From IMG/VR virus record IMGVR_UViG_3300028832_000111: a stretch of DNA of 64,000 nt; one strand, 5' to 3'. The first letter of the stretch is position 1, and each line of letters begins with the position of its first letter. Under the pieces are notes generated by a model, which saw nothing but the letters and a program-made list of their open reading frames with translations, was not told the origin of the DNA and did no database searches. This DNA is from a virus. Taxonomy: Duplodnaviria > Heunggongvirae > Uroviricota > Caudoviricetes. Of the stretch, positions 1 to 64,000 are shown one piece after another. A program made the position numbers and the translations under genes.

Positions 1-967
1 TACATCCCGGAGTATGCCTGTTGAGAGACATTATCGTCGCATCCGTGAGCTTCTGCGTGTTGTAGTTGACGATAACGACGTTACGGTTCTTAGCTGCCTT
101 GAACGGCGGCATACCGCTTATACGGCGGAAGATGTCCTCCTTCTCCTGTGTCCACTCGTTATACTTGAAGAATCGCCCGGTATAAAGGGAGCGGAACTGC
201 TCAAGGTTACGGTGCGTGCCACCGCCACGCCTGCATTTGACGGAAGCCCATTCCTCAACGGTCTTGGTGATGTAATGCTTTAGGTAAGCCACCGAGAAGT
301 CGGGTTTTTGGAAGGGTTTCTGCTCACATTCCTGAGCCGACGTGTTACAGCAACGCATGAACTTGGACGGTATATGAGGGTTGGAATGGAACGCCAGATC
401 CCTGATGCCGCCACGGACGATGCTCTTGACATGCCAGTTCTCGGGTATGTCATCATACTGCACGCACAGGTTATCGGGTAAGGGCTCGGTGAAACGCTCC
501 TGCAGGTCACGACCGTCATCACGCACCTGACCGTTGTCACCGTAGTTCTTCCAGTTGAAAAACACACAGTCGAACCCCGAGTAGTTATCCATGAGCTCAT
601 GTATGTCATCACAGACCTCCAGCTCCAGGAACTCGTCGAAGTCGAAGAACGCCATCCACCGGTATTCGTTACGGTGCTGCTCATAGACCTCTGCATAGGC
701 GGGACACTGCGCCGCACTGCGGTTACGGTAATCCACTATCGTCACACGGTGCTCGTCGATATAAGGCTGCAACACATCCTCGAACCGCTCCTCGCCGTCC
801 CTGTTGTTGTCACAGACGTATATCTTGTCGAATCCCAGAGAGAGGTAATGCTCCACGAACTCCACAGCATAGCGGTTCTCCATACGTCCGATGACACAAA
901 GGGCGATACCGCCGCCGGTCGAAACCCGCAGCGGTGCCCTGTAACCTCTTCTCTTGCCTACATGCAT
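1..967 (-). CDS. GT-A-type glycosyltransferase-like protein, 3'-truncated by the window edge. It is not in the ORF track because it runs off the edge.
   Basis: Hand translation of the minus frame from ATG at 967 to position 1 has no stop. The product starts MHVGKRRGYRAPL..VIGRMENRYAVEFVEHYLSLGFDKIYVCDNN..FDFDEF (DxD-like acidic motif) and ends ..NYNTQKL. Track ORFs 14..283, 280..717 and 599..1006 overlap it in other frames and have poor composition. Confidence 0.55.
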   Translation of the reverse strand, partial: MHVGKRRGYRAPLRVSTGGGIALCVIGRMENRYAVEFVEHYLSLGFDKIYVCDNNRDGEERFEDVLQPYIDEHRVTIVDYRNRSAAQCPAYAEVYEQHRNEYRWMAFFDFDEFLELEVCDDIHELMDNYSGFDCVFFNWKNYGDNGQVRDDGRDLQERFTEPLPDNLCVQYDDIPENWHVKSIVRGGIRDLAFHSNPHIPSKFMRCCNTSAQECEQKPFQKPDFSVAYLKHYITKTVEEWASVKCRRGGGTHRNLEQFRSLYTGRFFKYNEWTQEKEDIFRRISGMPPFKAAKNRNVVIVNYNTQKLTDATIMSLNRHTPGC

Positions 968-968
968 A

Positions 969-1442
969 TCAGTCACCCTCCTGTCTCAGATCCTCATAGA
1001 GATTAAACACGAGGCTTTCCGTCAGCTCGTCGATGCCGTCATAGAGGTCATCCTCCGCCATGACCTCACCTGTTTCCAGGGTGTACATGACGTTCTCTAT
1101 GTCACTGGCGTCCACCTCCTTGACCGCAGACATGCGAATCCTGTTGTCACGCATGTAGAAGACCTCCTCGCCGACCTCGAAGACGGGATAGTTCTGTCCC
1201 TCGCCGAATTTCTCGCCGGTATAGCCGTTGAGCTCGATACGTATCTTCTTACAGCTGTAGAACAACTCCAGGTCAGATGACAGACCGTTGTCCTTCATCT
1301 CTACAGGTTCTGCCTTATGACCGTGCAGGAGTTCATTGCATAACTCCATCTGCTCGTAAGCCAGTTTCAGCTGCTCCCGTGCCTCAGCCTCCGTCAGACC
1401 ACTGACGAACGACTCTATCTTTTGTCTTTTCTCTTCATCCAT
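969..1442 (-). CDS. hypothetical acidic protein (157 aa)
   Basis: Intact ORF with protein-like composition. Packed 1 nt from its neighbour in a minus-strand operon. Confidence 0.6.
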   Translation of the reverse strand: MDEEKRQKIESFVSGLTEAEAREQLKLAYEQMELCNELLHGHKAEPVEMKDNGLSSDLELFYSCKKIRIELNGYTGEKFGEGQNYPVFEVGEEVFYMRDNRIRMSAVKEVDASDIENVMYTLETGEVMAEDDLYDGIDELTESLVFNLYEDLRQEGD

Positions 1443-1445
1443 AAC

Positions 1446-2177
1446 TCACTTCTTTGAAGGGTTATTTGCTTTTGACGGAGCCTTGGCCTTGGATGGTGCC
1501 TTGGCGACGTTCTTCTTGCTCTTACTCTCATTCACAGCGGCTTTCTCCTCCGCCGGTGCAGGTGCAGGTTCGGGCTCGGGTTCCGGCTCTGGCTCTGGTG
1601 CAGCCTCGCTCTCAGCAGGTGCAGCGTCAGCAGGTGCCTCCTCCTGGGTTTCCTCACCCTCCTTGGCTTCACCTGATGCCTGCTCACCCTCACCGTTCTG
1701 TTCGGGGGCTTGCTCACCTTCACCGGTGCCGGCATCAGTATCTTCCTTACCCTCGCCTGAGCCCTTAGCCTCTGCTGCCGCTTTCGCGGCTTTCTCGGCG
1801 GCTTTCTCCTCGGCGAGTTTGGCGGACAGCTCCTCCGCCTCATCCTCATAACCCTCGGCTATCAGGAGCGGCAGCTGCTCATCCTCCGGTAATGTACGTA
1901 TATCCTCAAGACGTTTCTTGCGGTTGGCTTCGCGCATCTCACGCAGGTGATCCTCCGCGAGAAACTGCTCATACTCGTCAGCCTCTTTCGTGAGACCCTT
2001 CTCACGCAGCATACCGACACGCTTCTCCTTCGGCATCTGCATCACGGCGTCGATGAAACGCTTCTTCTCGTCCTCTGTCATGGAGGTCCCTGCCTCCACC
2101 TTGGTGGGACGTACCAGTGTGATACCCTCGTTTGCGAATTTCTTGGGGTCTTTCTGTCCTACTCTGATTGTACCCAT
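1446..2177 (-). CDS. hypothetical highly charged protein with a low-complexity PEPEPEP/AKAPSK tail
   Basis: 243 aa ORF. The overlapping antisense ORFs (1454.., 1483.., 1532..) are artefacts of the low-complexity stretch. Confidence 0.6.
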   Translation of the reverse strand: MGTIRVGQKDPKKFANEGITLVRPTKVEAGTSMTEDEKKRFIDAVMQMPKEKRVGMLREKGLTKEADEYEQFLAEDHLREMREANRKKRLEDIRTLPEDEQLPLLIAEGYEDEAEELSAKLAEEKAAEKAAKAAAEAKGSGEGKEDTDAGTGEGEQAPEQNGEGEQASGEAKEGEETQEEAPADAAPAESEAAPEPEPEPEPEPAPAPAEEKAAVNESKSKKNVAKAPSKAKAPSKANNPSKK

Positions 2178-2185
2178 AGTGATAG

Positions 2186-3010
2186 TTATTTAATGTTCCA
2201 CATCTTGCTTGCTCCGTCCGCATCGAAGAGGACGTCTATGTTGGCACCCTGCTTCTGCGCGATGATATCCCATGCCTTGAGCTGTATGAACTGCTGTGCC
2301 GACAGTCCCATCTCATTCTGATAGGCTTTATCCGCGATGGCACGCTGACGCTCGGCTTTCTCACGTGCCAGCTGCACCTCCACCTCACGTTCCTGTGTCT
2401 GCTTCGCCTGAACAGCCTTGGCGGTGCGGTTCATCTCCTCCAGCTGCTCCGCGTTGGGAATGGCACGTCCGATGACCACCTGTTTTATCTCCACGGGGAA
2501 CTCCTTCTCGGCTGACAGCTCGGCTACGTACTCGCGCATCTCCCTGAGCACCTTGGTGTCAATCTCATTTAACACCTCACGATTGGACATCAGGTCGAAG
2601 GGGCTGTGTTGTGATATGTAGTCACGCACACGGTTACAGTAGTAGTTGTAGAGGTTGGTGTTGAACCAGTCCGTGCCGTAGTTGACCAGCAGGACGGGTG
2701 ACTTGCCCTTGACGATCTGCGTGATGATGACCGTATGGAAGTCCAGCGGTGTGTTGTCGTTGGATACCAAGTCCTCCATATCCACCTGCTGCTTCTGCGG
2801 CACGATCTTGAACGTCTCACTCGACGTGCTCCACCAGCACCAGCGCAGTCCGGTCTCGACAGGGTTATCTGCCACGCCGCCATGACCGAAGAACCACGGC
2901 TTGTGAATGAGCACCGCCTCCTCGTCGGCATCCGGACGGACACCGTGACAGGAGGTCATCGCAATGCTTGTCAATAAAGCTACTGCCAGAAACAAAAGAA
3001 ACTTCTTCAT
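2186..3010 (-). CDS. lipoprotein with an SPFH/band-7 (prohibitin-like) C-terminal region
   Basis: N-terminus MKKFLLFLAVALLTSIAMTSC has a signal peptide and lipobox Cys. C-terminal EVEVQLAREKAERQRAIADKAYQNEMGL resembles SPFH-domain proteins. Confidence 0.55.
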   Translation of the reverse strand: MKKFLLFLAVALLTSIAMTSCHGVRPDADEEAVLIHKPWFFGHGGVADNPVETGLRWCWWSTSSETFKIVPQKQQVDMEDLVSNDNTPLDFHTVIITQIVKGKSPVLLVNYGTDWFNTNLYNYYCNRVRDYISQHSPFDLMSNREVLNEIDTKVLREMREYVAELSAEKEFPVEIKQVVIGRAIPNAEQLEEMNRTAKAVQAKQTQEREVEVQLAREKAERQRAIADKAYQNEMGLSAQQFIQLKAWDIIAQKQGANIDVLFDADGASKMWNIK

Positions 3011-3025
3011 AGATAATAGTATTGG

Positions 3026-3307
3026 TTAAACAATAGTGTCGTTTTTATGCTTCTCCCTGTATTGCCTGTATTCCTCCAGGCGGCGGTCTATGTCATCGGC
3101 TATGTTGACGAAACCCTCCATACGCAGTATCGCGCTCATCGCATCCGGCTGCATGTCCGAATGGCAGATGTCACGGATACGTCTTATCTGCGGGAGTCCG
3201 TAACCCGCGAGCATGGCACGCTCGTCGGCGTCCATCATCTCCAGCTCCTTCCTTATCTCACGCTCCTGCTCCTCCGAGAGCGGCTGTCTGTCTCTTCCCG
3301 TCACCAT
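3026..3307 (-). CDS. hypothetical protein (93 aa)
   Basis: ORF tightly packed between the SPFH-like gene and the primase-helicase. Confidence 0.5.
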   Translation of the reverse strand: MVTGRDRQPLSEEQEREIRKELEMMDADERAMLAGYGLPQIRRIRDICHSDMQPDAMSAILRMEGFVNIADDIDRRLEEYRQYREKHKNDTIV

Positions 3308-3310
3308 AGC

Positions 3311-4780
3311 TCAGATGTTATTTTTTGCGTAATCGATATCCTTCTCGCAGAAGATGCCGTAGGCGTAACCCGTGCCGGTACGTTTGCGGTTCCCTCCCGT
3401 CTCATGCCATCCGAGACGTGCCATCTCACTGCCGAAAGCACGCTGCTTGACAGGATCCTGCAGCCACTTCTCGCAGAACGACACATAGTCCTCATAGAGA
3501 GCGGACGCAGGAACCCACTGGATACGGTCCTCCCAGTGTCCCGTGCGCCTGTTACATGAGTAGCCCTTCTTCTGTAGGAACACCTGCACCGTCTGACCGT
3601 TCTCCAGCATGTAGTCGGTCATCTCATCATCGGCGGCTTTGGTGGTGTTGAACTGATAGCCGTCACGTATGAGCATCTTATAGCCCTCTATCATCCAGTT
3701 GCGGATACCCGGCAGCTCCTTCAGCAGCTCCGACGAGAGCTCACGGTTCATGTCGGCGGCAGAGACGGTGGTCTTGAAAGGTATGAAGAGCAGACGGCGC
3801 ACGAGAGCCTGGTCCATACGCCGGTTCGTGGGCTTCTGGTTCATGTTGAACACAAGGAACGGTATGTCGAAGGTGGTCTCGGGGTTCTGACCCAACCTTC
3901 TCACGGTCTGCGGCTCACCCGAACAGAGGGACTTGAAGGTATCGGCGTAACGTGATATGTCATCCGCCTGTATCTCCGAGCAGTAGTTGAAGATCTTACC
4001 CACGATGCTCCCGATGAACCGCGCACGCACGTCCGACGAGCCGCTAAGCAGCGTATCGAGACCCACATAGCTGATGTTATCCGCACCGTACACCCCGCGT
4101 ACCACGTCGAAGATGGTGGACTTGCCGTTGGCACCCGACCCGATGAGCCACAGCGTCTCTTCAATCTTATGCGTCATGCTCTTACGGTCAGCACAGCCGA
4201 GACCGAGGTACTTCTGGAGCTTCATTATCTCACCCTTCGGCAAGATGGACTGCAGGAACGCCTGCCACTTCGGACAGCCCGCATCAGGGTCATAGTCGTA
4301 AGGGAGTATCCGCACCACAGGCATACGCTCGGCAAAAGAGTGATAGACCGGGTTGTCTATGTCAGTGAAATCCCATACGCCGTTACGGAATCCGATGACC
4401 GACGCACGCAACTCCAACGGTGACATCGACGCACCGCCACGTGCCGAATACAGAATCTTGCTCCTGGCATTCACGATATCCGACTTACGCGCTCCTCCCT
4501 GCACCAACGCCTTGCTCAACGCAGTCTCAAGCACAATATCAGCCAGAGGACACCATATCCTGCCGTCGAAGTAATATACATCACCCATGTAAGACCGGAA
4601 ACACTTGCTGCAGGCATCAAGGATGACCTCCTGATAGACATATACCCTGTCACCCGATGAATACAGCTTATAGGACTCCTTCAACGGAGCTTTGTTCAGC
4701 GAGTTGTAAATCAGCTTACTAAGGTCTTCAATAAGCGTGAAATTGTTGTTTTGTGTACCTTTACCCATATATAAAAACAA
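3311..4780 (-). CDS. D5/P4-family primase-helicase (SF3 helicase C-terminal domain)
   Basis: Walker A LIGSGANGKST followed by DD..FIGSIVGKIFNYCSEI and a PriCT/D5_N-like upstream region (CPKWQAFL). 489 aa. Confidence 0.8.
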   Translation of the reverse strand: MFLYMGKGTQNNNFTLIEDLSKLIYNSLNKAPLKESYKLYSSGDRVYVYQEVILDACSKCFRSYMGDVYYFDGRIWCPLADIVLETALSKALVQGGARKSDIVNARSKILYSARGGASMSPLELRASVIGFRNGVWDFTDIDNPVYHSFAERMPVVRILPYDYDPDAGCPKWQAFLQSILPKGEIMKLQKYLGLGCADRKSMTHKIEETLWLIGSGANGKSTIFDVVRGVYGADNISYVGLDTLLSGSSDVRARFIGSIVGKIFNYCSEIQADDISRYADTFKSLCSGEPQTVRRLGQNPETTFDIPFLVFNMNQKPTNRRMDQALVRRLLFIPFKTTVSAADMNRELSSELLKELPGIRNWMIEGYKMLIRDGYQFNTTKAADDEMTDYMLENGQTVQVFLQKKGYSCNRRTGHWEDRIQWVPASALYEDYVSFCEKWLQDPVKQRAFGSEMARLGWHETGGNRKRTGTGYAYGIFCEKDIDYAKNNI

Positions 4781-4810
4781 TAACTAAACAAACCAATACC
4801 TGGGTATCGA

Positions 4811-4931
4811 AATTTGGTACATTTGGTTCATTTGGTTCATTGCATGACAAATATCTACCCTATATTTCAATAACTTACGTTTTTTTTTGGTAATCTCTAT
4901 TTTGGTACATCAAATTCCATTTTTGGTACAT
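4811..4931. repeat. iteron-like direct repeats TTTGGT(A/T)CAT, at least 5 copies
   Basis: aatttggtacatttggttcatttggttcat at 4811-4846, then ttttggtacat at 4900 and 4921. Followed by T-rich repeats (tttttgacccct twice, ttttcagg twice) at 4960-5040. Confidence 0.6.
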
Positions 4932-5399
4932 TCATACGCCAAAAACAGCCTTTTTTGAGGAAAAGCACCTCTTTTTGACCCCTATTTTCAGGGTATTTTG
5001 GGGCTTTTTCAGGCTTTTTTGACCCTTTTTCCATAGATACCCATGTATCAGACCATAATCAACGCGCAGACAAGGATACACGGCATCAGGACTGATATAT
5101 ATAGACCAGAAACACCGATTGAGATACACAGAAACATGTTCCGCATACGAAAAGTAAAAACGAAAAATGAAAAATTGAAAATCTCGGCGGGGGCTGACCC
5201 CCACGCAATACAAACGTATTTAGGGGGTCGGGGGTAGCCTTCTCTGGGTGGGGTATTCGCGCGGTTTTTCCTGCAAAACAAATACATTATAATTGTATTG
5301 TATCCGCTCGCGGTCGCGTTGTCGGTCCGTTGTGGGGTTTGTCGCTCCTTGCAACTTTTCCGCTTTATTGCCGTGTTGGTTGTGTGTTCATCGGTTTGC

Positions 5400-5690
5400 A
5401 CCTATTGCCGAAACTCTGGGATCAATTTGTAAGTATTTTTCCGTTAAATATCTATATATTTAAGTTATTATATAATTAACTATCTATGTATATATACAAT
5501 AATAACCTGTATATATACTACAATATTGTATAATCTTTCTTTATAACTTACTATATATCAATCAATTAAACATAAGTTAAATATACAAATATTGGCATTA
5601 TATCGGATTATTTTTGTAATTTTATAGTGTCGGAAAGGTGTTTCCGATATGCGCACTTTGACACTATTTTATTAACTCTTAAATATTACA
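5400..5690. promoter_or_regulatory. strongly AT-rich tract, possible DNA-unwinding element. Also contains nested palindromes at 5625-5670.
   Basis: About 290 bp of roughly 80% A+T between the primase module and the first plus-strand gene. Includes atagtgtcggaaaggtgtttccgata...gacactat. Confidence 0.45.
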
Positions 5691-5693
5691 ACT

Positions 5694-6278
5694 ATGCAAG
5701 TAAACAAAAATCTTGTTGATTACCTTTATTCAGGTATTTCAACCGTTGAACTTGAAACACTGGTAACAAGTATTTCAGTTAAGGAATTGAGAAAAGCAAA
5801 CGCAAGTAAAACCACAATTAGCAAACTACTTGCAAGTATTGACAACGAAAACGCAAGTATTGAGGCCGAAAACCTTAATAAATTATCCGCTTGTTTTGCG
5901 GATTCTTTCCGTTCCGCTCCTTTTATGGCAACAGAAAAATATCTGTTTTTGAGGGTGTTTGCAAAAGTGAGGAAAGCAACAAACAACTTTACAATCACTT
6001 TTCAAAGTGAAGCGGATACAAACACAATAGGAAATACGGAAAGCGGTTTAACTCCATACCGTAAAACTACAATTTCGGCCGCTGGCCTCCGTACTTGTTT
6101 TAATAGTTACGATATATTCAGGGATGAAGTTGCACGGACTGCACGCAAGCAGGCAAATGAAAAGCAATTGCAAAGAGCGTCCGCAAGTCTGGCCGCAAGT
6201 CTTGGAATAGACGCAAGTCTTTTAACTCCTGAACTGTTGGCAAAATTTGGTTTTACAAGAGTTTGCAAAGTTGATTAA
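5694..6278 (+). CDS. hypothetical protein (194 aa), first gene of the plus-strand early array
   Basis: ORF preceded by a conserved-motif copy (ttaactcttaaatattacaactATG) and followed by an intrinsic terminator. Confidence 0.65.
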   Translation: MQVNKNLVDYLYSGISTVELETLVTSISVKELRKANASKTTISKLLASIDNENASIEAENLNKLSACFADSFRSAPFMATEKYLFLRVFAKVRKATNNFTITFQSEADTNTIGNTESGLTPYRKTTISAAGLRTCFNSYDIFRDEVARTARKQANEKQLQRASASLAASLGIDASLLTPELLAKFGFTRVCKVD

Positions 6279-6297
6279 ATTTTAACCCTGTTTGATA

Positions 6298-6331
6298 GGT
6301 GGCGGATACTTTCCGCCGCCTATCTTTTTTG
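6298..6331 (+). terminator. rho-independent terminator
   Basis: ggtggcggatactttccgccgcc hairpin followed by tatctttttt. Confidence 0.65.
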
Positions 6332-6930
6332 TGCCTATCTGAAAGGATTTGCCTATCAGGTGGGCGCTTGGATCATACCCTTTTTGCAACCCAGGTGAGC
6401 TGCTTATCTGGGCGCGGTTGGATTCCGTGAAGGGTGCAAGTTAATAAAACGTACATTGACATATTGGACGCGAATATTTCCGGCTGTTCTGCAAAGAGCT
6501 GGCGGATAGCGGGCGCTGTTCCCGTGCGGTCCTGTACCGGTGCTTTTGCGCTGCGTGCAGGATCAGGGCGCACTCCGTTTGAAAGTGATATAGGCAAGTA
6601 GTGAAAGATGAAAGCCGAAACAGTGAGTAATCGGAGCGCGGATTATACGGCAGCGTTGAACATCATCCCTAATCAGCGGATTATGCGGATTTGCGTATCG
6701 TTACGCGAATCCCTGGGCTTTCCTCGCGGACCGGAATTTATTTCCCTTTTCCGCCTGAGAATAATTCCGCTGGAATCTCCGGTAGGCCGGAGCTGTGGGA
6801 TTCAGAGTTATGGTTAAACTTAGAATCTATTGGAAAACGCCTGAGAGATGAAAGACACAGGACAGGGCGGAACGGCTGAAAGATTGCCGGTCCGCTTACG
6901 AATATTGTTTAACCTTAAATACGCGCAACT

Positions 6931-7029
6931 ATGAAAGAATTTATCAGGTTATCCTCCAAGCTGCTTGAAAGACTGGGAGCGGAGGAGATGATCGAATGTC
7001 TGTGCGCAGAAGATTCTCTTGAACTATGA
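6931..7029 (+). CDS. small ORF (32 aa) translationally coupled (ATGA) to the next gene
   Basis: Motif attgtttaaccttaaatacgcgcaactATG sits immediately upstream. Product MKEFIRLSSKLLERLGAEEMIECLCAEDSLEL. Confidence 0.35.
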   Translation: MKEFIRLSSKLLERLGAEEMIECLCAEDSLEL

Positions 7030-7382
7030 ACGCAGACAAGGAAAGACGGGAGTATGAGCGCCAGCGTGCCTGGGATTATATGATGCAGCTCCCTCGTGAC
7101 GTCCGCAACCTCAAGGTTTACGGACGTGACTTTCCCGAATACCTGAAATCGGCCGAATGGATGCAGACACCGGAGGCCCGCAAGGTATCGATGAAAGTCT
7201 TTGATTTTATGTTTGACTTCTGCGCCCTTAAGAAAGATATGGCGCAGTACCGATGGTCAAAGGAATTTCTGGCGGAGAACGGAGTGGATTTCACATCCGC
7301 CAAGAAGCTGTTCTTCGCGATCCTCCCGACACTGCCGGAACAGGACCGCGTGGTCATTCTGTCACGTATGGGAAATGCGTGA
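7026..7382 (+). CDS. hypothetical protein (118 aa)
   Basis: ORF with protein-like composition. Confidence 0.6.
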   Translation: MNADKERREYERQRAWDYMMQLPRDVRNLKVYGRDFPEYLKSAEWMQTPEARKVSMKVFDFMFDFCALKKDMAQYRWSKEFLAENGVDFTSAKKLFFAILPTLPEQDRVVILSRMGNA

Positions 7383-7413
7383 CGGAAACTACAACTCTAT
7401 AGATACTACGATT

Positions 7414-7554
7414 ATGAAAGAGAAGATTTTGGATTTGCTGTGCAAGAAAGTGCACTGGCTCGATGAGGACTACACGATAGGCGGGATCATCGTCACGATG
7501 TCCGGCTGTGTCCTGTTCATACTCCTTTGCGGATTGCTTGAAGGTCTGTCCTGA
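7414..7554 (+). CDS. small membrane protein (46 aa)
   Basis: Motif aactctatagatactacgattATG upstream. C-terminal hydrophobic segment GGIIVTMSGCVLFILLCGLL. Represents the motif-associated start inside track ORF 7201..7554. Confidence 0.45.
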   Translation: MKEKILDLLCKKVHWLDEDYTIGGIIVTMSGCVLFILLCGLLEGLS

Positions 7555-7556
7555 GA

Positions 7557-7915
7557 ACGCGGAATCAGTACGTAAACCAACGGCTGAGGATACGTCACGC
7601 GGATGACAGACAAAGCGATTCGCGGCCATAACTGCGGATAGTACGATAATTATCCGCAGTACGAAAACTGACGGAGAGTACGGAAACCCTACGCAGTACG
7701 ATTATCACCAACTCTAAAATACTACGATTATGAAGACGAGAATCTACAGGAGAATCCGCAACAGGAGTTATGAGCTGACCGCCAAGAGTACGGGAAAGAA
7801 CCTGACGATGTACGGACAGTTCGGAAAGTACGATAAATCATACTCCGCTGCGTGAAAATGATTCCGGCTGTCCTGACGGACTACCGGAGTACGATAAACC
7901 ATACTTAAATACTAC
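7557..7915. repeat. dispersed repeat array AGTACG(A/G)(T/A)AA, about 9 copies
   Basis: cagtacgtaaacc, agtacgataattatccgcagtacgaaaactg, gagtacggaaacc, cagtacgattatc, gagtacgggaaag, aagtacgataaatc and gagtacgataaacc. Confidence 0.55.
7730..7855 (+). CDS. possible 41 aa ORF inside the repeat array. May be noncoding.
   Basis: Motif-led ATG, but the sequence is dominated by GTACGA repeats. Confidence 0.25.
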   Translation: MKTRIYRRIRNRSYELTAKSTGKNLTMYGQFGKYDKSYSAA

Positions 7916-7919
7916 GACA

Positions 7920-8582
7920 ATGAGAGAAGTGAAATGTAAGCTCTACAAGTTTGAGGAGCTGAGCGAAGAGGCTCAGAAGAAAGTCATTGACCGCGAGCGT
8001 GACGACATACAGCGGTTACACATAGACGCCTGGGAATCGGAATACCGCGACTCGCTGAAAGAGTTCTGCGAGCTGTTCGGTATTGACGTGAGACACTGGG
8101 AGGTGGATTCCTGTTCCTACGATTACCGGTTCCGTTTCAAGAATGACGTCTATGAGAGAGACGCGGAGGACGTGACAGGAAAATATCTGGCGCGTTTTAT
8201 GCGTGACATCCACAAGTACGTATTCAAAGGGAAATATATCTCCGCGAAAGGACATCTCGGAGAGGACGGCAAGTGGGTGTACGGCAAGAGCAAGAACTCC
8301 AAGATCCTGCTCGTGGACTACGACTGTCCGCTCACCGGATTCTGCGGTGACAACTTCATCCTGCATCCTGTCTATGAATGGTTCAGGAAACCCGACTACA
8401 ACAAATCCCTGTATGATTTGGTGGATGACTGCCTGGACAGTTTCTTCAAGGAAAGGCGGGATGATATGGAATCCGGAGGAAGTGACGAGTACGTCCGCGA
8501 GGAGCTGCTGATTGACGAGGACGAGATCTACTGCGAGGACGGAACGCTGTTCCGTGGTATATGCGAGCCGGACGCAGCGTGA
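7920..8582 (+). CDS. hypothetical acidic protein (220 aa)
   Basis: Motif-led ORF. Confidence 0.7.
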   Translation: MREVKCKLYKFEELSEEAQKKVIDRERDDIQRLHIDAWESEYRDSLKEFCELFGIDVRHWEVDSCSYDYRFRFKNDVYERDAEDVTGKYLARFMRDIHKYVFKGKYISAKGHLGEDGKWVYGKSKNSKILLVDYDCPLTGFCGDNFILHPVYEWFRKPDYNKSLYDLVDDCLDSFFKERRDDMESGGSDEYVREELLIDEDEIYCEDGTLFRGICEPDAA

Positions 8583-8644
8583 CTTTTGTGTCAGGGAATA
8601 CGGAAATTCCCTGACGCGCCAACCAACTCTTAAACTATACAACT

Positions 8645-8944
8645 ATGAAGAAAATTGAAGTATTATGCTGGGGTATCGAGCATATAGCCCAGAACCACGA
8701 TTTCGGCTATTCAACCGAGGATTGGGAAACAGAAGGAGAAGTATGCATCTACGGAGGCTGTAACGTACCGACATTATCTGACGTGCAGATGCTATGTCAG
8801 GACCTGGGTATTCCGAGGGAATACATAGAGGACAGCGACTTCGGCATTGACGTGTGGATTCCCGAGAATTGGGACAAGGACGCCGAATACAAGGAAACCG
8901 GTATGGAGATGTGGAAACGCTACGGATTCGTCATCGGCAACTGA
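8645..8944 (+). CDS. hypothetical protein (99 aa)
   Basis: Motif-led ORF with an upstream hairpin gtcagggaatacggaaattccctgac. Confidence 0.7.
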   Translation: MKKIEVLCWGIEHIAQNHDFGYSTEDWETEGEVCIYGGCNVPTLSDVQMLCQDLGIPREYIEDSDFGIDVWIPENWDKDAEYKETGMEMWKRYGFVIGN

Positions 8945-9008
8945 CACTATTTCCGGCAGGAGGAGAGATAACTCCTGTCGGAGCGAATAACTCTTTAATG
9001 CTACGATT

Positions 9009-9329
9009 ATGAGAAGGACCAACAAGAACCTGAATGTCATCAATGTCATTCACGAGAATGGCGAGATAGAGGAGCTGGCCACGTATGAGGGCAAATATTC
9101 CGCCTATTATGCGCTTACTCTCTATATCTGCCAGCGATACAAACGTGATTTCCTCAACAAGCGCAACCTTGAGTGGGCGCGTGAGAAAATCATCGTGGGG
9201 ATGTCCAAGAAGACGTGTTTCTTCTATGAGGGAACGGATGTCATCTCGTGCTGCGCTCCCGAGCTGAAACTCTATGACGAGGGAATCGGCAGCTGCGAGC
9301 TGGAGTACGAACCGGCCGTCCCTGCGTGA
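9009..9329 (+). CDS. hypothetical protein (106 aa)
   Basis: Motif-led ORF with an upstream hairpin ccggcaggaggagagataactcctgtcgg. Confidence 0.7.
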   Translation: MRRTNKNLNVINVIHENGEIEELATYEGKYSAYYALTLYICQRYKRDFLNKRNLEWAREKIIVGMSKKTCFFYEGTDVISCCAPELKLYDEGIGSCELEYEPAVPA

Positions 9330-9432
9330 CGAAAGGATAACAACAATCTTAGTTGTGTATTTAAGTGTTTTTCGGGTGCAGCGGGATGGAATCCGGCTGC
9401 GCCTACTATGTTTAACCTAAAATTGAAACGAT

Positions 9433-9822
9433 ATGGAAATACTTAAGGATTTGATGTTCCACGGCACCAAGGCGCTGGAGGAAGTTGTGAAGAATTTCAT
9501 CCGTCTGCATCAGGGCGAGAAAGGATACATAGACACCCACGTGAAGGAAGACGGAGCAACGGACAACATCTGGACGTACAGGTTCTGCTCTGACGGCAGC
9601 TTGGACATTATGTTCCCCTATGAGGTCATCGCGGTGCGCGTCAAGAACGACACCCTGCAGATTCTCCCTAACACCGACAAGATAAACCTCAACGAGCCGG
9701 GCGAGGTGTTTGACGCCAACGATTCCACGTGGGATCCCGATTGGTTCGCCTTCGGTGACGGAGATTACCTGTGCTATGAGACGCTGGGCTCTATCGCTGA
9801 GAGCATCGAGCAGTATGTATGA
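9433..9822 (+). CDS. hypothetical acidic protein (129 aa)
   Basis: Motif-led ORF. Confidence 0.7.
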   Translation: MEILKDLMFHGTKALEEVVKNFIRLHQGEKGYIDTHVKEDGATDNIWTYRFCSDGSLDIMFPYEVIAVRVKNDTLQILPNTDKINLNEPGEVFDANDSTWDPDWFAFGDGDYLCYETLGSIAESIEQYV

Positions 9823-9883
9823 ATCATTCCGGAATCGTGCGAGAGCGGTTCCGGAAACCAAGTTTAACTCAAATTCTATGATT

Positions 9884-10324
9884 ATGAAATACTCAAGATT
9901 CGTAAAGTCAGGGAAGAAGGTTTTCCATACTTGGTTCAAGGAGGTTGTCACTATTGACGAGATTCTTGACCTGTGCAATGAGAACCAGCCCACCAAGAAG
10001 GAGATTGACCAAACCCCGAAATTAGTGAACGTCTATGTCGTGGATTCGGACGGACAGACATTCCTCTGTGATCCGACCGATTTGCAGCCGTGGCGACACG
10101 TGGATGACCTGTGCTACAATGAACTGAAGAAACTGCGCGGTCAGATTTGCCTCGGCTCGTGCTACGTCAGTGACTACAAGAACACTCTCGGAGTGGAGGC
10201 GAAGGAGGTCAGCCAATACGCGGACGGATTCGGTGAGGCTATCGGATGGGATGAGGCGAAGGATACGGCTGAGAACTTCGCCCTCTATTGTCTCGGAGAG
10301 TTGGATATGGAGGAATCAGCGTGA
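9884..10324 (+). CDS. hypothetical protein (146 aa)
   Basis: Motif-associated ATG inside track ORF 9710..10324. Product MKYSRFVKSGKKV... Confidence 0.6.
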   Translation: MKYSRFVKSGKKVFHTWFKEVVTIDEILDLCNENQPTKKEIDQTPKLVNVYVVDSDGQTFLCDPTDLQPWRHVDDLCYNELKKLRGQICLGSCYVSDYKNTLGVEAKEVSQYADGFGEAIGWDEAKDTAENFALYCLGELDMEESA

Positions 10325-10474
10325 ATTTCCCGCAATTTTTGCCCTACAAACGATTTTCTCCCTCTCAGCGGTAGATTTTCTCACGAGGGTATGAGAAATT
10401 TCCTTACACGTCAAATCTCAGGGAATAGGAAATATTCTCTGGGGTGCTATTGTTTAACTCTTAATTCTACGATT

Positions 10475-10735
10475 ATGGATATCTACACAATGGAGCAATG
10501 GGAGAAAGATAAGACTCTGAACGTCAAAGTCGGTCAGTTCATATCAAACGAAGTGTTCTGGGAACTGTGCGGTGCGTTACCGCCTGCAACTTGGGAAAGA
10601 GGAATCTTCCAGCCGGGCGAGGCGTATTCTCACGATTGGAATCGCAATTGCGCACTCTATCAGACTTTCAAGAAAAACGGAACAGGCGACGCAGAATATC
10701 AGTATGTCGGACTTAAGCCGCTTGGCGAATGTTAA
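10475..10735 (+). CDS. hypothetical protein (86 aa)
   Basis: Motif-associated ATG inside track ORF 10391..10735. Confidence 0.6.
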   Translation: MDIYTMEQWEKDKTLNVKVGQFISNEVFWELCGALPPATWERGIFQPGEAYSHDWNRNCALYQTFKKNGTGDAEYQYVGLKPLGEC

Positions 10736-10796
10736 GGTTATGGGAGAGCGGAATCTCCCGTAACCGCCACTATGTTTAACCTTAAATTCTACAACT

Positions 10797-11789
10797 ATGT
10801 GTAATCCAAAAGTTTATGTCGGTACTTGGGGTAAGTACAACAACGGCAGCATCGCGGGCGGATGGGTTTCTCTCGCGGATTGTGAGAACTACAATGCGTT
10901 TATCTCGAAGTGCAAAGAACTGCACAAGAACGAGAGCGATCCGGAGTTTATGATTCAGGACACCGAGGATTTCCCTGACGGCCTCTCCTGTTCGGATTGG
11001 CTGGGTGAGGAGGATTTCAACGACATCAAGGCGGCTCTGAAAACCGACGGGCCTGACCTGAGAATCGTAGAATATTCAGAGAAATGCTTCGCGGTTGTGG
11101 GTGACACGTTCACTTACCGCGAGCAGCTGAAGAAACTCGGGGCTTGGAAGTTCAACAAGTTCCTCTCCTGCGGAGCGGGCTGGCTGTTCAATAACGACAA
11201 GCGCGAGGCTGTGGAGGCGTTCATCGGAGGCGGAGCATCACATATTACCGCCAAGGTCGAGAAGACTGCCAAGAAGGACGAGAAGTTCATCACGTGGCTC
11301 AGCGAGTTTCTTGACACCGAGTGCAAAGATGACAAGTCAGACCGCGACTACTACAGCAAGGGATGTGTCGGAGCGGTGAAGATTGACGGACATTTCTACT
11401 TGATAACCAAGCCGTCAATAGACAACCGCTTCTGCTTCCATGACGAAGGACCGGACTATAAGTTCTATTGCGAGCTGATGAAAGACGAGAGTAAACTCCG
11501 TCAGTATTTCATCCAGCAGAACGAAAGCGCCTTCACTCGCTCCATTGAGAGCATCGAGAAGGGTGAGACACTGCGTATCGCTGAGACAGGTTACAAGAAC
11601 AAGCTCGATTTCCTTATCGGCAGGTCGTGGTACAACAACGAAGGCCATGAGGCGAGCAAGGAGGAACGCGCCCTCATCCTTGACGGTCTGAAGTTCGGGC
11701 TGGAGAAGTTCCGCAAACGTCTCGACGCCTACCTCAACCGCTACGGGGTGAGCAAGATCCACACTTGGACTTACTGGGCCGATGCGTGA
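10797..11789 (+). CDS. ardA: ArdA-like antirestriction N-terminal domain protein (330 aa)
   Basis: N-terminus KVYVGTWGKYNNGSIAGGWVSL...EFMIQDTEDFP matches the conserved ArdA start (VYIANLGKYNEGELVGAWF...EYAIHDYELP in Tn916 ArdA). Acidic overall. Confidence 0.6.
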   Translation: MCNPKVYVGTWGKYNNGSIAGGWVSLADCENYNAFISKCKELHKNESDPEFMIQDTEDFPDGLSCSDWLGEEDFNDIKAALKTDGPDLRIVEYSEKCFAVVGDTFTYREQLKKLGAWKFNKFLSCGAGWLFNNDKREAVEAFIGGGASHITAKVEKTAKKDEKFITWLSEFLDTECKDDKSDRDYYSKGCVGAVKIDGHFYLITKPSIDNRFCFHDEGPDYKFYCELMKDESKLRQYFIQQNESAFTRSIESIEKGETLRIAETGYKNKLDFLIGRSWYNNEGHEASKEERALILDGLKFGLEKFRKRLDAYLNRYGVSKIHTWTYWADA

Positions 11790-11849
11790 CATTATCTGCG
11801 TGGAGAGCAAAATCTCCATGCGGAACTGTTTAACTATAAATTACAGACT

Positions 11850-12053
11850 ATGGAAGAAAAAACAACGTGTTCACCCGTGATGTTCAAAGCATTCCTCAGA
11901 TGTATAGGCAGACGTTACAGACGATGCGGCTACATGACGGCTAAGTCATACGCCTTTAACTACATGGAGCGTTACCGCCTTGAAAATCTAATGAGAATGC
12001 AAGTCTATGGATTATTAAGAAAACTGTATCTGATATGGAAAAAATCAAAGTGA
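11850..12053 (+). CDS. hypothetical basic protein (67 aa)
   Basis: Motif-led ORF. Confidence 0.5.
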   Translation: MEEKTTCSPVMFKAFLRCIGRRYRRCGYMTAKSYAFNYMERYRLENLMRMQVYGLLRKLYLIWKKSK

Positions 12054-12496
12054 CGAGAATCGGAGAGCACCGAATGGAAGGAACTCTGTATAAGGACGAA
12101 TATGGCAGGTATTACGTGGACTGCAACAACGACAATCCAAATGCACTTTACCGCCTGTGTCCTCCTACGGAACAAGACGGAGAGCCGGATGTTTGTATCG
12201 AGAACTTTGAAATCACCAATCCTCTGACGGACAAAGAACGGAGGATGAAAGGATTTCAGTTCGAGTACATGATGCTGAGCCGCCTCAGCGATGACGCAGC
12301 CGCATATTTCGGCAAGTCAGGCAACGAGGATAACGACAAATGGGACTGCCGCTATCATAATGAGCATTTTATAGGCGGTAGCATCCGCGACACTATTGCC
12401 GCCGTCAAGGAGTATTGGAACAAGATACCCGAAGACCTCAAACCCGAATGGCTGACATACGAGCAGATTGAGGAATGGGAGAAGATGGCGGCATGA
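12035..12496 (+). CDS. hypothetical protein (153 aa)
   Basis: ORF overlapping the previous stop, so probably co-translated. Confidence 0.6.
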   Translation: MEKIKVTRIGEHRMEGTLYKDEYGRYYVDCNNDNPNALYRLCPPTEQDGEPDVCIENFEITNPLTDKERRMKGFQFEYMMLSRLSDDAAAYFGKSGNEDNDKWDCRYHNEHFIGGSIRDTIAAVKEYWNKIPEDLKPEWLTYEQIEEWEKMAA

Positions 12497-12547
12497 CAGG
12501 ATTCCGGGGAACGACATCCCCGAATCCGCAAACCAAAACTTATAATT

Positions 12548-12781
12548 ATGAATAATCTATATTACATCGAGACGCGAAGGAACTCTGTGCATGAGGTTCT
12601 TGAGGTATTGCAAAAAAATGGGTTACATATAGAAGCTATAAGGGCTCATTATATTGATTACAAACGAACTATGCACGATGGCGAATTGATAATGTGGACT
12701 GAGGGTGATAAATATCCCTGCTGGGTTCATCGTTCGCAAGAGGATGTTGTCAGGAGATGCGGGATTAAGGTGGATTATTGA
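12548..12781 (+). CDS. hypothetical protein (77 aa)
   Basis: ORF with a partial motif (cttataattATG). Confidence 0.5.
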   Translation: MNNLYYIETRRNSVHEVLEVLQKNGLHIEAIRAHYIDYKRTMHDGELIMWTEGDKYPCWVHRSQEDVVRRCGIKVDY

Positions 12782-12868
12782 ACATTCGTTCAAACTCAAA
12801 TCATCCTGCCTGGGTATGAAAACTCAGGCGGGAGCAACCATTATGTTTAACTCTAAAAAATTACAACT

Positions 12869-13654
12869 ATGACACATTCAAACATTTATTGTGTGTATCT
12901 GAAAGAAGGATTCGTATTCACAGGTGGCGCTCTGCGTAAGGTGCAAGTTGTCGGTCAGATTCTCACAAAGAAAGAGGACGAGAACGGCAACCCTATCCAC
13001 AATGACATTCATCTCATCGTCAGGACAGACAAGGATAGTGAAAACATGAAGATTCACTATACCCAGCTCTATCCCAACATGAAAGCGTACACCGAGAATA
13101 TACCTGCATCTCCCGACACCCTGTCGCCTTATCAGCTCAATCTCAATAACGAATGGCGTTACTTCACATCAGAGAACGGCCAGCCAGTTGAGCATGAGTT
13201 TGACTTCCAGACGATAGAAGGACATATCAATGCCTCTGATGTATGGGACTTCAAGGCTGATTCCCTCCCCGATGACTACTACATCGACAAGGAAATTTGT
13301 GCCGGAATGTCTTCATTCAAGTATGTCGATGAAGAGGGCAACGAGAAAGTCCATGAAGGAGTTGTCCGTAAGGTCATGCTGACAGACGAGCAGAAGGAGG
13401 CGCTGAAAGCGGTAGAGGATGCTTGGAAGAACGCACAAGAGAAGGGTATCGGTTTCGCCTATGATGCCGATAACTGCGACATGCTGGCTTTCAACGCCAA
13501 CGCAAACGGTAGATATAATCTTGTAGCCTATCAGGAGGACGTAAACGAAGAGGAGTATGACCTCCTTCCCAGCAGAGCATACAAATTGCTCAGAATCAGA
13601 CTCCGCGTGAGTGATATGGGTTGCGAAGATGTTATTGCCGTAAAGCGCGATTAA
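12869..13654 (+). CDS. hypothetical acidic protein (261 aa)
   Basis: Motif-led ORF. Confidence 0.7.
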   Translation: MTHSNIYCVYLKEGFVFTGGALRKVQVVGQILTKKEDENGNPIHNDIHLIVRTDKDSENMKIHYTQLYPNMKAYTENIPASPDTLSPYQLNLNNEWRYFTSENGQPVEHEFDFQTIEGHINASDVWDFKADSLPDDYYIDKEICAGMSSFKYVDEEGNEKVHEGVVRKVMLTDEQKEALKAVEDAWKNAQEKGIGFAYDADNCDMLAFNANANGRYNLVAYQEDVNEEEYDLLPSRAYKLLRIRLRVSDMGCEDVIAVKRD

Positions 13655-13720
13655 CCTTTCAGTCTGGAGCGGAATGACATCCGCTCTGGGCGCAAATTGT
13701 TTAACCAAAATATTACGACT

Positions 13721-14068
13721 ATGTTAGAAGTAAAGTACAATCATCAGATGGGTGAGGTCAAGCTCACGCAGAAACAGGGTGACAAGTATGTGGATTTCAC
13801 TATCGGAATCTACGAGTGTAACGCGCTGGCCGCTTTTGTACATAGAGTACAGAACGAGGATGGTTCGTGGCGATGCACTCTCTATTCCTTCCTTGCCGAC
13901 AAGGATCACGTGAACAATATCCTGCGTTCGGGGAGTGATTTCTTCGGGAAAGATACAATCAACGAGATTAAGCTGAATATGGCATACAAGGGTTCGGACG
14001 CACTGCTCAAACTCTTCACACGCCAGCATTATGAAGTGAAGTGTATCTACTGCAAGCCACAGCCATGA
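13721..14068 (+). CDS. hypothetical protein (115 aa)
   Basis: Motif-associated ATG. Track ORF 13697 begins at a TTG inside the motif itself. Confidence 0.6.
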   Translation: MLEVKYNHQMGEVKLTQKQGDKYVDFTIGIYECNALAAFVHRVQNEDGSWRCTLYSFLADKDHVNNILRSGSDFFGKDTINEIKLNMAYKGSDALLKLFTRQHYEVKCIYCKPQP

Positions 14069-14196
14069 GTAAACCTTGCAAATGCCTGAACTGCGGAAAG
14101 GAGATATCCGATTTGCAGTATATCCGCTATGGCGGTGTATGTCAGATATGCTGGCACGCGGAAGATATGAAACGTCACAAGCAGCCCACGCGGTGA
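14065..14196 (+). CDS. small zinc-ribbon protein (43 aa, CxxC...CxxC). Not in the ORF track.
   Basis: ATGA overlap with the previous stop. Product MSKPCKCLNCGKEISDLQYIRYGGVCQICWHAEDMKRHKQPTR. Confidence 0.45.
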   Translation: MSKPCKCLNCGKEISDLQYIRYGGVCQICWHAEDMKRHKQPTR

Positions 14197-14255
14197 GTCA
14201 TGCATCATATCGGATGACATCGGTATGGTGCGCCATTAACCAAAACTACACGACT

Positions 14256-14432
14256 ATGACAGATTATCAGAAAAGAAAAGCTGCCGCCAGAGAGAAAGCT
14301 ATCGACTGGCAGTATGATTTTGCAAACCACAACTACTCCTATTCGGAGTTGGCTTATTTCGGCAACTTCTTCGCAAAGCTGGCCAGACGATTCGGACTGA
14401 CACGCGAATTTCGCGAGAATGGAATCATCTAA
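14256..14432 (+). CDS. hypothetical protein (58 aa)
   Basis: Motif-associated ATG inside track ORF 14076..14432. Confidence 0.5.
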   Translation: MTDYQKRKAAAREKAIDWQYDFANHNYSYSELAYFGNFFAKLARRFGLTREFRENGII

Positions 14433-14444
14433 ACTTTTACGGAT

Positions 14445-14690
14445 ATGGAGCTGAAAGATGAATTGTTGCAGTACATCCGCGACAATAAGACGTGGACAGA
14501 AGAGGAAGAAGGGCGTGCTTTAGTGGATGTTGATCACAAACGCTGCCCTCTACGTATGACCCATGACGGAAGTAAAATCATTGATGCTATTATCGAACTT
14601 ATATCGGATTTTGCAGACGAAAAGGGATACGATTCCGATTGGGCCCCGGAGGATTTTGATGACGAAGAGGAAATCTTCTGGGCGCTCTGA
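14445..14690 (+). CDS. hypothetical very acidic protein (81 aa)
   Basis: ORF with a DDEEE-rich C-terminus. Confidence 0.6.
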   Translation: MELKDELLQYIRDNKTWTEEEEGRALVDVDHKRCPLRMTHDGSKIIDAIIELISDFADEKGYDSDWAPEDFDDEEEIFWAL

Positions 14691-14754
14691 ATCTGAGGGA
14701 AGAGTAGAATCTTCCCTTGGAGCCATATTGTTTAACCAACTTAAGACTACAACT

Positions 14755-15528
14755 ATGGCAAAGAAAGAAAACATCCTCGATTATCTCGACAAAGGAACGA
14801 GCGAGGACATCACCGTCAAGGACGATTGGAATCACGAGACCGAATGCGTCAGAGTGAAAGTAGGCGATTTTGAATACACCTATCCCAAGTATGACGTGGA
14901 CAAGTATGGCGAGAGGCATGACTTTCGCCCTGAACTCAAGAAGAGATGGGATGCGGAGAACCGCAGGGAATCCCACTATCAGAATTGGGGCTGCAACTAC
15001 TCGCATCCGTCACGTGTCAACGATGATTATCTGGGTGGTCTGACTTTCGGACAGAACCTGAAGTATCTCTCCGAGAACAGACAGATAGCATCTCAGTATT
15101 ATGCCGTCTATAAGGAGGCTTGCAAAGCTCCGACAGAGATTCAGCAGTATGTATATAACAATCTTCTCGTGCAGCTCCGCAAGGACAAGCTCATCACCTC
15201 CACCGAAGACATCAAGTTCGACACCATCGAGCGTATGCCGAAAGCGTTCCGTGAGGGATGGGAAAAGGTTGATCTTGGAGCTTGGGACGGGAGCCTGGTC
15301 GCTGAAGATTTGCGCCCTGCATCCGGCTTTGAGATTGGCAAGAAATGCTACGTCAAACTTTACCGTCACGCTGATGAACGTACAGAGGGAACGATAATAG
15401 GCTACAAGTATGAACGGAGCAAGAACGGCATGTATCACATCATGTACGAGGTAAAGACAAGCTCATGGGGCAACTTCGGCACACCGTACAGGCTGGAAGA
15501 GATTCACTTCTCAAAAATTGCGGCATGA
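14755..15528 (+). CDS. hypothetical protein (257 aa)
   Basis: Motif-associated ATG (MAKKENILDYL) inside track ORF 14563..15528. Upstream hairpin gagggaagagtagaatcttccctt. Confidence 0.7.
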   Translation: MAKKENILDYLDKGTSEDITVKDDWNHETECVRVKVGDFEYTYPKYDVDKYGERHDFRPELKKRWDAENRRESHYQNWGCNYSHPSRVNDDYLGGLTFGQNLKYLSENRQIASQYYAVYKEACKAPTEIQQYVYNNLLVQLRKDKLITSTEDIKFDTIERMPKAFREGWEKVDLGAWDGSLVAEDLRPASGFEIGKKCYVKLYRHADERTEGTIIGYKYERSKNGMYHIMYEVKTSSWGNFGTPYRLEEIHFSKIAA

Positions 15529-15650
15529 CGGAACTCCGAGGCAAGCAGATTAACAAAGAATATCTGCATCAGGATTTTTTTGAGCACGAGCAGAGCAACG
15601 GTTCAGTTATCATGGTATCAATGGACCACCGCTTCTTCTATCGCCCGTAA
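15525..15650 (+). CDS. small coupled ORF (41 aa)
   Basis: ATGA overlap with the previous stop. Confidence 0.35.
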   Translation: MTELRGKQINKEYLHQDFFEHEQSNGSVIMVSMDHRFFYRP

Positions 15651-15710
15651 CTATTTCCGTAGCGGTCTTGACGGACGGTTACGGAGCTACTAACTCTTAA
15701 ACTCTAAATT

Positions 15711-15908
15711 ATGGAAGAGAAAATGTATGACATCAACGGAAAGGAATTGTCTGTTGGCGCTAAGGTAAGATTCTACGATCCTGACATTGAGAACCGTGAC
15801 TTGTCGCGCATCTTCACCATTGACAATCTCAAGGGCGATTTTGTGCAGTGCTCCGACGAGTATTCAGACTTAGAGGCGTTCCCTCACGAGCTGGAGATTG
15901 TCGCCTGA
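15711..15908 (+). CDS. hypothetical protein (65 aa)
   Basis: Motif-led ORF. Confidence 0.6.
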   Translation: MEEKMYDINGKELSVGAKVRFYDPDIENRDLSRIFTIDNLKGDFVQCSDEYSDLEAFPHELEIVA

Positions 15909-15959
15909 AGGATAAGGCGGAATAACATTCGCCTGTCCACCAACTCAAAACAAAAGATT

Positions 15960-16190
15960 ATGGAGAAACTGACAAAGAAAGACCTGCATCTTGCGGGTAG
16001 CGCAAAAGATCTGATGGACCTTGGATTGCTGGTCATCGACAAGATGTACTGGGAGACATTCATAGCCAACAAGAGCGAGAGGTATGAATCGCGTCTCGGA
16101 CAAGTCTATGACATCAGCAACGCGAGAGGGCTTGTAACTGACGCGGTGGCTATCGTAGGCAAACGTGCATCCTTCTATTGGATCAAGTGA
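15960..16190 (+). CDS. hypothetical protein (76 aa)
   Basis: Motif-led ORF. Confidence 0.6.
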   Translation: MEKLTKKDLHLAGSAKDLMDLGLLVIDKMYWETFIANKSERYESRLGQVYDISNARGLVTDAVAIVGKRASFYWIK

Positions 16191-16249
16191 CTATCATCTT
16201 CTGCCGGGCGACACCGACAGGAGATGCCATTAACTCAAAACGTACAGCT

Positions 16250-16606
16250 ATGCAGAAATTCGAGAAATTAACCAAACCGGAAGAATTGGACTTCTTCCAG
16301 ATTTATGAAGAGCATGGAGTAAAGTTTATCCATATCTTCGGTTACATCTACCACAATGAGGATTACTGGGCCAATATGGAGTGCGATTTCTTCATCGAGA
16401 AATTGGAGGATTTTGTACGCCACATGTCAGAGAACAAAGACTATGTAGATGACAGCTACTGCGATTTCAGCCAATATCAGGATGACCATTCTGAGGAAGA
16501 AATCCTTGAGACTATCAACACGTATTTTGACGGCAAGCCAGCCGATTATCGTCTTAGTTTTGCCAACGTTACAACAGATACCCCTTGCGGTAACTATGTA
16601 AGTTAG
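16250..16606 (+). CDS. hypothetical acidic protein (118 aa)
   Basis: Motif-associated ATG inside track ORF 16178..16606. Confidence 0.65.
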   Translation: MQKFEKLTKPEELDFFQIYEEHGVKFIHIFGYIYHNEDYWANMECDFFIEKLEDFVRHMSENKDYVDDSYCDFSQYQDDHSEEEILETINTYFDGKPADYRLSFANVTTDTPCGNYVS

Positions 16607-16667
16607 CACCCGGACCATTTTATTGGAAACAATAGAATGGTCACTATGTTCAACTAAAACCGAAACT

Positions 16668-16874
16668 ATGTACAACAGAAAAGACAGAAATTACAGAATC
16701 AAGGCTAACCACCATGACAGGACTTACACCATCAGGGTATATGAGAAAGGCAAGGTAATAGCCAAATATAGGACCAACGTTCAGGGTAAAGGATGTATGA
16801 CCGATGATTGGACAGAGGAGGATATTCGCAACTATATGAGCCGTTATCCCGACGATTACTATGAGGTCAAGTAA
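16668..16874 (+). CDS. hypothetical basic protein (68 aa)
   Basis: Motif-associated ATG (MYNRKDRNYRIK) inside track ORF 16623..16874. Confidence 0.6.
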   Translation: MYNRKDRNYRIKANHHDRTYTIRVYEKGKVIAKYRTNVQGKGCMTDDWTEEDIRNYMSRYPDDYYEVK

Positions 16875-16939
16875 GTCAGTGTGGCAACGAGCAGCTTCCT
16901 TGCCACATACCAATTGTTTAACTCAAATACTCTACAATT

Positions 16940-17485
16940 ATGCAAAGACAAGTTTATGAAACGATGATTGAGGCCGCCAAACGCCAGATGATTAGTGATA
17001 TGCTCAACCGCCTGGGTATGGGAGTTTGCCATAAGTTCAAGAAGCCCGTACAAATCTTCTTCCTTGAAGGTGAGGTATGCGCCAAGGAATTGTGTCATTC
17101 CGTTATGGCTGATTCTGACGGAGAACTACGATTCGAGGTATCTACGGAAGTATCCGGCAAGGAGACCGAATGGGTGATTGGCGACAGCCTTCTAAACTAT
17201 CTCGGTGAATCTCTCATAGACGTATGGGCTACGCTTGACAAGGAACTCAGTGAACCAAAAGCATCTGCTCTCAGCGGTTTAGCTGAAAGTAAACTCGAAG
17301 AGCAGGTAACTGTCATCTGCTACAACGACACAGAGGTAATGACCAGACGAGCCGCAATGGAGAAATACTTCGATTGTATGAGAAATTCCGAAGGTCCTGA
17401 GCATAGACGTTATGAGACGGTCTTCTTCCAACTGCTTACAGGAAGGATGACAGCCGATGACCAGATTCCCTTCTACGAGATCTGA
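16940..17485 (+). CDS. hypothetical protein (181 aa)
   Basis: Motif-led ORF with an upstream hairpin gtgtggcaacgagcagcttccttgccacat. Confidence 0.7.
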   Translation: MQRQVYETMIEAAKRQMISDMLNRLGMGVCHKFKKPVQIFFLEGEVCAKELCHSVMADSDGELRFEVSTEVSGKETEWVIGDSLLNYLGESLIDVWATLDKELSEPKASALSGLAESKLEEQVTVICYNDTEVMTRRAAMEKYFDCMRNSEGPEHRRYETVFFQLLTGRMTADDQIPFYEI

Positions 17486-17543
17486 CTATCCATGCGCTCT
17501 TAACCGGGCGCAAGGATACAACTTAACTCAAATAAATACGATT

Positions 17544-18044
17544 ATGAAAGCAAGTGACTTAATGACATCAATGAACAGAGCTGCGGATGAGGTGGTTAAA
17601 CAACTCATGGAGTATGTTCGCGAGAAAGGACATAAGCCCACGCCCGGTGACATCAAGGAGTTCGGATTGGATTTGGACGGAGCAGAGGCAACTCACGTAT
17701 TGTCCTTCAATGAGAGAGCCGGATGTGAAGTTATCAAGATGAAGAGTCTCGTCAATCCTGAAATCTCCATGAGTGACATTGACGATAACGTTTATGACCT
17801 TCTCGAAGATGAATTTACCCACCGTTCTATCCGTTGTATCTACATACGGAAAGAAAATGACGGCTCTGAGCATCTTATGTGCTACCACTACGTCAATCCG
17901 GGCATAATATACACGGATAATCCGGATGATGCAGATGATTGGCATGACCGAGTGGCAAGCCTCGGCTGGGTTACAATAGAGCGAATCATAAGATACATCA
18001 ATGATAACCCAACCTGTCTGATACCGAAGGAGATGATGCAGTAA
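17544..18044 (+). CDS. hypothetical protein (166 aa)
   Basis: Motif-associated ATG inside track ORF 17457..18044. Confidence 0.7.
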   Translation: MKASDLMTSMNRAADEVVKQLMEYVREKGHKPTPGDIKEFGLDLDGAEATHVLSFNERAGCEVIKMKSLVNPEISMSDIDDNVYDLLEDEFTHRSIRCIYIRKENDGSEHLMCYHYVNPGIIYTDNPDDADDWHDRVASLGWVTIERIIRYINDNPTCLIPKEMMQ

Positions 18045-18087
18045 AATGCATCTCTCCACCATGTAACTAACTCTTAAAACTACAATT

Positions 18088-18699
18088 ATGAAACATGAAT
18101 CATTTTACAAAGCGTATGCTGAAATAGCCGTAAAGGAACAAAGGGAATTGCGCAAGTGCCTGGAAAAGCTGGGAGGCAGTTTTACATGGAAGGATTCCGG
18201 TATAGAATACCCCATCATAACAGCCAGCATTGACGATTGCGAGTATGTAGGCGACGTAGATGTGATGAAAATATGGGTGGAGTCCAAAGGTAACATCCGT
18301 ATGTCAGTCAATCTGCATGACGGTTCTGTGTCAGACATTGAGATTGGACTCGGTGATGTACACTATTCGCACATTGATTTTATCATGGATTATCTGCCTG
18401 AGATAGAGGTCAAGGGAGAAGACGAAGTGCGTACATACACCTACAAGGAGATGGAGAATGCCGTACATCTGGTAGCAGACCTCGCTGAAGACATCGCCAA
18501 GATTGAGAAAAGCGGAAGTTACCCTTGGTTGGATTCCAGAGATAAAGCCGCTTACTTCATCAAGAAAGCTGTTGAATTTGAGAAGAGGTTGGGCGGCAAG
18601 GATGAAGACGAAGGCAACTATGACTACATCGAGGAGTTGGAGAAGTTCGAGAAAGAGGTTATGAATGAAATCATCGAGGACATTCCTCTTCCGTTCTGA
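18088..18699 (+). CDS. hypothetical acidic protein (203 aa)
   Basis: Motif-led ORF. Confidence 0.7.
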   Translation: MKHESFYKAYAEIAVKEQRELRKCLEKLGGSFTWKDSGIEYPIITASIDDCEYVGDVDVMKIWVESKGNIRMSVNLHDGSVSDIEIGLGDVHYSHIDFIMDYLPEIEVKGEDEVRTYTYKEMENAVHLVADLAEDIAKIEKSGSYPWLDSRDKAAYFIKKAVEFEKRLGGKDEDEGNYDYIEELEKFEKEVMNEIIEDIPLPF

Positions 18700-18763
18700 T
18701 TGTTTGGTGTCGGAGTGATATTCGACACCAAAGCAAATATGTTTAACTCAAAATTATATTATT

Positions 18764-19063
18764 ATGCTTTACAATTACAACGAACATCTCGATTACTGCG
18801 ACAAGCTGGAGATTCATGTAGTAGGAGAAGATAAGAACCGGGAAGTGCAGTTCTTTGACGGAATGCGCCTTGATCCGAACTCAATCCCCGAAGGCAAACA
18901 CATGTATCACACCAGACACAATGATGACGGGGACTGGAGTACACCCGTAACAGTTCAGAAGGAAGGTGCCGGTATCATGGTCAACTTCTGCGGTACGATT
19001 GTCACCGAAGAGCCTATCAACATCACTGAAGAGACGGAGATTGACTTCGTGAGCTGGATATGA
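18764..19063 (+). CDS. hypothetical protein (99 aa)
   Basis: Motif-led ORF with an upstream 11 bp-stem hairpin tttggtgtcggagtgatattcgacaccaaa. Confidence 0.65.
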   Translation: MLYNYNEHLDYCDKLEIHVVGEDKNREVQFFDGMRLDPNSIPEGKHMYHTRHNDDGDWSTPVTVQKEGAGIMVNFCGTIVTEEPINITEETEIDFVSWI

Positions 19064-19128
19064 ATCTACGATGCTGCCGGATGACACTGACAGCATCAGC
19101 TATTGTTTAACTCTAACACTACACTATT

Positions 19129-19560
19129 ATGGAAAAAGAAAACAAGAAACTGCTGAAGTTCGCCAACGAACAATTAAAAGAACGCGGTTATAAGCTAAGC
19201 GTCAAAGCTGAAGACAACACGTACCGCCTTGACATCTGCAATCTCAAGGGAAAGGTAATCGATAATTACGCGGATGGTTATTTCGAGGAAGAACTCCCCA
19301 ATCTGCTCAATGACGCATTACTCTGTTGTCTGATGAAGGAACCATTATCTCGTGAGCGCATCTATATCTTGGATAGCAATGCTGACATCCTTGACGAGAA
19401 AGAGTTTAATGAAATATCCGACAAGGAGATATTGGAGATGTACGATGCCGGTTCGGATTACGTGGATTGCTTCGAGGACTTGCACGATTTGGCGAGCGCA
19501 TGGAATGCAGAGGAAATATTCTATCCGACTCACTCCTACGCCCGTGTAATCAGGTCATAA
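19129..19560 (+). CDS. hypothetical acidic protein (143 aa)
   Basis: Motif-led ORF. Confidence 0.7.
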   Translation: MEKENKKLLKFANEQLKERGYKLSVKAEDNTYRLDICNLKGKVIDNYADGYFEEELPNLLNDALLCCLMKEPLSRERIYILDSNADILDEKEFNEISDKEILEMYDAGSDYVDCFEDLHDLASAWNAEEIFYPTHSYARVIRS

Positions 19561-19816
19561 AAAAAGAATGGATGCCAGCGAGACATCCATTTAGGCCCCT
19601 CATGCGCCCTAAGCTGAGGACGGAAACTAACTCTTTAAATATTGTAATTATGCGCATTACAATTTCCCTGAGAGTGTGGCACTTCACCCTGACTATAAGT
19701 CTTGGGTTTAGGTAAGTCCCGACATACGGACTGAACATCCGTTTTAGTTTCCACGTCACAAAGATATGAAAGTTTTTGTGACGGCAACAATTGTTTAACT
19801 CTTAAATCATACTACA
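19561..19816 (+). ncRNA. structured noncoding region with a motif copy and a 21-codon ORF (19650-19715). Possible small RNA or leader.
   Basis: Several perfect hairpins (aatggatg..catccatt, attgtaatTATGCGCATtacaat, gtcacaaa..tttgtgac) and the motif aactaactctttaaatattgtaattATG leading only MRITISLRVWHFTLTISLGFR*. Confidence 0.3.
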
Positions 19817-20296
19817 ATGGAACCGAGGATTATTAAAGGGCACATGTTTTTGTGCAAACAGGACATCAAGGGTTACTATCGCAAAGGACGGATTTACCTA
19901 TGTGATTTTGAGCCCGCCTACTCACAGAAGGAGAACTATACTCCCGGCAAATATGACTGTGGGTTTATAACCAATGACAAGATGAATGCAAGTCACGCCT
20001 GGCCATACCTTCCTGAAAAGAACGCAAATTGCCACGACCGATGGACTGATTTCTTCGTGGATCTGGGTGAGAAACCGAACGGATTGATTGTCATTCCCTA
20101 CAGCATCAACGATACCGTCAAATGGTATTGCCCTGATGACGGAAAGAATCACACATCCAAAATCACAAAGGTCGAGACTGAACTGTCCAACACAGGAGAA
20201 TTGGGTGTGACATTCTTTACCCGCATCAAGTTCAAGGGCTCATTAGAGACCGCTACATTCACAATGAAACACATACGTACTGCGAATCATTGGTGA
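19817..20296 (+). CDS. hypothetical protein (159 aa)
   Basis: Motif-led ORF. Confidence 0.7.
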   Translation: MEPRIIKGHMFLCKQDIKGYYRKGRIYLCDFEPAYSQKENYTPGKYDCGFITNDKMNASHAWPYLPEKNANCHDRWTDFFVDLGEKPNGLIVIPYSINDTVKWYCPDDGKNHTSKITKVETELSNTGELGVTFFTRIKFKGSLETATFTMKHIRTANHW

Positions 20297-20358
20297 TTTA
20301 TTCCTGCAAGTACGGAAATGCTTGCAGGGAACCACGTTTAACCTAAAAAACATCAATT

Positions 20359-20949
20359 ATGGAAACAAAAAACTACAACGAAAAAGTAAAGGAGCTCAAA
20401 GAGCAGGTAATCGCTGACATCCGCAAGGAGATGAAGAAAATGGGATTTGCGTGGACGTTCGAGACACCTATCATGATTGACGACCATGACGGCGAGGTAT
20501 TGCTGCAGGGTGTGGACCTAAATCCAATCGATAACGGTATCATCCTGCTCTTTGAAGACTACCAAGAAGAAGGCGAATACGTTATTCAGCATCCGGTAGA
20601 AGAGCTGATATTCATTCTCAAATCACTGCGCGAACAGTACGCCAAGACAGAGTATTCGTTCGTACCCGGGTATCATGAATATCACTTTATCAACTTAACG
20701 GGCGACATCCTACTTAACCTTAATGATCCGAACGACCATTGTTATGACAGCGACGGTAATCCTATTGAGGATTTTCAACAGCTCAAAGATGATATGCTCG
20801 ATGTCATCTCTGAGATTAGAGATGTTTTGGAAGCCGGGGACGAGGATCTTCATGGCAACACATTGGATATGTTCAACCAACTTCCCGAGGACGAGATTGC
20901 AGCGGAGATCATGGCACAAGCTCTCTGGAATGATTACATCGCCGAGTAA
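20359..20949 (+). CDS. hypothetical very acidic protein (196 aa)
   Basis: Motif-led ORF, highly D/E-rich, a possible DNA mimic. Confidence 0.7.
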   Translation: METKNYNEKVKELKEQVIADIRKEMKKMGFAWTFETPIMIDDHDGEVLLQGVDLNPIDNGIILLFEDYQEEGEYVIQHPVEELIFILKSLREQYAKTEYSFVPGYHEYHFINLTGDILLNLNDPNDHCYDSDGNPIEDFQQLKDDMLDVISEIRDVLEAGDEDLHGNTLDMFNQLPEDEIAAEIMAQALWNDYIAE

Positions 20950-21014
20950 CAAGAAGGTTATAGCTGTGGAAACGCAGCTATAATCGCCATTATGTCTAAC
21001 TAAAATGATTCGCA

Positions 21015-21167
21015 ATGAAAGAAGAGAAAACAACCCAGAAGAAGTACACCCAATGGAGGGTGTACCGCCGGGGTAAGGAGGAAATACTTTCAACCCCGAT
21101 TCCTATGACACCTGCAGATGCATTATTCCACTTCAAGGCTCATACGGTGCAGGCGGTCAGTAATTAA
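21015..21167 (+). CDS. small ORF (50 aa). Not in the ORF track.
   Basis: Degenerate motif ccattatgtctaactaaaatgattcgcaATG. Product MKEEKTTQKKYTQWRVYRRGKEEILSTPIPMTPADALFHFKAHTVQAVSN. Confidence 0.35.
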   Translation: MKEEKTTQKKYTQWRVYRRGKEEILSTPIPMTPADALFHFKAHTVQAVSN

Positions 21168-21200
21168 CAGGGTAGTAACTTAACTAATTGAGAAGTAACT

Positions 21201-21473
21201 ATGAGACTGAGGAAATTAGCCGCTGAGTATTTCAGCAACAGGGAACAGAAGAGCAAGACAGTGGGCTTCATGTCGCTTGAACAGTTCTTCCGTAAGCACT
21301 TCCATTCCATACGCCCGTCATTCGTAAAAAACGGCGTAGGAGCCACACGTGTGGGGGTTAAGAACTACGTCAGACTTAAATGTATCGTGGAAGATCTCGG
21401 TAAGATGGGAGTGATACGTGACGTGGATGAGGTGCTTGATTCTATCGACAACCTCGTTCAGCAACACTACTAA
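21201..21473 (+). CDS. hypothetical protein (90 aa)
   Basis: ORF followed by a terminator-like hairpin. Confidence 0.55.
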   Translation: MRLRKLAAEYFSNREQKSKTVGFMSLEQFFRKHFHSIRPSFVKNGVGATRVGVKNYVRLKCIVEDLGKMGVIRDVDEVLDSIDNLVQQHY

Positions 21474-21519
21474 TGTTAAATCCGTACATTAACTATGTTA
21501 AGGATTAACATCGCCATAC

Positions 21520-21549
21520 AAGGATAAGGGCGAATCCTTATCTTTGTGC
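21520..21549 (+). terminator. putative intrinsic terminator
   Basis: ggataagggcgaatccttatc hairpin followed by tttgtgc. Confidence 0.4.
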
Positions 21550-21720
21550 TAATTATTACATACGAACGCCGTGAGGCGCATAGTTGTAGTATTTAAAGAG
21601 TTAAACAGATGCGTACTCATTGACATGGGTGCGCATCACTTTTCCAAAGGACAAATCCCACGTCCTGGAGCTGATTGAGTGACATCAGCTGCTCCGCCAA
21701 TAATAACTCAAACAATCATT

Positions 21721-23097
21721 ATGGATTACACTTACAAGTTAGAACAGGTGCTCAGGGTTCATAAGATTGAACCGCTGAGCTGGAGAGTCACGAAAGGACC
21801 CAGCGTCACCCTGTATGAGTTCAGACCGGATATGGGTGTGAATATGACACGTGTACGCAGACTCGCTGATGAGTTTGCCTTGGCGGTCGGTACGGAGTCG
21901 GTACGCATCATGGGACCGCTCGCAGGCGGTACGATTGGCATTGAGGTTCCCAACTTCCAACGTCAGATAGTACACATGGACAGCGTTCTGCATCATGTCG
22001 ATTACGAGTCCTGCAGGATGGCACTTCCATGCGCCATAGGCAAGACGGTACAGGGAGAACTCTTCATCCGTGACCTCACACAGATGCCGCACCTGCTTAT
22101 TGCCGGTGCGACCGGTCAAGGTAAGTCGGTATGCCTGAACATGCTGCTGCTCTCACTGATGAGCAAGCGCACACCGGAAGAGATGCAGTTGGTGCTCATC
22201 GACCCCAAACAGGTTGAGCTCAACATCTACGCTCCTCTCTGGCACAAGTATCTCGCCGATGACATAGCCACGACCACAGAGGATGCTGTCGCTATCCTGC
22301 AGCGTGTCATTAACCTCATGGAGTACCGTTACACCCTTCTCTCGCAGAAAGGAGTACGTAACATCAAAGAGTATAATGACAAGCTCAACGGTGAAGACTA
22401 CATGCGTTACTGCATCGTGGTCATAGACGAGTATGCCGACCTTATTATGACAGCCGGGAAGGATATGGAGCGTATGATATGCCGTATCGCACAGAAAGCC
22501 CGTGCCGTCGGTATCCACATGATCATAGCCACGCAACGTCCGTCGGCGACCATCGTGACAGGAAACATCAAGGCGAACTTCCCGGTACGTATCGCGTTCC
22601 GCGTCGCATCGGGTATTGATTCGCGTGTCATCCTCGACCATACCGGTGCCGAGGACCTGATGGGTAAGGGTGATATGCTCTACTCAGACGGCATTGATGA
22701 CGTGCGCGTACAATGCGGATATGCAGATACGGAGTACATCGAGGATGCTATACTGCTCAACCTTGTCTGCAGAGGTACATTTACCGGTTCCGTGCTTGAC
22801 ATCCCGGGACAGGAGGATGCGCCATGTGTCACCGTTACTATCAAGGGACAACCCGAATGCCTCTTCCTGCAGGAGTCACAAGGCAGGACAGAGTTGACGC
22901 CACGTAACTTCGGTATGTTCCCCTTCCTTCTTACACGCCGTATGGCAATCGAGGACTTCCTCACGATGGTTGCGATAGGTGTCCTGGATAAGCCCACGGG
23001 CGAAGGTATGGATATGAGAGCCAGGATACTCATACGTGACCGTAAGGAGGTGCTGAGACGCTGTGAGGCGGCAAGAGCGGGTACACTGCGCCTGTAA
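21721..23097 (+). CDS. FtsK/SpoIIIE-family DNA-translocase-like ATPase (458 aa)
   Basis: Walker A LLIAGATGQGKSVCLN, Walker B VVIDEYADL and ATQRPS motifs. The start is the motif-associated ATG (MDYTYK) inside track ORF 21679..23097. Confidence 0.8.
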   Translation: MDYTYKLEQVLRVHKIEPLSWRVTKGPSVTLYEFRPDMGVNMTRVRRLADEFALAVGTESVRIMGPLAGGTIGIEVPNFQRQIVHMDSVLHHVDYESCRMALPCAIGKTVQGELFIRDLTQMPHLLIAGATGQGKSVCLNMLLLSLMSKRTPEEMQLVLIDPKQVELNIYAPLWHKYLADDIATTTEDAVAILQRVINLMEYRYTLLSQKGVRNIKEYNDKLNGEDYMRYCIVVIDEYADLIMTAGKDMERMICRIAQKARAVGIHMIIATQRPSATIVTGNIKANFPVRIAFRVASGIDSRVILDHTGAEDLMGKGDMLYSDGIDDVRVQCGYADTEYIEDAILLNLVCRGTFTGSVLDIPGQEDAPCVTVTIKGQPECLFLQESQGRTELTPRNFGMFPFLLTRRMAIEDFLTMVAIGVLDKPTGEGMDMRARILIRDRKEVLRRCEAARAGTLRL

Positions 23098-23283
23098 ACA
23101 ATGCCGGATGACGGTAAAACGTCCTCCGGCAGCAAGATTACCATAGTCGTAGCAGTGTGGTCAACATGTTTACACATACTTTCGTGTGTACGTTTTTACC
23201 ACATAAGTATTTAGGTTAATCAGGAGCCGGACGATGGGATATTGTCCGGCTTCACTCGTCGTAATCAATAAAAACCAAATGAT

Positions 23284-24126
23284 ATGAACGGAATTTTAAG
23301 TTTTGAGCAGGAGTTTGTCAGAAGACAACCCAGCTATGCGCATATCCTTCGGTATATGCGTGATGCGATAGGCGTTCAGGAGGTGCAGTGGAGCGACCTC
23401 ACGACGCTTAACCTGTCCGAGATGAGGGATAATATCTGTGACAACGTAGCCGGTAATACGGCATGTACCTATCTCGCCGTATTGAAGGCTTTCCTTTCCG
23501 CTTATCTGGATGAGAATTTATTCCCCTGTAAGAATCCCGGGAAGGAATTGAAGGCTAAGAGAGTGCCGTCACAGAACGTCTATCTCACGGAAGAGGAGAT
23601 AGAGCGTATCGAACGATATGTTCCCCATAATGACACGGAACGGGACATCAAGGCGGCTTTCCTCATCGAGTGCTACTGCGGTGCCAGGACGTCCGATGTC
23701 AAGTCATTCACCGAGCATAACATCATTGACGGCAGACTGTGTTATGTGAGTCAGAAGACGAAGGTGGAGAGCTCCATACCGATACATCGCAACCTCATGC
23801 GTTACCTGCAGTACAAGCCCACCGGCGAACATAACAGAGCCGTTTATAACGATGTCATCAAACGTATCTGTCGCCGATGCGGTATCAGTCAGGAAACCAA
23901 GATATTCTATCACGGTAAGACGCAGACGCGACCCAAGTACGAGTATGTCGGGAGTCATACGGCCCGGAGATCCTTCGCCACCAACCTGACTCTGCGCGGT
24001 GTGCCGCGTGCCGTCATCTGCGCCCTGATGAACCACAACAAGAACGAGAACATGACATCACGTTACATCTGCGTGGATGCCGATAATCTCGACTTGAGCG
24101 GTATGGGGTTCTTCACCGGCACATAA
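23284..24126 (+). CDS. small tyrosine site-specific recombinase (280 aa). Integrase/invertase family.
   Basis: C-terminal catalytic region GSHTARRSFATNL...LMNHNKNENMTSRYI contains the R..H..R..Y signature. Confidence 0.75.
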   Translation: MNGILSFEQEFVRRQPSYAHILRYMRDAIGVQEVQWSDLTTLNLSEMRDNICDNVAGNTACTYLAVLKAFLSAYLDENLFPCKNPGKELKAKRVPSQNVYLTEEEIERIERYVPHNDTERDIKAAFLIECYCGARTSDVKSFTEHNIIDGRLCYVSQKTKVESSIPIHRNLMRYLQYKPTGEHNRAVYNDVIKRICRRCGISQETKIFYHGKTQTRPKYEYVGSHTARRSFATNLTLRGVPRAVICALMNHNKNENMTSRYICVDADNLDLSGMGFFTGT

Positions 24127-24135
24127 CAAAAAAAA

Positions 24136-24165
24136 GTGGGGAGCAGCATGACAGCTACTCCCCAC
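24136..24165. terminator. bidirectional terminator between convergent genes
   Basis: gtggggagcagcatgacagctactccccac hairpin, preceded by an A8 run and followed by a T-containing stretch. Confidence 0.55.
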
Positions 24166-24174
24166 ACGATAAGA

Positions 24175-25125
24175 CTAAGCAAGGTCTTGTTGTTCCACCC
24201 TGTCCATTATTTCCCGCCAGACAGCAGGTCTGTATTTATCATCGCCACGGTCATACCATCGTCGGTATGTAGTGGCGAGCCTGCTGCACTCGCGGGGTTT
24301 TCTTTTGCCTATCTCCATGTAAGCCAGATAAGCATAGAAGAAATCATAATGATGAGGCATGTCGAACAGCTCAATAGCCTCTTCCCTTGTACCGTATCTC
24401 GTATAGTCGGGAAACCACGTTTCAAGGAACGGTGTTATTTTGGTTGAGAGTGGACATCTCAGACGTTCCGGTTCAACTGACCACACATCCTGACCGATGC
24501 CGTCAGGCGTCAAAAGAACGAGCAATGCGAGCCTTATTCGATAAAGACTCTCTTTCTTGGGAATGCAGTCACCTATCATATCAAGTACGGCATCCTCCGG
24601 AAGCCAGTTGAGGTACTTCACATTCAGTGTCACCATGATAGGTGTAAGGACATAGTATGTACCGTCACCTTCCTGAGCGTCCATACGTCCTCGCTGCCAT
24701 AGCTTCTCCATCAGCCTGGCTATCTTCCATCCCGGGACGCCGCCTATCAGTTTGTTCTGATTGGCACCGGTAGAGAGTATGACATAATCCCTTTTACCAA
24801 ACCAAAGAAACGGATGCTCCCCCATCATCTCGCGGAACGCCTGGATCCTGTCAAACTCTGATTCGGGGTCCAGCAACAGGGACGCGAAAGCAGCTATCTC
24901 CTTGTCATTCTTGTCCTCGTAATAGGAAGGCAGGATAGACTGCGCCAGCATCGGGTATATACCTCTCTCGATATACCGTTCCGCCATACCAAGGAGCCAA
25001 GGACGTATATGACGTGAGAAGCTGATAAAGAAATCACCCACGACCTTACGTCTGATACAGTCAGTCTCGCGGTGTATCCTCTCTTTCTCCCTACGTTCCC
25101 TCTCTGCTTTCTTCAATCGTGCCAT
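24175..25125 (-). CDS. hypothetical protein (316 aa)
   Basis: ORF. Confidence 0.65.
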   Translation of the reverse strand: MARLKKAERERREKERIHRETDCIRRKVVGDFFISFSRHIRPWLLGMAERYIERGIYPMLAQSILPSYYEDKNDKEIAAFASLLLDPESEFDRIQAFREMMGEHPFLWFGKRDYVILSTGANQNKLIGGVPGWKIARLMEKLWQRGRMDAQEGDGTYYVLTPIMVTLNVKYLNWLPEDAVLDMIGDCIPKKESLYRIRLALLVLLTPDGIGQDVWSVEPERLRCPLSTKITPFLETWFPDYTRYGTREEAIELFDMPHHYDFFYAYLAYMEIGKRKPRECSRLATTYRRWYDRGDDKYRPAVWREIMDRVEQQDLA

Positions 25126-25126
25126 A

Positions 25127-25417
25127 TCAGTTCGGTCTGTCTTTAGGAGGTAGTACGTTATATCGGATGATATTCAGATACTTGACCGCTTCGCCAATGA
25201 CATTCTCTTTCGGATATCTCTTCTGAACGTCATTCGTGAGACTGATGAACATGGAGGACAGTACCCGAAAGGCGTCACCGAGTGTGAGTTCATGTTCGTT
25301 GAACAACTCGGATATACGGTCCAGGATCTCCTGTCCCTCCTGCTCAGTCATAGTCTTATGTTTCACGTCAACAATCTCCCTTAATATCCACTGCCACTCC
25401 GCCATGTGAGATGGCAT
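25127..25417 (-). CDS. hypothetical protein (96 aa)
   Basis: ORF. Confidence 0.5.
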   Translation of the reverse strand: MPSHMAEWQWILREIVDVKHKTMTEQEGQEILDRISELFNEHELTLGDAFRVLSSMFISLTNDVQKRYPKENVIGEAVKYLNIIRYNVLPPKDRPN

Positions 25418-25628
25418 CCTTCACCTCCTTACGTATGATTTCAAACGCACCGTCCAGAACCTGGTCTGTAGGCAGCGTGTCATCTATCACGCCGGACAAG
25501 AACGCACATGCTATCTCCGTGGAGAAGAACATCGAAACGACCGCGAGACGTTCAGAACCTTCCAGCTTCTCCTTGTTGATGAGTTCCATAAGGTCATCAA
25601 CGAGTTTCTGCGCTTTTGTCTGGTCCAT
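25368..25628 (-). CDS. hypothetical protein (86 aa)
   Basis: ORF. Confidence 0.5.
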   Translation of the reverse strand: MDQTKAQKLVDDLMELINKEKLEGSERLAVVSMFFSTEIACAFLSGVIDDTLPTDQVLDGAFEIIRKEVKDAISHGGVAVDIKGDC

Positions 25629-25631
25629 ACG

Positions 25632-26402
25632 TCATTTATTCAGAGCGTCCAGCTTAATCTCCATCTGCAGGGCGCGAGACGGGTTGTTTGCCTTGCAATA
25701 GGCTTCCAGATTCTTATATGACACATTCTCCTTGAATGCAGGAAGCATGGCATATAAGAAGTTCTTGTTGTTTATCTTCAGAGTCTCGAACGCCTCCAGT
25801 CCTTCGCGGTAGTTGAATTTCTTGGCGGCATCGGATGTCTCAACCAACCTCAGTCTGTTACCCTCCCTGCGGGCGAAGAACTTGGTCTTCTGTTCACCGG
25901 TCTTGCTGGTACAGGTGATGATGAAGTTGGGGTTCAGAAGGTCGTTGATCAGGTCGAGATAGACAGGGATGAGGGTAATCCTGTCACCGGTCAGACGGAT
26001 ACGCCTGAAAGTTTCTTCCTGCGTCTTCGCATCCAGACCCAACAGGGCATTAGTGATGTCGTTCGTCCAGGAGAAATGTCCCTTACCGGTGCCGCTGTAA
26101 TACTCGATTGGTTGACCGTTATTGTCATGCCTGCATATCAGCCAGAACCGATGCAGTGCGAATCTGTCCCTGAACTCCTCGACATCCATATAGTTCACAG
26201 CCGCATCGGGATAATCTGCAGACAAACGCTTGTGGGCTTTGACTACGACTTCCATATCCGGAAAGTCCATAGCCTGAACCAAGTCCAGCGTATATTCAAT
26301 ACGCTCTTTCCTTAAGAAACCACCCTTACGATAACTCTTGACGAAACGATAAGCGCAATGCCCGTTTCTGTTCTCCTTGAAATAAATGATAAATTTTCCC
26401 AT
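25632..26402 (-). CDS. hypothetical protein (256 aa)
   Basis: ORF. Confidence 0.65.
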   Translation of the reverse strand: MGKFIIYFKENRNGHCAYRFVKSYRKGGFLRKERIEYTLDLVQAMDFPDMEVVVKAHKRLSADYPDAAVNYMDVEEFRDRFALHRFWLICRHDNNGQPIEYYSGTGKGHFSWTNDITNALLGLDAKTQEETFRRIRLTGDRITLIPVYLDLINDLLNPNFIITCTSKTGEQKTKFFARREGNRLRLVETSDAAKKFNYREGLEAFETLKINNKNFLYAMLPAFKENVSYKNLEAYCKANNPSRALQMEIKLDALNK

Positions 26403-26416
26403 AGTTATTTTGATGT

Positions 26417-27082
26417 TTAATTAGGTCGTTTCTCGGGATATTCCTCATACGCCTGGTCCAGACAACCATATATGTACTCTCCGTTGGAGAACTTGTTAAG
26501 CATAGACTCGAACAGCCCCTTCACCGTCGGTGTGTTGAGGTCAACGTTATAACCCACGAACAGTTCCGTACAAACCATCTTCCATGCATCATGCAGATGC
26601 TTCATGTCAAACTCCTTGAAGTGCTCATAGAAGTTTTTCAGATACCTGCATTCGGCAGTCCTGATGGTATTGGCGAACTGCTTCGCTGACATATCCAATA
26701 ATACCCTCGCACATTCAGCGCGAGCAAGGATATCTGAATGTTTGACTTTATGCGTGTCAAGCGCCTGCTTGATGGCAAGCTGCAGCAATGTTATGTCGTT
26801 ACGCGCCTTGTCTATGACTGCATCGGAGTAAGACGCGAACAGCTCTCCATCCCCGGCCGATTCCTTCAACTCACGTTGCTTGGCTTCAGCCTCCTTGACA
26901 GCCCTTGTCGCATTATGCTTGACGGAACGACGGAACAGGTCGGATTCCTTCACCATGATAAAGGCGCAAATCACTTCGTTGATAGCCGCCGCCACCATAA
27001 GGCTAATACCAAAGTCCACAACCCGTGATGTCCACTCCATACCTTCATATTCCATCACGGTTTTGATTACAACCTTTTTCAT
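26417..27082 (-). CDS. hypothetical protein (221 aa), N-terminal hydrophobic segment
   Basis: ORF. Confidence 0.6.
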   Translation of the reverse strand: MKKVVIKTVMEYEGMEWTSRVVDFGISLMVAAAINEVICAFIMVKESDLFRRSVKHNATRAVKEAEAKQRELKESAGDGELFASYSDAVIDKARNDITLLQLAIKQALDTHKVKHSDILARAECARVLLDMSAKQFANTIRTAECRYLKNFYEHFKEFDMKHLHDAWKMVCTELFVGYNVDLNTPTVKGLFESMLNKFSNGEYIYGCLDQAYEEYPEKRPN

Positions 27083-27354
27083 TTCGCAGTGAACTTAAGC
27101 TGTCTGATACGCTCCTCGCATATATGGATGATTTTCTCATAGTCCATCATACGGGAATCACCTTCTTTTGTCCTCAATATGCGCTTGACTATATCCGCAT
27201 CCCACGGGTTGAGATTGGCATCCAACCATATTGTCCAGGGCTGGATGAAATGCTTGGAGTAATCACTCTTGCCTACATTGGTTGAACGGACTTCGTTGGG
27301 AATCAACCCCAAGTAGTCTAATTGGTTGTACAGCTCATCGGGAATCTCTTTCAT
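27079..27354 (-). CDS. hypothetical protein (91 aa)
   Basis: ORF. Confidence 0.5.
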   Translation of the reverse strand: MKEIPDELYNQLDYLGLIPNEVRSTNVGKSDYSKHFIQPWTIWLDANLNPWDADIVKRILRTKEGDSRMMDYEKIIHICEERIRQLKFTAK

Positions 27355-27547
27355 TGTTGTCGTTGATGAAATTCTTATGGAAAATATTTAGCCCGGAAGG
27401 GTTACAAGTTAAAATCATGTGATTCTTGGGTGCTTCAGGCAGCTTGATATTAGGCTTGACATATACATCCCTGAAATCAGATTGCGGCCATGCATCCCTG
27501 TCACGGTCGCGAAAATGGATTACGCCACCTCGTTGTTGTTTGCTCAT
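27335..27547 (-). CDS. hypothetical protein (70 aa)
   Basis: ORF. Confidence 0.45.
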   Translation of the reverse strand: MSKQQRGGVIHFRDRDRDAWPQSDFRDVYVKPNIKLPEAPKNHMILTCNPSGLNIFHKNFINDNNERDSR

Positions 27548-27548
27548 T

Positions 27549-28307
27549 TCAGAATAAAGTTGGTTCTCTTAGTTCGTCATTTATACGTTGCTGAGCCAAA
27601 GCATAGAACTTATCCGATATCTCCATACCTATCCAGTCTCTCTTCTCTTTGATGGCGGCAATCAGTGTATTGCCGGATCCTGCAAAATTGTCAAGGATGA
27701 CATCACCCTCTTTGGAATATGTCCTGATGAGATAACGCAAGAGATTGACCGGTTTGGTTGTCCCGTGCTTCCAGTCTTCCTTACTGTGCCCTTTGGGAAA
27801 CCGAACGATAGTTCCGGGATACTTGTAATCGGTATCTATGGTTTCCGTCACGTTGTATTTGCCGTAACAGGAGGTCTTCTGCTCTCGTCCTGTCGTGCCT
27901 CTGCTGTGGTTCTTCTGAGACTCCTTGCACCGGACCATCTGAGGGTTATACAGAGGCGGCTTGCCGTAGAACACGAATATCTGCTCATGCTGACGCATCG
28001 GCATCTTCTTACAGTTAAGGAAATTGGATTTCCTGACCTTATCCCAAACGAAGTCATATCTGAACCATTTCGGGTTACTCATAATCAGCTTGGCTCCAAA
28101 GACACCTTGACCGAACAGAAGAATGACACCGTTGGGCTTGATGATGCGCTTGTATTGCCTCCATAATGCCTTAAGGTCAACTTCCTTATCCCATTGCGCA
28201 TCCGGGTTGCTCTTGTTTAGCGTTCCATAAGGCGGATCACTCAGAATCATGTCGATACTCTTATCCGGAATATCCCGCATAAGTTCAAGGCAATCCCCAT
28301 GAAGCAT
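27549..28307 (-). CDS. DNA methyltransferase, beta-class N6A/N4C (252 aa)
   Basis: ILSDPPYGT (motif IV) at the N-terminus and DNFAGSGNT (motif I) at the C-terminus. Confidence 0.85.
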   Translation of the reverse strand: MLHGDCLELMRDIPDKSIDMILSDPPYGTLNKSNPDAQWDKEVDLKALWRQYKRIIKPNGVILLFGQGVFGAKLIMSNPKWFRYDFVWDKVRKSNFLNCKKMPMRQHEQIFVFYGKPPLYNPQMVRCKESQKNHSRGTTGREQKTSCYGKYNVTETIDTDYKYPGTIVRFPKGHSKEDWKHGTTKPVNLLRYLIRTYSKEGDVILDNFAGSGNTLIAAIKEKRDWIGMEISDKFYALAQQRINDELREPTLF

Positions 28308-28338
28308 TACATTATGTGGGTATTGTTACCCAAAGACA

Positions 28339-28995
28339 ATGGTTAGCGAAGTGTTCAATACAGACTGCTTAGCCTATATGAAGACGCTTCCAGACGCATT
28401 CTTTGACCTTGCGATAGTGGACCCGCCGTATCAGCTCAAGAAATCCTCTGTTCAAGGGAGCGGGAAACTTAAGAATCGCACCCTCAACCGCCATGATATG
28501 AGTTGGGATGTTGCACCCCCCACAGAATATTGGAAGGAGTTATTCCGCGTCAGCAAGAACCAGATTATCTGGGGAGGTAACTACTTTCCCTTACCTCCTT
28601 GCCGTTGCTTTGTCATCTGGGATAAGCAGCAGGTATGGGAGAACTTCAGTCAATGTGAGTTTGCCTGGACGTCATTTGATAAACCAGCCAAACTGATCAC
28701 AATATCCAACCGAGGCGGTCACATCGACAAGGTTGTATGGCATCCCACCTGTAAACCAATAGAACTATACGCCTATCTGCTAAAGACCTTCGCAAAGCCG
28801 GGTGACAAGATATTCGACAGCCATCTTGGAAGTGGTTCAAGCCGCATCGCTGCCTATAAGATGGGGTTTGACTTCTACGCTTGTGAGATAAGCAAAGAAT
28901 ACTATGACCTCCAGGAAGAGCGGTTCAGGGAGGAATGCCTCGGAGAGACCAAATTGCAAGACGGCACCACAATCACACAACTCGAATTATTCTGA
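28339..28995 (+). CDS. DNA methyltransferase, beta-class N6A/N4C (218 aa)
   Basis: IVDPPYQ...HPTCKP...FDSHLGSGSS. Divergent from the neighbouring MTase. Confidence 0.85.
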   Translation: MVSEVFNTDCLAYMKTLPDAFFDLAIVDPPYQLKKSSVQGSGKLKNRTLNRHDMSWDVAPPTEYWKELFRVSKNQIIWGGNYFPLPPCRCFVIWDKQQVWENFSQCEFAWTSFDKPAKLITISNRGGHIDKVVWHPTCKPIELYAYLLKTFAKPGDKIFDSHLGSGSSRIAAYKMGFDFYACEISKEYYDLQEERFREECLGETKLQDGTTITQLELF

Positions 28996-29048
28996 AATGG
29001 AAATACAATACCCACATATTGTTTGCTACTGCCGGTTACAATATCATT

Positions 29049-30086
29049 CTATTGTTGTTCCTCTCCAAAATCAATCCTTTGCTGAAGGAATGTCTCAGCA
29101 TACCATTCGTCATAGGATTTCCCGCTGATCCACCATTGGAAGATGTTCTCACATATCTCGTCTTCCGTACCATTGCCGAAATAGTTCTCTGTCAGGATAT
29201 TCTTTGCGATACCCTGCTCGCGTATCCGCTTGATGGCATTTATCCAGTTGCGCTTGACATGGGGGTAATCCGCCAATTCGATGAGTTTCTGCTTATAATT
29301 TGCCATAGGACAGCAGATACATCCGATACGTTTATATCCTCTGTCATATAGCGAGCAGTGAGGCACTTTCACAACTTCGTTGAGAAAATACCAGACATCA
29401 GACTCAGACCAGTCTATTATCGGATTGACAATGATTTTATCCTTGCCGCCGATACATCTGATTTGTTCCTCGTCTTGTTCACTGAATTGGTCCTGGTTGA
29501 GATGCTGAATCTTCTTGGCAATCTTCTCTTTTCTCCACGTCTCGAAGGCATCGAGGTCCCCGGAGAAGGAGCTGTTGCTAACTTCAACGCTGTTACGTTT
29601 GGAGCGTCTGATGCTTTCCTGTCTGCGTACACCTGTAAGACAGACCGTACCGGCACCTCCAGTCTCTTTAAGAATGGCACAGCACCATCTAATGATACGT
29701 GAAGGCAGCAGATATTTCCCGTTTACGGCAATATTGTAGATGCTGTCCTCGGGTGCATGAGTTATGACATCAGGATAATGTTCGCGACAGAAGCGAATAA
29801 CCTCTGGAGGGTCAATACTCGTAAAGTTCATGTGAGCCTGAAACTTGACACCTGCAAGTTTGGCGATGTGATATAATGCTTGGGAATCCTTGCCTGCTGA
29901 GAAGGCTAAATAGAATCCGTCATCAGGATCATATTGCAAAGCGAGTTTTTCTGCTTTCTTCAACAAATTGATAGACCACTGAAGACGTTCATCAAAACCT
30001 GCCGGTTTCTTTTTTCGATACATTAGAATGATATTGTTTTTCTCCGGGCCGTATATGTCATACAGCCTTCCTGTTGAACAAAGCAA
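29049..30086 (-). CDS. PAPS-reductase-family PP-loop protein (345 aa), DndC/phage PAPS-reductase-like
   Basis: PP-loop LAFSAGKDSQAL and a C-terminal Cys cluster GCICCPMANYK. Confidence 0.75.
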   Translation of the reverse strand: MLCSTGRLYDIYGPEKNNIILMYRKKKPAGFDERLQWSINLLKKAEKLALQYDPDDGFYLAFSAGKDSQALYHIAKLAGVKFQAHMNFTSIDPPEVIRFCREHYPDVITHAPEDSIYNIAVNGKYLLPSRIIRWCCAILKETGGAGTVCLTGVRRQESIRRSKRNSVEVSNSSFSGDLDAFETWRKEKIAKKIQHLNQDQFSEQDEEQIRCIGGKDKIIVNPIIDWSESDVWYFLNEVVKVPHCSLYDRGYKRIGCICCPMANYKQKLIELADYPHVKRNWINAIKRIREQGIAKNILTENYFGNGTEDEICENIFQWWISGKSYDEWYAETFLQQRIDFGEEQQ

Positions 30087-30582
30087 ATTCAGCTTCAGTC
30101 ACGAAACGCCATGAATAACCGCCTGATGTCTTCTGTAATCCACGGCAGGCGGCTGAAATACCATGCCTGCTGACACCTATGGCAGATGCTGCTTCGCGTA
30201 ATGAAGAGAAGTATCTCAGTATTTCACCAAAACAGCCGATGATTACCACCGGCTGCTTGTTCAGATGTTCACTCTTGAATGCGTTGTTGTTCTCTCTGTT
30301 GTCCATCCATCGAAGGTTCTGGACTCTGTTGTCCGTCTTATCACCATTGATATGGTCTATCTGTGACAGACGTCTGGGGTTGGGGATGAAAGCCTGGGCT
30401 ACCAAGCGGTGAACCTTATGATTCTTCTTGACGTTGTTCTTATACAGTCTGACGCGCACGTAACCTCGTTGCGACAACTCTGTCCCTACCACCTTGCCTC
30501 GTTTGTTGATGACAACACCTTCACGGTTTATCTTATAAAGACCCTTATAGCCTTTTACGTCTTTCCACACATCACGTTTCAT
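30058..30582 (-). CDS. HNH homing endonuclease with NUMOD-like DNA-binding modules (174 aa)
   Basis: GYKGLYKINREG (NUMOD4-like), VHRLVAQAFIPNP...IDHINGDKTDNRVQNLRW (HNH) and a C-terminal GVSRHGISAACRG..SGGYSWRF module. Confidence 0.8.
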   Translation of the reverse strand: MKRDVWKDVKGYKGLYKINREGVVINKRGKVVGTELSQRGYVRVRLYKNNVKKNHKVHRLVAQAFIPNPRRLSQIDHINGDKTDNRVQNLRWMDNRENNNAFKSEHLNKQPVVIIGCFGEILRYFSSLREAASAIGVSRHGISAACRGLQKTSGGYSWRFVTEAEFALFNRKAV

Positions 30583-30602
30583 AAGTATTTCTTTTAGGTT
30601 AT

Positions 30603-30781
30603 CTATTCATCTGTTGCTGTCAGGTAAGTGGACAGCTGCACTCTTACGCTGCTCCTTGCTTTTATGGGAATGTCTGTTTTGAGAATATCCCTATGCTGAA
30701 TGTTCTCATAATCCTTGTTGTTCACACAATACCTTGTCAGTAAGGCTGTGTACTCTGAGAGAAATTCACTTTTCGTCATGG
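30603..30781 (-). CDS. hypothetical protein (about 59 aa from internal Met MTKSEF...)
   Basis: Track ORF 30603..30872, trimmed to avoid overlap. Confidence 0.4.
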
Positions 30782-30966
30782 TGATATCGTTGTTCTTTCC
30801 TTTCAAACATCCGAGCCTCAGCGAAGTTGTCCAGACGCTTTTCAAAACCTTCAATCTGCTCCCTAATATCATCGGCGAGGCATCTTACTGCGATGAATAC
30901 AGCGCCAGCAATTATGACAGCGAAAGCGGCTATCACGAGCGCAATAAAGCATAATGCGTCAGTCAT
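30766..30966 (-). CDS. small membrane protein (66 aa)
   Basis: N-terminal TM helix CFIALVIAAFAVIIAGAVFIAV. Confidence 0.45.
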   Translation of the reverse strand: MTDALCFIALVIAAFAVIIAGAVFIAVRCLADDIREQIEGFEKRLDNFAEARMFERKEQRYHHDEK

Positions 30967-30987
30967 ATCTCCTGGTTTTAATCGTTA

Positions 30988-31284
30988 TCAAATCTTGACA
31001 TCTACAATCCATTTCTTGTTATAGGTCTGTGCGGCGTGCATTTCCATAGTACAACCTTTGGAATCAGCCCAGCCGTTGGCGAAGACAACTTCATCAACTT
31101 CCAGAACCTTCTCAATGGTCTTACCCAGACATGTGGCATAGGGTGTGCTTGAATCCGGAACCACATCTTTAGGCGTGAATACCTTAACACCGGGCGCATC
31201 ATACTTCTCATGCGCGGCTTTGCACCTTGCTGGCAGCTCTGCCATGTGATCGGTGCAGGGGATTGAAACGAAAATAGTCTTCAT
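30988..31284 (-). CDS. DUF4406/nucleoside 2-deoxyribosyltransferase-like protein (98 aa)
   Basis: Pattern PYATCLG...VVFANGWADSKGCTME resembles this phage-associated family. Confidence 0.55.
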   Translation of the reverse strand: MKTIFVSIPCTDHMAELPARCKAAHEKYDAPGVKVFTPKDVVPDSSTPYATCLGKTIEKVLEVDEVVFANGWADSKGCTMEMHAAQTYNKKWIVDVKI

Positions 31285-31328
31285 TGTTATGGAAATAAAA
31301 AAGGCATCCTTGTCGGAATGCCTGTCGG

Positions 31329-31796
31329 TTAATAATTAGAATAATCGCAAACTTGGCTGAATACGCTATCTGGCCAGCATAGCATCGTCATACGCATAAA
31401 AGCCTTAAACTTCTTCTTTCTTTTGCGTGGAATACGTGACTTGTGTAAACCAACTTCCCTTCTGAGTTTTCGGAACTGGCGTGCCTGCTTATGGGTGAAA
31501 TTGAGTTTGGCATTCCATTCTGCGGAAGGAGGCGTATATGAAAAATCGTTCTTGCGCACTTCCATCTTCATGTTCTCATTTATGGAAATGACAGCTGTTT
31601 TGTCATAACTGACAACTTTACCGGTGCCTTTATCTATAAGCATGAGCGAACTCAAATCTTTTCCTTGTCCAAAGTCTGCAGCGACAAAGACCGGTTTAGG
31701 TGAATCGTCAAGAATCGAACTTGCTATCATGCGCTTGGCTTCATCCTCCAACTCCTTATGGGCTTTATCCATACCCAAATGAATACCCGCATCCAT
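31329..31796 (-). CDS. hypothetical protein (155 aa)
   Basis: ORF. Confidence 0.6.
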   Translation of the reverse strand: MDAGIHLGMDKAHKELEDEAKRMIASSILDDSPKPVFVAADFGQGKDLSSLMLIDKGTGKVVSYDKTAVISINENMKMEVRKNDFSYTPPSAEWNAKLNFTHKQARQFRKLRREVGLHKSRIPRKRKKKFKAFMRMTMLCWPDSVFSQVCDYSNY

Positions 31797-31797
31797 A

Positions 31798-31998
31798 TCA
31801 ATCCCAATTTATGACAAGAGTAACCTTGTCCGGCTTCTTTCCATCGATGACTCGACCTGTAACCGTATGCTTCTCCGGGATTTCATTGTAATCGCCAAAG
31901 TTGAGGATTACAGTATCTCCGATTTGAGGAACGACTCCGGTCCAATTGGGCCAGCTCTTAATATGCTCTTCCTTTTCGTTTGTGAAATTTACAGTCAT
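31798..31998 (-). CDS. hypothetical protein (66 aa)
   Basis: ORF. Confidence 0.5.
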   Translation of the reverse strand: MTVNFTNEKEEHIKSWPNWTGVVPQIGDTVILNFGDYNEIPEKHTVTGRVIDGKKPDKVTLVINWD

Positions 31999-32177
31999 AA
32001 CAGTTTAATGATTAACAAGATTAGTAACAAGGCAATGATAAGAGCTATGCCACCCCATAATGGAGCAAGCACCCACCACCATGACCAATCAATGTTATGG
32101 GTCAGTTTAAGAACGACGAATACTACCGTCAGCACTCCGCAAAGACCCAAGCCTCTACTTTTGTTGTTGTCTCTCAT
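31995..32177 (-). CDS. small membrane protein (60 aa, two TM helices)
   Basis: GLGLCGVLTVVFVVL...WWWVLAPLWGGIALIIALLLILLII. Confidence 0.45.
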   Translation of the reverse strand: MRDNNKSRGLGLCGVLTVVFVVLKLTHNIDWSWWWVLAPLWGGIALIIALLLILLIIKLL

Positions 32178-32485
32178 ATATCACTTTGTTTTTTAAGTTC
32201 TTCAATAAGAATGTCGGCGTAATGAATGCTTTGTTTGGCAGTTATACGCGGTTCCAAGAGCGTTCCGTATTTACCATAAGCAGCCGCCATAAATCGACTC
32301 GCAGCATCACATCTGAACTCATCCCAATCTTTCCCCTCTGGTTCATCAATTATCTCAAAAGCGCCATCTGCAGGCGTAAAGAATCTCAATTTGTTATTCT
32401 CATCAATTCCTGATGCTGTCCCAAATTCCTTAGAGATTCCAAAATCCCTAAATACTTCGCCTGTAACAGTGTTTCTTGCTTTCAT
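32174..32485 (-). CDS. hypothetical protein (103 aa)
   Basis: ORF. Confidence 0.6.
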   Translation of the reverse strand: MKARNTVTGEVFRDFGISKEFGTASGIDENNKLRFFTPADGAFEIIDEPEGKDWDEFRCDAASRFMAAAYGKYGTLLEPRITAKQSIHYADILIEELKKQSDI

Positions 32486-32489
32486 TATT

Positions 32490-33122
32490 TCACTTGTTTA
32501 AAAGGTTAGCCTTCAGCCTGAATCTCTTACTAAAGTCACATGGACGCGATACGGGTATGTCCCTACCCAGACTGCATGAATCGCACATGCTGCAAGGCAC
32601 CATAGCCCTAATGAAATCTGCAACATCAATGTATTTGATACCGGCATTACGAGCACACTGTAAGTCTGTATCTGAGAACTGACCTATAAGACCGCTTGCA
32701 TCGCCGATCATGAGCGCATTACGAGGGTTGAAGTCATTGCCGCCAACATAATCGTGACGCAACCAATCTATCATTCCGGTGTTGGGCTTGCGATACTTAC
32801 AGTTCTTATCGTTGGAGGTGCAGTAAGTGGCATAGACAATATAATCACCCCACGACCGGATTTCATCCTTAATAACCCTCAGTTTAGTTGCGAATTTACC
32901 TTCATCGACGAAACCCTTTTCGATACCACCTTGATTGGTTACGATGAAAACGTACTTGGGATTATACTCTTGGATGGCCTCCCTGATGTTCTTCTTGAAT
33001 TTCCAATCGTCCTCATTCTCAGGAAAAGTCTTACCGCTCTTTGTTTCTATCAGTGTGCCGTCAAGGTCACATATAAGTACCTTCTGGTTGAAAAAGTTGA
33101 AGAATTTTTGTAACTTATTCAT
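32490..33122 (-). CDS. polynucleotide 3'-phosphatase, HAD-family (PNKP phosphatase-domain-like)
   Basis: VLICDLDGTLI (DxDGT) followed by FIVTNQGGI and LMIGDASG. The start is taken at the internal Met that avoids overlap; the track ORF extends to 33200. Confidence 0.7.
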   Translation of the reverse strand: MNKLQKFFNFFNQKVLICDLDGTLIETKSGKTFPENEDDWKFKKNIREAIQEYNPKYVFIVTNQGGIEKGFVDEGKFATKLRVIKDEIRSWGDYIVYATYCTSNDKNCKYRKPNTGMIDWLRHDYVGGNDFNPRNALMIGDASGLIGQFSDTDLQCARNAGIKYIDVADFIRAMVPCSMCDSCSLGRDIPVSRPCDFSKRFRLKANLLNK

Positions 33123-33358
33123 GCTTCTAAAATGTCTTGTTTTGATACTGATGGAAGAAGCGGCTGCAAGGGTTTGTTGAATGTCATCACACCAAGCCAC
33201 AGCTTCTTGGTCTTTTTAAGCACTTTGATTTCTTCATCGGTCAACTCCCAGCATGTGATGATTGTATTGTCGTTAATCCTCTGTGCCGGTAATGGAAGAT
33301 ACTCTGGTTGATTCTTTGCGTATGTCGTATTTACGCCCTCAAACTCTACTGGTTTCAT
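33119..33358 (-). CDS. hypothetical protein (79 aa)
   Basis: ORF. Confidence 0.5.
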   Translation of the reverse strand: MKPVEFEGVNTTYAKNQPEYLPLPAQRINDNTIITCWELTDEEIKVLKKTKKLWLGVMTFNKPLQPLLPSVSKQDILEA

Positions 33359-33672
33359 ATTGTGTGTTTGTTAAATTCGTTTGCCATCCAGAGTGAACCC
33401 TGATAGCCAAGGGTTCTACCAATATCGGCAAAACCCATATTGCTGTGTACAAACAACTCATTAGCTATTTTTGTGTAACGCTTATTGTACTTACTGAGTT
33501 GCAAATGCAGTAATTTATTGCCATACCTGCGCATTTCTTCTCGCACCCACATGCGCCTTTCTATATCGGTTATCCACCAATAATATGGAGGCTCATATAC
33601 AGGAAGACCCGCCATAGTACCATGAGCGACCACAGCGTTGGCAATACATAACTCGTCTAATTTCTTCATCAC
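33355..33672 (-). CDS. hypothetical protein (105 aa)
   Basis: ORF. Confidence 0.6.
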   Translation of the reverse strand: MMKKLDELCIANAVVAHGTMAGLPVYEPPYYWWITDIERRMWVREEMRRYGNKLLHLQLSKYNKRYTKIANELFVHSNMGFADIGRTLGYQGSLWMANEFNKHTI

Positions 33673-34271
33673 TGTATATCAACAAAGTCAATCATCAGAA
33701 ACTCATGGCTCGTCCCCTTCTCAAGATTCTCCTTGTTGTGATGTTTGGCATAATACCAAGGACAGAGGTCATCGATACGCCTCAGCCACTTGGGACCGTT
33801 CGGAAAGAGGCTCGTTGTACTTGAATACTTATGCTCAATATCCGGAAGTGGATTGCCGAAATCGTATATGGGATGCTTGCAACCCCAATCAGTGCGATTG
33901 TTACCGCCACAGAAGATGATGTTAGGAAACTCATTTTGAAGGTGTCTGCAGTATTGGCGGAAACAACCTTCCTGAAACTCATCACTCTTGTTCGTTTCGA
34001 GGACCACCCTCATCCCGCAGCTACCCTTATGATCAAGAATCGAAAGAGCAACGGACAAAGTATCTTCATTGTCCATATACTCAATAAGCCCATGACATAT
34101 TATTCGCTCTCTCTTCTTGTCAAATCTGACCCTTAAGTCAAAGAAGCGAGCGCCACATCTAAACTGCTGATATGTGGTTATTCTCTGGCAGCGTGCCATC
34201 CATGCGAAAGGCTTCATCCACCATTTGCGTACCGGCAGATAGCTGAAGGTATTATGTGATGCAAGTTTCAT
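33669..34271 (-). CDS. PI-PLC X-domain-like phosphodiesterase (200 aa), tentative
   Basis: LASHNTFSY...ARFFDLRVRF resembles the PI-PLC/GDPD-like catalytic start. Confidence 0.45.
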   Translation of the reverse strand: MKLASHNTFSYLPVRKWWMKPFAWMARCQRITTYQQFRCGARFFDLRVRFDKKRERIICHGLIEYMDNEDTLSVALSILDHKGSCGMRVVLETNKSDEFQEGCFRQYCRHLQNEFPNIIFCGGNNRTDWGCKHPIYDFGNPLPDIEHKYSSTTSLFPNGPKWLRRIDDLCPWYYAKHHNKENLEKGTSHEFLMIDFVDIQ

Positions 34272-34401
34272 ATATAAACGTTTACTGGGGTTCCGGAACT
34301 GACATGCTCTGTCTGCCGTGTGTTATAAGCAACACATTCATTCTTTAGCGTACAGGAAGAACAAACACTATCATTCACTGTCCGGTTGTTGAAATAGCAC
34401 T

Positions 34402-34734
34402 TCATTTCTTCTTTGCTGTCAGTTGTTTGAATATTTCTAATAGCTCCTTATCGCTGGCATTGGGATTCTCGCGCAACACTTCAAGGAATCTGTCACGTTT
34501 GAGTTCCTTGTAATACTTGACGAAATCAGAACGGCAAAGGTCTGCAGGTTCACCCGGCTCAATGGCATGTTCACGACCATCCTTTTCTGCTTCGGCGGAA
34601 CACTGGAACACATCCTTACCTTCCTTGTTTACAATCAAGAAATCATGCCCGTCAATTCCTATACGTCCATAATATCTTGCTACGCTGAATTGTGAGTTCG
34701 CCCAGAACTCCTCTGTCATACAAATAATATTCAT
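34402..34734 (-). CDS. hypothetical protein (110 aa)
   Basis: ORF. Confidence 0.6.
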   Translation of the reverse strand: MNIICMTEEFWANSQFSVARYYGRIGIDGHDFLIVNKEGKDVFQCSAEAEKDGREHAIEPGEPADLCRSDFVKYYKELKRDRFLEVLRENPNASDKELLEIFKQLTAKKK

Positions 34735-36467
34735 ATTGCTTGTCTTGTGAGGTTTAATTTAGTAGCAAGTGCTTCACATAACATACGGGACATATTTACC
34801 TCCACGGCATTGCCTATATATTTCTTCTGCTCTGCCTGAGTGCCGATAAGCACATAATCATCAGGGAAGCCCATGATACGTTTAAGTTCACCCACATTCA
34901 GCATACGCATCTTGATATCCACTATACCGTATGCAGCCATGAACTCTTTGACCTTGCACGTCATTGATGAATCCGAATCATATACAGCGATTCCGACTTC
35001 TCCGCTCTCTGTGCTTATCAGATACGGAGGCATCTTGTCCATCCGGGCTATCAATGTGAAACAGGGCTTGTCTATGGAACCTCCTGCAGATGCAAACTGC
35101 GGATTCATCAGATAGTGGTACTTATAGTTGGCTGTCACTACCGGTGCTGGAGAATCTATGCTGCTACCCACATTCTTGAAGTTGGTATTCGCCAGCCAGC
35201 GTTTAGCCGTGACTAAATGCTGTTTCGGTTTGGTAAGTATAGCGGGTGAAGGTTTCTCTATATCAGAAAGCTGTCCTCCGCCACTATACTCATTGGCAAA
35301 GAACTGGCTTGAAATAAGCTCAATTCTGTCCTGGCATGTCACAGTAGGTGAAGGCTTGTCAATATCTCTATTACAACCGTGTCCATAATGAACCGAAAGG
35401 AAAGCATGATGGTCTTTGGTTGTCACAGTACCCGCTGGCTCTTCAATAGATTGGTTATGCTCTGCGCCACCATAATACAGACTCAGGAAATTACACTTGC
35501 ATAAACCTAATCTGTTTTGCACAGCAACAGTAGGACAGGGCTCGTCGATAGAGGGTGCATTATGGCTTCTATCTTTATTCATGGAGTTGTACTTTAGGAT
35601 CCAGGCGTCACATTTCTGCTTACCTCCTGCCACAAACTTCACCAATCCTGCATAGATGCGCTCCAATGTAGCTTCACATAACGGTTTCTTTCTACCAAAG
35701 ATGCTTTCCCCTTCATCCTGCAGGTCTAACACCTCACGTACAGGTTTCCATTTCCGGTACTGATGGAAAAGCCCACCTTCGTCACCGTTCTTCGCATAGG
35801 TCTGATGCGGGAAGACAAGCGGTAATCCATGACGGGCGAAAAGACCGAAAAAGCGCTTACGGCTTGTGTATGCGCCAAAATCAGCTGCGTTAAGCAACCT
35901 GTAGTCAAAATCATACCCATAATGTTTGACGTTGTTCACCCAACGAACATAACTGCTACCCCGGTCTTTACTCAAAGGCTTGCCGTTCTTGTCGAGCTCT
36001 CCCCAGCACATAAACTCTTCCACATTCTCTATCTGGATATAATCCGGTCTGATAGCCTCAATGTATCGGAATAGATGCTCAGCCAGAGTTCGGGAGTCTG
36101 CGTCACGTGGTTGACCACCCTTGGCCTTGGAGAAGTTTGTACATTCAAGTGAAGCGTGCAACAGGATATATGAACCTGGATGAAAAGTCCGGACAGCTTC
36201 CGTCAACTGCTCCAATCCGCCTAAGTTGAGGGTACGTATATCTTCGATATAATGCAGAACGGATTGGTGATTCGCAGCATGAGATGCAATAGCGTTCGGA
36301 TCATGGTTGACGCAGGCTATGACCTTGGCGCATTTCTTACCATCCACCATAGCCAGTTCAATACCTGTCGTTTCACCGCCCGCGCCACAGAAAAGGTCTA
36401 TGGCAAAGACCGTATAGTGAGGGCAAGTCTTGATATACTGCAGTTGCTTGTCTAATTCGTCAATCAT
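34731..36467 (-). CDS. DNA (cytosine-5) methyltransferase with six tandem target-recognition-like modules (578 aa)
   Basis: Motif I DLFCGAGG and motif IV-like region. ENV motif NVEEF. Six repeats of (S/D)I(D/E)xP(S/C/A)PT(V/I) spaced about 25-35 aa apart. Confidence 0.85.
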   Translation of the reverse strand: MIDELDKQLQYIKTCPHYTVFAIDLFCGAGGETTGIELAMVDGKKCAKVIACVNHDPNAIASHAANHQSVLHYIEDIRTLNLGGLEQLTEAVRTFHPGSYILLHASLECTNFSKAKGGQPRDADSRTLAEHLFRYIEAIRPDYIQIENVEEFMCWGELDKNGKPLSKDRGSSYVRWVNNVKHYGYDFDYRLLNAADFGAYTSRKRFFGLFARHGLPLVFPHQTYAKNGDEGGLFHQYRKWKPVREVLDLQDEGESIFGRKKPLCEATLERIYAGLVKFVAGGKQKCDAWILKYNSMNKDRSHNAPSIDEPCPTVAVQNRLGLCKCNFLSLYYGGAEHNQSIEEPAGTVTTKDHHAFLSVHYGHGCNRDIDKPSPTVTCQDRIELISSQFFANEYSGGGQLSDIEKPSPAILTKPKQHLVTAKRWLANTNFKNVGSSIDSPAPVVTANYKYHYLMNPQFASAGGSIDKPCFTLIARMDKMPPYLISTESGEVGIAVYDSDSSMTCKVKEFMAAYGIVDIKMRMLNVGELKRIMGFPDDYVLIGTQAEQKKYIGNAVEVNMSRMLCEALATKLNLTRQAI

Positions 36468-37239
36468 TATCGTCTTGCTTTATAAGTGGCATCTGTTTCC
36501 ACTGCTGACCGTCCAGTACAGAACCGTTCAGATATTTGCTGCGTTTGATACCATCCGGGCCGAACGCACCCCATTGCTTGAAAAAGAAAGGCGTGCCGGT
36601 CTCGACACACCTGTCACGAAGATTCCGAAACCATTCAATCGGTGTCCTTCGGGCTCGCGAACCGCTTTCGCCTCCTGTAATCACCCAATCAATACCGTCA
36701 AGGTTTATATCCGCCATGTCACCCAACAGAGGCTCGCATGACAGGAACTTGACAGTCTTGCTATGGAAATCGGTGAGAAGACTCACACGGTTAATATCAC
36801 GGAGAAGACTCACCCTGTCATAATGTTTGGCACTCTCGCAGGTGACACCGAGCCATGCGTTCTTCGGAACATCCTCATGTTGAAAATATGAATACATCGC
36901 TCCAGCCCGCTTGGTGAGAATTTGGAACGTGTGCTGCGGATTCTCGCTGATCACGTTCATCACCTCGTCAATGAACTGGATAGGAACATCATCATGGAAC
37001 AGGTCGCCCATAGAGCAAACGAAGACCATGCATGGTTTCTTCCACTTGTAAGGCTCATAGAGGCTTTCCGGGTGAATCGTCACCTTGAATCCATCCTTGT
37101 ATTTCTCCTTGCTGCCAGGCATTCCGCTCAGACGTCTTGCCATCACTTCAGCATAACAGTTCTGGCAAGCCTCACTGACCTTAGTGCAGCCCGATACGGG
37201 ATTCCATACCTTGTTGGTCCACTCTATTTTTGTACCCAT
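36460..37239 (-). CDS. Gp37/Gp68-family (DUF5131) phage protein (259 aa)
   Basis: TKIEWTNKVWNPVSGCTKVSEACQNCYA N-terminal Cys motif and ...WVITGGESG...PFFFKQWG. Confidence 0.75.
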   Translation of the reverse strand: MGTKIEWTNKVWNPVSGCTKVSEACQNCYAEVMARRLSGMPGSKEKYKDGFKVTIHPESLYEPYKWKKPCMVFVCSMGDLFHDDVPIQFIDEVMNVISENPQHTFQILTKRAGAMYSYFQHEDVPKNAWLGVTCESAKHYDRVSLLRDINRVSLLTDFHSKTVKFLSCEPLLGDMADINLDGIDWVITGGESGSRARRTPIEWFRNLRDRCVETGTPFFFKQWGAFGPDGIKRSKYLNGSVLDGQQWKQMPLIKQDDND

Positions 37240-37250
37240 TGTTCAGATGA

Positions 37251-37625
37251 TTACTCTTGGTTGTCTTCTTCCATAACCTGAAAGCGTGCGTGGGTCATAG
37301 CTTCGCACAGGAAGCTGGAGAATCCGCATACGAACTTCTCGTTCCTGCTCAGCGTAGTCTCACCCATAGTATCGAGAATAGCATGAGTCAATTCGTGATA
37401 GAAAGTGTTGCGCTTGCTATCTTGGCTCTGCTGGTCACACTTGTCGAATTTCTCGGCAATCTCGATGTAGCTGCCTGCGATGCAGCATTCTCCGAGGTTA
37501 TTACTCGAACATCTCTCGACCTGACGAATCTCGATGTTCGCCCCCCCGATTCGGACGGTTGGGGGTATCTCCTTATAGTTGATTTTCATTATGGTTTCTT
37601 TATGTTTTTTGAAAACAGAGAACAA
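37251..37625 (-). CDS. HExxH zinc-metallopeptidase-like protein (124 aa)
   Basis: FYHELTHAILD. Confidence 0.5.
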   Translation of the reverse strand: MFSVFKKHKETIMKINYKEIPPTVRIGGANIEIRQVERCSSNNLGECCIAGSYIEIAEKFDKCDQQSQDSKRNTFYHELTHAILDTMGETTLSRNEKFVCGFSSFLCEAMTHARFQVMEEDNQE

Positions 37626-37898
37626 GTACCAGCCATAGCGTTAAGCGCGGCTATCTGTTCCTCGCGTGACAAATCATCCCAGACCGTCACATTATTGTCG
37701 GCTTTGAACTGCACCATGATGTCCGGCAGTTTCTCGTCGATGATTATAGTAGATTGAATGATTCTCATAACTTGCTCTTGATTTCGTGAAGCAAATCCTT
37801 GATCTGACGCAGGTAGTTCTCTATGTACAGCAACCGGTCATCCATGTTGTTGAGAAGCAAGAGGAACACCACGGCAATGATTATAATAAACAACACTT

Positions 37899-38354
37899 TC
37901 ATACTTTCTCCTTGTGTTTACGTCTTATGAACTCATAAGCAAGCCCTGCGCCATACTCAAAGGCACTGCAATCCATTGCCGCAGCGTAGGTGCGACCACC
38001 TTCGGGTATCGGATATCTGATATCTTTCTCTCGGTACATAGCCTCATAGGGCTTATCTTTGTTCAAGTACCTCCATTCGGCACCAAGGATAGCCTGTTCG
38101 ATAAGCCGCGAACGGTTGGGTTCAGGCTGATATTTGAAGAAGTCTATCGCCGCATCACGAACTTCTTCCGTGATAGCGTGAGAGGTGCTGTTATACTTCT
38201 CAAGCCATCCCATCTGCCAACAACGGAATAGGAAGTTGTCCAACACCTTCATCTCGTCCTCTGAGGTTTCAATGTTGGTTTTCTCCAGCATATCCTTCTT
38301 CGCGGCAGCTATGATCTGAAAGCGGTTATCACCGCACATAACATTATCACACAT
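37899..38354 (-). CDS. hypothetical protein (about 151 aa)
   Basis: ORF trimmed to Met MCDNVMC adjacent to the upstream stop. Confidence 0.5.
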   Translation of the reverse strand: MCDNVMCGDNRFQIIAAAKKDMLEKTNIETSEDEMKVLDNFLFRCWQMGWLEKYNSTSHAITEEVRDAAIDFFKYQPEPNRSRLIEQAILGAEWRYLNKDKPYEAMYREKDIRYPIPEGGRTYAAAMDCSAFEYGAGLAYEFIRRKHKEKV

Positions 38355-38355
38355 G

Positions 38356-38829
38356 TTATTTCTCTTTTTTGAATCGTTCAAGTATCTCAGTATAATAACC
38401 TTCTTTGGTGTTGGTAAACTTCTTGTCATGGACAAGTGCATCAGCAATGCTGACTATCTTCTCGATGTCCTGCCATGTCATTTCATGCGGCTCAACCTCC
38501 TTGATGACATTGAGGTCAATCCATGTCTGACCGGATATGATGGTATAGACAACCCTGTTATTGGGTTTTCCGCCATCATCCTTGGCGACACGCTTCGGCG
38601 CATCATATTTCGTACCGATAACCTCAGACAGTTTCTCTGCAAGGACGTCGGCAGAAGAATGCTCCTCAACCCAGGGCATCGCCATAAGGTCAAGGTCATG
38701 TACTATTGAGCCGTGCAAGGCAACAGCCCAGCCGTGTTCATAAGCAACCCTGCGTATCTCCGGCCACATGAACACCCAAAAGATGCAGTTATTATCTTTC
38801 AGTTTCTCCAAGTCAAACATGGCAGTCAA
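38356..38829 (-). CDS. nucleotidyltransferase-fold-like protein (157 aa), tentative
   Basis: ALHGSIVHDLDLMAM (GS...DxD). Confidence 0.45.
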   Translation of the reverse strand: MTAMFDLEKLKDNNCIFWVFMWPEIRRVAYEHGWAVALHGSIVHDLDLMAMPWVEEHSSADVLAEKLSEVIGTKYDAPKRVAKDDGGKPNNRVVYTIISGQTWIDLNVIKEVEPHEMTWQDIEKIVSIADALVHDKKFTNTKEGYYTEILERFKKEK

Positions 38830-38841
38830 TGCTGTTTAATG

Positions 38842-39423
38842 TCAGCACAGTGTTACAAGTTTATAGATAGTCGGAAGCAGACCACGAGCCACAGCTTTCG
38901 TTTCCACAGTCTCACCTTGTTCGTCGGACAGAAGGTCGTTTACCAACTGCTTTAACTCTTCGGTGACTGAGCGGATGACATCAATCTTAACAGGCGTTTC
39001 CTCACGCATCTTGGATAGCTCGTCGAACTTCGCCTGCAGTTCTGCATACTCCTGTTTGCCACGAGAGAGATTATCTTTCAGGTCGCTTATCTCTGCTTCA
39101 CGAGCCTTGAGTAACGCGGTCTGGTCTATACCTCCGTTCTGATTGGGGTTGTTTCCTTTCTTCATATTGTTTATGTTTTCTATTTCTTTCTTAAGCGCCA
39201 GCTTGCCGGATGCAGACATATTCTTTCGTGAGTTGGGGATCACCTCCAGCTTATCGGCGTTGACGGCAGTTTTGGTGCCGTTGAGAAGTTCTATGGGATA
39301 GACTGATTGGTTCTGTCGGTTCGTTCCCGGCGCATCCAGTATCTTACCCGCCATCATGTAACCTTCGGGTGACATCCAACGGACATATCGTCCTACTTCC
39401 AAGAATTTAACTTTAGGTTTCAT
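38842..39423 (-). CDS. hypothetical coiled-coil protein (193 aa)
   Basis: ORF. Confidence 0.6.
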   Translation of the reverse strand: MKPKVKFLEVGRYVRWMSPEGYMMAGKILDAPGTNRQNQSVYPIELLNGTKTAVNADKLEVIPNSRKNMSASGKLALKKEIENINNMKKGNNPNQNGGIDQTALLKAREAEISDLKDNLSRGKQEYAELQAKFDELSKMREETPVKIDVIRSVTEELKQLVNDLLSDEQGETVETKAVARGLLPTIYKLVTLC

Positions 39424-40007
39424 AATGATAATTCACTTGTAAGTTTCTCTACCAGGTCCTTCACCAAGATATACCAACAGTCATTCACGGCACATCTTAC
39501 AAGCCTTGGGTCCTTATCGTCACCTATGCCGACAATAACAGCATCGCTATCGAATCGTGTACCGGCTTTAGCCATCCTCCATTTCGGACCGTCTGTCTTT
39601 ATCTCCTTTCGGGCTAAATCCATCAGCTCAGGAGAAAGTTTCTGCTTGACAACAGAGATTATCGCATTTGGAGAATCTTCAGGGTGACGCATTGCGTAAT
39701 CAAGAATCTCACATAAGCGGCTCTCGAACTTCGTCAGTTGCACATTTTCCGTCACGACAAACAAATCCATATTGGATTGTGCAATCGGCATGTATAATCC
39801 TTCTGAGTTGAATACCTCATGTCCGAATGTTCCGTCGCCACAGTCTATAAGACCAAGTATGGTGCGTTTATGAGTATCATCCTCATGCTTGGTGTCTCGG
39901 AGATTCCAACAGACAATCTGCACCGGATAGCCGCAACGGGTCTCGACACGGTATTCGCCGGACTCAATCTGCGGTCTGAATTTGGGGTTAAACGGTATCT
40001 TTTCCAT
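39420..40007 (-). CDS. hypothetical protein (195 aa), paralog of 61435..62064
   Basis: Shares the N-terminal KIPFxxKxRPxIESGxYxVxT...V.I.CW region with the 61435..62064 product. Confidence 0.65.
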   Translation of the reverse strand: MEKIPFNPKFRPQIESGEYRVETRCGYPVQIVCWNLRDTKHEDDTHKRTILGLIDCGDGTFGHEVFNSEGLYMPIAQSNMDLFVVTENVQLTKFESRLCEILDYAMRHPEDSPNAIISVVKQKLSPELMDLARKEIKTDGPKWRMAKAGTRFDSDAVIVGIGDDKDPRLVRCAVNDCWYILVKDLVEKLTSELSL

Positions 40008-40530
40008 CTTGTGATGTTTCTTTCTTTTCAGTTTTATTCTGAGCCTCCAGAGCGTTCTTAAACTTCTCCTTGGCTTTCTTGTATTGCTCCCATGCGTTGA
40101 CCACCTTTTTCTGCCACTCGTCGAAGATCCGGTGACAACCCAACAGATGCTTCAGCGCGTTAAGCATGGTCTTGTCTGGCGGTTCCTCCATGAGCTTGAT
40201 GCCTTCGCTCAGCCAATAGTGCCATTTGTAATCTGCGACCTTGGCTTGCCATTTCTTGAACTCGGCAATGGCTTCGTCCTTACGTTTGAGCTTTTCCTCA
40301 AGCTCATCGATATAGGCGAGAAGTTTACCCCTCTCACGCGCCATGTGTTTGATGACGGTCTTGGGGGGAACTTCATTGGTTACGTTCAGCTCAGGAATCC
40401 TGCTTGCCTTTGTTTTCTGATTGTTCATTGCAGCCATCGACGTTTGTTTTTGCGTGATGTTTGGATTTGCGGTTGATGTCATATTGCCATCTAACATGAA
40501 TATCGCCGTCTTCGACAGTGAGGAATCCAT
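39988..40530 (-). CDS. hypothetical coiled-coil protein. Start uncertain.
   Basis: Track ORF; overlaps ORF 40391..40615 in another frame. Confidence 0.45.
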   Translation of the reverse strand: MDSSLSKTAIFMLDGNMTSTANPNITQKQTSMAAMNNQKTKASRIPELNVTNEVPPKTVIKHMARERGKLLAYIDELEEKLKRKDEAIAEFKKWQAKVADYKWHYWLSEGIKLMEEPPDKTMLNALKHLLGCHRIFDEWQKKVVNAWEQYKKAKEKFKNALEAQNKTEKKETSQDGKDTV

Positions 40531-40617
40531 TGGTTATCCCGTTGTTGTATAATGCCTCACAGACATCAGGCAGGGCATAAGGTGCAACCCCGAAATCTAT
40601 GTATTTTGGTTCCATAT

Positions 40618-40878
40618 CTATTGACTCAACTGTATCGCTAATTGAACCTTAACCGGCTCTTGCGGCCAACGCAAATCCTTGAACTGAGGAAAGTCGCTGT
40701 CAAATATCTCAAATGCTTTATCGTTACTTCCCCACCATGTTTCCTCAATGTCATTCTCCTTATGGGGTTCTTTGTAATGAAACCAGAGTGAACCGTCTTT
40801 GTCTCGTGCTACATACCCGTTAATGGAACATAAGGCTATTTCAACAGCTCTTAATTGTTCTCTTTGAATCTCGTCCAT
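40618..40878 (-). CDS. hypothetical protein (86 aa)
   Basis: ORF. Confidence 0.55.
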   Translation of the reverse strand: MDEIQREQLRAVEIALCSINGYVARDKDGSLWFHYKEPHKENDIEETWWGSNDKAFEIFDSDFPQFKDLRWPQEPVKVQLAIQLSQ

Positions 40879-40884
40879 AGGTCA

Positions 40885-41295
40885 TCAAATATCATCAATG
40901 TCTATCTCGTCAACCTTCCAGTTACGGCAGTCCTCAATGACACTCTCCCAGTATCTCTTCTTATCCAGCAGCTCCTTTGTGGGTTTCTCACCCTGGCACT
41001 CCAGGACACCGAAGTATCTCTCCAACGCCTGTTTCTTACGCTCACACTCTTTCTCAAGCAGTTCAAGAAGCTGCGGTATGGTCCTGTGCTCATCCTTGAA
41101 CACCTGTTCCCAATCGGTCTCGCCGACAATCTCAGTGCAGTAACCTTTACCGTCACAATCAATGTGGTCCTCATAGGCGGTGGTTTCAAGTTTAACCTCC
41201 TTGCTTAAGGTGACTATGACCGTCTTCATAAAACCTACCGGTATGGGATCAGGCTCGAAACGCGGGTCTCTGCTGTCATAAGGGTTATCTATCAT
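40885..41295 (-). CDS. hypothetical protein (136 aa)
   Basis: ORF. Confidence 0.6.
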   Translation of the reverse strand: MIDNPYDSRDPRFEPDPIPVGFMKTVIVTLSKEVKLETTAYEDHIDCDGKGYCTEIVGETDWEQVFKDEHRTIPQLLELLEKECERKKQALERYFGVLECQGEKPTKELLDKKRYWESVIEDCRNWKVDEIDIDDI

Positions 41296-41430
41296 GTTGT
41301 TTTCTTGTTGTTCCGTTTGACCTGAAAAACAGGGGAAATTTTCCTTTGATTTCCCAATATTGCCTTTCTCTCACATTTTGGGGCGATAAAATTTCCCCGA
41401 TTCAGGTTTTATTTCCCCTGAAATAATTTG

Positions 41431-41501
41431 TAGTCGTACCTGGAATCGAACCGGGACACACAGAACCAAAGTCTGTTGCGCTACCATTACGCCATACGAC
41501 C
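41431..41501 (-). tRNA. tRNA-Gln(TTG)
   Basis: Hand-folded cloverleaf: acceptor GGTCGTA/TACGACT, D arm GCGT-AATGGTA-GCGC, anticodon arm ACAGA-CTTTGGT-TCTGT (UUG), T loop TTCGATT. No CCA encoded. Confidence 0.7.
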
Positions 41502-41675
41502 GACCATATAGTCAGCGGGGAGGCTGTCAAACCGCCCCGCTTGCTGCAGATGACTTTACTTCCAAGTAACTAACGAATCCAGAAACCTCCGCACCACATC
41601 GTCTGCAGACCCGCCGCGCATACATCACTGCATACGGGACCGGATAAACCAAATAAAAAAGAAATGCCAGTTAGC

Positions 41676-42116
41676 TTACTCCATATTGTGTATCTGTGCC
41701 AGGAATTTGGCATAGATGTCTTGTTCTTTCTTGTAGGATGCCAACGACAGGAAGTCGCGGGCTCTCTTGATGCCGTAAGTCACGGTCGAATGGTCGCGTC
41801 CGAACGCACGACCTATCTGCCCCGTTGTCCACTCCCATTTGTCATACAGGAAGAGGAACAGCAGATAACGGCATGACACGATGTCCCTTTTGTTGGTGTT
41901 CTTAAGAAGCGAGTCTGTATCCAATCCGCTCGCCTCACTCATGGCGGCAATCACCCGGTCAAAGGGCTCATGGTCGTTCTCTATATTGAAGCATCTGACT
42001 GCGCACCATACGGCCAAGATGAAGGGGATCAACGGCCATGCCTCGCCAAGCAGCACTATGAATGCGGCACACGTCATTGCTATGACGGCAAAGACTATCG
42101 TTTTCTGTCTCATCAC
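41676..42116 (-). CDS. membrane-anchored DnaA-C-terminal-like HTH protein (146 aa)
   Basis: N-terminal TM helix. C-terminal IVSCRYLLFLFLYDKWEWTTGQIGRAFGRDHSTVTYGIKRARD resembles DnaA domain IV. Confidence 0.55.
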   Translation of the reverse strand: MMRQKTIVFAVIAMTCAAFIVLLGEAWPLIPFILAVWCAVRCFNIENDHEPFDRVIAAMSEASGLDTDSLLKNTNKRDIVSCRYLLFLFLYDKWEWTTGQIGRAFGRDHSTVTYGIKRARDFLSLASYKKEQDIYAKFLAQIHNME

Positions 42117-42571
42117 TCCGTCTCGTCTTCTTCAAGTTGAATAAAATGAACGCCTCTCGTGGCGTTCTTGTTCTTGATACAATTGGTTATTGTCATATAT
42201 GGGATACCAACCTTATCCGAGCATTCACGTATGGACTTGAATACCTGTCCGGTCTCAACGCACAACACAGGTCGTTTCCATACATAGCTCTTCTTCGGTT
42301 TCTCCTCCACCTCCTCCTCAATCGGCTCTTCAGGAGGTTCTTCGATATGTTTCTCCAGGGATTTCTTCCATCTGTTCCTGGATTTGACTATCTCTATCTC
42401 CACCTGCTCGGCTGTAAGAAGCACAAACCGGCTAATGTCGAATATCGACAGCTCACAGTCCGGACCATTCATAACCTTTATGGTTACGAGGTCATCAAGA
42501 TCCTCGCTGAAATACGAGTTGACATGCCTACCGTGAACAAAAACCGATACGAAATAGTTGTGTTTGTGCAT
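42113..42571 (-). CDS. DNA-binding protein with a NUMOD-like module (152 aa)
   Basis: PVLCVETGQVFKSIRECSDKVGIPYMTITNCIKNKNATRGVHF matches the C-terminal module of the HNH endonuclease at 30058. Confidence 0.5.
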   Translation of the reverse strand: MHKHNYFVSVFVHGRHVNSYFSEDLDDLVTIKVMNGPDCELSIFDISRFVLLTAEQVEIEIVKSRNRWKKSLEKHIEEPPEEPIEEEVEEKPKKSYVWKRPVLCVETGQVFKSIRECSDKVGIPYMTITNCIKNKNATRGVHFIQLEEDETE

Positions 42572-42591
42572 AACCCAGACAGATATAATCG

Positions 42592-43110
42592 TTAATACCT
42601 GATGCTTGTGAAATGAATTACAGCCAGAGGTTTGGAGAGGTCATACCGACGGAACCATTCCATCCAATCCTCAATTTTCAACCCATCGTTATATGCCAGA
42701 AGCTCCTTGCTTACGGATTTGCCGTCAATCTCTATCAGGTTCAAGGAATGCATACCATCCCTGTCAACATCGAACTGCAGTTTCTGTATTCCGATGCCGT
42801 CAGCTTTGGTGAGCACAGCCAGTTGAACCTGTTTGGAAGCGTAAGGCTTACCTGACCACTGACGTATAGACAGCTGGGCTTGACCGGCATCTATCTTTTC
42901 AAAGCGCTTACGCCATAATTCGTAATTGGCACGAATGGTATGACGCTTCCACCAATGGTCAAGCCACTTGTGGGTCGCGGCGGTGAACTTATGCTCGAAG
43001 TCGGTGGGCTCACCGGCGCGTTTATGTGTCACAGGGAAAGTCTGTGATAAAGTAATTACATACGTATTCATCCCTTCTCTCAAAAAGAAAGCCCTACACC
43101 GCAATGGCAC
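42592..43110 (-). CDS. hypothetical protein (172 aa)
   Basis: ORF. Confidence 0.6.
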   Translation of the reverse strand: MPLRCRAFFLREGMNTYVITLSQTFPVTHKRAGEPTDFEHKFTAATHKWLDHWWKRHTIRANYELWRKRFEKIDAGQAQLSIRQWSGKPYASKQVQLAVLTKADGIGIQKLQFDVDRDGMHSLNLIEIDGKSVSKELLAYNDGLKIEDWMEWFRRYDLSKPLAVIHFTSIRY

Positions 43111-43145
43111 GGCATAGGGCTTTCCAACAACAAAATGGTGTACGG

Positions 43146-43655
43146 TTAATTTTCCTTTTTCTCAGCACTCTTCAGATGCTTATCCTTCTCCAGCACATCC
43201 AGGATACGGGTCTTCACGACATCGGCTATCTCATAGTCGGCGTTTGAACCCTTGTAAATCTCGTCACCGATTGCCTTGCGAGCGTTCTCGTTGGAGTCAG
43301 ACTGGACAAGATAATAGTGCGATACGGTCTTGGTCTTGGTGCGGGTGCCACCCTTACGGGTTCTTACCTCTACCTCCTCCTTCATATCAACCTTAACCTT
43401 GTACCAGTTCTCAGCTGCTGCGTCATCAGAGAAACAAATCTCACCGTACTTGGGGCGCAACATACCGCTCACGGTCTTGATAGGACGGTTGGAGTAGTTG
43501 AGCTCCTTGCGGATTCTCTCCTCACCGTCAATGAATGACGCTGCCTCAACTGTGTAGCGTTCTCTCACTGTCTTTGGCAACCCTTTGGGGGTTGTCTCTG
43601 TGATCTCGATGGTTGCTTCCATCCAAAAACCACTTCTACTTCTTAAACCTGCCAT
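43146..43655 (-). CDS. hypothetical protein (169 aa)
   Basis: ORF. Confidence 0.6.
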   Translation of the reverse strand: MAGLRSRSGFWMEATIEITETTPKGLPKTVRERYTVEAASFIDGEERIRKELNYSNRPIKTVSGMLRPKYGEICFSDDAAAENWYKVKVDMKEEVEVRTRKGGTRTKTKTVSHYYLVQSDSNENARKAIGDEIYKGSNADYEIADVVKTRILDVLEKDKHLKSAEKKEN

Positions 43656-43685
43656 ACTATAGATATTTAGTTAAACAATAGGTTT

Positions 43686-44099
43686 CTATGAGAACAAGTC
43701 CGGTGTCACCACCGTCTTCTGATTGATAATCTTGATATATTCAGGGTTCAGTTCATACCCTATGAAGTTGCGATTGTACTTACGGGCGACCCTGGCTGTC
43801 GTGCCACTTCCCATAAACGGGTCAAGCACCAGGCCACCTTTCGGACATCCGGCAAGGATGCAAGGTCTGATGAGCTCTTCGGGATAGACAGCGAAATGAG
43901 CCGCCTTCTCAGGTTTGGTGGCTACACTCCATACATCCCTTTTGTTTCTGACCGGATATTGCTGGTCCGGCAATCCGGCAGCACGTCTGATATGCATCGA
44001 ATTGGGTTGCTGTCCATCATCCTGAAGGTTCTTGAACCTCCATCGCTGATGCCCGTGCGTAGCCATCGTCTGCCTGTTACCCGAAGGCATTATAGGCAT
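43686..44099 (-). CDS. C-terminal half of a beta-class DNA methyltransferase (motif I region). Currently a split gene.
   Basis: RDVWSVATKPEKAAHFAVYPEELIRPCIL...LVLDPFMGSGTTARVARKYNRNFIGYELNPEY. The motif IV (SPPY) half is missing here and lies on the opposite strand at 44106. Confidence 0.8.
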   Translation of the reverse strand: MPIMPSGNRQTMATHGHQRWRFKNLQDDGQQPNSMHIRRAAGLPDQQYPVRNKRDVWSVATKPEKAAHFAVYPEELIRPCILAGCPKGGLVLDPFMGSGTTARVARKYNRNFIGYELNPEYIKIINQKTVVTPDLFS

Positions 44100-44102
44100 A
44101 TT
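44090..44102. repeat. left inverted repeat TTATAGGCATATT of the invertible segment
   Basis: Perfect reverse complement of 44619-44631. Extends to 17 bp with 2 mismatches. Confidence 0.8.
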
Positions 44103-44618
44103 GTAATGGAAATCAACAAAGTTTTCAATGAAGACTGCCTCACCGGAATGAAAAGCCTTCCTGACAACTGCGTTGATTGCTGTGTCACCTCACCGCCATA
44201 TTTCAATCTGCGAGACTACGGTATTGACGGTCAGATAGGTCTGGAGAAGTCACCAGAAGAGTATATCGACAGACTCACCGAAGTATTCACGGAAGTGTTT
44301 CGCGTTCTTAAACCGGAAGGAACGCTCTGGCTGAACCTCGGAGATAGCTATGACAATGCAAAAAGTCTTATCGGTATTCCCTGGATGGCGGCTTTCGCAC
44401 TAAGAGACCGTATCGGATTCCGTCTGAGAAATGACATCATCTGGCATAAGCTGAATCCGCAGCCCGAAAGCATCAAAGACCGCTGTACGAAGGCACATGA
44501 ATATATATTCCTGATGTCAAAACAGGAGAAGTATTTCTTTGACCATGAAGCCATACAGGAGATAGCAACCGGTTATGACGGTCGCAAGGATACCATAATG
44601 CATGGCTCTAAGAAATAT
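44103..44618. mobile_element. putative invertible DNA segment (516 bp) carrying the 5' half of the methyltransferase gene
   Basis: Flanked by perfect 13 bp inverted repeats. Inversion joins ...HGSKKYNMPI to MPSGNRQ... in frame, giving a complete MTase of about 320 aa. Confidence 0.6.
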
Positions 44619-44753
44619 AATATGCCTATAAAGTATGTCTTGATCAGAACGGGATATCTTCGTCTATCGGCGCATCAAAGGGTTTTTCATTATGTGGTGT
44701 TTCCGGCTGCTCCGCTCCAAAATCCAATTCCTGCTGATTCTGCTGCGTCTTGA
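44106..44753 (+). CDS. N-terminal half of the same DNA methyltransferase (motif IV region) on the opposite strand
   Basis: MEINKVFNEDCLTGMKSLPDNCVDCCVTSPPYFNLRDYG...KAHEYIFLMSKQ. Runs out of the segment through the right repeat into unrelated sequence that overlaps the primase gene. Confidence 0.75.
   Translation: MEINKVFNEDCLTGMKSLPDNCVDCCVTSPPYFNLRDYGIDGQIGLEKSPEEYIDRLTEVFTEVFRVLKPEGTLWLNLGDSYDNAKSLIGIPWMAAFALRDRIGFRLRNDIIWHKLNPQPESIKDRCTKAHEYIFLMSKQEKYFFDHEAIQEIATGYDGRKDTIMHGSKKYNMPIKYVLIRTGYLRLSAHQRVFHYVVFPAAPLQNPIPADSAAS
44619..44631. repeat. right inverted repeat AATATGCCTATAA
   Basis: Reverse complement of 44090-44102. Encodes N-M-P-I in both gene halves. Confidence 0.8.
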
Positions 44754-46557
44754 TATTCTCAATTACATAATTGCTGTTATCCCACTTCACTTTATCCATG
44801 TCGGGAGCCACACGCTTCGCGTCCATAGTGGGAATCTCAACGAACCGGGCGTTATTGAAGTTATAGACGAAAGTGTCATGTCCTTTCTGTCCCATGTGAC
44901 GGAACTTCATCTTGGTCACATGCACCTCACCGTAATTACCCTGCTCGTTTCTCCATACGGTGATGCCGATATCAGCCTTGTCGTATATCTCAGATGCACC
45001 CTTACATGAGTACAGGTCACAGACCGGATATAAGCCGTTATCCTGCTTGTATTGTTTGGTGGGATGCATGACGATGAACATTGCAACGTCATACTTCCTG
45101 GCGAACCATCGTATCTTCTGCAGGAAGTCCGAAATATATTCATCCTGCTTGTATATCGTTCGCTTCTCGTCTGTCAGCGAATTGAAAGGGTCAATCACAA
45201 ACGCCTTGATACCTCTCTTGCGGATGAGGAACTTGGCTCTGTCCAAGACTGAGCTTATATCCGTGTCATCAGGATCCACCCAAAAGAAATTCTTGTTGAC
45301 ATACTCCTTCAGGATGCCGTAAGTCTGAGGCGTATAGTTCTGGGATGAGAACCTTTTACCTCCAAGCGTCTCTATGATTTGGGATATATGCAGCGCTACA
45401 GGATAGAACTCAGGAGAGAAGAACGCCACCTTCCATGAGTGAAGGATATTGAGTCTGATCAGAGCGAAATTCAACCATTGGGTTTTGCCGTGCGAAGGGA
45501 TTCCTGTAACGACCGTCACCATTCCGGTATTGAAGGACAGAAGTTTATCCATATCCTCCAATCCCAGGGTTACTCCCTTTTGAAGTCCCGAAGTAAACAG
45601 GTTGTCAAGGTCTGACTCTATGTCAACAAGTTCCTCGACACCTTGGATTCTAATATCCGCAGCACCCTCGAAGCATTCCTTTACCTTCTCCGGTCCATAT
45701 TTGACAAGAACCTCGTTTATATCCTTGCAGTCTTCCGGATACTCAACTATCTTACATACTTCAGCTCCAAACCTTCGTACTATCTCATTCTTGGCTTCAA
45801 CACCCTTCTTGTCACTGTCTGTCGATACATAAATCAGTTCAAGTTTATCAAAGTGGGATTCGGTGAAGTCATCCATCCATTCCAGATTGGTGTTAGCACC
45901 GGACGGCATGGATATGACATGCTTATAGCCGCATTCGATATAAGTGAGAGTATCCGCTTCACCTTCAGTGATGATGCAGATTTTCTTTTCACCCTTCTTG
46001 AATGCGCTCTCTCTTATGCTGTCTATGTTATAGGGGACTACCTTGGCACCGGCAATGAATGCGAAATGCTTGTCCCTTGTGCGATATTTGGTGTTGATAT
46101 GCTCGTCATCAACATAGTAGTTGAAAGCGATACATCCGCGCTTGCAATTGTCTTGCGGGAAAAAGAAATTCTCCTTTGTGACCTTCGCCTCAAGAAGTGT
46201 CTTCTCGCTGATGCCGCGCCCTTTGAAATACTCAACCATGTCCGCATTGAGCTTAGGTTGAAGGTTGGGCTTGACCGAGGGTTTGCGATAAGTCTTGGAC
46301 ATCTGTCTTGTTTCCCTGTCTATTCTCCGCATCATTTCCTCATGCCGGGATTTCAGATAACCGCTCGCACCGCAATAATGGCAGTTATATGCCAGGGTCG
46401 CGCAGTTTATCGAAAGGGATTTATCCCTCTTGTTTCCACGATTCTCATGGCAGAAAGGACAGAAGGTTTTTATGTTACCTGATGACCTGCTGCCTAAGAC
46501 GTGTCTGAAATCCTCTACATAAAGAATATTGTCGCTCATCTGTTGCTCTTGATCCAA
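44644..46557 (-). CDS. T7 gp4-like bifunctional primase-helicase (zinc-ribbon, TOPRIM and DnaB-family helicase domains; 637 aa)
   Basis: CPFCHENRGNKRDKSLSINCATLAYNCHYCGASG zinc ribbon, TOPRIM ICIITEGEADTL, helicase Walker A VTGIPSHGKTQWL. Confidence 0.85.
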   Translation of the reverse strand: MDQEQQMSDNILYVEDFRHVLGSRSSGNIKTFCPFCHENRGNKRDKSLSINCATLAYNCHYCGASGYLKSRHEEMMRRIDRETRQMSKTYRKPSVKPNLQPKLNADMVEYFKGRGISEKTLLEAKVTKENFFFPQDNCKRGCIAFNYYVDDEHINTKYRTRDKHFAFIAGAKVVPYNIDSIRESAFKKGEKKICIITEGEADTLTYIECGYKHVISMPSGANTNLEWMDDFTESHFDKLELIYVSTDSDKKGVEAKNEIVRRFGAEVCKIVEYPEDCKDINEVLVKYGPEKVKECFEGAADIRIQGVEELVDIESDLDNLFTSGLQKGVTLGLEDMDKLLSFNTGMVTVVTGIPSHGKTQWLNFALIRLNILHSWKVAFFSPEFYPVALHISQIIETLGGKRFSSQNYTPQTYGILKEYVNKNFFWVDPDDTDISSVLDRAKFLIRKRGIKAFVIDPFNSLTDEKRTIYKQDEYISDFLQKIRWFARKYDVAMFIVMHPTKQYKQDNGLYPVCDLYSCKGASEIYDKADIGITVWRNEQGNYGEVHVTKMKFRHMGQKGHDTFVYNFNNARFVEIPTMDAKRVAPDMDKVKWDNSNYVIENIKTQQNQQELDFGAEQPETPHNEKPFDAPIDEDIPF

Positions 46558-47369
46558 TCAAGCATCTTTTCCTTGTAAACTTCGCGCCAATATTTCTTGC
46601 CGTTCTCATTCAGCATGTGAAACTCATAGGGGACCATTCCGTATATCTCAGCCTCCTGGGTGTCGTTCAGTTCTTCGTATGCTTTCTGTAATAAAGTCTG
46701 TTCGTCTTCCGGTTCGGGAGTATGGTTATCAAACAACGATGCGGGTTCACGAGGTATATTATTACTTGTAGTACGCCGCTCCTCCCATGTGGCACAACAG
46801 CGCTTCCAGTTCGATATCTTTGTTCTATTACTGCCTTTGCCGTAATGCCAGTCATCCGCTTCGTAATAGTCAAAGAATGCCTTGGCGCTGAAATGATAGC
46901 CTTTTTCTTTTACATACGCCTCTACTTCGTTTAATGTAGGCGGTATAAATAATTTATTTTTTTTCTTAGAAGGAAAAGATTTATCTTTTACTTCTATATC
47001 TATAATATCATTATCAGATTCTACGTTAGTAGAAGATGATATATTATTATCATTATCAGCTACACTTGCCACCTTTTGCTTGCTTTTGCTACCTTTTGCT
47101 ACCTTTTGGTAGCTTTTGGTAGCTTTTGCTATACCGCCCTTACTACCAAATAGTTTGCGTTGCTCACAAATGGAATTATAACGTTCAACATCCCTTTCAA
47201 TTTGTGGCGAAATAAAATTCATTGCCATCTGTGCAACAGGCGAAAGTTTCTTATCTACACCATCAAATATTTTGCTCATTATAGCTTCATAGACCTCAAC
47301 TTTGTCTTGAACGTCTAACCCTTTTAAGGCTAAGTACCAGTCTTTATGAAAAACAAATGAATCTTTCAT
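46536..47369 (-). CDS. putative replication initiator with internal iterons (277 aa), lambda-O-like architecture
   Basis: Lies directly upstream of the primase-helicase. The coding sequence contains a 6x10 bp tandem repeat (47040-47100) and an adjacent tract of about 80% A+T (46925-47040). Confidence 0.5.
   Translation of the reverse strand: MKDSFVFHKDWYLALKGLDVQDKVEVYEAIMSKIFDGVDKKLSPVAQMAMNFISPQIERDVERYNSICEQRKLFGSKGGIAKATKSYQKVAKGSKSKQKVASVADNDNNISSSTNVESDNDIIDIEVKDKSFPSKKKNKLFIPPTLNEVEAYVKEKGYHFSAKAFFDYYEADDWHYGKGSNRTKISNWKRCCATWEERRTTSNNIPREPASLFDNHTPEPEDEQTLLQKAYEELNDTQEAEIYGMVPYEFHMLNENGKKYWREVYKEKMLDWIKSNR
47040..47100. repeat. tandem decamer iterons (G/C)CTTTTG(C/G)TA x6 inside the CDS
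   Basis: gcttttgcta ccttttgcta ccttttggta gcttttggta gcttttgcta. Confidence 0.7.
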
Positions 47370-47375
47370 TGTTAA

Positions 47376-47690
47376 TTACCTTATCCTCATCTCAATTTTC
47401 TCTATCCCAGCTCTGCGACAAGCCTCAAAATAGGCGGGAAGAAATGTGTTGGCGTCAAACCAACGTTTTTCTGCAAGAAACCACAGCCAGTGTTGGCGGT
47501 TCAGAATGTCTGACGATATTTCATAACCGCCGCGCCTGCACATCATGTCACCGCGAGGGGTGAGGAACCAATCAACATTGTATTCCTCATAATCGAGGGT
47601 TTGAGGAGGCTTAAGGATGAACTCATAGGAGTATTTCTGAGTGAAATCTATTGCGTTCATGTAAAACACTTTTAGTGCCCGGAGAGACAA
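47376..47690 (-). CDS. hypothetical protein (104 aa)
   Basis: ORF. Confidence 0.55.
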   Translation of the reverse strand: MSLRALKVFYMNAIDFTQKYSYEFILKPPQTLDYEEYNVDWFLTPRGDMMCRRGGYEISSDILNRQHWLWFLAEKRWFDANTFLPAYFEACRRAGIEKIEMRIR

Positions 47691-47725
47691 CCAAGCCTAA
47701 CCGGGCTATGAATGACATATCCTAA

Positions 47726-48130
47726 TCAGAAGGGGACATCATCATCTGCACCTCCCTGGGTCTCTAACGGATCAGGTGGCGGTGCCTGCGGTGCAGGTGC
47801 AGCATGTTGTGCGGGTTGCTGATTCTGCGTTTGAGCCGGAGCTGCTTGCTGCTGACCGTCACCACGAGATATATTGAAGCATCGAATAGAAGGAATCCAT
47901 TTTCCATTCCATTCTTTCGCGTCAATATCGAAGCTGATGGTCAGCGTCTCACCCTTTTGGATATTGAAGTTCTTGACTCTATCCTCACCGGATACCTCAA
48001 ATGGTATCTTTTTCGGATATTGCTCTTCGGTCTGAAGCACGAACCCTTGGATAAACCAAGGATTGCCCGATGCCTTTGCAATGCCAGAACGCGGTTCAAG
48101 TATTGCTATAATCTTACCAGTTGCTTGCAT
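47726..48130 (-). CDS. ssb: single-stranded-DNA-binding-like protein with an acidic C-terminal tail (134 aa)
   Basis: C-terminal ...GGADDDVPF resembles the SSB DDDIPF tip. Q/P-rich linker. Sits beside recT. Confidence 0.6.
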   Translation of the reverse strand: MQATGKIIAILEPRSGIAKASGNPWFIQGFVLQTEEQYPKKIPFEVSGEDRVKNFNIQKGETLTISFDIDAKEWNGKWIPSIRCFNISRGDGQQQAAPAQTQNQQPAQHAAPAPQAPPPDPLETQGGADDDVPF

Positions 48131-48135
48131 ATTGA

Positions 48136-50223
48136 TTATCCTTTATAGAAGAATCCCTGGAATCGCACGAGACGATCCATGTACTCAGGCGACTTGAACA
48201 GTCCGTCACCGTTACCGGCAAGGGCTTGTGCGCCATCCTCATCAATCACAACCTTACTGTCAAGAGCCTTGGGTACTCTGAAACAACAGATACATGGGAA
48301 ATTGACCTTGGCGTCACCTGTGATAACCTTGGCTGAAGCTCTCTGTGTGGCAGACAGGATGCGATAACCAAGAGAACGACCTTTCTGCAGGAGCATCTGC
48401 AGGTTCTCTTCCAGACTCTTGTCACGTCCTGTGACAATCCACTCCTTCTTCGGTCTGCCATCCTTATACTCACCGACTGTCACTTCCTCTCTGATGTCAA
48501 GCTCCTTGCCGGAACGAGCCGATGAAACTGCATCAGCGAACTCATCGAATACTATCAGTGTGAGACCGCCGAAAGTACCCTTGCGGGCTTGCATCTCCTC
48601 AACAAGTTCCTTCATGCGTTTCTCTATGTCTGCGATATCCGAATGAACCTCACATCTGTCTGAGAATGCAGAGAACTCGTATTTGGGATCCATGATGATA
48701 ACGCGCATCTTGGCGAGAAGGGCATAGGCGATAGTAGAGCGGATAAGAACGGATTTTCCGGAACCGGTAGCACCACAGACAAGCATGTGCGGAGTGGAAT
48801 GGTTCTCCAAATCCCATATTACCGGCTCTTTGAAGTTGTCAAGTCCGAGAGGTATGCGATGACCCTCAAGATATTTGGCATCCCATGCCAGTATCTCGGA
48901 ACTCTTCTTACTCACTTCTATGGAAAGATAAGAACGTCCTTCATGTACCACCAGGTCCTGAGCGACACGTACTGACGGAACATCAAGAGCGTAAGCGATA
49001 TCCTTCGCGTATGTCTTAAGAGAAGCGATGGGTATGCCTGCCGCCACCTCACACAGATAGGTGTTACATGAGAATCCTTCTATCTCATGGCTTACCTGAA
49101 CCTGTTTGCCGAAGGTACGGAACTTATGTTCGATTTTTTCTTTGTTTGTCATATTGCTATGCGAATAGTCGAAAGTAATAAACGATGCTGCATTCTTTCT
49201 GAATGAACGTATGACTCGCGGTGAAATCATCGCGATGCTGGAGTCCTTGATTTTACGCTGACGTTTCTCTATCAGAGGCTTCTTCCTTTCCGGGATATTG
49301 GGGAAGTCATCAACCTCTGCAATCAGAGTGCGTGCCGAGAACTCGTAAAGCTCTGCCTTGTCAGCAAGGTTGTCAGATGCGTTGATTGTGTAGATGTAGT
49401 CAGGATCAGCCACAGCTTCTATCATACGACGAAGAGGCTGATAGAGATAATACTCATGCAATTTGCGTGAGTCCTCATCCATCACGAAACGGTGCAGACG
49501 AAGCTGCTCGCTGCCGTTCTTGTTCTTGGAATACTTATTCTCGATGAACCAGACCTCATCTACATGGCGGTCATCCTTCTCGTCATGCTGCTCATATCCG
49601 AGTACGTAAGCGATAGCCTGCTGACCATGCACAAGAGAGACCTCATCGTCACCGGTATAGGCGCTTTTGCTCTTATGGTCTATGATGACAACCTTTCCGT
49701 CCTTTGTGCGTATCACAAGGTCTGCAATATAATGCAGAGGTAATGGGATATCGACACCGTTGCAGACCACCAGAGACTCTTCCTTGACCTCGACGGACAG
49801 AACCTCAGCTATATGGTCGGTATAGATACCATACTCGCCGCAGAAGTTCTGAATCAGAAGAGTGACAATCTTGATACATTGCTCTCTTGCCTGGTCAACG
49901 GAAGGATAAGTATCACTGAGCTTCCATGTGTTAGCGTCAACATCATCTATGTAGTTATATGCCACCGTTGACAACTCCACAAGATCCGGCTTCTTCGCAC
50001 CTTCATTGTAGCCCATGAAGAAAACCCTCAACGCCTCGTGATAGGCGTTACCGGCAATGGAGCTTATACTGCGTTTGTCCGGTTCGAGATAGACGAAGTT
50101 CTTCTCAAACTGCTTCTCGTTACGGGCGAAGGTGTTGACCTTACTGTATGACCATGAATCGATGAGATAACCTGACAGGAGGTTATCCATCTCATCGGGA
50201 GTGTAGCTGCTGTATTTGTTCAT
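48136..50223 (-). CDS. PD-(D/E)XK nuclease domain fused to an FtsK/SpoIIIE-type motor (695 aa)
   Basis: N-terminal IADLVIRTKDGKVVIIDHKSK (D...D-x-K). C-terminal PHMLVCGATGSGKSVLI, LIVFDEFADAV and SATQRAS. Confidence 0.75.
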   Translation of the reverse strand: MNKYSSYTPDEMDNLLSGYLIDSWSYSKVNTFARNEKQFEKNFVYLEPDKRSISSIAGNAYHEALRVFFMGYNEGAKKPDLVELSTVAYNYIDDVDANTWKLSDTYPSVDQAREQCIKIVTLLIQNFCGEYGIYTDHIAEVLSVEVKEESLVVCNGVDIPLPLHYIADLVIRTKDGKVVIIDHKSKSAYTGDDEVSLVHGQQAIAYVLGYEQHDEKDDRHVDEVWFIENKYSKNKNGSEQLRLHRFVMDEDSRKLHEYYLYQPLRRMIEAVADPDYIYTINASDNLADKAELYEFSARTLIAEVDDFPNIPERKKPLIEKRQRKIKDSSIAMISPRVIRSFRKNAASFITFDYSHSNMTNKEKIEHKFRTFGKQVQVSHEIEGFSCNTYLCEVAAGIPIASLKTYAKDIAYALDVPSVRVAQDLVVHEGRSYLSIEVSKKSSEILAWDAKYLEGHRIPLGLDNFKEPVIWDLENHSTPHMLVCGATGSGKSVLIRSTIAYALLAKMRVIIMDPKYEFSAFSDRCEVHSDIADIEKRMKELVEEMQARKGTFGGLTLIVFDEFADAVSSARSGKELDIREEVTVGEYKDGRPKKEWIVTGRDKSLEENLQMLLQKGRSLGYRILSATQRASAKVITGDAKVNFPCICCFRVPKALDSKVVIDEDGAQALAGNGDGLFKSPEYMDRLVRFQGFFYKG

Positions 50224-50226
50224 GCG

Positions 50227-51039
50227 TTACGGCATTTCCGGTTTCTCCTTCTTTTCCTTGCGCATCCTTTCCTTCTTGTTGTCTGCGCTCTCTTCAACGG
50301 GCTTGTTGTTCTCTTCCGGGTTATCGACATATTCCACTTCAGCATTGTCAATCTCCTCGACGCTACCCATCTGAGTGAAGTCACCCTTAGCGATACCCTG
50401 GTCATACTTGATGGCACGCTGCATCTCGATAGACAGGATACCGAACTTGGAGAGGAGCAACTTCATCACGGTCTTGAGACACATAGCCTCTGTGTTGTCC
50501 TTCCAAGGACCGGAGTTGAAAGACTTGGAGTATTTCTTGCCATGAGCCAGGACTTCAGCCTCAGTCATATAGAAATACTTCTCATATCCGTCAACCATAC
50601 GGAAGTATGCCATATAACCGATAACCTTGTCGCTTGTGCGTTTGGTCGGGTCAAACTCGTAGTCATCAGTGAAGGGGTTATACTTCACAAGCTCTCCCTC
50701 ATGTACAACGGCGTTGGTTATTCTGAGGTACTGACCGCTACGTATGGCGAGCTGAATCAAGCCACGGGTCATAATCTGGAACTGAGCGACCTGTCCGTAG
50801 GGGACGATGGCGGCAAAGCCGAGATTGGGGTTAATGGGGAGGTCGAGACTGGCTGCAACCATAGCGCTTGAATAAACACTCTGAGGTGATGCCTTCTGCA
50901 GTAATGTGTTGTTGTTGACAACAGACAACACACTGGTCACGAAACCTTGCGCTTTCTGACCGAGCATGGAGCGCAGGTTGTTCATGCATGTTTCGTTGTT
51001 GAAATAGCCGCGCAGGGCTACTACGTTTGAATTAGCCAT
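50227..51039 (-). CDS. recT: RecT-family single-strand annealing protein (270 aa)
   Basis: Overall RecT-like pattern (...GFAAIVPYG...YMAYFRMVDGYEKYFYMTEAEVLAHGKKYSKSFNSGPWKDNTEAMCLKTVMKLL). Confidence 0.8.
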   Translation of the reverse strand: MANSNVVALRGYFNNETCMNNLRSMLGQKAQGFVTSVLSVVNNNTLLQKASPQSVYSSAMVAASLDLPINPNLGFAAIVPYGQVAQFQIMTRGLIQLAIRSGQYLRITNAVVHEGELVKYNPFTDDYEFDPTKRTSDKVIGYMAYFRMVDGYEKYFYMTEAEVLAHGKKYSKSFNSGPWKDNTEAMCLKTVMKLLLSKFGILSIEMQRAIKYDQGIAKGDFTQMGSVEEIDNAEVEYVDNPEENNKPVEESADNKKERMRKEKKEKPEMP

Positions 51040-51040
51040 A

Positions 51041-51250
51041 TTACTTATCTTTGATGTTGAAACTTACTCCGTTTATTGTTCTGTGGAACTCCAAGGTGCC
51101 GCCTGTGACAGCCTGGTTCAGTTCATCCTTGACCAACTGAGCTATCTCGTTCATAATCTCACTGTGAAGAACATAAGGAGGCTCTACATTACGTGACCTC
51201 TTGTCCTCCTCCATCCTGCGTATTATGTCAATGACGTCAATCATGATCAA
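51041..51250 (-). CDS. hypothetical protein (69 aa)
   Basis: ORF. Confidence 0.5.
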   Translation of the reverse strand: MIMIDVIDIIRRMEEDKRSRNVEPPYVLHSEIMNEIAQLVKDELNQAVTGGTLEFHRTINGVSFNIKDK

Positions 51251-51647
51251 ATAAAGACGGTTGTCTGGAGTCCTTGGTTTCCACGCCGTTCACCTCGGTG
51301 ATAGTGAACTCTATGCGAGGGTTGTTCTTGTCTATGAATTTGCGGGCATGAATCTCCACGCACTGACGGTCATTCTTGATAGCCTTGCACATCTGCAGAC
51401 AGTCAAGCAAACTCTTAAGGCTGTTGTCAAGGTCCGGCTGATTGCTGGAGAAATAGACATCCGCATCAAGACGGAAGAAATTCGAGATCATGCGGTCCCT
51501 GTATTTACCGCATTGGAGGAAGAAAGCCTTCTCGTATTGCTCCAATGCCGGGGTCTTACCCAAAGAACCATGTCCGGCAATCGTGATGATTTTGTATTGA
51601 TTGCTCTTCGATGGCGGCTGACCATATATTGTTTGCTCGTGTTTCAT
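51237..51647 (-). CDS. rusA: RusA-family Holliday-junction resolvase (136 aa)
   Basis: PSKSNQYKI...DLDNSLKSLLDCLQ (D-x-D-N...K catalytic pattern). Confidence 0.7.
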   Translation of the reverse strand: MKHEQTIYGQPPSKSNQYKIITIAGHGSLGKTPALEQYEKAFFLQCGKYRDRMISNFFRLDADVYFSSNQPDLDNSLKSLLDCLQMCKAIKNDRQCVEIHARKFIDKNNPRIEFTITEVNGVETKDSRQPSLFDHD

Positions 51648-51856
51648 ATCTCGCTGTTATCTTTTGTTTCCTGTTTCGGTCTTGGTCTGTTCACCCAATT
51701 GTCACACTCGAACGACATGCCTTCATAAGCCGCCCGAGAAAGGAGGCTTACCAGAACATCTTGCCTGATTGAAACCGTAGTTCTCCCTTTGTATTCGAGG
51801 GTTAATTTCTTGGCTATCTCCAGAGCTTTGTCAGACCAGTTCATAGTAAAATACAA
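51644..51856 (-). CDS. hypothetical protein (70 aa)
   Basis: ORF. Confidence 0.5.
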   Translation of the reverse strand: MYFTMNWSDKALEIAKKLTLEYKGRTTVSIRQDVLVSLLSRAAYEGMSFECDNWVNRPRPKQETKDNSEI

Positions 51857-51884
51857 AACCGCCTATCTTCACAGACGAGCGGTT
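51857..51884. ncRNA. hairpin A with conserved loop TATCTTCACAGAC
   Basis: AACCGC-ctatcttcacagacga-GCGGTT. Confidence 0.45.
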
Positions 51885-51940
51885 GAATATAGATATACCA
51901 ATAATAAATGAGTAATTGGATTGGGATGTTAGAATAGTGA

Positions 51941-51966
51941 ACGGGTAGGGTTTCAATCCCACCCGT
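51941..51966. repeat. hairpin repeat B1
   Basis: ACGGGTaGGG-tttcaat-CCCACCCGT. About 80% identical to B2. Confidence 0.5.
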
Positions 51967-52047
51967 CCTGCCAAACTACCTTCACAGGCAATCGAGCTAC
52001 AAGATTTTCAGTAAAAAATTGATTCTCTATCGAACAAGTGTTTGTGA

Positions 52048-52073
52048 GCGGGTTGGGTTTCAATCCACCCCGC
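52048..52073. repeat. hairpin repeat B2
   Basis: GCGGGTTGGG-tttcaat-CCACCCCGC. Confidence 0.5.
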
Positions 52074-52251
52074 CCGGAATCTCGTTGTACATTTTTGTAC
52101 AATGAAAATCCCTGCCTTCGTGTCACTCGCGTGAGACATTAGCTAACCTTCAATTACTAACCATTAAGTATTTTCCTTACAAAATCGAACCCTGATCCTC
52201 ACGGACTGTTGTGGGCTTACCATATTCCTTCATTGCCTTGCGAAAAAAGAT

Positions 52252-52326
52252 TGGTCTCGGGGGTAGGAGTCGAACCTACGACCTTTACGTTATGAGCGTA
52301 ACGAGCTACCACTGCTCCACCCCGAT
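52252..52326 (-). tRNA. tRNA-Met(CAT), elongator or possibly Ile2 (lysidine)
   Basis: Hand-folded: D arm GAGC-AGTGGTA-GCTC, anticodon arm TTACG-CTCATAA-CGTAA, T arm GTAGG-TTCGACT-CCTAC, CCA encoded, A1:G72 mismatch. Confidence 0.75.
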
Positions 52327-52407
52327 AGGTTGGGTATTTCTCATACCCTTGCAGTCTTCGTTTATTAGGGAGTTGTCATCACTGCTATATACTCTCTCTG
52401 GTGGGGT

Positions 52408-52439
52408 GCTTCATCTTATCTTCACAGACAGGATGAAGC
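52408..52439. ncRNA. hairpin A' with the same conserved loop but a different stem
   Basis: GCTTCATC-ttatcttcacagacag-GATGAAGC. Confidence 0.45.
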
Positions 52440-52481
52440 GGGGTTGATGTCTTGATATTTATAAAAAGGACTCGTGGCTTG

Positions 52482-52553
52482 AAAGGATAGGAGGGCTCGA
52501 ACCTCCGACACATGGGTTAGTCCCCACTGCTCTACCAACTGAGCTATATCCCC
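52482..52553 (-). tRNA. tRNA of uncertain identity. Irregular anticodon arm whose loop contains CTA.
   Basis: Canonical D arm TAGCTCAGTTGGTAGAGCA and T arm GGAGGTTCGAGCCCTCC. The anticodon region GTGGG-GACTAA-CCCAT folds only with a 6 nt loop. Acceptor pairs 1-72 and 2-71 are G:U. Confidence 0.5.
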
Positions 52554-52863
52554 GCCTGTTTGCACAGGCTTATGTTTTAGGGCGCACAGCGTTACCTGTG
52601 ATTTAATGGCCATGCCAACCCTGGTTTTTTCTTAGCCTTCAATTTTTCTTCATAACAAGTATCAACTATACCGTATGACACCTGTTGTCAGTATAGGCGG
52701 TTTTATTCCGCCAACCCATTTTGCCTATTCACCACCAACGGGTTTTCGGCGGACGCATGAGCTGCTGTCTATGCCTCTTCCGAGGGTTAGGAGGTCTGCC
52801 GCTGGGTCCTTCCCGCACCTTGGAGTATCACGTACCCCTTGACCTCCCAGTATGTCCTGACCG

Positions 52864-53034
52864 TTACCGGTCGTTAGCCAGGAAAGCGTCAAGGTCGCTC
52901 TTGCGGAACAGCCAGCGTCCTGCAGGCTTGGTGCAAGGGATGAGCCCCTGTGAGATGTAAGACTGCATGGTACGGAAGCATACGCCTATATACCGTGCCG
53001 CCTCAGTGCTCCTTAAGTACGTCTCTTTTCCCAT
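52864..53034 (-). CDS. excisionase/AlpA-like HTH protein (56 aa). Not in the ORF track.
   Basis: Product MGKETYLRSTEAARYIGVCFRTMQSYISQGLIPCTKPAGRWLFRKSDLDAFLANDR. Confidence 0.5.
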   Translation of the reverse strand: MGKETYLRSTEAARYIGVCFRTMQSYISQGLIPCTKPAGRWLFRKSDLDAFLANDR

Positions 53035-53055
53035 CAGCTTTCTCGGTTATATTGT

Positions 53056-53409
53056 TTACAATGCCAGTGGCATGTGTATAGTCAGATGTTTTGCCGCCCG
53101 GTTCTTAGCCAGGTAGCGGTCGTATTCCTCCATCAGTGTGGCGGCGTTGAACCTCAACGGTGAAGACTGGCTCGCACCCTTACGGTAGCTGAACTGCGGT
53201 CTGCCGTTCTCGTCATCCTTGATGCGGTAGAGTAGCCATACGGAAATACCGAGGCGGGCAGCGGCTTCCTTGGCCGACACCAGTCTCTCTTCCTTATTCT
53301 GCAGCTGTGACTGAGCCTTGACGTAGGCTGCCATCCATTCAGGGTTGTTAGCCTGCTCCTGCACGATCAATCGTGACAGTGTTTGAAGTTCATTAAATGA
53401 TAACGCCAT
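53056..53409 (-). CDS. HTH DNA-binding protein, excisionase-like (117 aa)
   Basis: VSAKEAAARLGISVWLLYRIKDDENGRPQFSYRKG. Confidence 0.55.
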   Translation of the reverse strand: MALSFNELQTLSRLIVQEQANNPEWMAAYVKAQSQLQNKEERLVSAKEAAARLGISVWLLYRIKDDENGRPQFSYRKGASQSSPLRFNAATLMEEYDRYLAKNRAAKHLTIHMPLAL

Positions 53410-53430
53410 ACCACACCAAATTACGTTATT

Positions 53431-53664
53431 TCACTTCTTTTTACTTACCTCCTGGGGTTCCACCACTTTGATTGTAATGGTGTTTGTATTGCGGTCGATG
53501 TTGCATGTGTAAGTCATGCCGTCTTCACGCGGATGCGCGTTCTTGGTATATGTGACAAGGTTCTTCGCAGACATACAAGCCATGTAATTCGGCAGCTTCA
53601 CCACAAGGGTTCCGCCTTTACCGATGCTCTGAATGTCGTTTGTAGAGATTTTGTCCGCAATCAT
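53431..53664 (-). CDS. hypothetical protein (77 aa)
   Basis: ORF. Confidence 0.5.
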   Translation of the reverse strand: MIADKISTNDIQSIGKGGTLVVKLPNYMACMSAKNLVTYTKNAHPREDGMTYTCNIDRNTNTITIKVVEPQEVSKKK

Positions 53665-53711
53665 AGTCTCTAAAATTGTATCGTTTTTACTTTATTATAC
53701 TTCAAAAGGTT

Positions 53712-53750
53712 TGGTACTTCCGTGATATAACGTATCTTTGCATCGCCAAA
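53712..53750 (+). promoter_or_regulatory. Bacteroides-type sigma-A promoter (-33 TTTG, -7 TAtcTTTG)
   Basis: ggTTTGgtacttccgtgatataacgTATCTTTGcat. The spacer matches the TTTG-N19-TAnnTTTG consensus. Confidence 0.5.
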
Positions 53751-53899
53751 TGAGTTCTACGTTTGTTCTAACCGGAAATTGGAACAATCGCGGAAGCGCC
53801 GCACCTTTTTGTTTTACCAACTCTGGTGCGAAGATAAAGTGTTTTGACGTGAAATATTCGTCAAATAACGGATTTAACATTACTTTAACATTTGCACTT

Positions 53900-54376
53900 A
53901 TGGTTATCGGTAAAAGACATGAGAGATTCGAGAAGGCTATCAATTATCTGCAGAAGGAAAAAATCCTTGATAGCAAGAATGTTGTGAAATCTATATCAGA
54001 GGGGATGGGAAGACACCCGAACAATGTCCGCTCAGCTATGAGGGGTGATTCGGAATACCTCACTTTCAAGTTCGTGAAAACATTCTGCTCAGTCTTCGGT
54101 AATGTAATTTCCCCGGAATGGATTTGGGATGGCGTAGGTGATATGGTATGTGTCGAGAACACCTTGTTTCAGGAAGAGCCTGAAGTGTCAGAGGAAACTC
54201 TTCAGCGGCTATCCAGGGAAGAGCTGATAGTGTTGGTCAAACAGCTCATCACCCTTCACAGCGAACAGAACGAGATGTACCGGATGATGATAAAACAGAA
54301 TGAGGAGATGATACGTAACGGTCAGAGCCGTTTCAATGACATAACGAACATCATATATAAGAACGTGCAACAATGA
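53900..54376 (+). CDS. putative lysogeny regulator (158 aa from Met MVIGKRHE...)
   Basis: Internal start of track ORF 53738..54376, downstream of the promoter. C-terminal coiled coil. Confidence 0.5.
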   Translation: MVIGKRHERFEKAINYLQKEKILDSKNVVKSISEGMGRHPNNVRSAMRGDSEYLTFKFVKTFCSVFGNVISPEWIWDGVGDMVCVENTLFQEEPEVSEETLQRLSREELIVLVKQLITLHSEQNEMYRMMIKQNEEMIRNGQSRFNDITNIIYKNVQQ

Positions 54377-54379
54377 ATT

Positions 54380-54672
54380 TGTGAACCAAAGTCGTACCAC
54401 CGAATCGTATAACCCATTGATATAAAGGATGAATGTGGTCCCGAGCGGATCACGAGGTGGGAAGGAAAATGCGGATTCAGCCGACCGCGCCCACCAAAAT
54501 CCAGGCTGATTTTCAGTAAGTTATAGATTCGACGTCCGACAAGTGACACACCGGACATGTGTACCGCGCAATTACGCAGAATTACGCAATTCTACGCATT
54601 ATTACGCAATTGTGTGACACCAAAGTCGTACCAACGGTGTGTACCATTTTGACAAACCTATAACTACTGAGA
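54380..54672. other. attP-like/arm-site region upstream of the integrase gene
   Basis: 15 bp direct repeat CCAAAGTCGTACCA at 54383 and 54621. Four tandem (g/t)aatTACGCA repeats at 54568-54610. GTGTACC/GTGTGAC motifs. Confidence 0.45.
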
Positions 54673-54673
54673 T

Positions 54674-55810
54674 ATGAAGATAGCAAAAACAAGGGTTGTC
54701 TTTGACAGACACAACACCGCGACCCGCAAGACGGCGGCATCAGTCTATATCGAGGTCTCTTATGACCGGGTACGCAACTTCTACAACACCGGGATACGTC
54801 TGTGCGCCGGTCAGTTCAAGGATGGTAGAGTCATCAACCACGGACAGATGGCGGAGTATCAGCAACGCATCAATGACATGCGCTCCGAAATCGAGGATTA
54901 CATCACCGCCAAGATCAAGGCGAAGGAAGAGTTCACCCTTGAAGGGCTCAAACAGTTTATGGACGGCCGTGTCACCGGCACCAAGGATTCGTTCCTGCGT
55001 TTCATGCTCAAGCGCATCAACGAACGTCCGATAAAGGAAACCACAAGGAAATCCCAGATGTCCGTTTACAACACATTGCGCAGGTGGGGGCATATAAGGC
55101 AGTTCGGTGACATCACAGACGCCAACATAAGGCTGTGGGATGACCTGGCGCATCAGAACGCCGAGAAGAGGAAATCCGTCTGGAACTACCATAAGATTCT
55201 CAAGATATACATACGTGAAGCTATCGAGTTCGGTCACATCACTGACAACCCATATACACGGATCAAGCCCCAACGTGACAACCCGACCGGTCATCGGTAT
55301 CTGACACAAGAGGAGCTGGACCGGATAAAGTCACTTCCCTTACCTGAGAAGCCTCTGCGTGATGCGCGTATGTGCTTCCTGTTCCAGTGTTATACAAGTA
55401 TGGCCTATGCAGACATGAAGGTGTTCGACATAGCCAATGCCAGGAGCATCGGAGGGCGTCTGCGTATGAGGGACAACCGCGTCAAGACAGGCGAGGAGTA
55501 TAACATCACGCTTCTCAAGCCGGTGCTTGACATACTCAAGGAATGCAATTATCGTCTGCCGGTTCAGAGTGACCAGTATTACAACCGCAACCTGCAGGTG
55601 ATACAGTTCCGCGCCGGGATCCAGACGCATCTCACGTCACACGTGGGACGTCATACCTTCGCCACGTCGATAGCGCTCAAGAACAAGATACCTGTCGAGG
55701 TGTTGCAGAAGATAATGGGACACAACAGCATCAAGACAACACAGATATATGCCAAGGTGCTGCAGGAGTCCGTTGACGAGGCGTTTGACCAGCTTAACGC
55801 CATCTTATGA
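54674..55810 (+). CDS. int: tyrosine integrase (378 aa)
   Basis: C-terminal HVGRHTFATSIALKNKIPVEVLQKIMGHNSIKTTQIYAKV (R..H..R..Y). N-terminal SAM-like domain. Confidence 0.85.
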   Translation: MKIAKTRVVFDRHNTATRKTAASVYIEVSYDRVRNFYNTGIRLCAGQFKDGRVINHGQMAEYQQRINDMRSEIEDYITAKIKAKEEFTLEGLKQFMDGRVTGTKDSFLRFMLKRINERPIKETTRKSQMSVYNTLRRWGHIRQFGDITDANIRLWDDLAHQNAEKRKSVWNYHKILKIYIREAIEFGHITDNPYTRIKPQRDNPTGHRYLTQEELDRIKSLPLPEKPLRDARMCFLFQCYTSMAYADMKVFDIANARSIGGRLRMRDNRVKTGEEYNITLLKPVLDILKECNYRLPVQSDQYYNRNLQVIQFRAGIQTHLTSHVGRHTFATSIALKNKIPVEVLQKIMGHNSIKTTQIYAKVLQESVDEAFDQLNAIL

Positions 55811-55815
55811 AGAAA

Positions 55816-55851
55816 CAGGGGCGCTCATGTGAGTACCCCTGCTTTGTTCTT
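55816..55851 (+). terminator. rho-independent terminator
   Basis: caggggcgctcatgtgagtacccctg followed by ctttgttctt. Confidence 0.6.
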
Positions 55852-55902
55852 GTCTATCCTCACGGACGGATTCAAACTCAACCAATGTGCTTAATAGGAA
55901 AA

Positions 55903-56364
55903 TTAAGTCTTTGTTTTTATATATAGTATGACAAAGGTTACAATCAGTAGGATGATGCCGACCTTACCTGATACAATCCAAAACTGCTGCAGTGCTGTCA
56001 GTTCTGCCGGGACGTATTCAGTCGGTCCCGGAACTGGATAAGGAATAGAATCTCTCTTAACGTTGGAGAGAGAGTCAATCTGCGCTTGTAAGTATTTTTC
56101 GTATTTGTAGTCCCTTTCCCAGTGCCACTTCTCGATGAGGATGGTATCTCCGTCCTTGCGAAAGGAGGCGGAGTCGCGAACTTCCCGGTCGCGATATACT
56201 ATGCTGTCACGCATTACAGTATGTTTTATAGTGTCATGCTCATAGTGGTACTCCGGGACGGGCTGGTAGATTATCCTCGTGCATCCTGCAGTAGATAGCA
56301 GCGCCACCAGACAGATGAGCAGCAACACCGACATGACGATGTATTTAATTACTTTCCTCTTCAT
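55903..56364 (-). CDS. unimolecular-spanin-like lipoprotein (153 aa)
   Basis: Lipobox LLSTAGC after a signal sequence, plus a C-terminal TM helix FWIVSGKVGIILLIVTFVILYI. Lies downstream of the holin and endolysin. Confidence 0.5.
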   Translation of the reverse strand: MKRKVIKYIVMSVLLLICLVALLSTAGCTRIIYQPVPEYHYEHDTIKHTVMRDSIVYRDREVRDSASFRKDGDTILIEKWHWERDYKYEKYLQAQIDSLSNVKRDSIPYPVPGPTEYVPAELTALQQFWIVSGKVGIILLIVTFVILYIKTKT

Positions 56365-56860
56365 GGCTCTTGCGTTTATTGTGAAGAACTTCCATCACCT
56401 CGTCTTCGGGTATCCCCAGCTTGCTGGCAATCTCACCCGTGAGGGATTTGGACATGAGTTTTAAGAACGGGAAATCCGGGAAGAGGATGAGCATCGAAGC
56501 TGATGAGCTCCAGAGCTCCACGAGGCAGATGGCACCTCCGATGACCTTGGCCGTGACGGTGGAGTCAATGAACTTGTCCAGACCCACGAAGACGAAGAGG
56601 GCACAGCCATAGACAGCGAGCTTTCCTATGGTGTTCCTCAGCAGCTCCGACAGCGTGAATTTCTTTTCCTTTATCGACACCGAGATACCCCAGATGGCAT
56701 CCATGAATGTGGTGGCGATCACAAGAAAAACCACAAACTTATGCTCTGCGAAATATTCGCATACACATAAGGCGATAGTGAGAACCTTACCGTAGGCTGA
56801 AGAGATAGCTGCTCCGATCTTGGACACGGCGTGTTTGATGACGATGCTGATAGGTTGCAT
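56345..56860 (-). CDS. holin-like multi-pass membrane protein (171 aa)
   Basis: 3-4 predicted TM helices, immediately downstream of the endolysin. Confidence 0.5.
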   Translation of the reverse strand: MQPISIVIKHAVSKIGAAISSAYGKVLTIALCVCEYFAEHKFVVFLVIATTFMDAIWGISVSIKEKKFTLSELLRNTIGKLAVYGCALFVFVGLDKFIDSTVTAKVIGGAICLVELWSSSASMLILFPDFPFLKLMSKSLTGEIASKLGIPEDEVMEVLHNKRKSHEEESN

Positions 56861-57384
56861 TATTGCTGAAATGTGAAGTGGGACAATCGGTTCATCCAGC
56901 CGTTCCAGAACACTTGCTGAGAGGGTTTGGCGGCGACGATGTTACGATAATACTCGGTACGTGCATCCATCACCTTGCAGAACACACATTTGTATGGCTC
57001 TTTGTTGAGCGCAGCCAGCGTCTTGGGTCCGAAGATACCGTCTGTGACGAGTCTCAGAGCCTGCTGCACTCCCTTACGACCATTCACACCCGAGTTGACA
57101 CACCAATCGGCGACCAGGTTGGCCACCGACTGATTCTTGATGTCATCACCCTTGACCGCATCCCAATAGACTTTCATAATCCTCTTCCATTGTGCGTTGG
57201 TCATGTTACGGAGGTCATCCACTGTCTTGTCTTTCCCGAAGATGGTCTTGAATGTGGTAAGGGTTACTCCAGCATTGGTTGGCCCACCCTTATCTGCAGG
57301 GTGATCAACGAATCCACCCTCCACTTCCTTGAGAATCGGTGCGTAAAGTTCAAATCGAGCCATAATCGTTCGTATTATCTTCAC
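56860..57384 (-). CDS. endolysin, GH108 N-acetylmuramidase with a peptidoglycan-binding domain (174 aa)
   Basis: EGGFVDHPADKGGPTNAGVT catalytic motif. C-terminal PG_binding_3-like region. Confidence 0.8.
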   Translation of the reverse strand: MKIIRTIMARFELYAPILKEVEGGFVDHPADKGGPTNAGVTLTTFKTIFGKDKTVDDLRNMTNAQWKRIMKVYWDAVKGDDIKNQSVANLVADWCVNSGVNGRKGVQQALRLVTDGIFGPKTLAALNKEPYKCVFCKVMDARTEYYRNIVAAKPSQQVFWNGWMNRLSHFTFQQ

Positions 57385-57394
57385 GCAAAAAAAG

Positions 57395-57437
57395 AAAGAT
57401 TCTTACAAAATCTTTGACGCGATTTGTAAGAATCTTT
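57395..57437. promoter_or_regulatory. perfect 15 bp inverted repeat, operator-like, upstream of the lysis operon
   Basis: AAAGATTCTTACAAA-N13-TTTGTAAGAATCTTT. Confidence 0.5.
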
Positions 57438-57492
57438 CCTAATCGGTGCAATATTACCACTTTATATAAAAGTGGTCGCACGAACAGGTGGC

Positions 57493-58095
57493 TTACTCAT
57501 GTGAATAAGGTCTTATCTCTTCCACATCGAGAAGATAGTGAGCCCAGAGTTGGGGGAAGTGTTTGAGGCATTCAACCGCAAGCTCTCTGGATTTGAACGC
57601 AAGACGAGCCGAGACGTGCGAGTACGAGTACGACCAGACGTGGGCCGAGGCCGCAGACGCGAGACCGCAAAGCGCACCGTAGCTCGAGTGGCCGCCGAAC
57701 AGCCACAGCTCCTTTTTCTGGTTTTCTGACATTTCTTTAACCTCATCCTCGGTGTAGAGAATGAAGTAGGGATAATAACGCCATTCATCAGCCTTGAATG
57801 TTGGGAAACGGTCAAGCTCGTCCACCTTAAGCTCATTGTAAGCCGCACAGATGATACGCAGCTTGATATACGCCTGAATGTCAAGAGGTAGTTCATGGAT
57901 ATTCTCCGGGAGTTCCATACCTGTGACAGCTATAGCATCCTCAACGGTACGGATGCGGTCCCATACAAGGACGGTCTTGTCAAAACGGTCATACTCGGCT
58001 TGGTTAGCCTTTGCGTTCTCCTGATTCACAAGGTCACAGACCTTATCGGCCAGTTCCTTCTGATCGTCTCTCAGATTGATTACTATCTGTTGCAT
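57493..58095 (-). CDS. hypothetical protein (200 aa)
   Basis: ORF. Confidence 0.6.
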   Translation of the reverse strand: MQQIVINLRDDQKELADKVCDLVNQENAKANQAEYDRFDKTVLVWDRIRTVEDAIAVTGMELPENIHELPLDIQAYIKLRIICAAYNELKVDELDRFPTFKADEWRYYPYFILYTEDEVKEMSENQKKELWLFGGHSSYGALCGLASAASAHVWSYSYSHVSARLAFKSRELAVECLKHFPQLWAHYLLDVEEIRPYSHE

Positions 58096-58127
58096 GATAA
58101 ATTTGTTTGTTGGTTAATATTATTGTT

Positions 58128-58808
58128 TTATTGTCCTGTTCCTACAAGTTTAACCAGGTCATCATAAAGTGAATTAAGACCATTATAAACGACTCCCTCG
58201 CCAGCAACTGCAGCTTTCATTCTCCTGAGCGCCGTCATCTGGTCTTTGCTTGGCTTCCAGTGGTTCTGAGGTTGAACCCTATACGCAAGAGAGTCCAACC
58301 AGGCATGAGCATTTATCAGCTCTATATTTTTACCTTCAAGATACTTGATTGACTCTCCGGTTGTAATGGCATTGCCAATAAGGTGAGCCATATTTTTATC
58401 TTCCTCATTCCACTCGGCAGACTTCTGATATGGCATTGCATATATGTCATGCAATAGATCTATCCATTCAGAAGGACATCCGTCATCTTCCAGCCTTTCA
58501 ATGATACGGGCAAGAGTATATTCATCGTCTTTAGAGAGAAAACGCTTTTGCTCACCTTGCTTTTCAAGCCAAGAAAGAAAGCCTTTTAATTGTTCAATTT
58601 GCCATTTATCACTGTCTCTTTCTTGGATCTCAATAGATTGTTTGGCATCGGAAATAAAAGCAATCAGTGCCTTTCTTGTCTTTTCATCCTCACTCTCTTT
58701 GAGCTCCGGGAAGAAGTGCTCGGCATCCTCTTTATCAGCGCCGGTCATAGTCGGATACACGCTGCGCATCCAACCTAAAGCGTCTTTATATTTCTGTTCG
58801 TAATCCAT
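58128..58808 (-). CDS. hypothetical protein (226 aa)
   Basis: ORF. Confidence 0.6.
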   Translation of the reverse strand: MDYEQKYKDALGWMRSVYPTMTGADKEDAEHFFPELKESEDEKTRKALIAFISDAKQSIEIQERDSDKWQIEQLKGFLSWLEKQGEQKRFLSKDDEYTLARIIERLEDDGCPSEWIDLLHDIYAMPYQKSAEWNEEDKNMAHLIGNAITTGESIKYLEGKNIELINAHAWLDSLAYRVQPQNHWKPSKDQMTALRRMKAAVAGEGVVYNGLNSLYDDLVKLVGTGQ

Positions 58809-58820
58809 ATTATTACGTTT

Positions 58821-59228
58821 TTACACTATTTCTCTCACAATAAGTTCAACTTCAATCGGCTCATCTTCCCACGTAAGGTCAAATGATGATGCGACCTCAT
58901 CCGGAAGCCTCAGATGCCATAAAGGATTATAATCCTCTTGGAACCTATCCGGCGTAGCGTACCATGAGACATCGAGGGACCGTTGAGGCTTATGCAGATG
59001 GAAATAACATGCGTTGTTCTTATCAACAGCAACCCATCCGTGAATCTTAGGCTCCTCCTTTTCTCCCATTTTGAAATAAACCACCACGACGATAAACAAC
59101 AGACACAAAATGATAATTGGCCAGTCCGTCCAATCCGGCAGTTTGTCAAGCAGAACACTGAAACCGATAGCTCCGGCAATGCCGAATGCTACGGTTATGA
59201 TACTTGCGAATAATCTTCCCCAGTTCAT
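58821..59228 (-). CDS. membrane protein (135 aa)
   Basis: Two N-terminal TM helices. Confidence 0.55.
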   Translation of the reverse strand: MNWGRLFASIITVAFGIAGAIGFSVLLDKLPDWTDWPIIILCLLFIVVVVYFKMGEKEEPKIHGWVAVDKNNACYFHLHKPQRSLDVSWYATPDRFQEDYNPLWHLRLPDEVASSFDLTWEDEPIEVELIVREIV

Positions 59229-59365
59229 AATCCTATATTTTTCTTCATCATACTTTCTTTACTTTTTTCTTCAACACAAAAAAGCCTGTCGTTATCTCAC
59301 TAAGTTTGATAGGTGGAACGTCCAAGGCTTTCCTTATATCTAATTCGTCCATAGACTGAGTTTCA

Positions 59366-60082
59366 TTATTCTTTCTCTTCATCTTTATCTTCACTCGGAA
59401 TGATCAGAAGTTTAACCTTCTGCCCTATATGAAAGTCTTCGGTTATAGATGCGTTTAACCAACAGAAATTTTCAGAACGAGCCCACGTATTTTCACCGTC
59501 AGAATCGATATATCCAGGTACTGCATATTCTATAAGCTCCGCTTTCATATCATGCTTTCCTTGTTCATAAGCGCCAAGTCTTGCATCTTCAATGAAATCG
59601 AATTTCATACAACAGATGTTGTTGTCTTCTCTATACTTGGCGTCTTGCTTTTTCTGCCATTGTATAAAGTGGCGGGCAATAGCGTATTCCCATTTCAGTG
59701 GGTCTTCCGGGGTATTCTCGGTTTCAGATGAAGGCAGTGCAAATACTTCGTCCATCTCCTTTGCGAAGGTTTTGAAATCCAAATCAGCTGGCTCTGTATT
59801 CCTCAGCAACCCTCGATCACGCAGGTAGCGACCAAAGCCATCCAGAATATCCTCCATATCTCCAATAGCCTCATCACCGATATAGTCCTGGACAAGCTGC
59901 TCAATGCCCTTGTCATTAAACTCACCAGCCTTCAGCTTCGGTTCCTGAAGGAGTGGATAAAGAACGCCAAGCACGTTGATTATAGCGTTCTTGTATCCGC
60001 TATTGAACTCCGTAAGTTCAGCGTGCTGTTTTTTCATCTCCTCTATCCTGGCTATTGCCGATGCTATGCTATTATTCTCCAT
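59366..60082 (-). CDS. hypothetical protein (238 aa)
   Basis: ORF. Confidence 0.6.
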   Translation of the reverse strand: MENNSIASAIARIEEMKKQHAELTEFNSGYKNAIINVLGVLYPLLQEPKLKAGEFNDKGIEQLVQDYIGDEAIGDMEDILDGFGRYLRDRGLLRNTEPADLDFKTFAKEMDEVFALPSSETENTPEDPLKWEYAIARHFIQWQKKQDAKYREDNNICCMKFDFIEDARLGAYEQGKHDMKAELIEYAVPGYIDSDGENTWARSENFCWLNASITEDFHIGQKVKLLIIPSEDKDEEKE

Positions 60083-60087
60083 AATGA

Positions 60088-60381
60088 TTATCCTTTGTTA
60101 GTTGTACGAGGCTCTATGCTGACCTGGGTCCACACTAAAGTCATTCCGTCAATCCTGCATTGTCCATCAATGATATTCTTGTCTTCAAAATATTTTGACA
60201 GCTTCTCTATGACCTTATAACGTTCATACTGACGCTTGTCAAAGAAGAACTCGGCATCATCCGTTCCTTCCTTCTGAATATAGAAGGATTTGCCCTCTTG
60301 CTTATCCTCCCATGTAGTCATATCAAACAGCCCTTTAATGCCGTCGATAGCCTGTTGCTTGGTGATATTCTGTATTTCCAT
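60088..60381 (-). CDS. hypothetical protein (97 aa from Met MEIQNITKQ)
   Basis: Trimmed from track ORF 60088..60654, whose N-terminal 91 aa are Arg-rich junk overlapping the next gene. Confidence 0.5.
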   Translation of the reverse strand: MEIQNITKQQAIDGIKGLFDMTTWEDKQEGKSFYIQKEGTDDAEFFFDKRQYERYKVIEKLSKYFEDKNIIDGQCRIDGMTLVWTQVSIEPRTTNKG

Positions 60382-60382
60382 A

Positions 60383-60673
60383 TCAGTATTCTTCAAAGAA
60401 CTCGTTAAGAAGGTCACTGAGTTCACCAAGACAATGATGCTCCTTAATCTCATTCTCGATGAAGGTGCTGTCGCCACAGCAGAAACTGTCAATCCATTCC
60501 TCGGTGAAGAAATCCTCACCCAATTCGCTAACAGGGGTCTCAAGCGCCTTGGCTGTCTTGTCTGTCCACGGTTTAAGTTTGGCTTCATCCAGAGGCTCTT
60601 CCCTGTTGACCATATCATTATCATAGAGTATTGCCTCAAGCATCTGCCGTGCAATCTGTTCGGTCTGTTTCAT
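60383..60673 (-). CDS. hypothetical acidic protein (96 aa)
   Basis: ORF. Confidence 0.55.
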   Translation of the reverse strand: MKQTEQIARQMLEAILYDNDMVNREEPLDEAKLKPWTDKTAKALETPVSELGEDFFTEEWIDSFCCGDSTFIENEIKEHHCLGELSDLLNEFFEEY

Positions 60674-60722
60674 AATTTTATGTATTTAAAAGTTCTCTCT
60701 ATTACGTTCATAGTTGATGATT

Positions 60723-61070
60723 TTAGGGATATAAAAGAATACTCCCTTCGGTGCCAGTCCAGGTTGAACCTATATGCAGTTCTCTATACCAAGAACCATT
60801 GACTTTTGCTTCTTGCGGCGAGAGAACGCCGGAACGAAGCCACCATTTACCTGCCTCCTTTATTTGAACTACATCCACCTTGACATGATATGCAGATTTG
60901 CCAAAGGCTTTTGTGTCTTCCCACATATCCGTGACAGTGAACTTATAGAGCGGCTTGTTGTCACGTGCTATATCGGCGCATTTTTTGGGGATGAGCATAA
61001 TAGCTGCCATAACTATCAGATAAGCTATAGCAAAAATGACTCTCTGAGTATTATAACTTGGCTTGTTCAT
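60723..61070 (-). CDS. membrane-anchored protein (115 aa)
   Basis: N-terminal TM helix. Confidence 0.55.
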   Translation of the reverse strand: MNKPSYNTQRVIFAIAYLIVMAAIMLIPKKCADIARDNKPLYKFTVTDMWEDTKAFGKSAYHVKVDVVQIKEAGKWWLRSGVLSPQEAKVNGSWYRELHIGSTWTGTEGSILLYP

Positions 61071-61073
61071 ATC

Positions 61074-61520
61074 TCATATCAATAATTCGTTTAACATCTT
61101 TACTATCCCGCCGAAAGTCAGCGAAGCGTTATCTACGTATGTGAACACAGAATTGGTCTCAACAATGAACAGACAGACGTCAGATACCTCCACGGTGTAA
61201 GTCTGTCCGGATCGACCTTTGGGCTTGAACACCTTGGCCTTGAAATTTGGGTTAGGCTCGTTATAAGGGTAGTAATGCACATTGTCGGTCATACCCAGAT
61301 ACTCGCAGTTCTGCAGCCTCTCAGCTATCATGTCACCCGGGCTTGCCTGAAAGCCGAATAACCGGTTGTTGTATCCTTCCCAAACCTTAGTTTCCGGTGG
61401 GATGTAGAAATCAAGTCTATTCTGTTCTCTCATATCACTCCTCCTTTGGCAGCTTATTCCAAAGGTCATCCAATGTGATGCGATGACCTTCGTGGTAGAG
61501 AACACCGTGTTCCAGCGCAT
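61074..61520 (-). CDS. hypothetical protein (148 aa). Start uncertain.
   Basis: ORF overlapping the upstream gene by 86 nt. Confidence 0.5.
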   Translation of the reverse strand: MRWNTVFSTTKVIASHWMTFGISCQRRSDMREQNRLDFYIPPETKVWEGYNNRLFGFQASPGDMIAERLQNCEYLGMTDNVHYYPYNEPNPNFKAKVFKPKGRSGQTYTVEVSDVCLFIVETNSVFTYVDNASLTFGGIVKMLNELLI

Positions 61521-62064
61521 CCCAAGGATATTGCGGATAATTTTGATCAGGAATCCATACTGGTAGGTCCTTCAAAACGTCCTCTCTACCTTTTCTGAAT
61601 TGCACCTCATCAGAGTTCTTGTATGCCTGGTTAATCTCCGCATCAATCTCAGGCTGAAGCTCTTGGCGGGCGAGTCTAAGAAGTCTTTTTGAATAGGAGT
61701 GCATATATTCTATATCCTCATCGGTGTATTTCGATATATCCTCACCTATAGGAGAACCATTCTCTACCATTATCTTGATAAGCTCCTTCTCAAAATCCGT
61801 CAGTTCTGGCTCATCGGTAAGGATAAGCAAATCGTTTCTGTATCCATGTAAGCATCCATCCGATTCTTTTCCGTTTTCATCATATGTAAAAACAACCTCA
61901 TTTCCAGCTTGAGAAGTAACAAGTCCCACTATTTTCCAATATGTTGTGTTCCTATCCCAACAAATAATTCTTACGTTAAGCCCTTCTGCGGTCATAACTT
62001 TATATTTGCCGCTCTCGATCTCCGGGCGATACTTTATGTCAAACGGAATCTTCTTCATAATCAC
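61435..62064 (-). CDS. hypothetical protein (209 aa), paralog of 39420..40007
   Basis: Shared N-terminal domain MKKIPFDIKYRPEIESGKYKVMT. Confidence 0.6.
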   Translation of the reverse strand: MIMKKIPFDIKYRPEIESGKYKVMTAEGLNVRIICWDRNTTYWKIVGLVTSQAGNEVVFTYDENGKESDGCLHGYRNDLLILTDEPELTDFEKELIKIMVENGSPIGEDISKYTDEDIEYMHSYSKRLLRLARQELQPEIDAEINQAYKNSDEVQFRKGREDVLKDLPVWIPDQNYPQYPWDALEHGVLYHEGHRITLDDLWNKLPKEE

Positions 62065-63263
62065 ATACTGAGAAGATGGAACTGATTCTCATCAAGCTGA
62101 GAACTGTATGAGCCATAGATATTGACAAGGCCCGGAATAGCGAACGATATATGACCAAGGAAATGGCTGATAGAGTCACAAGCGAACACGCCATCAGAAT
62201 GAATGCACGGGACCTGGTTGATAGAATGCAGACAATCCAGGTGCGTCAGAGCAACATTCAGCTTGATGTTGTGCTCGTTGATGTAGTTATCCAGCCTATG
62301 CCTATCATATACTCGTTCCAATAGCTTGAAGTCAAACAGTCCGCATTTGAAAACACCCTGGTAATCATCAAACGGATTGGTCGGCTCTTCAAGCGTCATA
62401 TATGGTTCCAGCATATCCGGTCTGCTCGGAACATAACCGTTGCCATGACGGGTAAGATAGGTACGCATGACGAGATATACTTCAGCTTCCTTCAGGAACT
62501 CTTTGCTGATTCCGTTCAGTCCGGTCCTCGAAGGAGTGCAATGCGGCATGAAACCGCAATCCATATCCAACAGCAAACCCTGTGAGCCCTCGAAGATATA
62601 GACAGCCCGGTCATCATCGTAATCGTAGAACGTGCCATGTGCAATAGATGCATCACCGTCATATTCCACAATATCACGAAGCTGTTGACAGCATTGAACG
62701 AACTGCGCCTCCAGTTCATCATTGCGCTCACAACCGTAATATCTTCTTGTCCTTTCAAGATGCTCTTTCGGATGTCTGATGACGTAAGAGAATGCGTTGT
62801 TCGTTTCCCATGTATCAAAGGGGTTATACAAACCTTCACCGCAACGTTTGATGGTATGGAATATACCCATTCCGCAGCTGCCATGTCCGAGAACCAGAGA
62901 ATCATTGACGTTCGCCATGACATCATAAGGTGTCGTTACGCGGCACATGTGGTTGATGCTTATATCAGGTGTCACACCTTTGGCAAGCAGGCTCTCATAT
63001 TCGGATATCATGCATATAGGATCCACGATAACATGACGGTCAAGATATGTTGGGACGCCAAGCAATACTCCGGCACCGAAAGAGCTGCATACGTGCTCCT
63101 TCCCGTTGGTTATGATGCGATGTCCAGCCTGCTGACCACCGGAGAAGCGTATGACGATAGGGTTGTCCCCACGGTCAAGGGCTTGTTTGCAAAGCCATTG
63201 AACCGTAGAGCCTTTACCCTCGTCACCGAAGAATGTACCAAGAACAATCTGGGTTTTCATCAC
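62061..63263 (-). CDS. adenylosuccinate-synthetase (PurA)-family enzyme (400 aa); candidate PurZ-type
   Basis: GDEGKGS P-loop, SGGQQAGHR, FEGSQGLLLDMDCGFMPHCTPS and MRTYLTRHGNGYVPS align with the corresponding PurA motifs, with substitutions at GDEGKGK to GDEGKGS and GGHNAGH to GGQQAGH. Confidence 0.75.
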   Translation of the reverse strand: MMKTQIVLGTFFGDEGKGSTVQWLCKQALDRGDNPIVIRFSGGQQAGHRIITNGKEHVCSSFGAGVLLGVPTYLDRHVIVDPICMISEYESLLAKGVTPDISINHMCRVTTPYDVMANVNDSLVLGHGSCGMGIFHTIKRCGEGLYNPFDTWETNNAFSYVIRHPKEHLERTRRYYGCERNDELEAQFVQCCQQLRDIVEYDGDASIAHGTFYDYDDDRAVYIFEGSQGLLLDMDCGFMPHCTPSRTGLNGISKEFLKEAEVYLVMRTYLTRHGNGYVPSRPDMLEPYMTLEEPTNPFDDYQGVFKCGLFDFKLLERVYDRHRLDNYINEHNIKLNVALTHLDCLHSINQVPCIHSDGVFACDSISHFLGHISFAIPGLVNIYGSYSSQLDENQFHLLSM

Positions 63264-64000
63264 AACGAAATCTTAGTGCCGTTAGTCTTCTGAGGCTCAG
63301 CCTCATCTGTGTCCTTGTGCTGTACCGATACGGACTCGCTGTTATACACATTCATAATGATGGATGATATGACAGGCACGAGGTTGTAGTTGTCACGAGG
63401 CAGCACACAAACTCTGTCCTCTCCTAACAGTTTCTTCCACTTCTCGATTACAGCGCTGTACATCTGTGTCGCACCCATGTGAACATGATACAGCTCCCAC
63501 TGAGCGCTTGCCTCTTGTATGAGGTCAGTCGATAGCATACCACTCTGTGCGCCATCACCGAACAGCTGAGTGATATTCAGGACAGGAATCTCGTTCAGAC
63601 AGGGCTCGTCACCGATAGTGATAAGCACACCTTTCTTGTGACGCTTCTCCCATGAGTCGGTGATGGTATGACGGCTCGCGAAGTACCATGCGAGATTATA
63701 ACTCTCTCCGGGGTTGCTTCCGCCGCCACCTTCGAGATAGACCTTCTGAAACCATTTCTCCATCAGCTCGTCACTGCTCTCGAACTGACCGCACTGGATA
63801 GGTGCTCTGTCGCAATAGCAGTCACCGACACCTACAAAGCAGACCTGCGGGTCAGGGATACCGGCTTCAATGATGGATTTCATTATCTCAGGGAAAGAAC
63901 CCTTGATGAGATCCATCGGGATATGTCCCATGGAACCGGTAGTGTCCAAAGCAATTATGACTGGGAACGAGTTGGGATGCTCCTCCGAGTCACGACTTTC
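63260..64000 (-). CDS. von Willebrand factor A (VWA) domain protein, 5' end beyond the window
   Basis: MIDAS motif VIIALDTTGSM. Translation continues upstream past 64000. Confidence 0.6.
   Translation of the reverse strand, partial: ESRDSEEHPNSFPVIIALDTTGSMGHIPMDLIKGSFPEIMKSIIEAGIPDPQVCFVGVGDCYCDRAPIQCGQFESSDELMEKWFQKVYLEGGGGSNPGESYNLAWYFASRHTITDSWEKRHKKGVLITIGDEPCLNEIPVLNITQLFGDGAQSGMLSTDLIQEASAQWELYHVHMGATQMYSAVIEKWKKLLGEDRVCVLPRDNYNLVPVISSIIMNVYNSESVSVQHKDTDEAEPQKTNGTKISL

Follow-up and report, generated by a model that had tools for sequence, protein, structure and literature searches.

How a phage expresses a long series of small genes that nearly all begin with the same hairpin and short motif, and at which level these modules act, is the question raised by this locus. 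The window analysed, a stretch of 64,000 nucleotides, comes from a temperate phage of gut or rumen Bacteroidales (Prevotella-type), ~107 kb in length. The phage origin claimed from the sequence alone was borne out by the terminase, endolysin, integrase and RecT encoded on the source contig and the portal annotated on a related contig.

Array layout and gene content

The array was a plus-strand block of 16.2 kb, divergent in orientation from a minus-strand D5-primase operon and holding about 35 small ORFs, mostly ORFans (Table 1). The initial reading of the window from sequence only (hereafter the sequence-only reading) had recognized a small-gene array but put it at roughly 40 genes and described the motif-bearing ATGs as consecutive. 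The motif was present at these ATGs, but strict succession was not observed, as ORFs 7026, 12035, 14445 and 21201 (21201-21473, next after 21015-21167) lacked a module; these ORFs were overlapped with or closely coupled to the preceding ORF. Intergenic gaps measured 50-70 nt in 18/34 cases.

The description of the products as small, mostly unrecognisable and often acidic was confirmed, with a net charge of -9 or lower for 16 of the 36 array proteins. Their interpretation as DNA mimics was not upheld: it derived from charge alone, and neither profiles nor solved structures yielded a match. The ArdA N-terminus proposed for the product of ORF 10797 was recovered by profile (Pfam score 42.2 bits, cut-off 27; E = 1.7e-10), and this product also matched PHROG anti-restriction. 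LPD11 and LPD28 domains were likewise found among the array proteins. The array probably carries genes for anti-defence or host takeover.

Table 1. Array features in window coordinates. A unit comprises hairpin, motif and the ATG opening the first ORF given.
Feature	Position	Strand	Hairpin	ORF or remarks
AT-rich divergent control region, D5-primase operon (-)/array (+)	4769-5693			0 genes called; repeats, AT-rich palindromes
TATTTTTG, sole plus-strand TAnnTTTG (-7-type) box upstream of array	5609-5616	+		Candidate; box search
Gene 1 leader hairpin	5624-5667	+		Fold, dG -14.7
Motif copy TTTTATTAACTCTTAAATATTACAACT-ATG, gene 1 leader	5664-5696	+		PWM score 30.0
Gene 1	5694-6278	+		194 aa, basic
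Canonical intrinsic terminator after gene 1	6294-6331	+		13-bp GC stem, T6
GC-rich, highly structured non-coding stretch	6332-6865	+		dG -248 over 652 nt
Unit	6867-6933	+	6867-6895	6931-7029 (32 aa), overlapped by coupled ORF 7026-7382
Unit	7357-7416	+	7357-7387 (13 bp, overlaps stop of 7026-7382)	7414-7554
AGTACGR repeat cluster, then motif, ATG	7627-7732	+	Small hairpins	7730-7855
Unit with AGTACGATAA before motif	7861-7922	+	7861-7890	7920-8582 (220 aa, phrog_10310)
Unit	8590-8647	+	8590-8615 (loop ACGGAA)	8645-8944
Unit	8951-9011	+	8951-8983	9009-9329
Unit	9374-9435	+	9374-9404	9433-9822
Unit	9827-9886	+	9827-9856	9884-10324
Unit	10415-10477	+	10415-10445	10475-10735
Unit	10736-10799	+	10736-10765 (loop GCGGAA)	10797-11789, ArdA N-terminal domain
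Unit	11795-11852	+	11795-11824 (loop GCAAAA)	11850-12053, overlapped by 12035-12496 (LPD11)
Unit (weak motif)	12499-12550	+	12499-12527	12548-12781
Unit	12804-12871	+	12804-12833 (loop ATGAAA)	12869-13654
Unit	13662-13723	+	13662-13691 (loop ATGACA)	13721-14068
Unit	14202-14258	+	14202-14231	14256-14432, 12-nt gap, coupled ORF 14445-14690
Unit	14692-14757	+	14692-14721 (loop GTAGAA)	14755-15528
Unit	15643-15713	+	15643-15687	15711-15908
Unit	15910-15962	+	15910-15938 (loop ATAACA)	15960-16190
Unit	16195-16252	+	16195-16226 (loop GCGACA)	16250-16606
Unit	16613-16670	+	16613-16642 (GAAA loop)	16668-16874
Unit	16879-16942	+	16879-16908	16940-17485
Unit	17487-17546	+	17487-17518	17544-18044
Unit	18029-18090	+	18029-18057 (overlaps previous ORF's stop)	18088-18699
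Unit	18700-18766	+	18700-18736 (loop GTGATA)	18764-19063 (LPD28)
Unit	19070-19131	+	19070-19097 (loop ATGACA)	19129-19560
Weak unit, possibly a decayed cassette	19591-19652	+		19650-19715 (21 codons); fold and ORF list
Unit	19754-19819	+	19754-19783 (loop ATGAAA)	19817-20296
Unit	20301-20361	+	20301-20330	20359-20949 (196 aa, net charge -33)
Unit (weak motif)	20956-21017	+	20956-20985 (GAAA loop)	21015-21167
Terminator-like hairpin, T-rich tail, contains TATCTTTG	21517-21556	+		Terminator and promoter-box searches
Orphan inverted unit, full motif, ATG 21581	21579-21637	-	21608-21637	Only 10-codon ORF; PWM score 24.6
Last unit (weak motif)	21666-21723	+	21666-21696 (loop GTGACA)	21721-23097, FtsK/SpoIIIE-like

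The motif as a translation-initiation region

The shared element reported before the listed ATGs was seen at 31/31 of these plus-strand ATGs, which lie from 5694 to 21721. Anchored on AAC, its consensus was c-TA-T(T)-GTTTAAC-(T/C)C-TTAAA-N(3-6)-TAC(G/A)A(T/C)T-ATG, with a distance from AAC to ATG of usually 18-20 nt. GTTTAAC was present in only 14/31 copies, TAC(G/A)A(T/C)T adjoined the ATG in 13/31, and 8/31 contained an upstream ATG (TATGTTTAAC), a feature unusual for Bacteroidia initiation regions. A loose pattern gave 25 plus-strand matches across the array's 16.2 kb, where 1.8 +/- 1.3 were expected (300 shuffles, maximum 5), and only three elsewhere on the plus strand, and a 16-mer with up to 3 mismatches gave 7 against 0.62 expected. 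Another 27 loci from related phages, with 258 units, shared this layout, and their family-wide consensus was AAA at -13..-11, ATT at -3..-1 and 3-14 % G.

Adenines at -3, -6, -12 and -13 promote initiation in Flavobacterium johnsoniae, which has an A-rich tract from -11 to -14 (PMC6847099). The frequencies of A at these four positions in the array were 0.90, 0.77, 0.87 and 0.74 respectively, with 0.94 at -11, and non-array genes of the same phage had the same peaks in weaker form. Over positions -24..-1 the G content was 5.8 % in the array, compared with 25 % for the region; upstream of genes outside the array it was 17.5 %. G at -19..-13 occurred in 0/31 copies. The locking of conserved positions to the ATG, combined with the match to the F. 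johnsoniae adenines, suggests a translation-level signature, and the best interpretation of the motif's 3' 25 nt is an exaggerated form of the translation-initiation region of Bacteroidia, free of a Shine-Dalgarno sequence. Between the two options offered by the sequence-only reading, a promoter and an initiation element for a host lacking Shine-Dalgarno initiation, the second is thus favoured and the first is not.

Transcription signals and gene 1

A promoter-box search agreed with the earlier statement that the motif is unlike the Bacteroides TTTG/TAnnTTTG promoter. TAnnTTTG was not enriched, the only plus-strand copy from 7.4 to 21.5 kb lying within an ORF; sigma-70-type matches were at chance (31 vs 29.8), and the contig annotation, which covers 84 kb, contained no RNA polymerase or sigma factor. 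A host promoter in each unit was rejected because neither promoter type was enriched and the distance from hairpin end to ATG (median 25 nt) leaves no room for one.

In most relatives, a clear TAnnTTTG(CA) box preceded gene 1 at a distance of ~45-130 nt, commonly about 70-100 nt, with the hairpin(s) and motif inside the gene 1 leader, downstream of this canonical host promoter. One dedicated promoter, an option in the sequence-only reading, is therefore not supported. The terminator after gene 1 had the same arrangement in most relatives, and this framing by canonical host promoter and U-tract terminator, confined to gene 1, was absent from the sequence-only reading. The structured stretch 6332-6865 was kept only in the nearest relatives, its middle part being replaced in relative L115.

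Weaker motif copies were observed outside the array at minus-strand ATGs 3010, 2177 and 43655 and in the orphan at 21581. At 3010 the motif runs into the upstream ORF, which stops at the TAA within GTTTAAC, and at 43655 it lies within a 30-nt gap without a hairpin. The positions at these two sites and in the gene 1 leaders of most relatives suggest that the motif acts inside transcripts.

Transcription would most likely enter from one or more host-type promoters at the left end and run through the U-less hairpins as a long polycistronic RNA. Counting against such entry are the strong terminator after gene 1 with no canonical box before the array, and the lone TATTTTTG box, which is without a good -33 element.

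Hairpins as RNA structures

The mean dG of the -75..-20 segment was -18.1 kcal/mol, compared with -10.0 +/- 4.5 for random array windows, and the contiguous stem had a median of 9 bp. The sense-strand RNA gave the more stable hairpin in 28 units and the antisense-strand RNA in 7 (p = 6e-5), the figures across the family being 189 and 69 (p = 5e-19); G-U pairs in this strand comparison numbered 65/482 vs 37/440. Between the window and L115, pairing was kept in 15/22 stem changes by G-U/Watson-Crick switches (p about 9e-4; expectation 1/3). As the sequence-only reading had noted, most hairpins were without a U tract, at least 5 T in the next 8 nt following only 21/215. Among plus-strand hairpins that flank the series of units, only two had a T-rich tail: one following gene 1 (6294-6324) and one at 21517-21548. 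Intrinsic termination at the unit hairpins was rejected, since U tracts were absent from them whereas true U-tract terminators follow gene 1 in the same phages. In these respects the hairpins resemble RNA structures of the sense strand, and an earlier reading as ssDNA promoter-like structures found no support.

Two features had been overlooked. Hexaloops were present in 16/31 loops, with the consensus RYGAMA in the window phage, and AGTACGA at the hairpin foot in related loci constituted a second strand-specific signal (357 sense vs 33 antisense copies); in the window, seven plus-strand copies of AGTACGR lie within 7640-7894. A plain unstructured landing pad for ribosomes does not account for the sequence-specific 5' half cTATTGTTTAAC of the motif, for the conservation of the hexaloops or for the strand bias of AGTACGA, which together point to a sequence-specific reader. 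Each unit may also hold a non-canonical promoter or RNA-processing site. If the units were promoter-terminator pairs, most of them would be expected to have a primary 5' end some 5-10 nt past CTATTGTTT or AGTACGATAA, and 3' ends would lie at the hairpins.

Cassette shuffling among relatives

Gene gains, losses and swaps between close relatives, overlooked by the sequence-only reading, join inside hairpin or motif modules. Junctions between the window and L115 fell in GCTATTGTTTAA, TGTTT or AACTC, or at the ATG or stop codon. ORF 10475-10735 was replaced in L115 by another ORF, the exchange spanning ATG to stop, and an unrelated 68-aa ORF stood in place of ORF 16250-16606. Cassette 15696-15939 was wholly absent from L115, with the junction in AACTC of the motif. 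Conversely, L115 had an extra cassette at unit 19070-19131, with GCTATTGTTTAA at both junctions, and two extra cassettes at unit 19754-19819, with the junction in TGTTT of the motif. Mosaic joints at hairpin, motif and ATG were also seen between L150 and L190, and L129, despite a D5 primase 86 % identical, shared almost no array genes.

Proposed mechanism and known systems

The explanation that we favour, with only a little more than even confidence as a whole, is that the array is a hyperplastic accessory region, presumably early, built of standardised expression cassettes whose boundary modules would act mainly at the RNA level. In each cassette a stable sense-strand hairpin, with a stem free to vary and a conserved loop, directly follows the upstream stop; in the polycistronic RNA it would shield the initiation region from adjacent coding sequence and stabilise or delimit cistrons. 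The G-free ~25 nt adjoining the ATG would provide Bacteroidia ribosomes with a strong Shine-Dalgarno-independent initiation region, joining a 'Kozak-like' pattern of A at -13/-12/-11, -6 and -3 to a U/A/C-rich, epsilon-like upstream part. Since these short modules are shared by the ends of all cassettes, they could undergo homologous recombination with one another, so that ORFs are inserted, deleted or swapped with expression undisturbed.

The 5' half of the motif, TTGTTTAAC(T/C)(C)TTAA, resembles the T7 gene-10 epsilon enhancer (T7 leader TTTGTTTAACTTTAAG), and an enhancer role has been described for the gene-10 leader sequence (PMC9590205); the resemblance is limited to the window lineage, relatives having TTCAC or GTAAC variants. 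In T4-type phages, genes are shuffled at PeSL elements, and the family of the window phage follows the same logic at its hairpin and motif modules.

Layout and conserved motif of the array

The sequence-only reading had described a hairpin followed by a motif abutting the ATG, and this layout was found in the 70 nt upstream of all 31 start codons listed for the array. The arrangement is genuine and extends further than that reading had supposed. Anchored on its AAC, which usually lies 18–20 nt from the ATG, the motif takes the form c-TA-T(T)-GTTTAAC-(T/C)C-TTAAA-N3-6-TAC(G/A)A(T/C)T-ATG. On the plus strand, a loose version of this pattern gave 25 matches within the 16.2 kb of the array, compared to 1.8 ± 1.3 in shuffles, and three matches in the remaining 48 kb. 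A 16-mer with three or fewer mismatches gave seven matches compared to 0.62 expected, and GTTTAAC was present in only 14 of the 31 copies. Intergenic gaps were 50–70 nt in 18 of 34 cases. The motif-led start codons had also been described as consecutive; 31 copies were indeed recovered, but four or five module-free ORFs (7026, 12035, 14445, 21201) are interspersed among them, each overlapped by or coupled to the preceding ORF.

The copy at 19650 heads an ORF of 21 codons. Outside the array, the motif is found ahead of three minus-strand starts (3010, 2177 and 43655) and as an inverted orphan copy at 21581. The orphan unit has a hairpin and the full motif with an ORF of only 10 codons and faces the array end; it may be a cassette that has decayed, or may give a small antisense transcript. 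Towards the left of the array, six plus-strand ORFs (7380, 7853, 8580, 9327, 10322 and 11787) share a terminal GCG-TGA (Ala-stop), and the conserved unit may therefore start within the coding 3′ end. A non-coding segment of about 530 nt, rich in GC and highly structured, separates the terminator of gene 1, the first ORF of the array, from the first array unit. It is poorly conserved, being kept only in the nearest relatives, with its middle part exchanged in the near relative L115.

Phage, host and related loci

The window is part of a 107,074-bp contig (ERZ27256849:k141_4620388) encoding a large terminase, GH108 endolysin, integrase, RecT, RusA, DnaB/Toprim primase-helicase, several DNA methyltransferases and a D5-type primase. 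Together with a portal annotation in a related contig, this gene content therefore indicates a temperate tailed phage. Relatives bear the names Prevotella sp., uncultured Bacteroidales and Bacteroidaceae, and Shine-Dalgarno (SD) sequences are absent from the phage genes. The closest isolated phage is the Bacteroides LoVEphage, with a D5 identity of only 31 %; it has no comparable array.

The D5 primase proved a useful anchor for finding relatives, and ArdA homologues mostly led to other mobile elements devoid of the module. No near-identical DNA was present in phage and plasmid collections, the FtsK-like protein returned no relatives as a query in IMG/VR, and the exact motif 16-mer gave 112 single chance matches there without any enriched contig. 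With the D5 anchor, 68 related loci were fetched; 27 of these had enough sequence for family counts (258 units, D5 identity 42–86 %). The layout recurs in these 27 loci, where small ORFs on one strand again form an array upstream of D5, with median spacers of about 50–70 nt and median hairpin dG values mostly from -11 to -22.

The family segment from -24 to -1 contained 3–14 % G, with a consensus of AAA at -13 to -11 and ATT at -3 to -1. The upstream part of the motif differed by lineage (GTTTCACACTTAAAA in L129, TTATTAACC in L150 and L190, TGTTTCACTTTAAAACTCAAAGATT in L195). By a crude ungapped measure, motif identity within genomes (0.40) did not differ from that between genomes (0.39), and therefore no genome- or lineage-wide homogenization of the motif is claimed.

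Behind gene 1, many relatives (L124–L187, array coordinates ~2400–3300) have a second gene that is conserved in position; it encodes about 155 aa, shows 32–79 % identity, has no Pfam match and is missing from the window. A more distant phage, L118 (ENA ERZ12302820 NODE_238), was reached via its ArdA homologue. It has a small-gene array with hairpins, a repeated CTCTATATAGAGNCTCTGA element, only a weak TGTTTAAT-CTTAA motif and SD-like sequences at some starts.

Several further features of the window were recorded (table below). The array and the divergent D5 operon diverge from a shared 925-nt AT-rich spacer, and the control region between them could be an origin or operator region. At the array end, an FtsK/SpoIIIE-type ATPase adjoins a tyrosine recombinase; a second such ATPase is fused to a PD-(D/E)XK nuclease beside RecT.

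Coordinates of features in the window
Feature	Position	Strand	Remarks
Divergent control region	4800-5040, 5440-5600		Repeated TTTGGTACAT and TTTTCAGG motifs; AT-rich palindromes
Hairpin after gene 1	6294-6324		Followed by T6
Structured non-coding spacer	6332-6865	+
AGTACGA cluster	7640-7894	+	Seven of the nine array copies
Window-only cassette (vs L115)	15696-15939		Joins in AACTC
Second T-tailed hairpin	21517-21548
Inverted orphan unit	21579-21637	-
FtsK/SpoIIIE-type ATPase, array end	within 21721-24126
Tyrosine recombinase	23284-24126		280 aa
DNA-modification cluster	27549-37239	-/+	Several N6/N4 methyltransferases (two pairs, opposite strands), C5 methyltransferase, PAPS-reductase-like protein, DUF5131, HNH endonuclease, PNK3P-type phosphatase
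tRNA Gln(TTG)	41430-41501	-	ARAGORN
FtsK/SpoIIIE-type ATPase, second	48136-50223
tRNA Met(CAT)	52252-52326	-	ARAGORN
Third tRNA, without ARAGORN anticodon ('ct')	52481-52553	-	ARAGORN
Adenylosuccinate-synthetase homologue	62061-63260	-	PF00709; phrog_1211; family includes PurZ of 2-aminoadenine (Z-genome) phages

The motif as a probable translation-initiation region

Across the family, the conserved positions are those in fixed register to the start codon. In the window, A occurs at frequencies of 0.90 at -3, 0.77 at -6, 0.94 at -11, 0.87 at -12 and 0.74 at -13, and non-array genes of the phage display the same A peaks more weakly. The window motif contains 5.8 % G, with G in none of the 31 copies from -19 to -13. 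This exclusion of G at non-conserved positions is expected from selection against RNA pairing and not from a DNA-binding site. In Flavobacterium johnsoniae, A at -3, -6, -12 and -13 and an A-rich stretch from -11 to -14 tune initiation (Baez et al. 2019, PMC6847099); this species belongs to the Bacteroidia, and its ribosomes ignore the SD (PMC6847099; see also PMC13000457). The window motif has A at the same four positions and is free of an SD, as expected for SD-independent initiation in Bacteroidia.

Two contexts suggest that the motif works inside transcripts. In most relatives, gene 1 has a canonical TAnnTTTG(CA) box usually ~45–130 nt upstream of its ATG, with one or more hairpins and the motif within the leader. 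At the minus-strand start 3010, the motif overlaps the preceding ORF, and the TAA of GTTTAAC is the stop codon of that ORF. With high confidence, the 3′ 25 nt of the motif are predicted from these sequence patterns to be a translation-initiation region.

The 5′ half of the motif, TTGTTTAAC-T/C-(C)TTAA, is nearly the same as the T7 gene-10 leader TTTGTTTAACTTTAAG, as checked in the T7 genome; that leader holds the epsilon translational enhancer UUAACUUUAA (PMC9590205). TTAAC followed by one to three pyrimidines and then TAA or AAA was found in 17 of the 31 window units. Because relatives use TTCAC or GTAAC variants, the likeness to epsilon is taken as a lead and may be convergent. Two other readings were discarded: a mini-ORF in TATGTTTAACTCTTAA was judged incidental, and a leaderless or TAnnTTTG reading of the motif was rejected on sequence.

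Hairpins and the AGTACGA signal

The segment from -75 to -20 had a mean fold energy of -18.1 kcal/mol, compared to -10.0 for random array windows, and a median contiguous stem of 9 bp. Folding was more stable on the sense than on the antisense strand in 28 vs 7 units (p = 6e-5) and, across the family, in 189 vs 69 (p = 5e-19), with G-U pairs being commoner on the sense strand. Of the 22 stem substitutions that distinguish the window from L115, 15 keep pairing via switches between G-U and Watson–Crick pairs. The stems themselves are wholly different between units (hairpin-region identity 0.27). By this pattern, the unit hairpins behave as sense-strand RNA structures.

Hexaloops prevail both in the window (16/31) and in the family (114/215). 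Those of the window follow R-Y-G-A-M-A, for example ACGGAA, GCGGAA, GTGACA and ATGACA; other lineages have TTAGTT, seen 22 times and mostly in one lineage, or GCAA within GAGCAATC.

Most hairpins had been reported to be without a U tract, and the family agrees: at least five T in the next 8 nt were seen after only 21 of 215 hairpins, so that about 90 % (194/215) are without one, and the window array is likewise except after gene 1. The one array hairpin that resembles an intrinsic terminator is that behind gene 1, and genuine hairpin and T-run terminators directly follow gene 1 in the same phages. The unit hairpins are thus predicted not to be intrinsic terminators. An Rfam search returned tRNAs only, with no family match for the hairpins.

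A second signal, AGTACGA(T/A)AA, is strongly enriched in relatives (L124–L190 arrays) in a strand- and array-specific manner. GTACGA occurs 357 times in sense and 33 times in antisense orientation in the arrays of relatives, compared to 37/12 on the D5 side. AGTACGA is present in 114 of 258 units, usually beginning at the hairpin's final paired base, from -35 to -26 relative to the ATG. It sometimes forms the loop itself, ACGATA being a member of the RYGAMA class. Gene-1 leaders are without AGTACGA and have TTCTTTGAAAT in the equivalent place.

One reading of these observations is that the loop (RYGAMA, TTAGTT or GCAA by lineage) and single-stranded AGUACGA are sites for a dedicated RNA-binding protein or endoribonuclease. 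Such a factor would either cut a polycistron into monocistronic mRNAs that are protected by hairpins, or act on translation of the entire set by repressing or timing it, much as RegB and RegA of phage T4 do for early mRNAs. Conservation of loops while stems vary freely would fit such a factor, as would the recurrence of one string, ACGAWA, which either forms the loop or directly follows the stem on its 3′ side, the sense-strand bias with its retained G-U-compatible substitutions, and the lack of AGTACGA in the monocistronic gene-1 leaders. Against it, no candidate protein was found, the hairpins match no Rfam family, and loop conservation could partly reflect the shared ancestry of the units. 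We regard this reading, which would add to the best explanation of the array, as tentative.

It is equally tentative that hairpin loop (RYGAMA and its lineage variants) and AGTACGA together form a cis-signal not described before, through which a dedicated factor of phage or host would co-ordinately control about 30 early cassettes family-wide. Such a factor could represent a new Bacteroidia promoter specificity class, or an RNA-binding or processing protein.

Transcription of the array

The motif had been described as unlike the Bacteroides promoter, and this was borne out: neither TTTG at -33 nor TAnnTTTG at -7 occurs in the units. Canonical -7 boxes were not enriched in the window (31, with 34 expected), the sole plus-strand TAnnTTTG copy between 7.4 and 21.5 kb is inside an ORF, and sigma-70-type matches were at chance level. 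Canonical promoters do occur in these phages, upstream of gene 1 in relatives and ahead of the gene at 53750, where the textbook Bacteroidetes form TTTG-N19-TATCTTTG is found. The median distance from hairpin to ATG is only 25 nt, which leaves no room for a promoter of the Bacteroidetes type and its leader. Genes for an RNA polymerase or a sigma factor were not found in the annotated 84 kb of the contig. Hairpin or single-stranded DNA promoters (N4 vRNAP, plasmid Frpo) rely on a conserved hairpin that serves a dedicated polymerase or acts as single-stranded DNA enters; in the array the stems are variable, no polymerase was found in those 84 kb, and the carrier is a dsDNA tailed phage with a terminase.

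Long read-through transcripts from the left end are the simplest reading. Polycistronic transcription would start at the left end and run through the array, with each hairpin acting as an RNA insulator or stabilizer. A hairpin with a conserved loop would thereby replace the terminator, and a Kozak-like or epsilon-like initiation region would replace the SD. This full model, in which transcription is polycistronic and the hairpin an insulator or stabilizer, is considered moderately probable. It is weakest in that a strong terminator follows gene 1 and that no canonical box is present between this terminator and the array in the window, though several relatives have one.

The promoter and processing alternatives stay alive mainly because of the AGTACGA signal. 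In a true analogue of the promoter-early stem-loop (PeSL), each unit would combine a hairpin terminator with its own non-canonical promoter. AGTACGA(T/A)AA or cTATTGTTT would serve as a -7/-10-like element for a host RNA polymerase that an early phage protein, for instance gene 1, has modified, and leaders would be short and made up of the motif. Primary 5′ ends would then be expected 5–10 nt past CTATTGTTT or AGTACGATAA.

The order of hairpin, AGTACGAWAA and initiation region does mirror the order of terminator, promoter and ribosome-binding site in PeSL. AGTACGA is strictly strand- and array-specific, keeps its place at -35 to -26, and stands in the units where gene-1 leaders have TTCTTTGAAAT. 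Gene 1 alone lies between a canonical promoter and a strong terminator, an arrangement that would be expected of an immediate-early regulator, and no canonical promoter follows its terminator in the window. However, most window units are without AGTACGA, and the hairpins are without the U tract seen in the real terminators of these phages. The spacing from AAC to CGA is 12 nt and not 16–17 nt, unlike TAnnTTTG, sigma-70 or ECF promoters; an ECF-sigma reading was rejected on this basis. A conserved -33/-35 element is impossible because its position coincides with the variable hairpin arm. Moreover, the gene 1 family does not co-vary with motif type (L195 vs L196). A promoter in each unit is therefore rated as rather unlikely.

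Gene 1 itself had no detectable homology or fold match and no likeness to N, Q or sigma factors.

Exchange of cassettes

The window and L115 are 92–99 % identical over most of the array and ~81 % identical over a ~1.1-kb segment with the ArdA gene, and they differ by eight events. A gene found only in L115 has GCTATTGTTTAA on both flanks, a two-gene insertion joins in (A/T)TGTTT, the cassette found only in the window joins within its motif (table above), and two ORFs are swapped exactly from motif/ATG up to the hairpin that follows. For one insertion, the joint is at a stop codon. The genes inserted in L115 have GTTTCAC, the form of the motif that is typical of a different lineage, suggesting that they were imported from another phage. 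In the independent pair L150/L190, mosaic joints are likewise found at hairpin, motif and ATG. L129 has a primase 86 % identical to that of the window, yet only two comparable array genes in common with it. Modular shuffling at the units is on these grounds highly probable.

The variable positions of the junctions indicate homologous exchange and argue against an integron-like site-specific mechanism. In such a mechanism, the units would be attC-like cassettes, with hairpins as folded single-stranded recombination sites, GTTTAAC as the core and the tyrosine recombinase at the array end as the enzyme. GTTTAAC fits RYYYAAC, the cassette ends are palindromes conserved in structure and variable in sequence, and the recombinase and an FtsK-like gene are located at the right end. 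Junctions nevertheless fall inside the motif, at the hairpin/motif border, just after the ATG or at the stop codon, with no fixed crossover. The near-perfect hairpins are without the bulged bases of attC, and no complementary GTTRRRY partner flanks the stem. In addition, the conserved positions are locked to the ATG, and all cassettes have the same orientation, each with its own initiation signal. An attC-like origin is accordingly most improbable.

Array proteins

Nearly all array proteins are ORFans. The only matches were an ArdA N-domain (10797), LPD11 (12035), LPD28 (18764) and one PHROG without known function. A net charge of -9 or lower was found for 16 of 36 array proteins, and the acidic proteins had no matches among PDB sequences. 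The ArdA N-terminus proposed at 10797 passed the PF07275 profile with 42.2 bits, compared to a cut-off of 27, and matched an anti-restriction PHROG at E = 1.6e-9. Residues 6–65 cover only profile positions 1–60 of 155, the other 265 aa being unassigned, and the full-length ArdA architecture is not present in this protein. The ORFan pool, including the proteins with ArdA-N, LPD11 and LPD28, would supply candidates for anti-defence functions.

The closest ArdA-N homologues outside this phage family (64–68 % identity) are in other mobile elements (L116, L117, L120–L123), implying that phages and mobile elements of other kinds exchange genes. These elements encode polyvalent proteins of ~5300 aa, and L120–L123 also have PcfJ or PcfK genes and an integrase.

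Comparison with known systems

A host promoter on the first gene, a strong terminator and a long block of small early genes are common to the array, to the pL-N-tL1 layout of lambda and to the host-takeover module of SPO1. In contrast, gene 1 is unlike N, Q or sigma factors, no single nut-like site is present, and any antitermination would be hypothetical. The array also shares the ArdA N-domain together with LPD11 and LPD28 among small acidic ORFans with anti-defence islands and leading regions of mobile elements; unlike this array, ArdA-bearing mobile elements are without the hairpin and motif module. The array marks a rich, fast-exchanging pool of ORFan early proteins, and the AGTACGA and loop signal may point to a new regulator.

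With the 'Kozak-like' initiation region of Bacteroidia, the motif shares A at -3 and -6, the A tract from -11 to -14, the absence of an SD and a low pairing potential. Compared to an ordinary region of this kind, the array pattern is near-invariant, is extended by TTGTTTAAC... and TACGATT, and is repeated about 30 times in tandem, always with an upstream hairpin. In the T7 gene 10 leader, a hairpin is followed by TTGTTTAAC(T)TTAA ~20 nt ahead of the ATG, as in the array. The T7 epsilon, however, precedes a strong SD, whereas the array element has none, and the likeness is confined to this lineage. The units offer a natural library, about 30 here and more than 250 in the family, of initiation regions that are predicted to be strong and SD-independent and to have insulating hairpins. 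Possible uses are as expression parts for Bacteroides and Prevotella and as a data set on start-site definition in Bacteroidia.

The closest likeness in organization is to PeSL. In T4-type phages, gene indels and replacements between relatives join inside these elements (Arbiol et al. 2010, PMC2839356; Comeau et al. 2014, PMC4122927). Both systems comprise short composite conserved elements among small, mostly ORFan, non-essential genes in hyperplastic regions. In both, a stem-loop and expression signals are conserved up to the ATG, and indel and replacement joints fall within the elements. In the array, 31 such units stand between small accessory ORFs in 16 kb, and junctions inside elements were seen for window/L115 and L150/L190. 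PeSL, however, contains a strong sigma-70 promoter, an SD and an effective terminator. The array units have no recognizable host-type promoter (no TAnnTTTG or sigma-70 enrichment, ~25 nt from hairpin to ATG) and no SD, and their strong hairpins have conserved loops and in ~90 % of cases no U tract. The carriers also differ, PeSL being carried by T4-like myoviruses with hosts of another phylum and the array by a temperate Bacteroidales phage.

We interpret the array units, as their sequences suggest, as PeSL-like connectors adapted to an SD-blind host. This would extend the PeSL idea of standard connectors for safe shuffling of accessory genes from T4-like phages of Proteobacteria to temperate gut and rumen phages of Bacteroidales, with a connector built for a host that ignores the SD.

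Follow-up and report, generated by a model that had tools for sequence, protein, structure and literature searches.

The 64-kb stretch of DNA analysed here (the window), from a roughly 107-kb virus of gut bacteria, contains a DNA methyltransferase gene, M1, that is present as two halves diverging from one point (Table 1). As described in the original prediction, the C-terminal ORF lies on the minus strand and the half with the SPPY motif on the plus strand, starting from the ATG at 44106, and the inner segment is bounded by perfect 13-bp inverted repeats, TTATAGGCATATT at 44090-44102 being the exact reverse complement of 44619-44631. Allowing up to 3 mismatches, the 18-mer of the M1 repeat occurs at only these two places in the 64 kb, with ~0.03 matches expected by chance.

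Table 1 Switch components, cargo genes and recombinase genes of the window.
Feature	Position	Strand	Remarks
Lone perfect site	5284..5301		ACATTA-TAATTG-TATTGT; nearly palindromic centre; partnerless anywhere in the window
FtsK/SpoIIIE-like translocase	21679..23097	+	Directly upstream of rec280
Simple (Xer-like) tyrosine recombinase, 280 aa (rec280)	23284..24126	+	PF00589 match
Left arm, second inverton	28309..28326		ACATTA-TGTGGG-TATTGT; breakpoint in L370, L373, L376, L377, L378
Methyltransferase M2, 218 aa, PF01555	28339..28995	+	Whole gene within second inverton; antisense to both neighbours (OFF)
Right arm, second inverton	29005..29022		Reverse complement ACAATA-TGTGGG-TATTGT
Left arm, third inverton	29038..29055		ACAATA-TCATTC-TATTGT; 15 nt from right arm of second inverton
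PAPS-reductase-like gene, PF01507	29049..30023	-	Whole gene within third inverton; co-oriented with operon (ON)
Right arm, third inverton	30020..30037		Reverse complement ACAATA-TCATTC-TAATGT; ATG of TAATGT is the cassette start codon
C-terminal half of M1, SAM-binding DPFMGSGTT motif	43686..44099	-	Fixed, co-oriented with operon
Left arm, M1 inverton	44087..44104		GCATTA-TAGGCA-TATTGT, outside to inside; perfect 13-bp core 44090-44102; natural inversion breakpoint of L369 inside core
Invertible segment, M1	44103..44618		3-nt leader, start codon and codons 1-171; OFF orientation in window
N-terminal half of M1, SPPY catalytic motif	44106..44753	+	OFF: reads out through right arm, antisense into helicase 3' end
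Right arm, M1 inverton	44617..44634		Reverse complement ACTTTA-TAGGCA-TATTAT; perfect core 44619-44631
Integrase-type tyrosine recombinase, 378 aa (int378), N-terminal SAM-like domain	54674..55810	+	Alternative candidate invertase

When 44103-44618 is inverted, the minus strand reads through the junction (...HGSKKYNMPIMPSGNRQT...) as a single uninterrupted ORF. The in-frame reconstitution of one methyltransferase that had been predicted thus holds, with a length of 309 aa rather than the ~320 aa originally estimated. This ORF matches the Pfam family PF01555 (N6_N4_Mtase) in a single stretch over profile positions 1-220 of 221 (E = 1e-56), and the score of 192.7 bits against a cut-off of 26.7 makes it a full-length family match. 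The separate halves cover profile positions 1-133 and 113-220. The motifs follow the canonical order, also as predicted, with SPPY at residues 29-32 upstream of DPFMGSGTT at residues 265-273. The start codon of the flipped gene lies 29 nt downstream of the stop codon of the primase-helicase gene (44644..46557), and the gene runs on the same strand as all its neighbours. On profile and motif order M1 is classed as a beta-class N6A/N4C DNA methyltransferase, its activity and target being inferred in the absence of methylome data. The exact 215-aa product of the N-terminal half has been called in four other contigs. A protein look-up found neither the 137-aa C-terminal product nor the helicase on record as exact products, because gene callers picked other starts.

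The reconstituted gene exists in the same phage. A protein-database search returned an entry, P0015, that equals the flipped 309-aa protein exactly; its source list is ranked by score and holds mostly full-length matches, and no tally of half-length against full-length products is possible. The contig encoding P0015 (L369; ENA ERZ27257203), an independent assembly, is 100% identical to window positions 37001-44102 and to the flank past the right arm, spanning 7.1 kb, with 44090-44631 inverted. It begins exactly 141 nt, the assembly k, ahead of the first orientation-specific base, which is where a contig would start if the inverton had caused a branch in the assembly graph. Two further assemblies, ERZ27256849 (a 107,074-bp contig) and ERZ27257204, contain the OFF state, and no GenBank phage matched the window at near identity. 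With both orientations on record for one phage, in L369 and in the window, the recombination-type ON/OFF switch proposed for this locus is borne out. A repeat-induced misjoin would have refuted that proposal, and a misjoin or chimera would make the split gene an assembly artefact. However, the repeats measure 13-18 bp, far under the assembly k-mer of the ENA records (k141), so a repeat-induced misjoin is not possible. Moreover, the same configuration was independently assembled by ENA, JGI, Logan and NCBI sources from many samples, and both junctions of every inversion are precise and in frame. We regard an artefact as virtually ruled out.

Related phages show the same two states. M1 was found in twelve contigs, six ON and six OFF, with the states interspersed on the gene tree and ON/OFF sister pairs in L001/L008 (94.7% nt identity), L104/L010 and L027/L064. 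Throughout the clade, each M1 locus has the repeats at the identical two positions, and the M1 centre differs between phages (CAGGAA, TAGGAA, CAGGTA, TAGGAG, TAGGCA) and is always equal in both arms. Independent half-genes without inverted repeats in homologous phages would likewise have spoken against the original prediction; repeats at the same two positions, with the gene fused in half of the loci, contradict this. An interrupted gene and a window repeat that is perfect over just 13 bp could also result from a one-off mutational inversion between chance short repeats, which killed the gene and left its halves as a pseudogene. Such an event does not account for repeats kept at both positions in all twelve contigs or for states interspersed on the tree. 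Substitution rates (dN/dS 0.03-0.13 in both halves, with saturated dS even between OFF copies) indicate that both M1 halves are under strong purifying selection. In addition, the same phage occurs in both states, and two other loci of the window with the same site grammar also flip. We give a pseudogene very little credence.

Both M1 halves are intact in all OFF copies, each with an initial ATG, and methyltransferases split into two polypeptides are known, for example M.AquI. The divergent halves might therefore form a working two-subunit methyltransferase, in which case the OFF state would not be off. Yet the N-terminal half in this state runs antisense to an operon that is long and unidirectional, and with only 1-9 nt between the arm and its start codon, no dedicated upstream region is conserved with it. 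A two-subunit arrangement is also impossible for the whole-gene invertons of the same system, and a regular return to ON explains the conservation of both halves equally well. We consider a functional split enzyme improbable.

The original prediction described one switch, and M1 is confirmed as such, but the window holds at least three. The M2 gene of the second inverton, OFF in the window, is co-oriented with its neighbours (ON) in the same-phage contigs L370, L373, L376, L377 and L378. The PAPS-reductase-like gene of the third inverton is inverted (OFF) in the same-phage contigs L370, L375 and L378. Compared with the window, L370 has both 28309-29022 and 29038-30037 inverted at 99.7-100% identity, and the 51 nt at 29005-29055, comprising the adjacent arms and the 15-nt gap, retain the orientation of the flanks. 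In L375, 29038-30037 alone is inverted, while in L378 both segments are. Together with L369, these contigs show that inversions of the M1, M2 and PAPS-reductase-like segments occur in nature at the arms, independently for each switch and in the same phage. M2 was even found in both states within one assembly (ERZ27257204; L371 and L376). Two M2 states in one assembly, together with contig ends at graph branch points, are suggestive of reversible switching, which is inferred here from assemblies. The longest imperfect inverted repeat of the window (19628-19660 / 21571-21603) was considered as a fourth switch and rejected, as the orientation of the region is identical in each of the five same-phage contigs shown.

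The inverton site has 18 bp, ACAWTA-N6-TAWTGT, with the 13-bp repeat of M1 as its core. The half-site that faces the invertible DNA hardly varies, and the one facing outward is degenerate. Within each pair the central 6 bp are the same, and between pairs they differ; such pair-specific centres would stop neighbouring switches from cross-recombining. Note that the wider pair survey demanded identical centres, so centre identity is partly built in there; repeats from unbiased repeat searches are exempt. The M1 arms of the window are the most degenerate of the family, with 3 mismatches to the consensus and a perfect core of 13 bp compared with 17-18 bp in relatives, and this copy may switch poorly, its arms being degenerate.

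The 2.9 Mb of fetched loci contain 27 perfect sites where 0.7 would be expected, only one of them outside this phage family, and centre-matched inverted pairs are absent from 2.7 Mb of control loci. Every inverton type present in more than one contig (5/5) was found in both orientations. The carriers are a group of roughly 105-107-kb phages, with one related contig in a Bacteroidaceae genome bin. They hold three switches in the window and up to six per genome in relatives, where genes for a C5 methyltransferase and an NPPY methyltransferase and a radical-SAM-like gene join the cargo; without exception, the cargo genes carry annotations of the DNA-modification type. Cassette start codons are located 0-10 nt inside the inner half-site, leaving no space for an internal promoter, so orientation with respect to the outside operon should set expression. 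Close M2 homologues in roughly 107-kb phages of another large metagenome set are without sites, which marks the invertons as lineage-specific and not a property of the gene. In the site-less relative L337, alternative repeats were sought and none was convincing. Integron-like cassette insertion was rejected as a source of this arrangement, since the two sites of each cassette are mutually inverted and two targets consist of only part of a gene. RecA-type homologous recombination was rejected because the repeats are too short and unrelated switches share the binding arms and not the centres.

Two tyrosine recombinases, rec280 and int378, are the only recombinases found among ~50 window ORFs covered by Pfam scan or precomputed Pfam calls. 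None of these ORFs matched the serine recombinase family PF00239, small ORFs and the phage outside the window not being covered, and the resolvase-family gene that would mark a serine invertase system of the Gin/Hin/Cin/Mpi type was missing from the ~50 window ORFs checked. The rec280 protein aligns over its full length with the XerA, XerC and XerD models at 24-38 bits, below the curated cut-offs of 220-335. Its catalytic residues R135, K158, H225, R228, H251 and Y261 are invariant in five homologues, and it has two-domain size without an arm-binding domain. By these features rec280 appears Xer-type in character and outside the curated Xer families; its function is inferred, with no functional assay. 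The adjacency of the FtsK-like gene and rec280 is kept in L337, L340, L343, L347 and L370-L374, and by analogy with FtsK and XerD the FtsK-like protein may be the partner of rec280. The lone site may serve the same enzyme in resolution, in the manner of dif or lox.

According to the original prediction, nothing in the sequence linked the recombinase at 23284 to the M1 site. The link is still unproven because rec280 homologues occur in phages without sites nearby, but there is now circumstantial synteny: the second and third invertons, which have the M1-type site grammar, lie 4-6 kb from the rec280 gene. The same distance between gene and array is seen in 8/8 array-bearing loci of other phages that cover the gene, as well as in the window. 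Homologues with 41-64% identity are found in eight loci without sites within 10 kb, where the same modification genes are fixed ON. Taken together, rec280 is most likely the invertase and the best candidate at hand; the assignment is weak, inferred and not shown, and a host enzyme is not excluded.

The inversion switch could also be real and driven by another enzyme, either int378 or a host recombinase, with the Xer-like protein only resolving genome multimers together with the FtsK-like protein. The eight site-less phage loci speak for this, as the rec280 gene is not specific to inverton carriers; so does the position of int378 10 kb from M1, with a syntenic homologue at the edge of L188. There is precedent, too, in gut Bacteroidales, where one host invertase, Mpi, acts on many distant invertons; PMC9881135 lists Mpi. 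On the other hand, int378 discriminates no better, its homologues also being kept in a contig without sites near its rec280 gene, and the dif-like site layout suits a simple Xer-type enzyme better than an arm-binding integrase. Furthermore, the sites are restricted to one phage lineage, and the half-site reads TATTGT in 5/6 inner half-sites and the lone site here versus TAATGT in relatives, in keeping with an enzyme carried along by the phage. Another enzyme remains a real possibility that we would place clearly below even odds.

With a probability of roughly 90%, we interpret the split M1 as a programmed, reversible and site-specific DNA inversion seen in its OFF state, its clonal switching, rate and reversibility being inferred from assemblies. 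One arm lies in the short leader between the helicase gene and the start codon and the other inside the gene at codons 172-175. Strand exchange by a recombinase in the shared arm core would flip the catalytic N-terminal half together with its start codon and the leader. When ON, the gene is intact and would be read within the minus-strand replication/modification operon. When OFF, its catalytic half is antisense to the operon and at most an inactive C-terminal fragment would be made, expression being inferred. The predicted enzyme is a tyrosine recombinase whose overlap is 6 bp, and rec280 of the phage itself is the most likely one. Switching would vary the DNA-modification pattern within the phage population and might hedge against meeting either of two kinds of host, one in which modification blocks restriction and one in which restriction requires it, a purpose that is conjectural. 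The purpose put forward in the original prediction, evasion of methylation-dependent restriction, BREX or DISARM, is likewise a conjecture. The wider proposal is a combinatorial epigenetic switchboard in which 3-6 independent invertons, operated by a phage Xer/FtsK-like module co-opted from genome-dimer resolution, would yield at most 8-64 progeny patterns per infection and hedge against different restriction types. We see this as tentative, with a chance that comes close to even without reaching it.

Phase-variable methylation is a known bacterial strategy, and inversion switches in phages are known for tail fibres. The present case joins both, in that the virus itself would randomise which DNA-modification enzymes get expressed. 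If true, the switchboard would be the first case described of a phage that varies its self-modification by programmed phase variation, and its sites, differing only in the 6-bp overlap, would be naturally orthogonal recombination sites. If confirmed, it would add a counter-defence principle, the population-level diversification of virion DNA modification, with consequences for host range, for how classical and modification-dependent restriction balance and for the interpretation of metagenomic phage methylomes. A methyltransferase gene found split in a phage assembly may reflect a switch state and not a pseudogene or an error, and invertons may lie where contigs break. The site design, with common binding arms and a private 6-bp centre for each switch, offers a natural template for orthogonal recombinase targets.

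The closest bacterial counterparts are gene-altering invertons (partial-intergenic or intragenic), for which DNA methylases and restriction-modification genes are common targets and whose variants coexist (Milman et al. 2023, PMC9881135; Chanin et al., bioRxiv 10.1101/2023.03.11.532203). As in these, one M1 arm lies outside the gene and the other inside, and inversion rewrites or interrupts the coding sequence. However, gene-altering invertons were catalogued in bacterial chromosomes and mostly swap alternative domains, whereas here a virus carries a plain ON/OFF switch. The phage targets also have no recognisable restriction partner among the annotated neighbours, and several switches follow one site grammar.

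Similarly, the 'epigenetic invertons' of Type I hsdS genes in Streptococcus pneumoniae (SpnD39III/PsrA) and Bacteroides fragilis (PMC4948785, PMC7672463, PMC7641763) change methylation through tyrosine recombinase inversion, which for the phage is inferred, and give rise to epigenetically distinct subpopulations. In hsdS systems, half-specificity domains of one subunit are shuffled between expressed and silent copies through long repeats in homologous genes. The phage instead toggles complete enzymes or catalytic halves at short 18-bp core sites, and the modified genome is its own.

Like the Gin-inverted G segment of Mu and the Cin-inverted C segment of P1, the invertons described here are phage-borne, probably use a phage-encoded recombinase, leave the constant part of the gene outside and give mixed progeny. 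PMC9881135 cites these phage systems. Gin and Cin belong to the serine invertases; their 26-bp sites have a 2-bp crossover, inversion also requires an enhancer and Fis, and the single segment of each phage switches tail-fibre host range. In contrast, no serine recombinase was found here among the ~50 window ORFs covered, and the site looks like dif, its centre measuring 6 bp. Each genome has three to six switches, with DNA modification as their cargo.

The invertible promoters of gut Bacteroidales (Mpi, Tsr) combine many invertons per genome with a common repeat consensus and combinatorial population heterogeneity (PMC10403206). The phage system likewise has many invertons in one genome with a common repeat consensus. 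Yet the Mpi/Tsr system inverts promoters in front of fixed surface-structure genes, with Mpi being a serine recombinase, while in the phage the operon is fixed and the genes or gene halves, which have no promoter of their own, are inverted relative to it.

The layout of dif consists of inverted inner arms around a 6-bp centre, one arm being better conserved (PMC2731167). The phage sites resemble XerC/XerD-dif and Cre-loxP in their inverted arms around a 6-bp centre, with the inner parts most conserved (CATAA/TTATG in dif, CATTA/TAATG here). With XerC/XerD-dif they further share the one better conserved arm and an FtsK-family translocase gene beside the recombinase. Unlike dif, the recognisable phage arms are only 6 bp long and the protein scores far under the curated Xer thresholds. 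Moreover, dif is present once per replicon and acts as a direct repeat on dimers in resolution, whereas the phage sites mostly form inverted pairs with pair-specific centres that undergo inversion.

Finally, phasevarions rest on phase-variable Mod methyltransferases with random ON/OFF expression (reviewed in PMC11868660). The phage invertons share with them the random ON/OFF of a DNA methyltransferase, but phasevarions switch by slippage of simple sequence repeats in bacterial genes, and the phage by site-specific inversion.

In the window the PF01555 methyltransferase gene M1 is split into two diverging halves, and their ORFs match the corresponding parts of the profile, in agreement with the original prediction. 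The 13-bp repeat TTATAGGCATATT at 44090-44102 has its exact reverse complement at 44619-44631, so that the inverted repeats proposed around M1 are indeed perfect. When up to 3 mismatches are allowed, the 18-mer around this repeat is found at only 2 places in the 64-kb window, compared with ~0.03 expected by chance. Inversion of 44103-44618 in silico yields a single minus-strand ORF, reconstituted in frame as predicted, with a length of 309 aa instead of the suggested ~320 aa. Its PF01555 match spans the whole profile (positions 1-220 of 221, E = 1e-56); its start codon follows the primase-helicase stop codon by 29 nt, and it points the same way as all neighbours.

Searching a large protein collection, we found a record (P0015) that is residue-for-residue identical to the in silico flipped M1. 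It is encoded on L369, a 7,759-bp contig of ENA assembly ERZ27257203. L369 is 100% identical to the window over 37001-44102 and the flank past the right arm, and carries the counterpart of 44090-44631, likewise at 100% identity, in the opposite relative orientation. Its hybrid arms are exactly those predicted for exchange within the 13-bp core. Inversion at the arms is demonstrated by natural variants. The switch originally proposed is supported, and the further results extend it substantially. Exactly 141 nt, equal to the k-mer length used in assembly, separate the start of the contig from the first orientation-specific base. De Bruijn assemblers halt at such a point when a sample holds both orientations, and we infer that the start of L369 fits the presence of both M1 forms in one sample. 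The split (OFF) form was also assembled in at least 2 other samples, once as a 107,074-bp contig.

Features of the window discussed in the text
Feature	Coordinates	Strand	Remarks
Primase	3311..4780
Lone perfect site	5284-5301		ACATTA-TAATTG-TATTGT; nearly palindromic centre
Anti-restriction-like protein	10797..11789		N-terminus matches a PHROG annotated anti-restriction protein, E = 2e-9
Second inverton, arms	28309-28326 and 29005-29022		centre TGTGGG
M2, 218-aa methyltransferase	28339..28995		antisense to both neighbours; whole gene between TGTGGG arms
Third inverton, arms	29038-29055 and 30020-30037		centre TCATTC
PAPS-reductase-like gene	29049..30023		co-oriented with operon; whole gene between TCATTC arms
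M1, C-terminal half	43686..44099	minus	ORF matches C-terminal part of PF01555
M1, N-terminal half	starts at ATG 44106	plus	ORF matches N-terminal part of PF01555, SPPY included
Primase-helicase	44644..46557
RecT-like protein	50227..51039
GH108 endolysin	56860..57384
Adenylosuccinate-synthetase-family homologue, 400 aa	62061..63263	minus	PHROG 1211, E = 4e-44
HNH endonuclease			encoded in window
DNA methyltransferases			four in window

Two further invertons enclose the second N6/N4 methyltransferase gene, M2, and a PAPS-reductase-like gene. Other contigs from this phage, 99-100% identical, carry these segments flipped in varied combinations, with breakpoints exactly at the arms. Relative to the window, both are flipped in L370 and L378, M2 in L373, L376 and L377, and the PAPS-reductase-like gene alone in L375. 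The 51 nt at 29005-29055, comprising two adjacent arms and a 15-nt gap, retain the flank orientation in L370. Opposite states of the M2 switch occur within one assembly (ERZ27257204; L371 versus L376). These varied combinations show that the three window switches invert independently of each other.

Scanning viral, metagenome and genome collections, we obtained twelve distinct contigs with close M1 homologues (65-90% amino-acid identity). In all 12 both repeat positions are conserved, one ~21 nt ahead of the ATG and the other where KY(N)IIPVM is encoded. More distant homologues (L026, L028, L105, L177 and others) have no such repeats. M1 is fused (ON) in L001, L024, L025, L027, L104 and L188 and split in the window, L007, L008, L010, L064 and L292; every split copy becomes an intact ORF once flipped in silico. 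ON and OFF copies are interspersed in the gene tree, with sister pairs in opposite states (L001 ON/L008 OFF at 94.7% nucleotide identity, L104 ON/L010 OFF, L027 ON/L064 OFF). A split M1 could simply be a dead gene. This is ruled out by strong purifying selection on both halves (dN/dS 0.03-0.13, synonymous sites saturated), which holds between two OFF copies too. The window copy (44106-44630) lacks a 37-residue stretch, AGSGKGSANYP...CKDKD, found in all close relatives (L001, L007 and others), and its arms are the most degenerate of the family; it may have an altered target specificity or switch more slowly. P0007, a 516-aa M1 relative, has a ~170-residue insertion midway through the N-terminal half (…KDKDLMLIPFEV…SKGFYLRNDIIW…) that looks like an intein or homing-endonuclease-like insert.

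As many as six switches are present in related contigs; L292 has five pairs plus the M1 arm at the contig edge. The cargo comprises the 5' half of M1 (6 ON, 6 OFF), the 5' end of a C5 cytosine methyltransferase (3 ON, 4 OFF), a radical-SAM-like gene with a weak, sub-threshold Pfam match (1 ON, 5 OFF), the PAPS-reductase-like gene (6 ON, 3 OFF), M2 (6 ON, 2 OFF) and, in one contig only, a 197-aa NPPY protein (1 ON, 0 OFF). The start codons of the cassettes are 0-10 nt inward of the inner half-site, too close to fit a separate promoter within the cassette. We infer from this that expression should depend on how a cassette is oriented with respect to the surrounding unidirectional operon. Relatives without sites possess homologues of these modification genes, every one running in the direction of the operon; the switches were therefore added onto already existing genes. 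In L340 (919-1683), L347 (6913-7680) and L348 (1411-2178) the M2 cassette sits within two nested inverted pairs, the outer with centre TGAAGG and the inner with TTTGTG or TTCGTG, with 29-34 nt between the pairs on either side; L343 retains a single arm of its outer pair. This arrangement points to a cassette having been replaced within a pre-existing inverton, or to redundancy of the switches.

Alignment of the arms gave an 18-bp site, ACAWTA-N6-TAWTGT. Differences between phages in the M1 site fall in the central 6 bp (CAGGAA, TAGGAA, CAGGTA, TAGGAG, TAGGCA), which are always alike in both arms of a pair. The 2.9 Mb of fetched DNA contained 27 perfect matches versus 0.7 expected, 26 of them within this phage family, and control loci (2.7 Mb) contained no centre-matched inverted pairs. 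The M1 repeat is a recombination site common to a family of switches. Read from outside to inside, the 40 pairs show an often imperfect outer half-site (17 and 12 between-arm mismatches at the first and last positions), an almost invariant centre and inner half-site, and a centre that nearly always starts with T on the outer side. The chromosomal dif site is similarly laid out: its arms are inverted and most conserved in their inner parts (CATAA-N6-TTATG), its centre is 6 bp long, and conservation is stronger in one of the arms (PMC2731167).

Among ~50 window ORFs surveyed with Pfam scans and precomputed Pfam calls on same-phage contigs, we detected two tyrosine recombinases but no other recombinase, in particular none of the serine type. 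The 280-aa protein encoded at 23284 can be aligned along its full length with XerA/XerC/XerD models, though with scores far below their thresholds, keeps the full catalytic set and is encoded next to an FtsK/SpoIIIE-like gene. In the window this gene is 4-6 kb away from the inverton array, and the same spacing is seen for its homologue at all 8 loci from other phages that have an array and span the gene. We infer that it is the likeliest invertase, at slightly better than even odds. The 378-aa integrase-type protein at 54674 or a host enzyme remain live alternatives. Homologues of the 23284 protein (41-64% identity) also occur in eight loci without sites within 10 kb. The 54674 protein is conserved too, including in one phage that has a 23284 homologue but no nearby sites. 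No second site in the window pairs with the lone perfect site. It lies in a 900-bp intergenic region, where the primase gene and a block of AT-rich repeats (5440-5600) are next to it. We speculate that it is the dif/lox-like primary dimer-resolution target of the Xer-like enzyme, borrowed by the invertons. Of two FtsK/SpoIIIE-like ATPases in the window, one (21679-23097) adjoins the small recombinase gene; the other (48136-50223) carries a fused PD-(D/E)XK nuclease domain and adjoins the RecT-like gene.

The anti-restriction-like protein, four methyltransferases and PAPS-reductase-like gene form an unusually dense counter-restriction set. PHROGs ties the PHROG 1211 family to modified-adenine synthesis (PurZ-like), and the phage may alter its base composition besides methylation. 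Related IMG/VR contigs and a same-phage ENA contig measure 105-107 kb, and one relative was binned with a Bacteroidaceae genome from red deer. An imperfect 33-nt inverted repeat (82%; 19628-19660/21571-21603) was rejected as an active inverton, its orientation being the same in 5/5 same-phage contigs shown. Its arms have a common 25-nt motif, TAACTCTTTAAATAYTRYAAYTATG, which ends in ATG, has a weaker copy ahead of the ATG at 5694 and resembles a leader or promoter element that recurs. Two independent assemblies break near position 19565.

Phages Mu and P1 invert tail-fibre segments using serine invertases. In full-text searches that left out most subscription journals, we found neither a phage described as phase-varying the genes for its own DNA modification nor a comparable array of orthogonal invertons; this absence is no proof of novelty. 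The adaptive purpose of switching is inferred. A 2026 methods paper only "suggests potential viral invertons", with methyltransferases unmentioned (PMC13501310). Bacteria are known to carry gene-altering and intragenic invertons, with restriction-modification genes frequently affected (PMC9881135; bioRxiv 10.1101/2023.03.11.532203), and inversions in Type I hsdS result in phase-variable methylation (PMC4948785, PMC7672463, PMC7641763).
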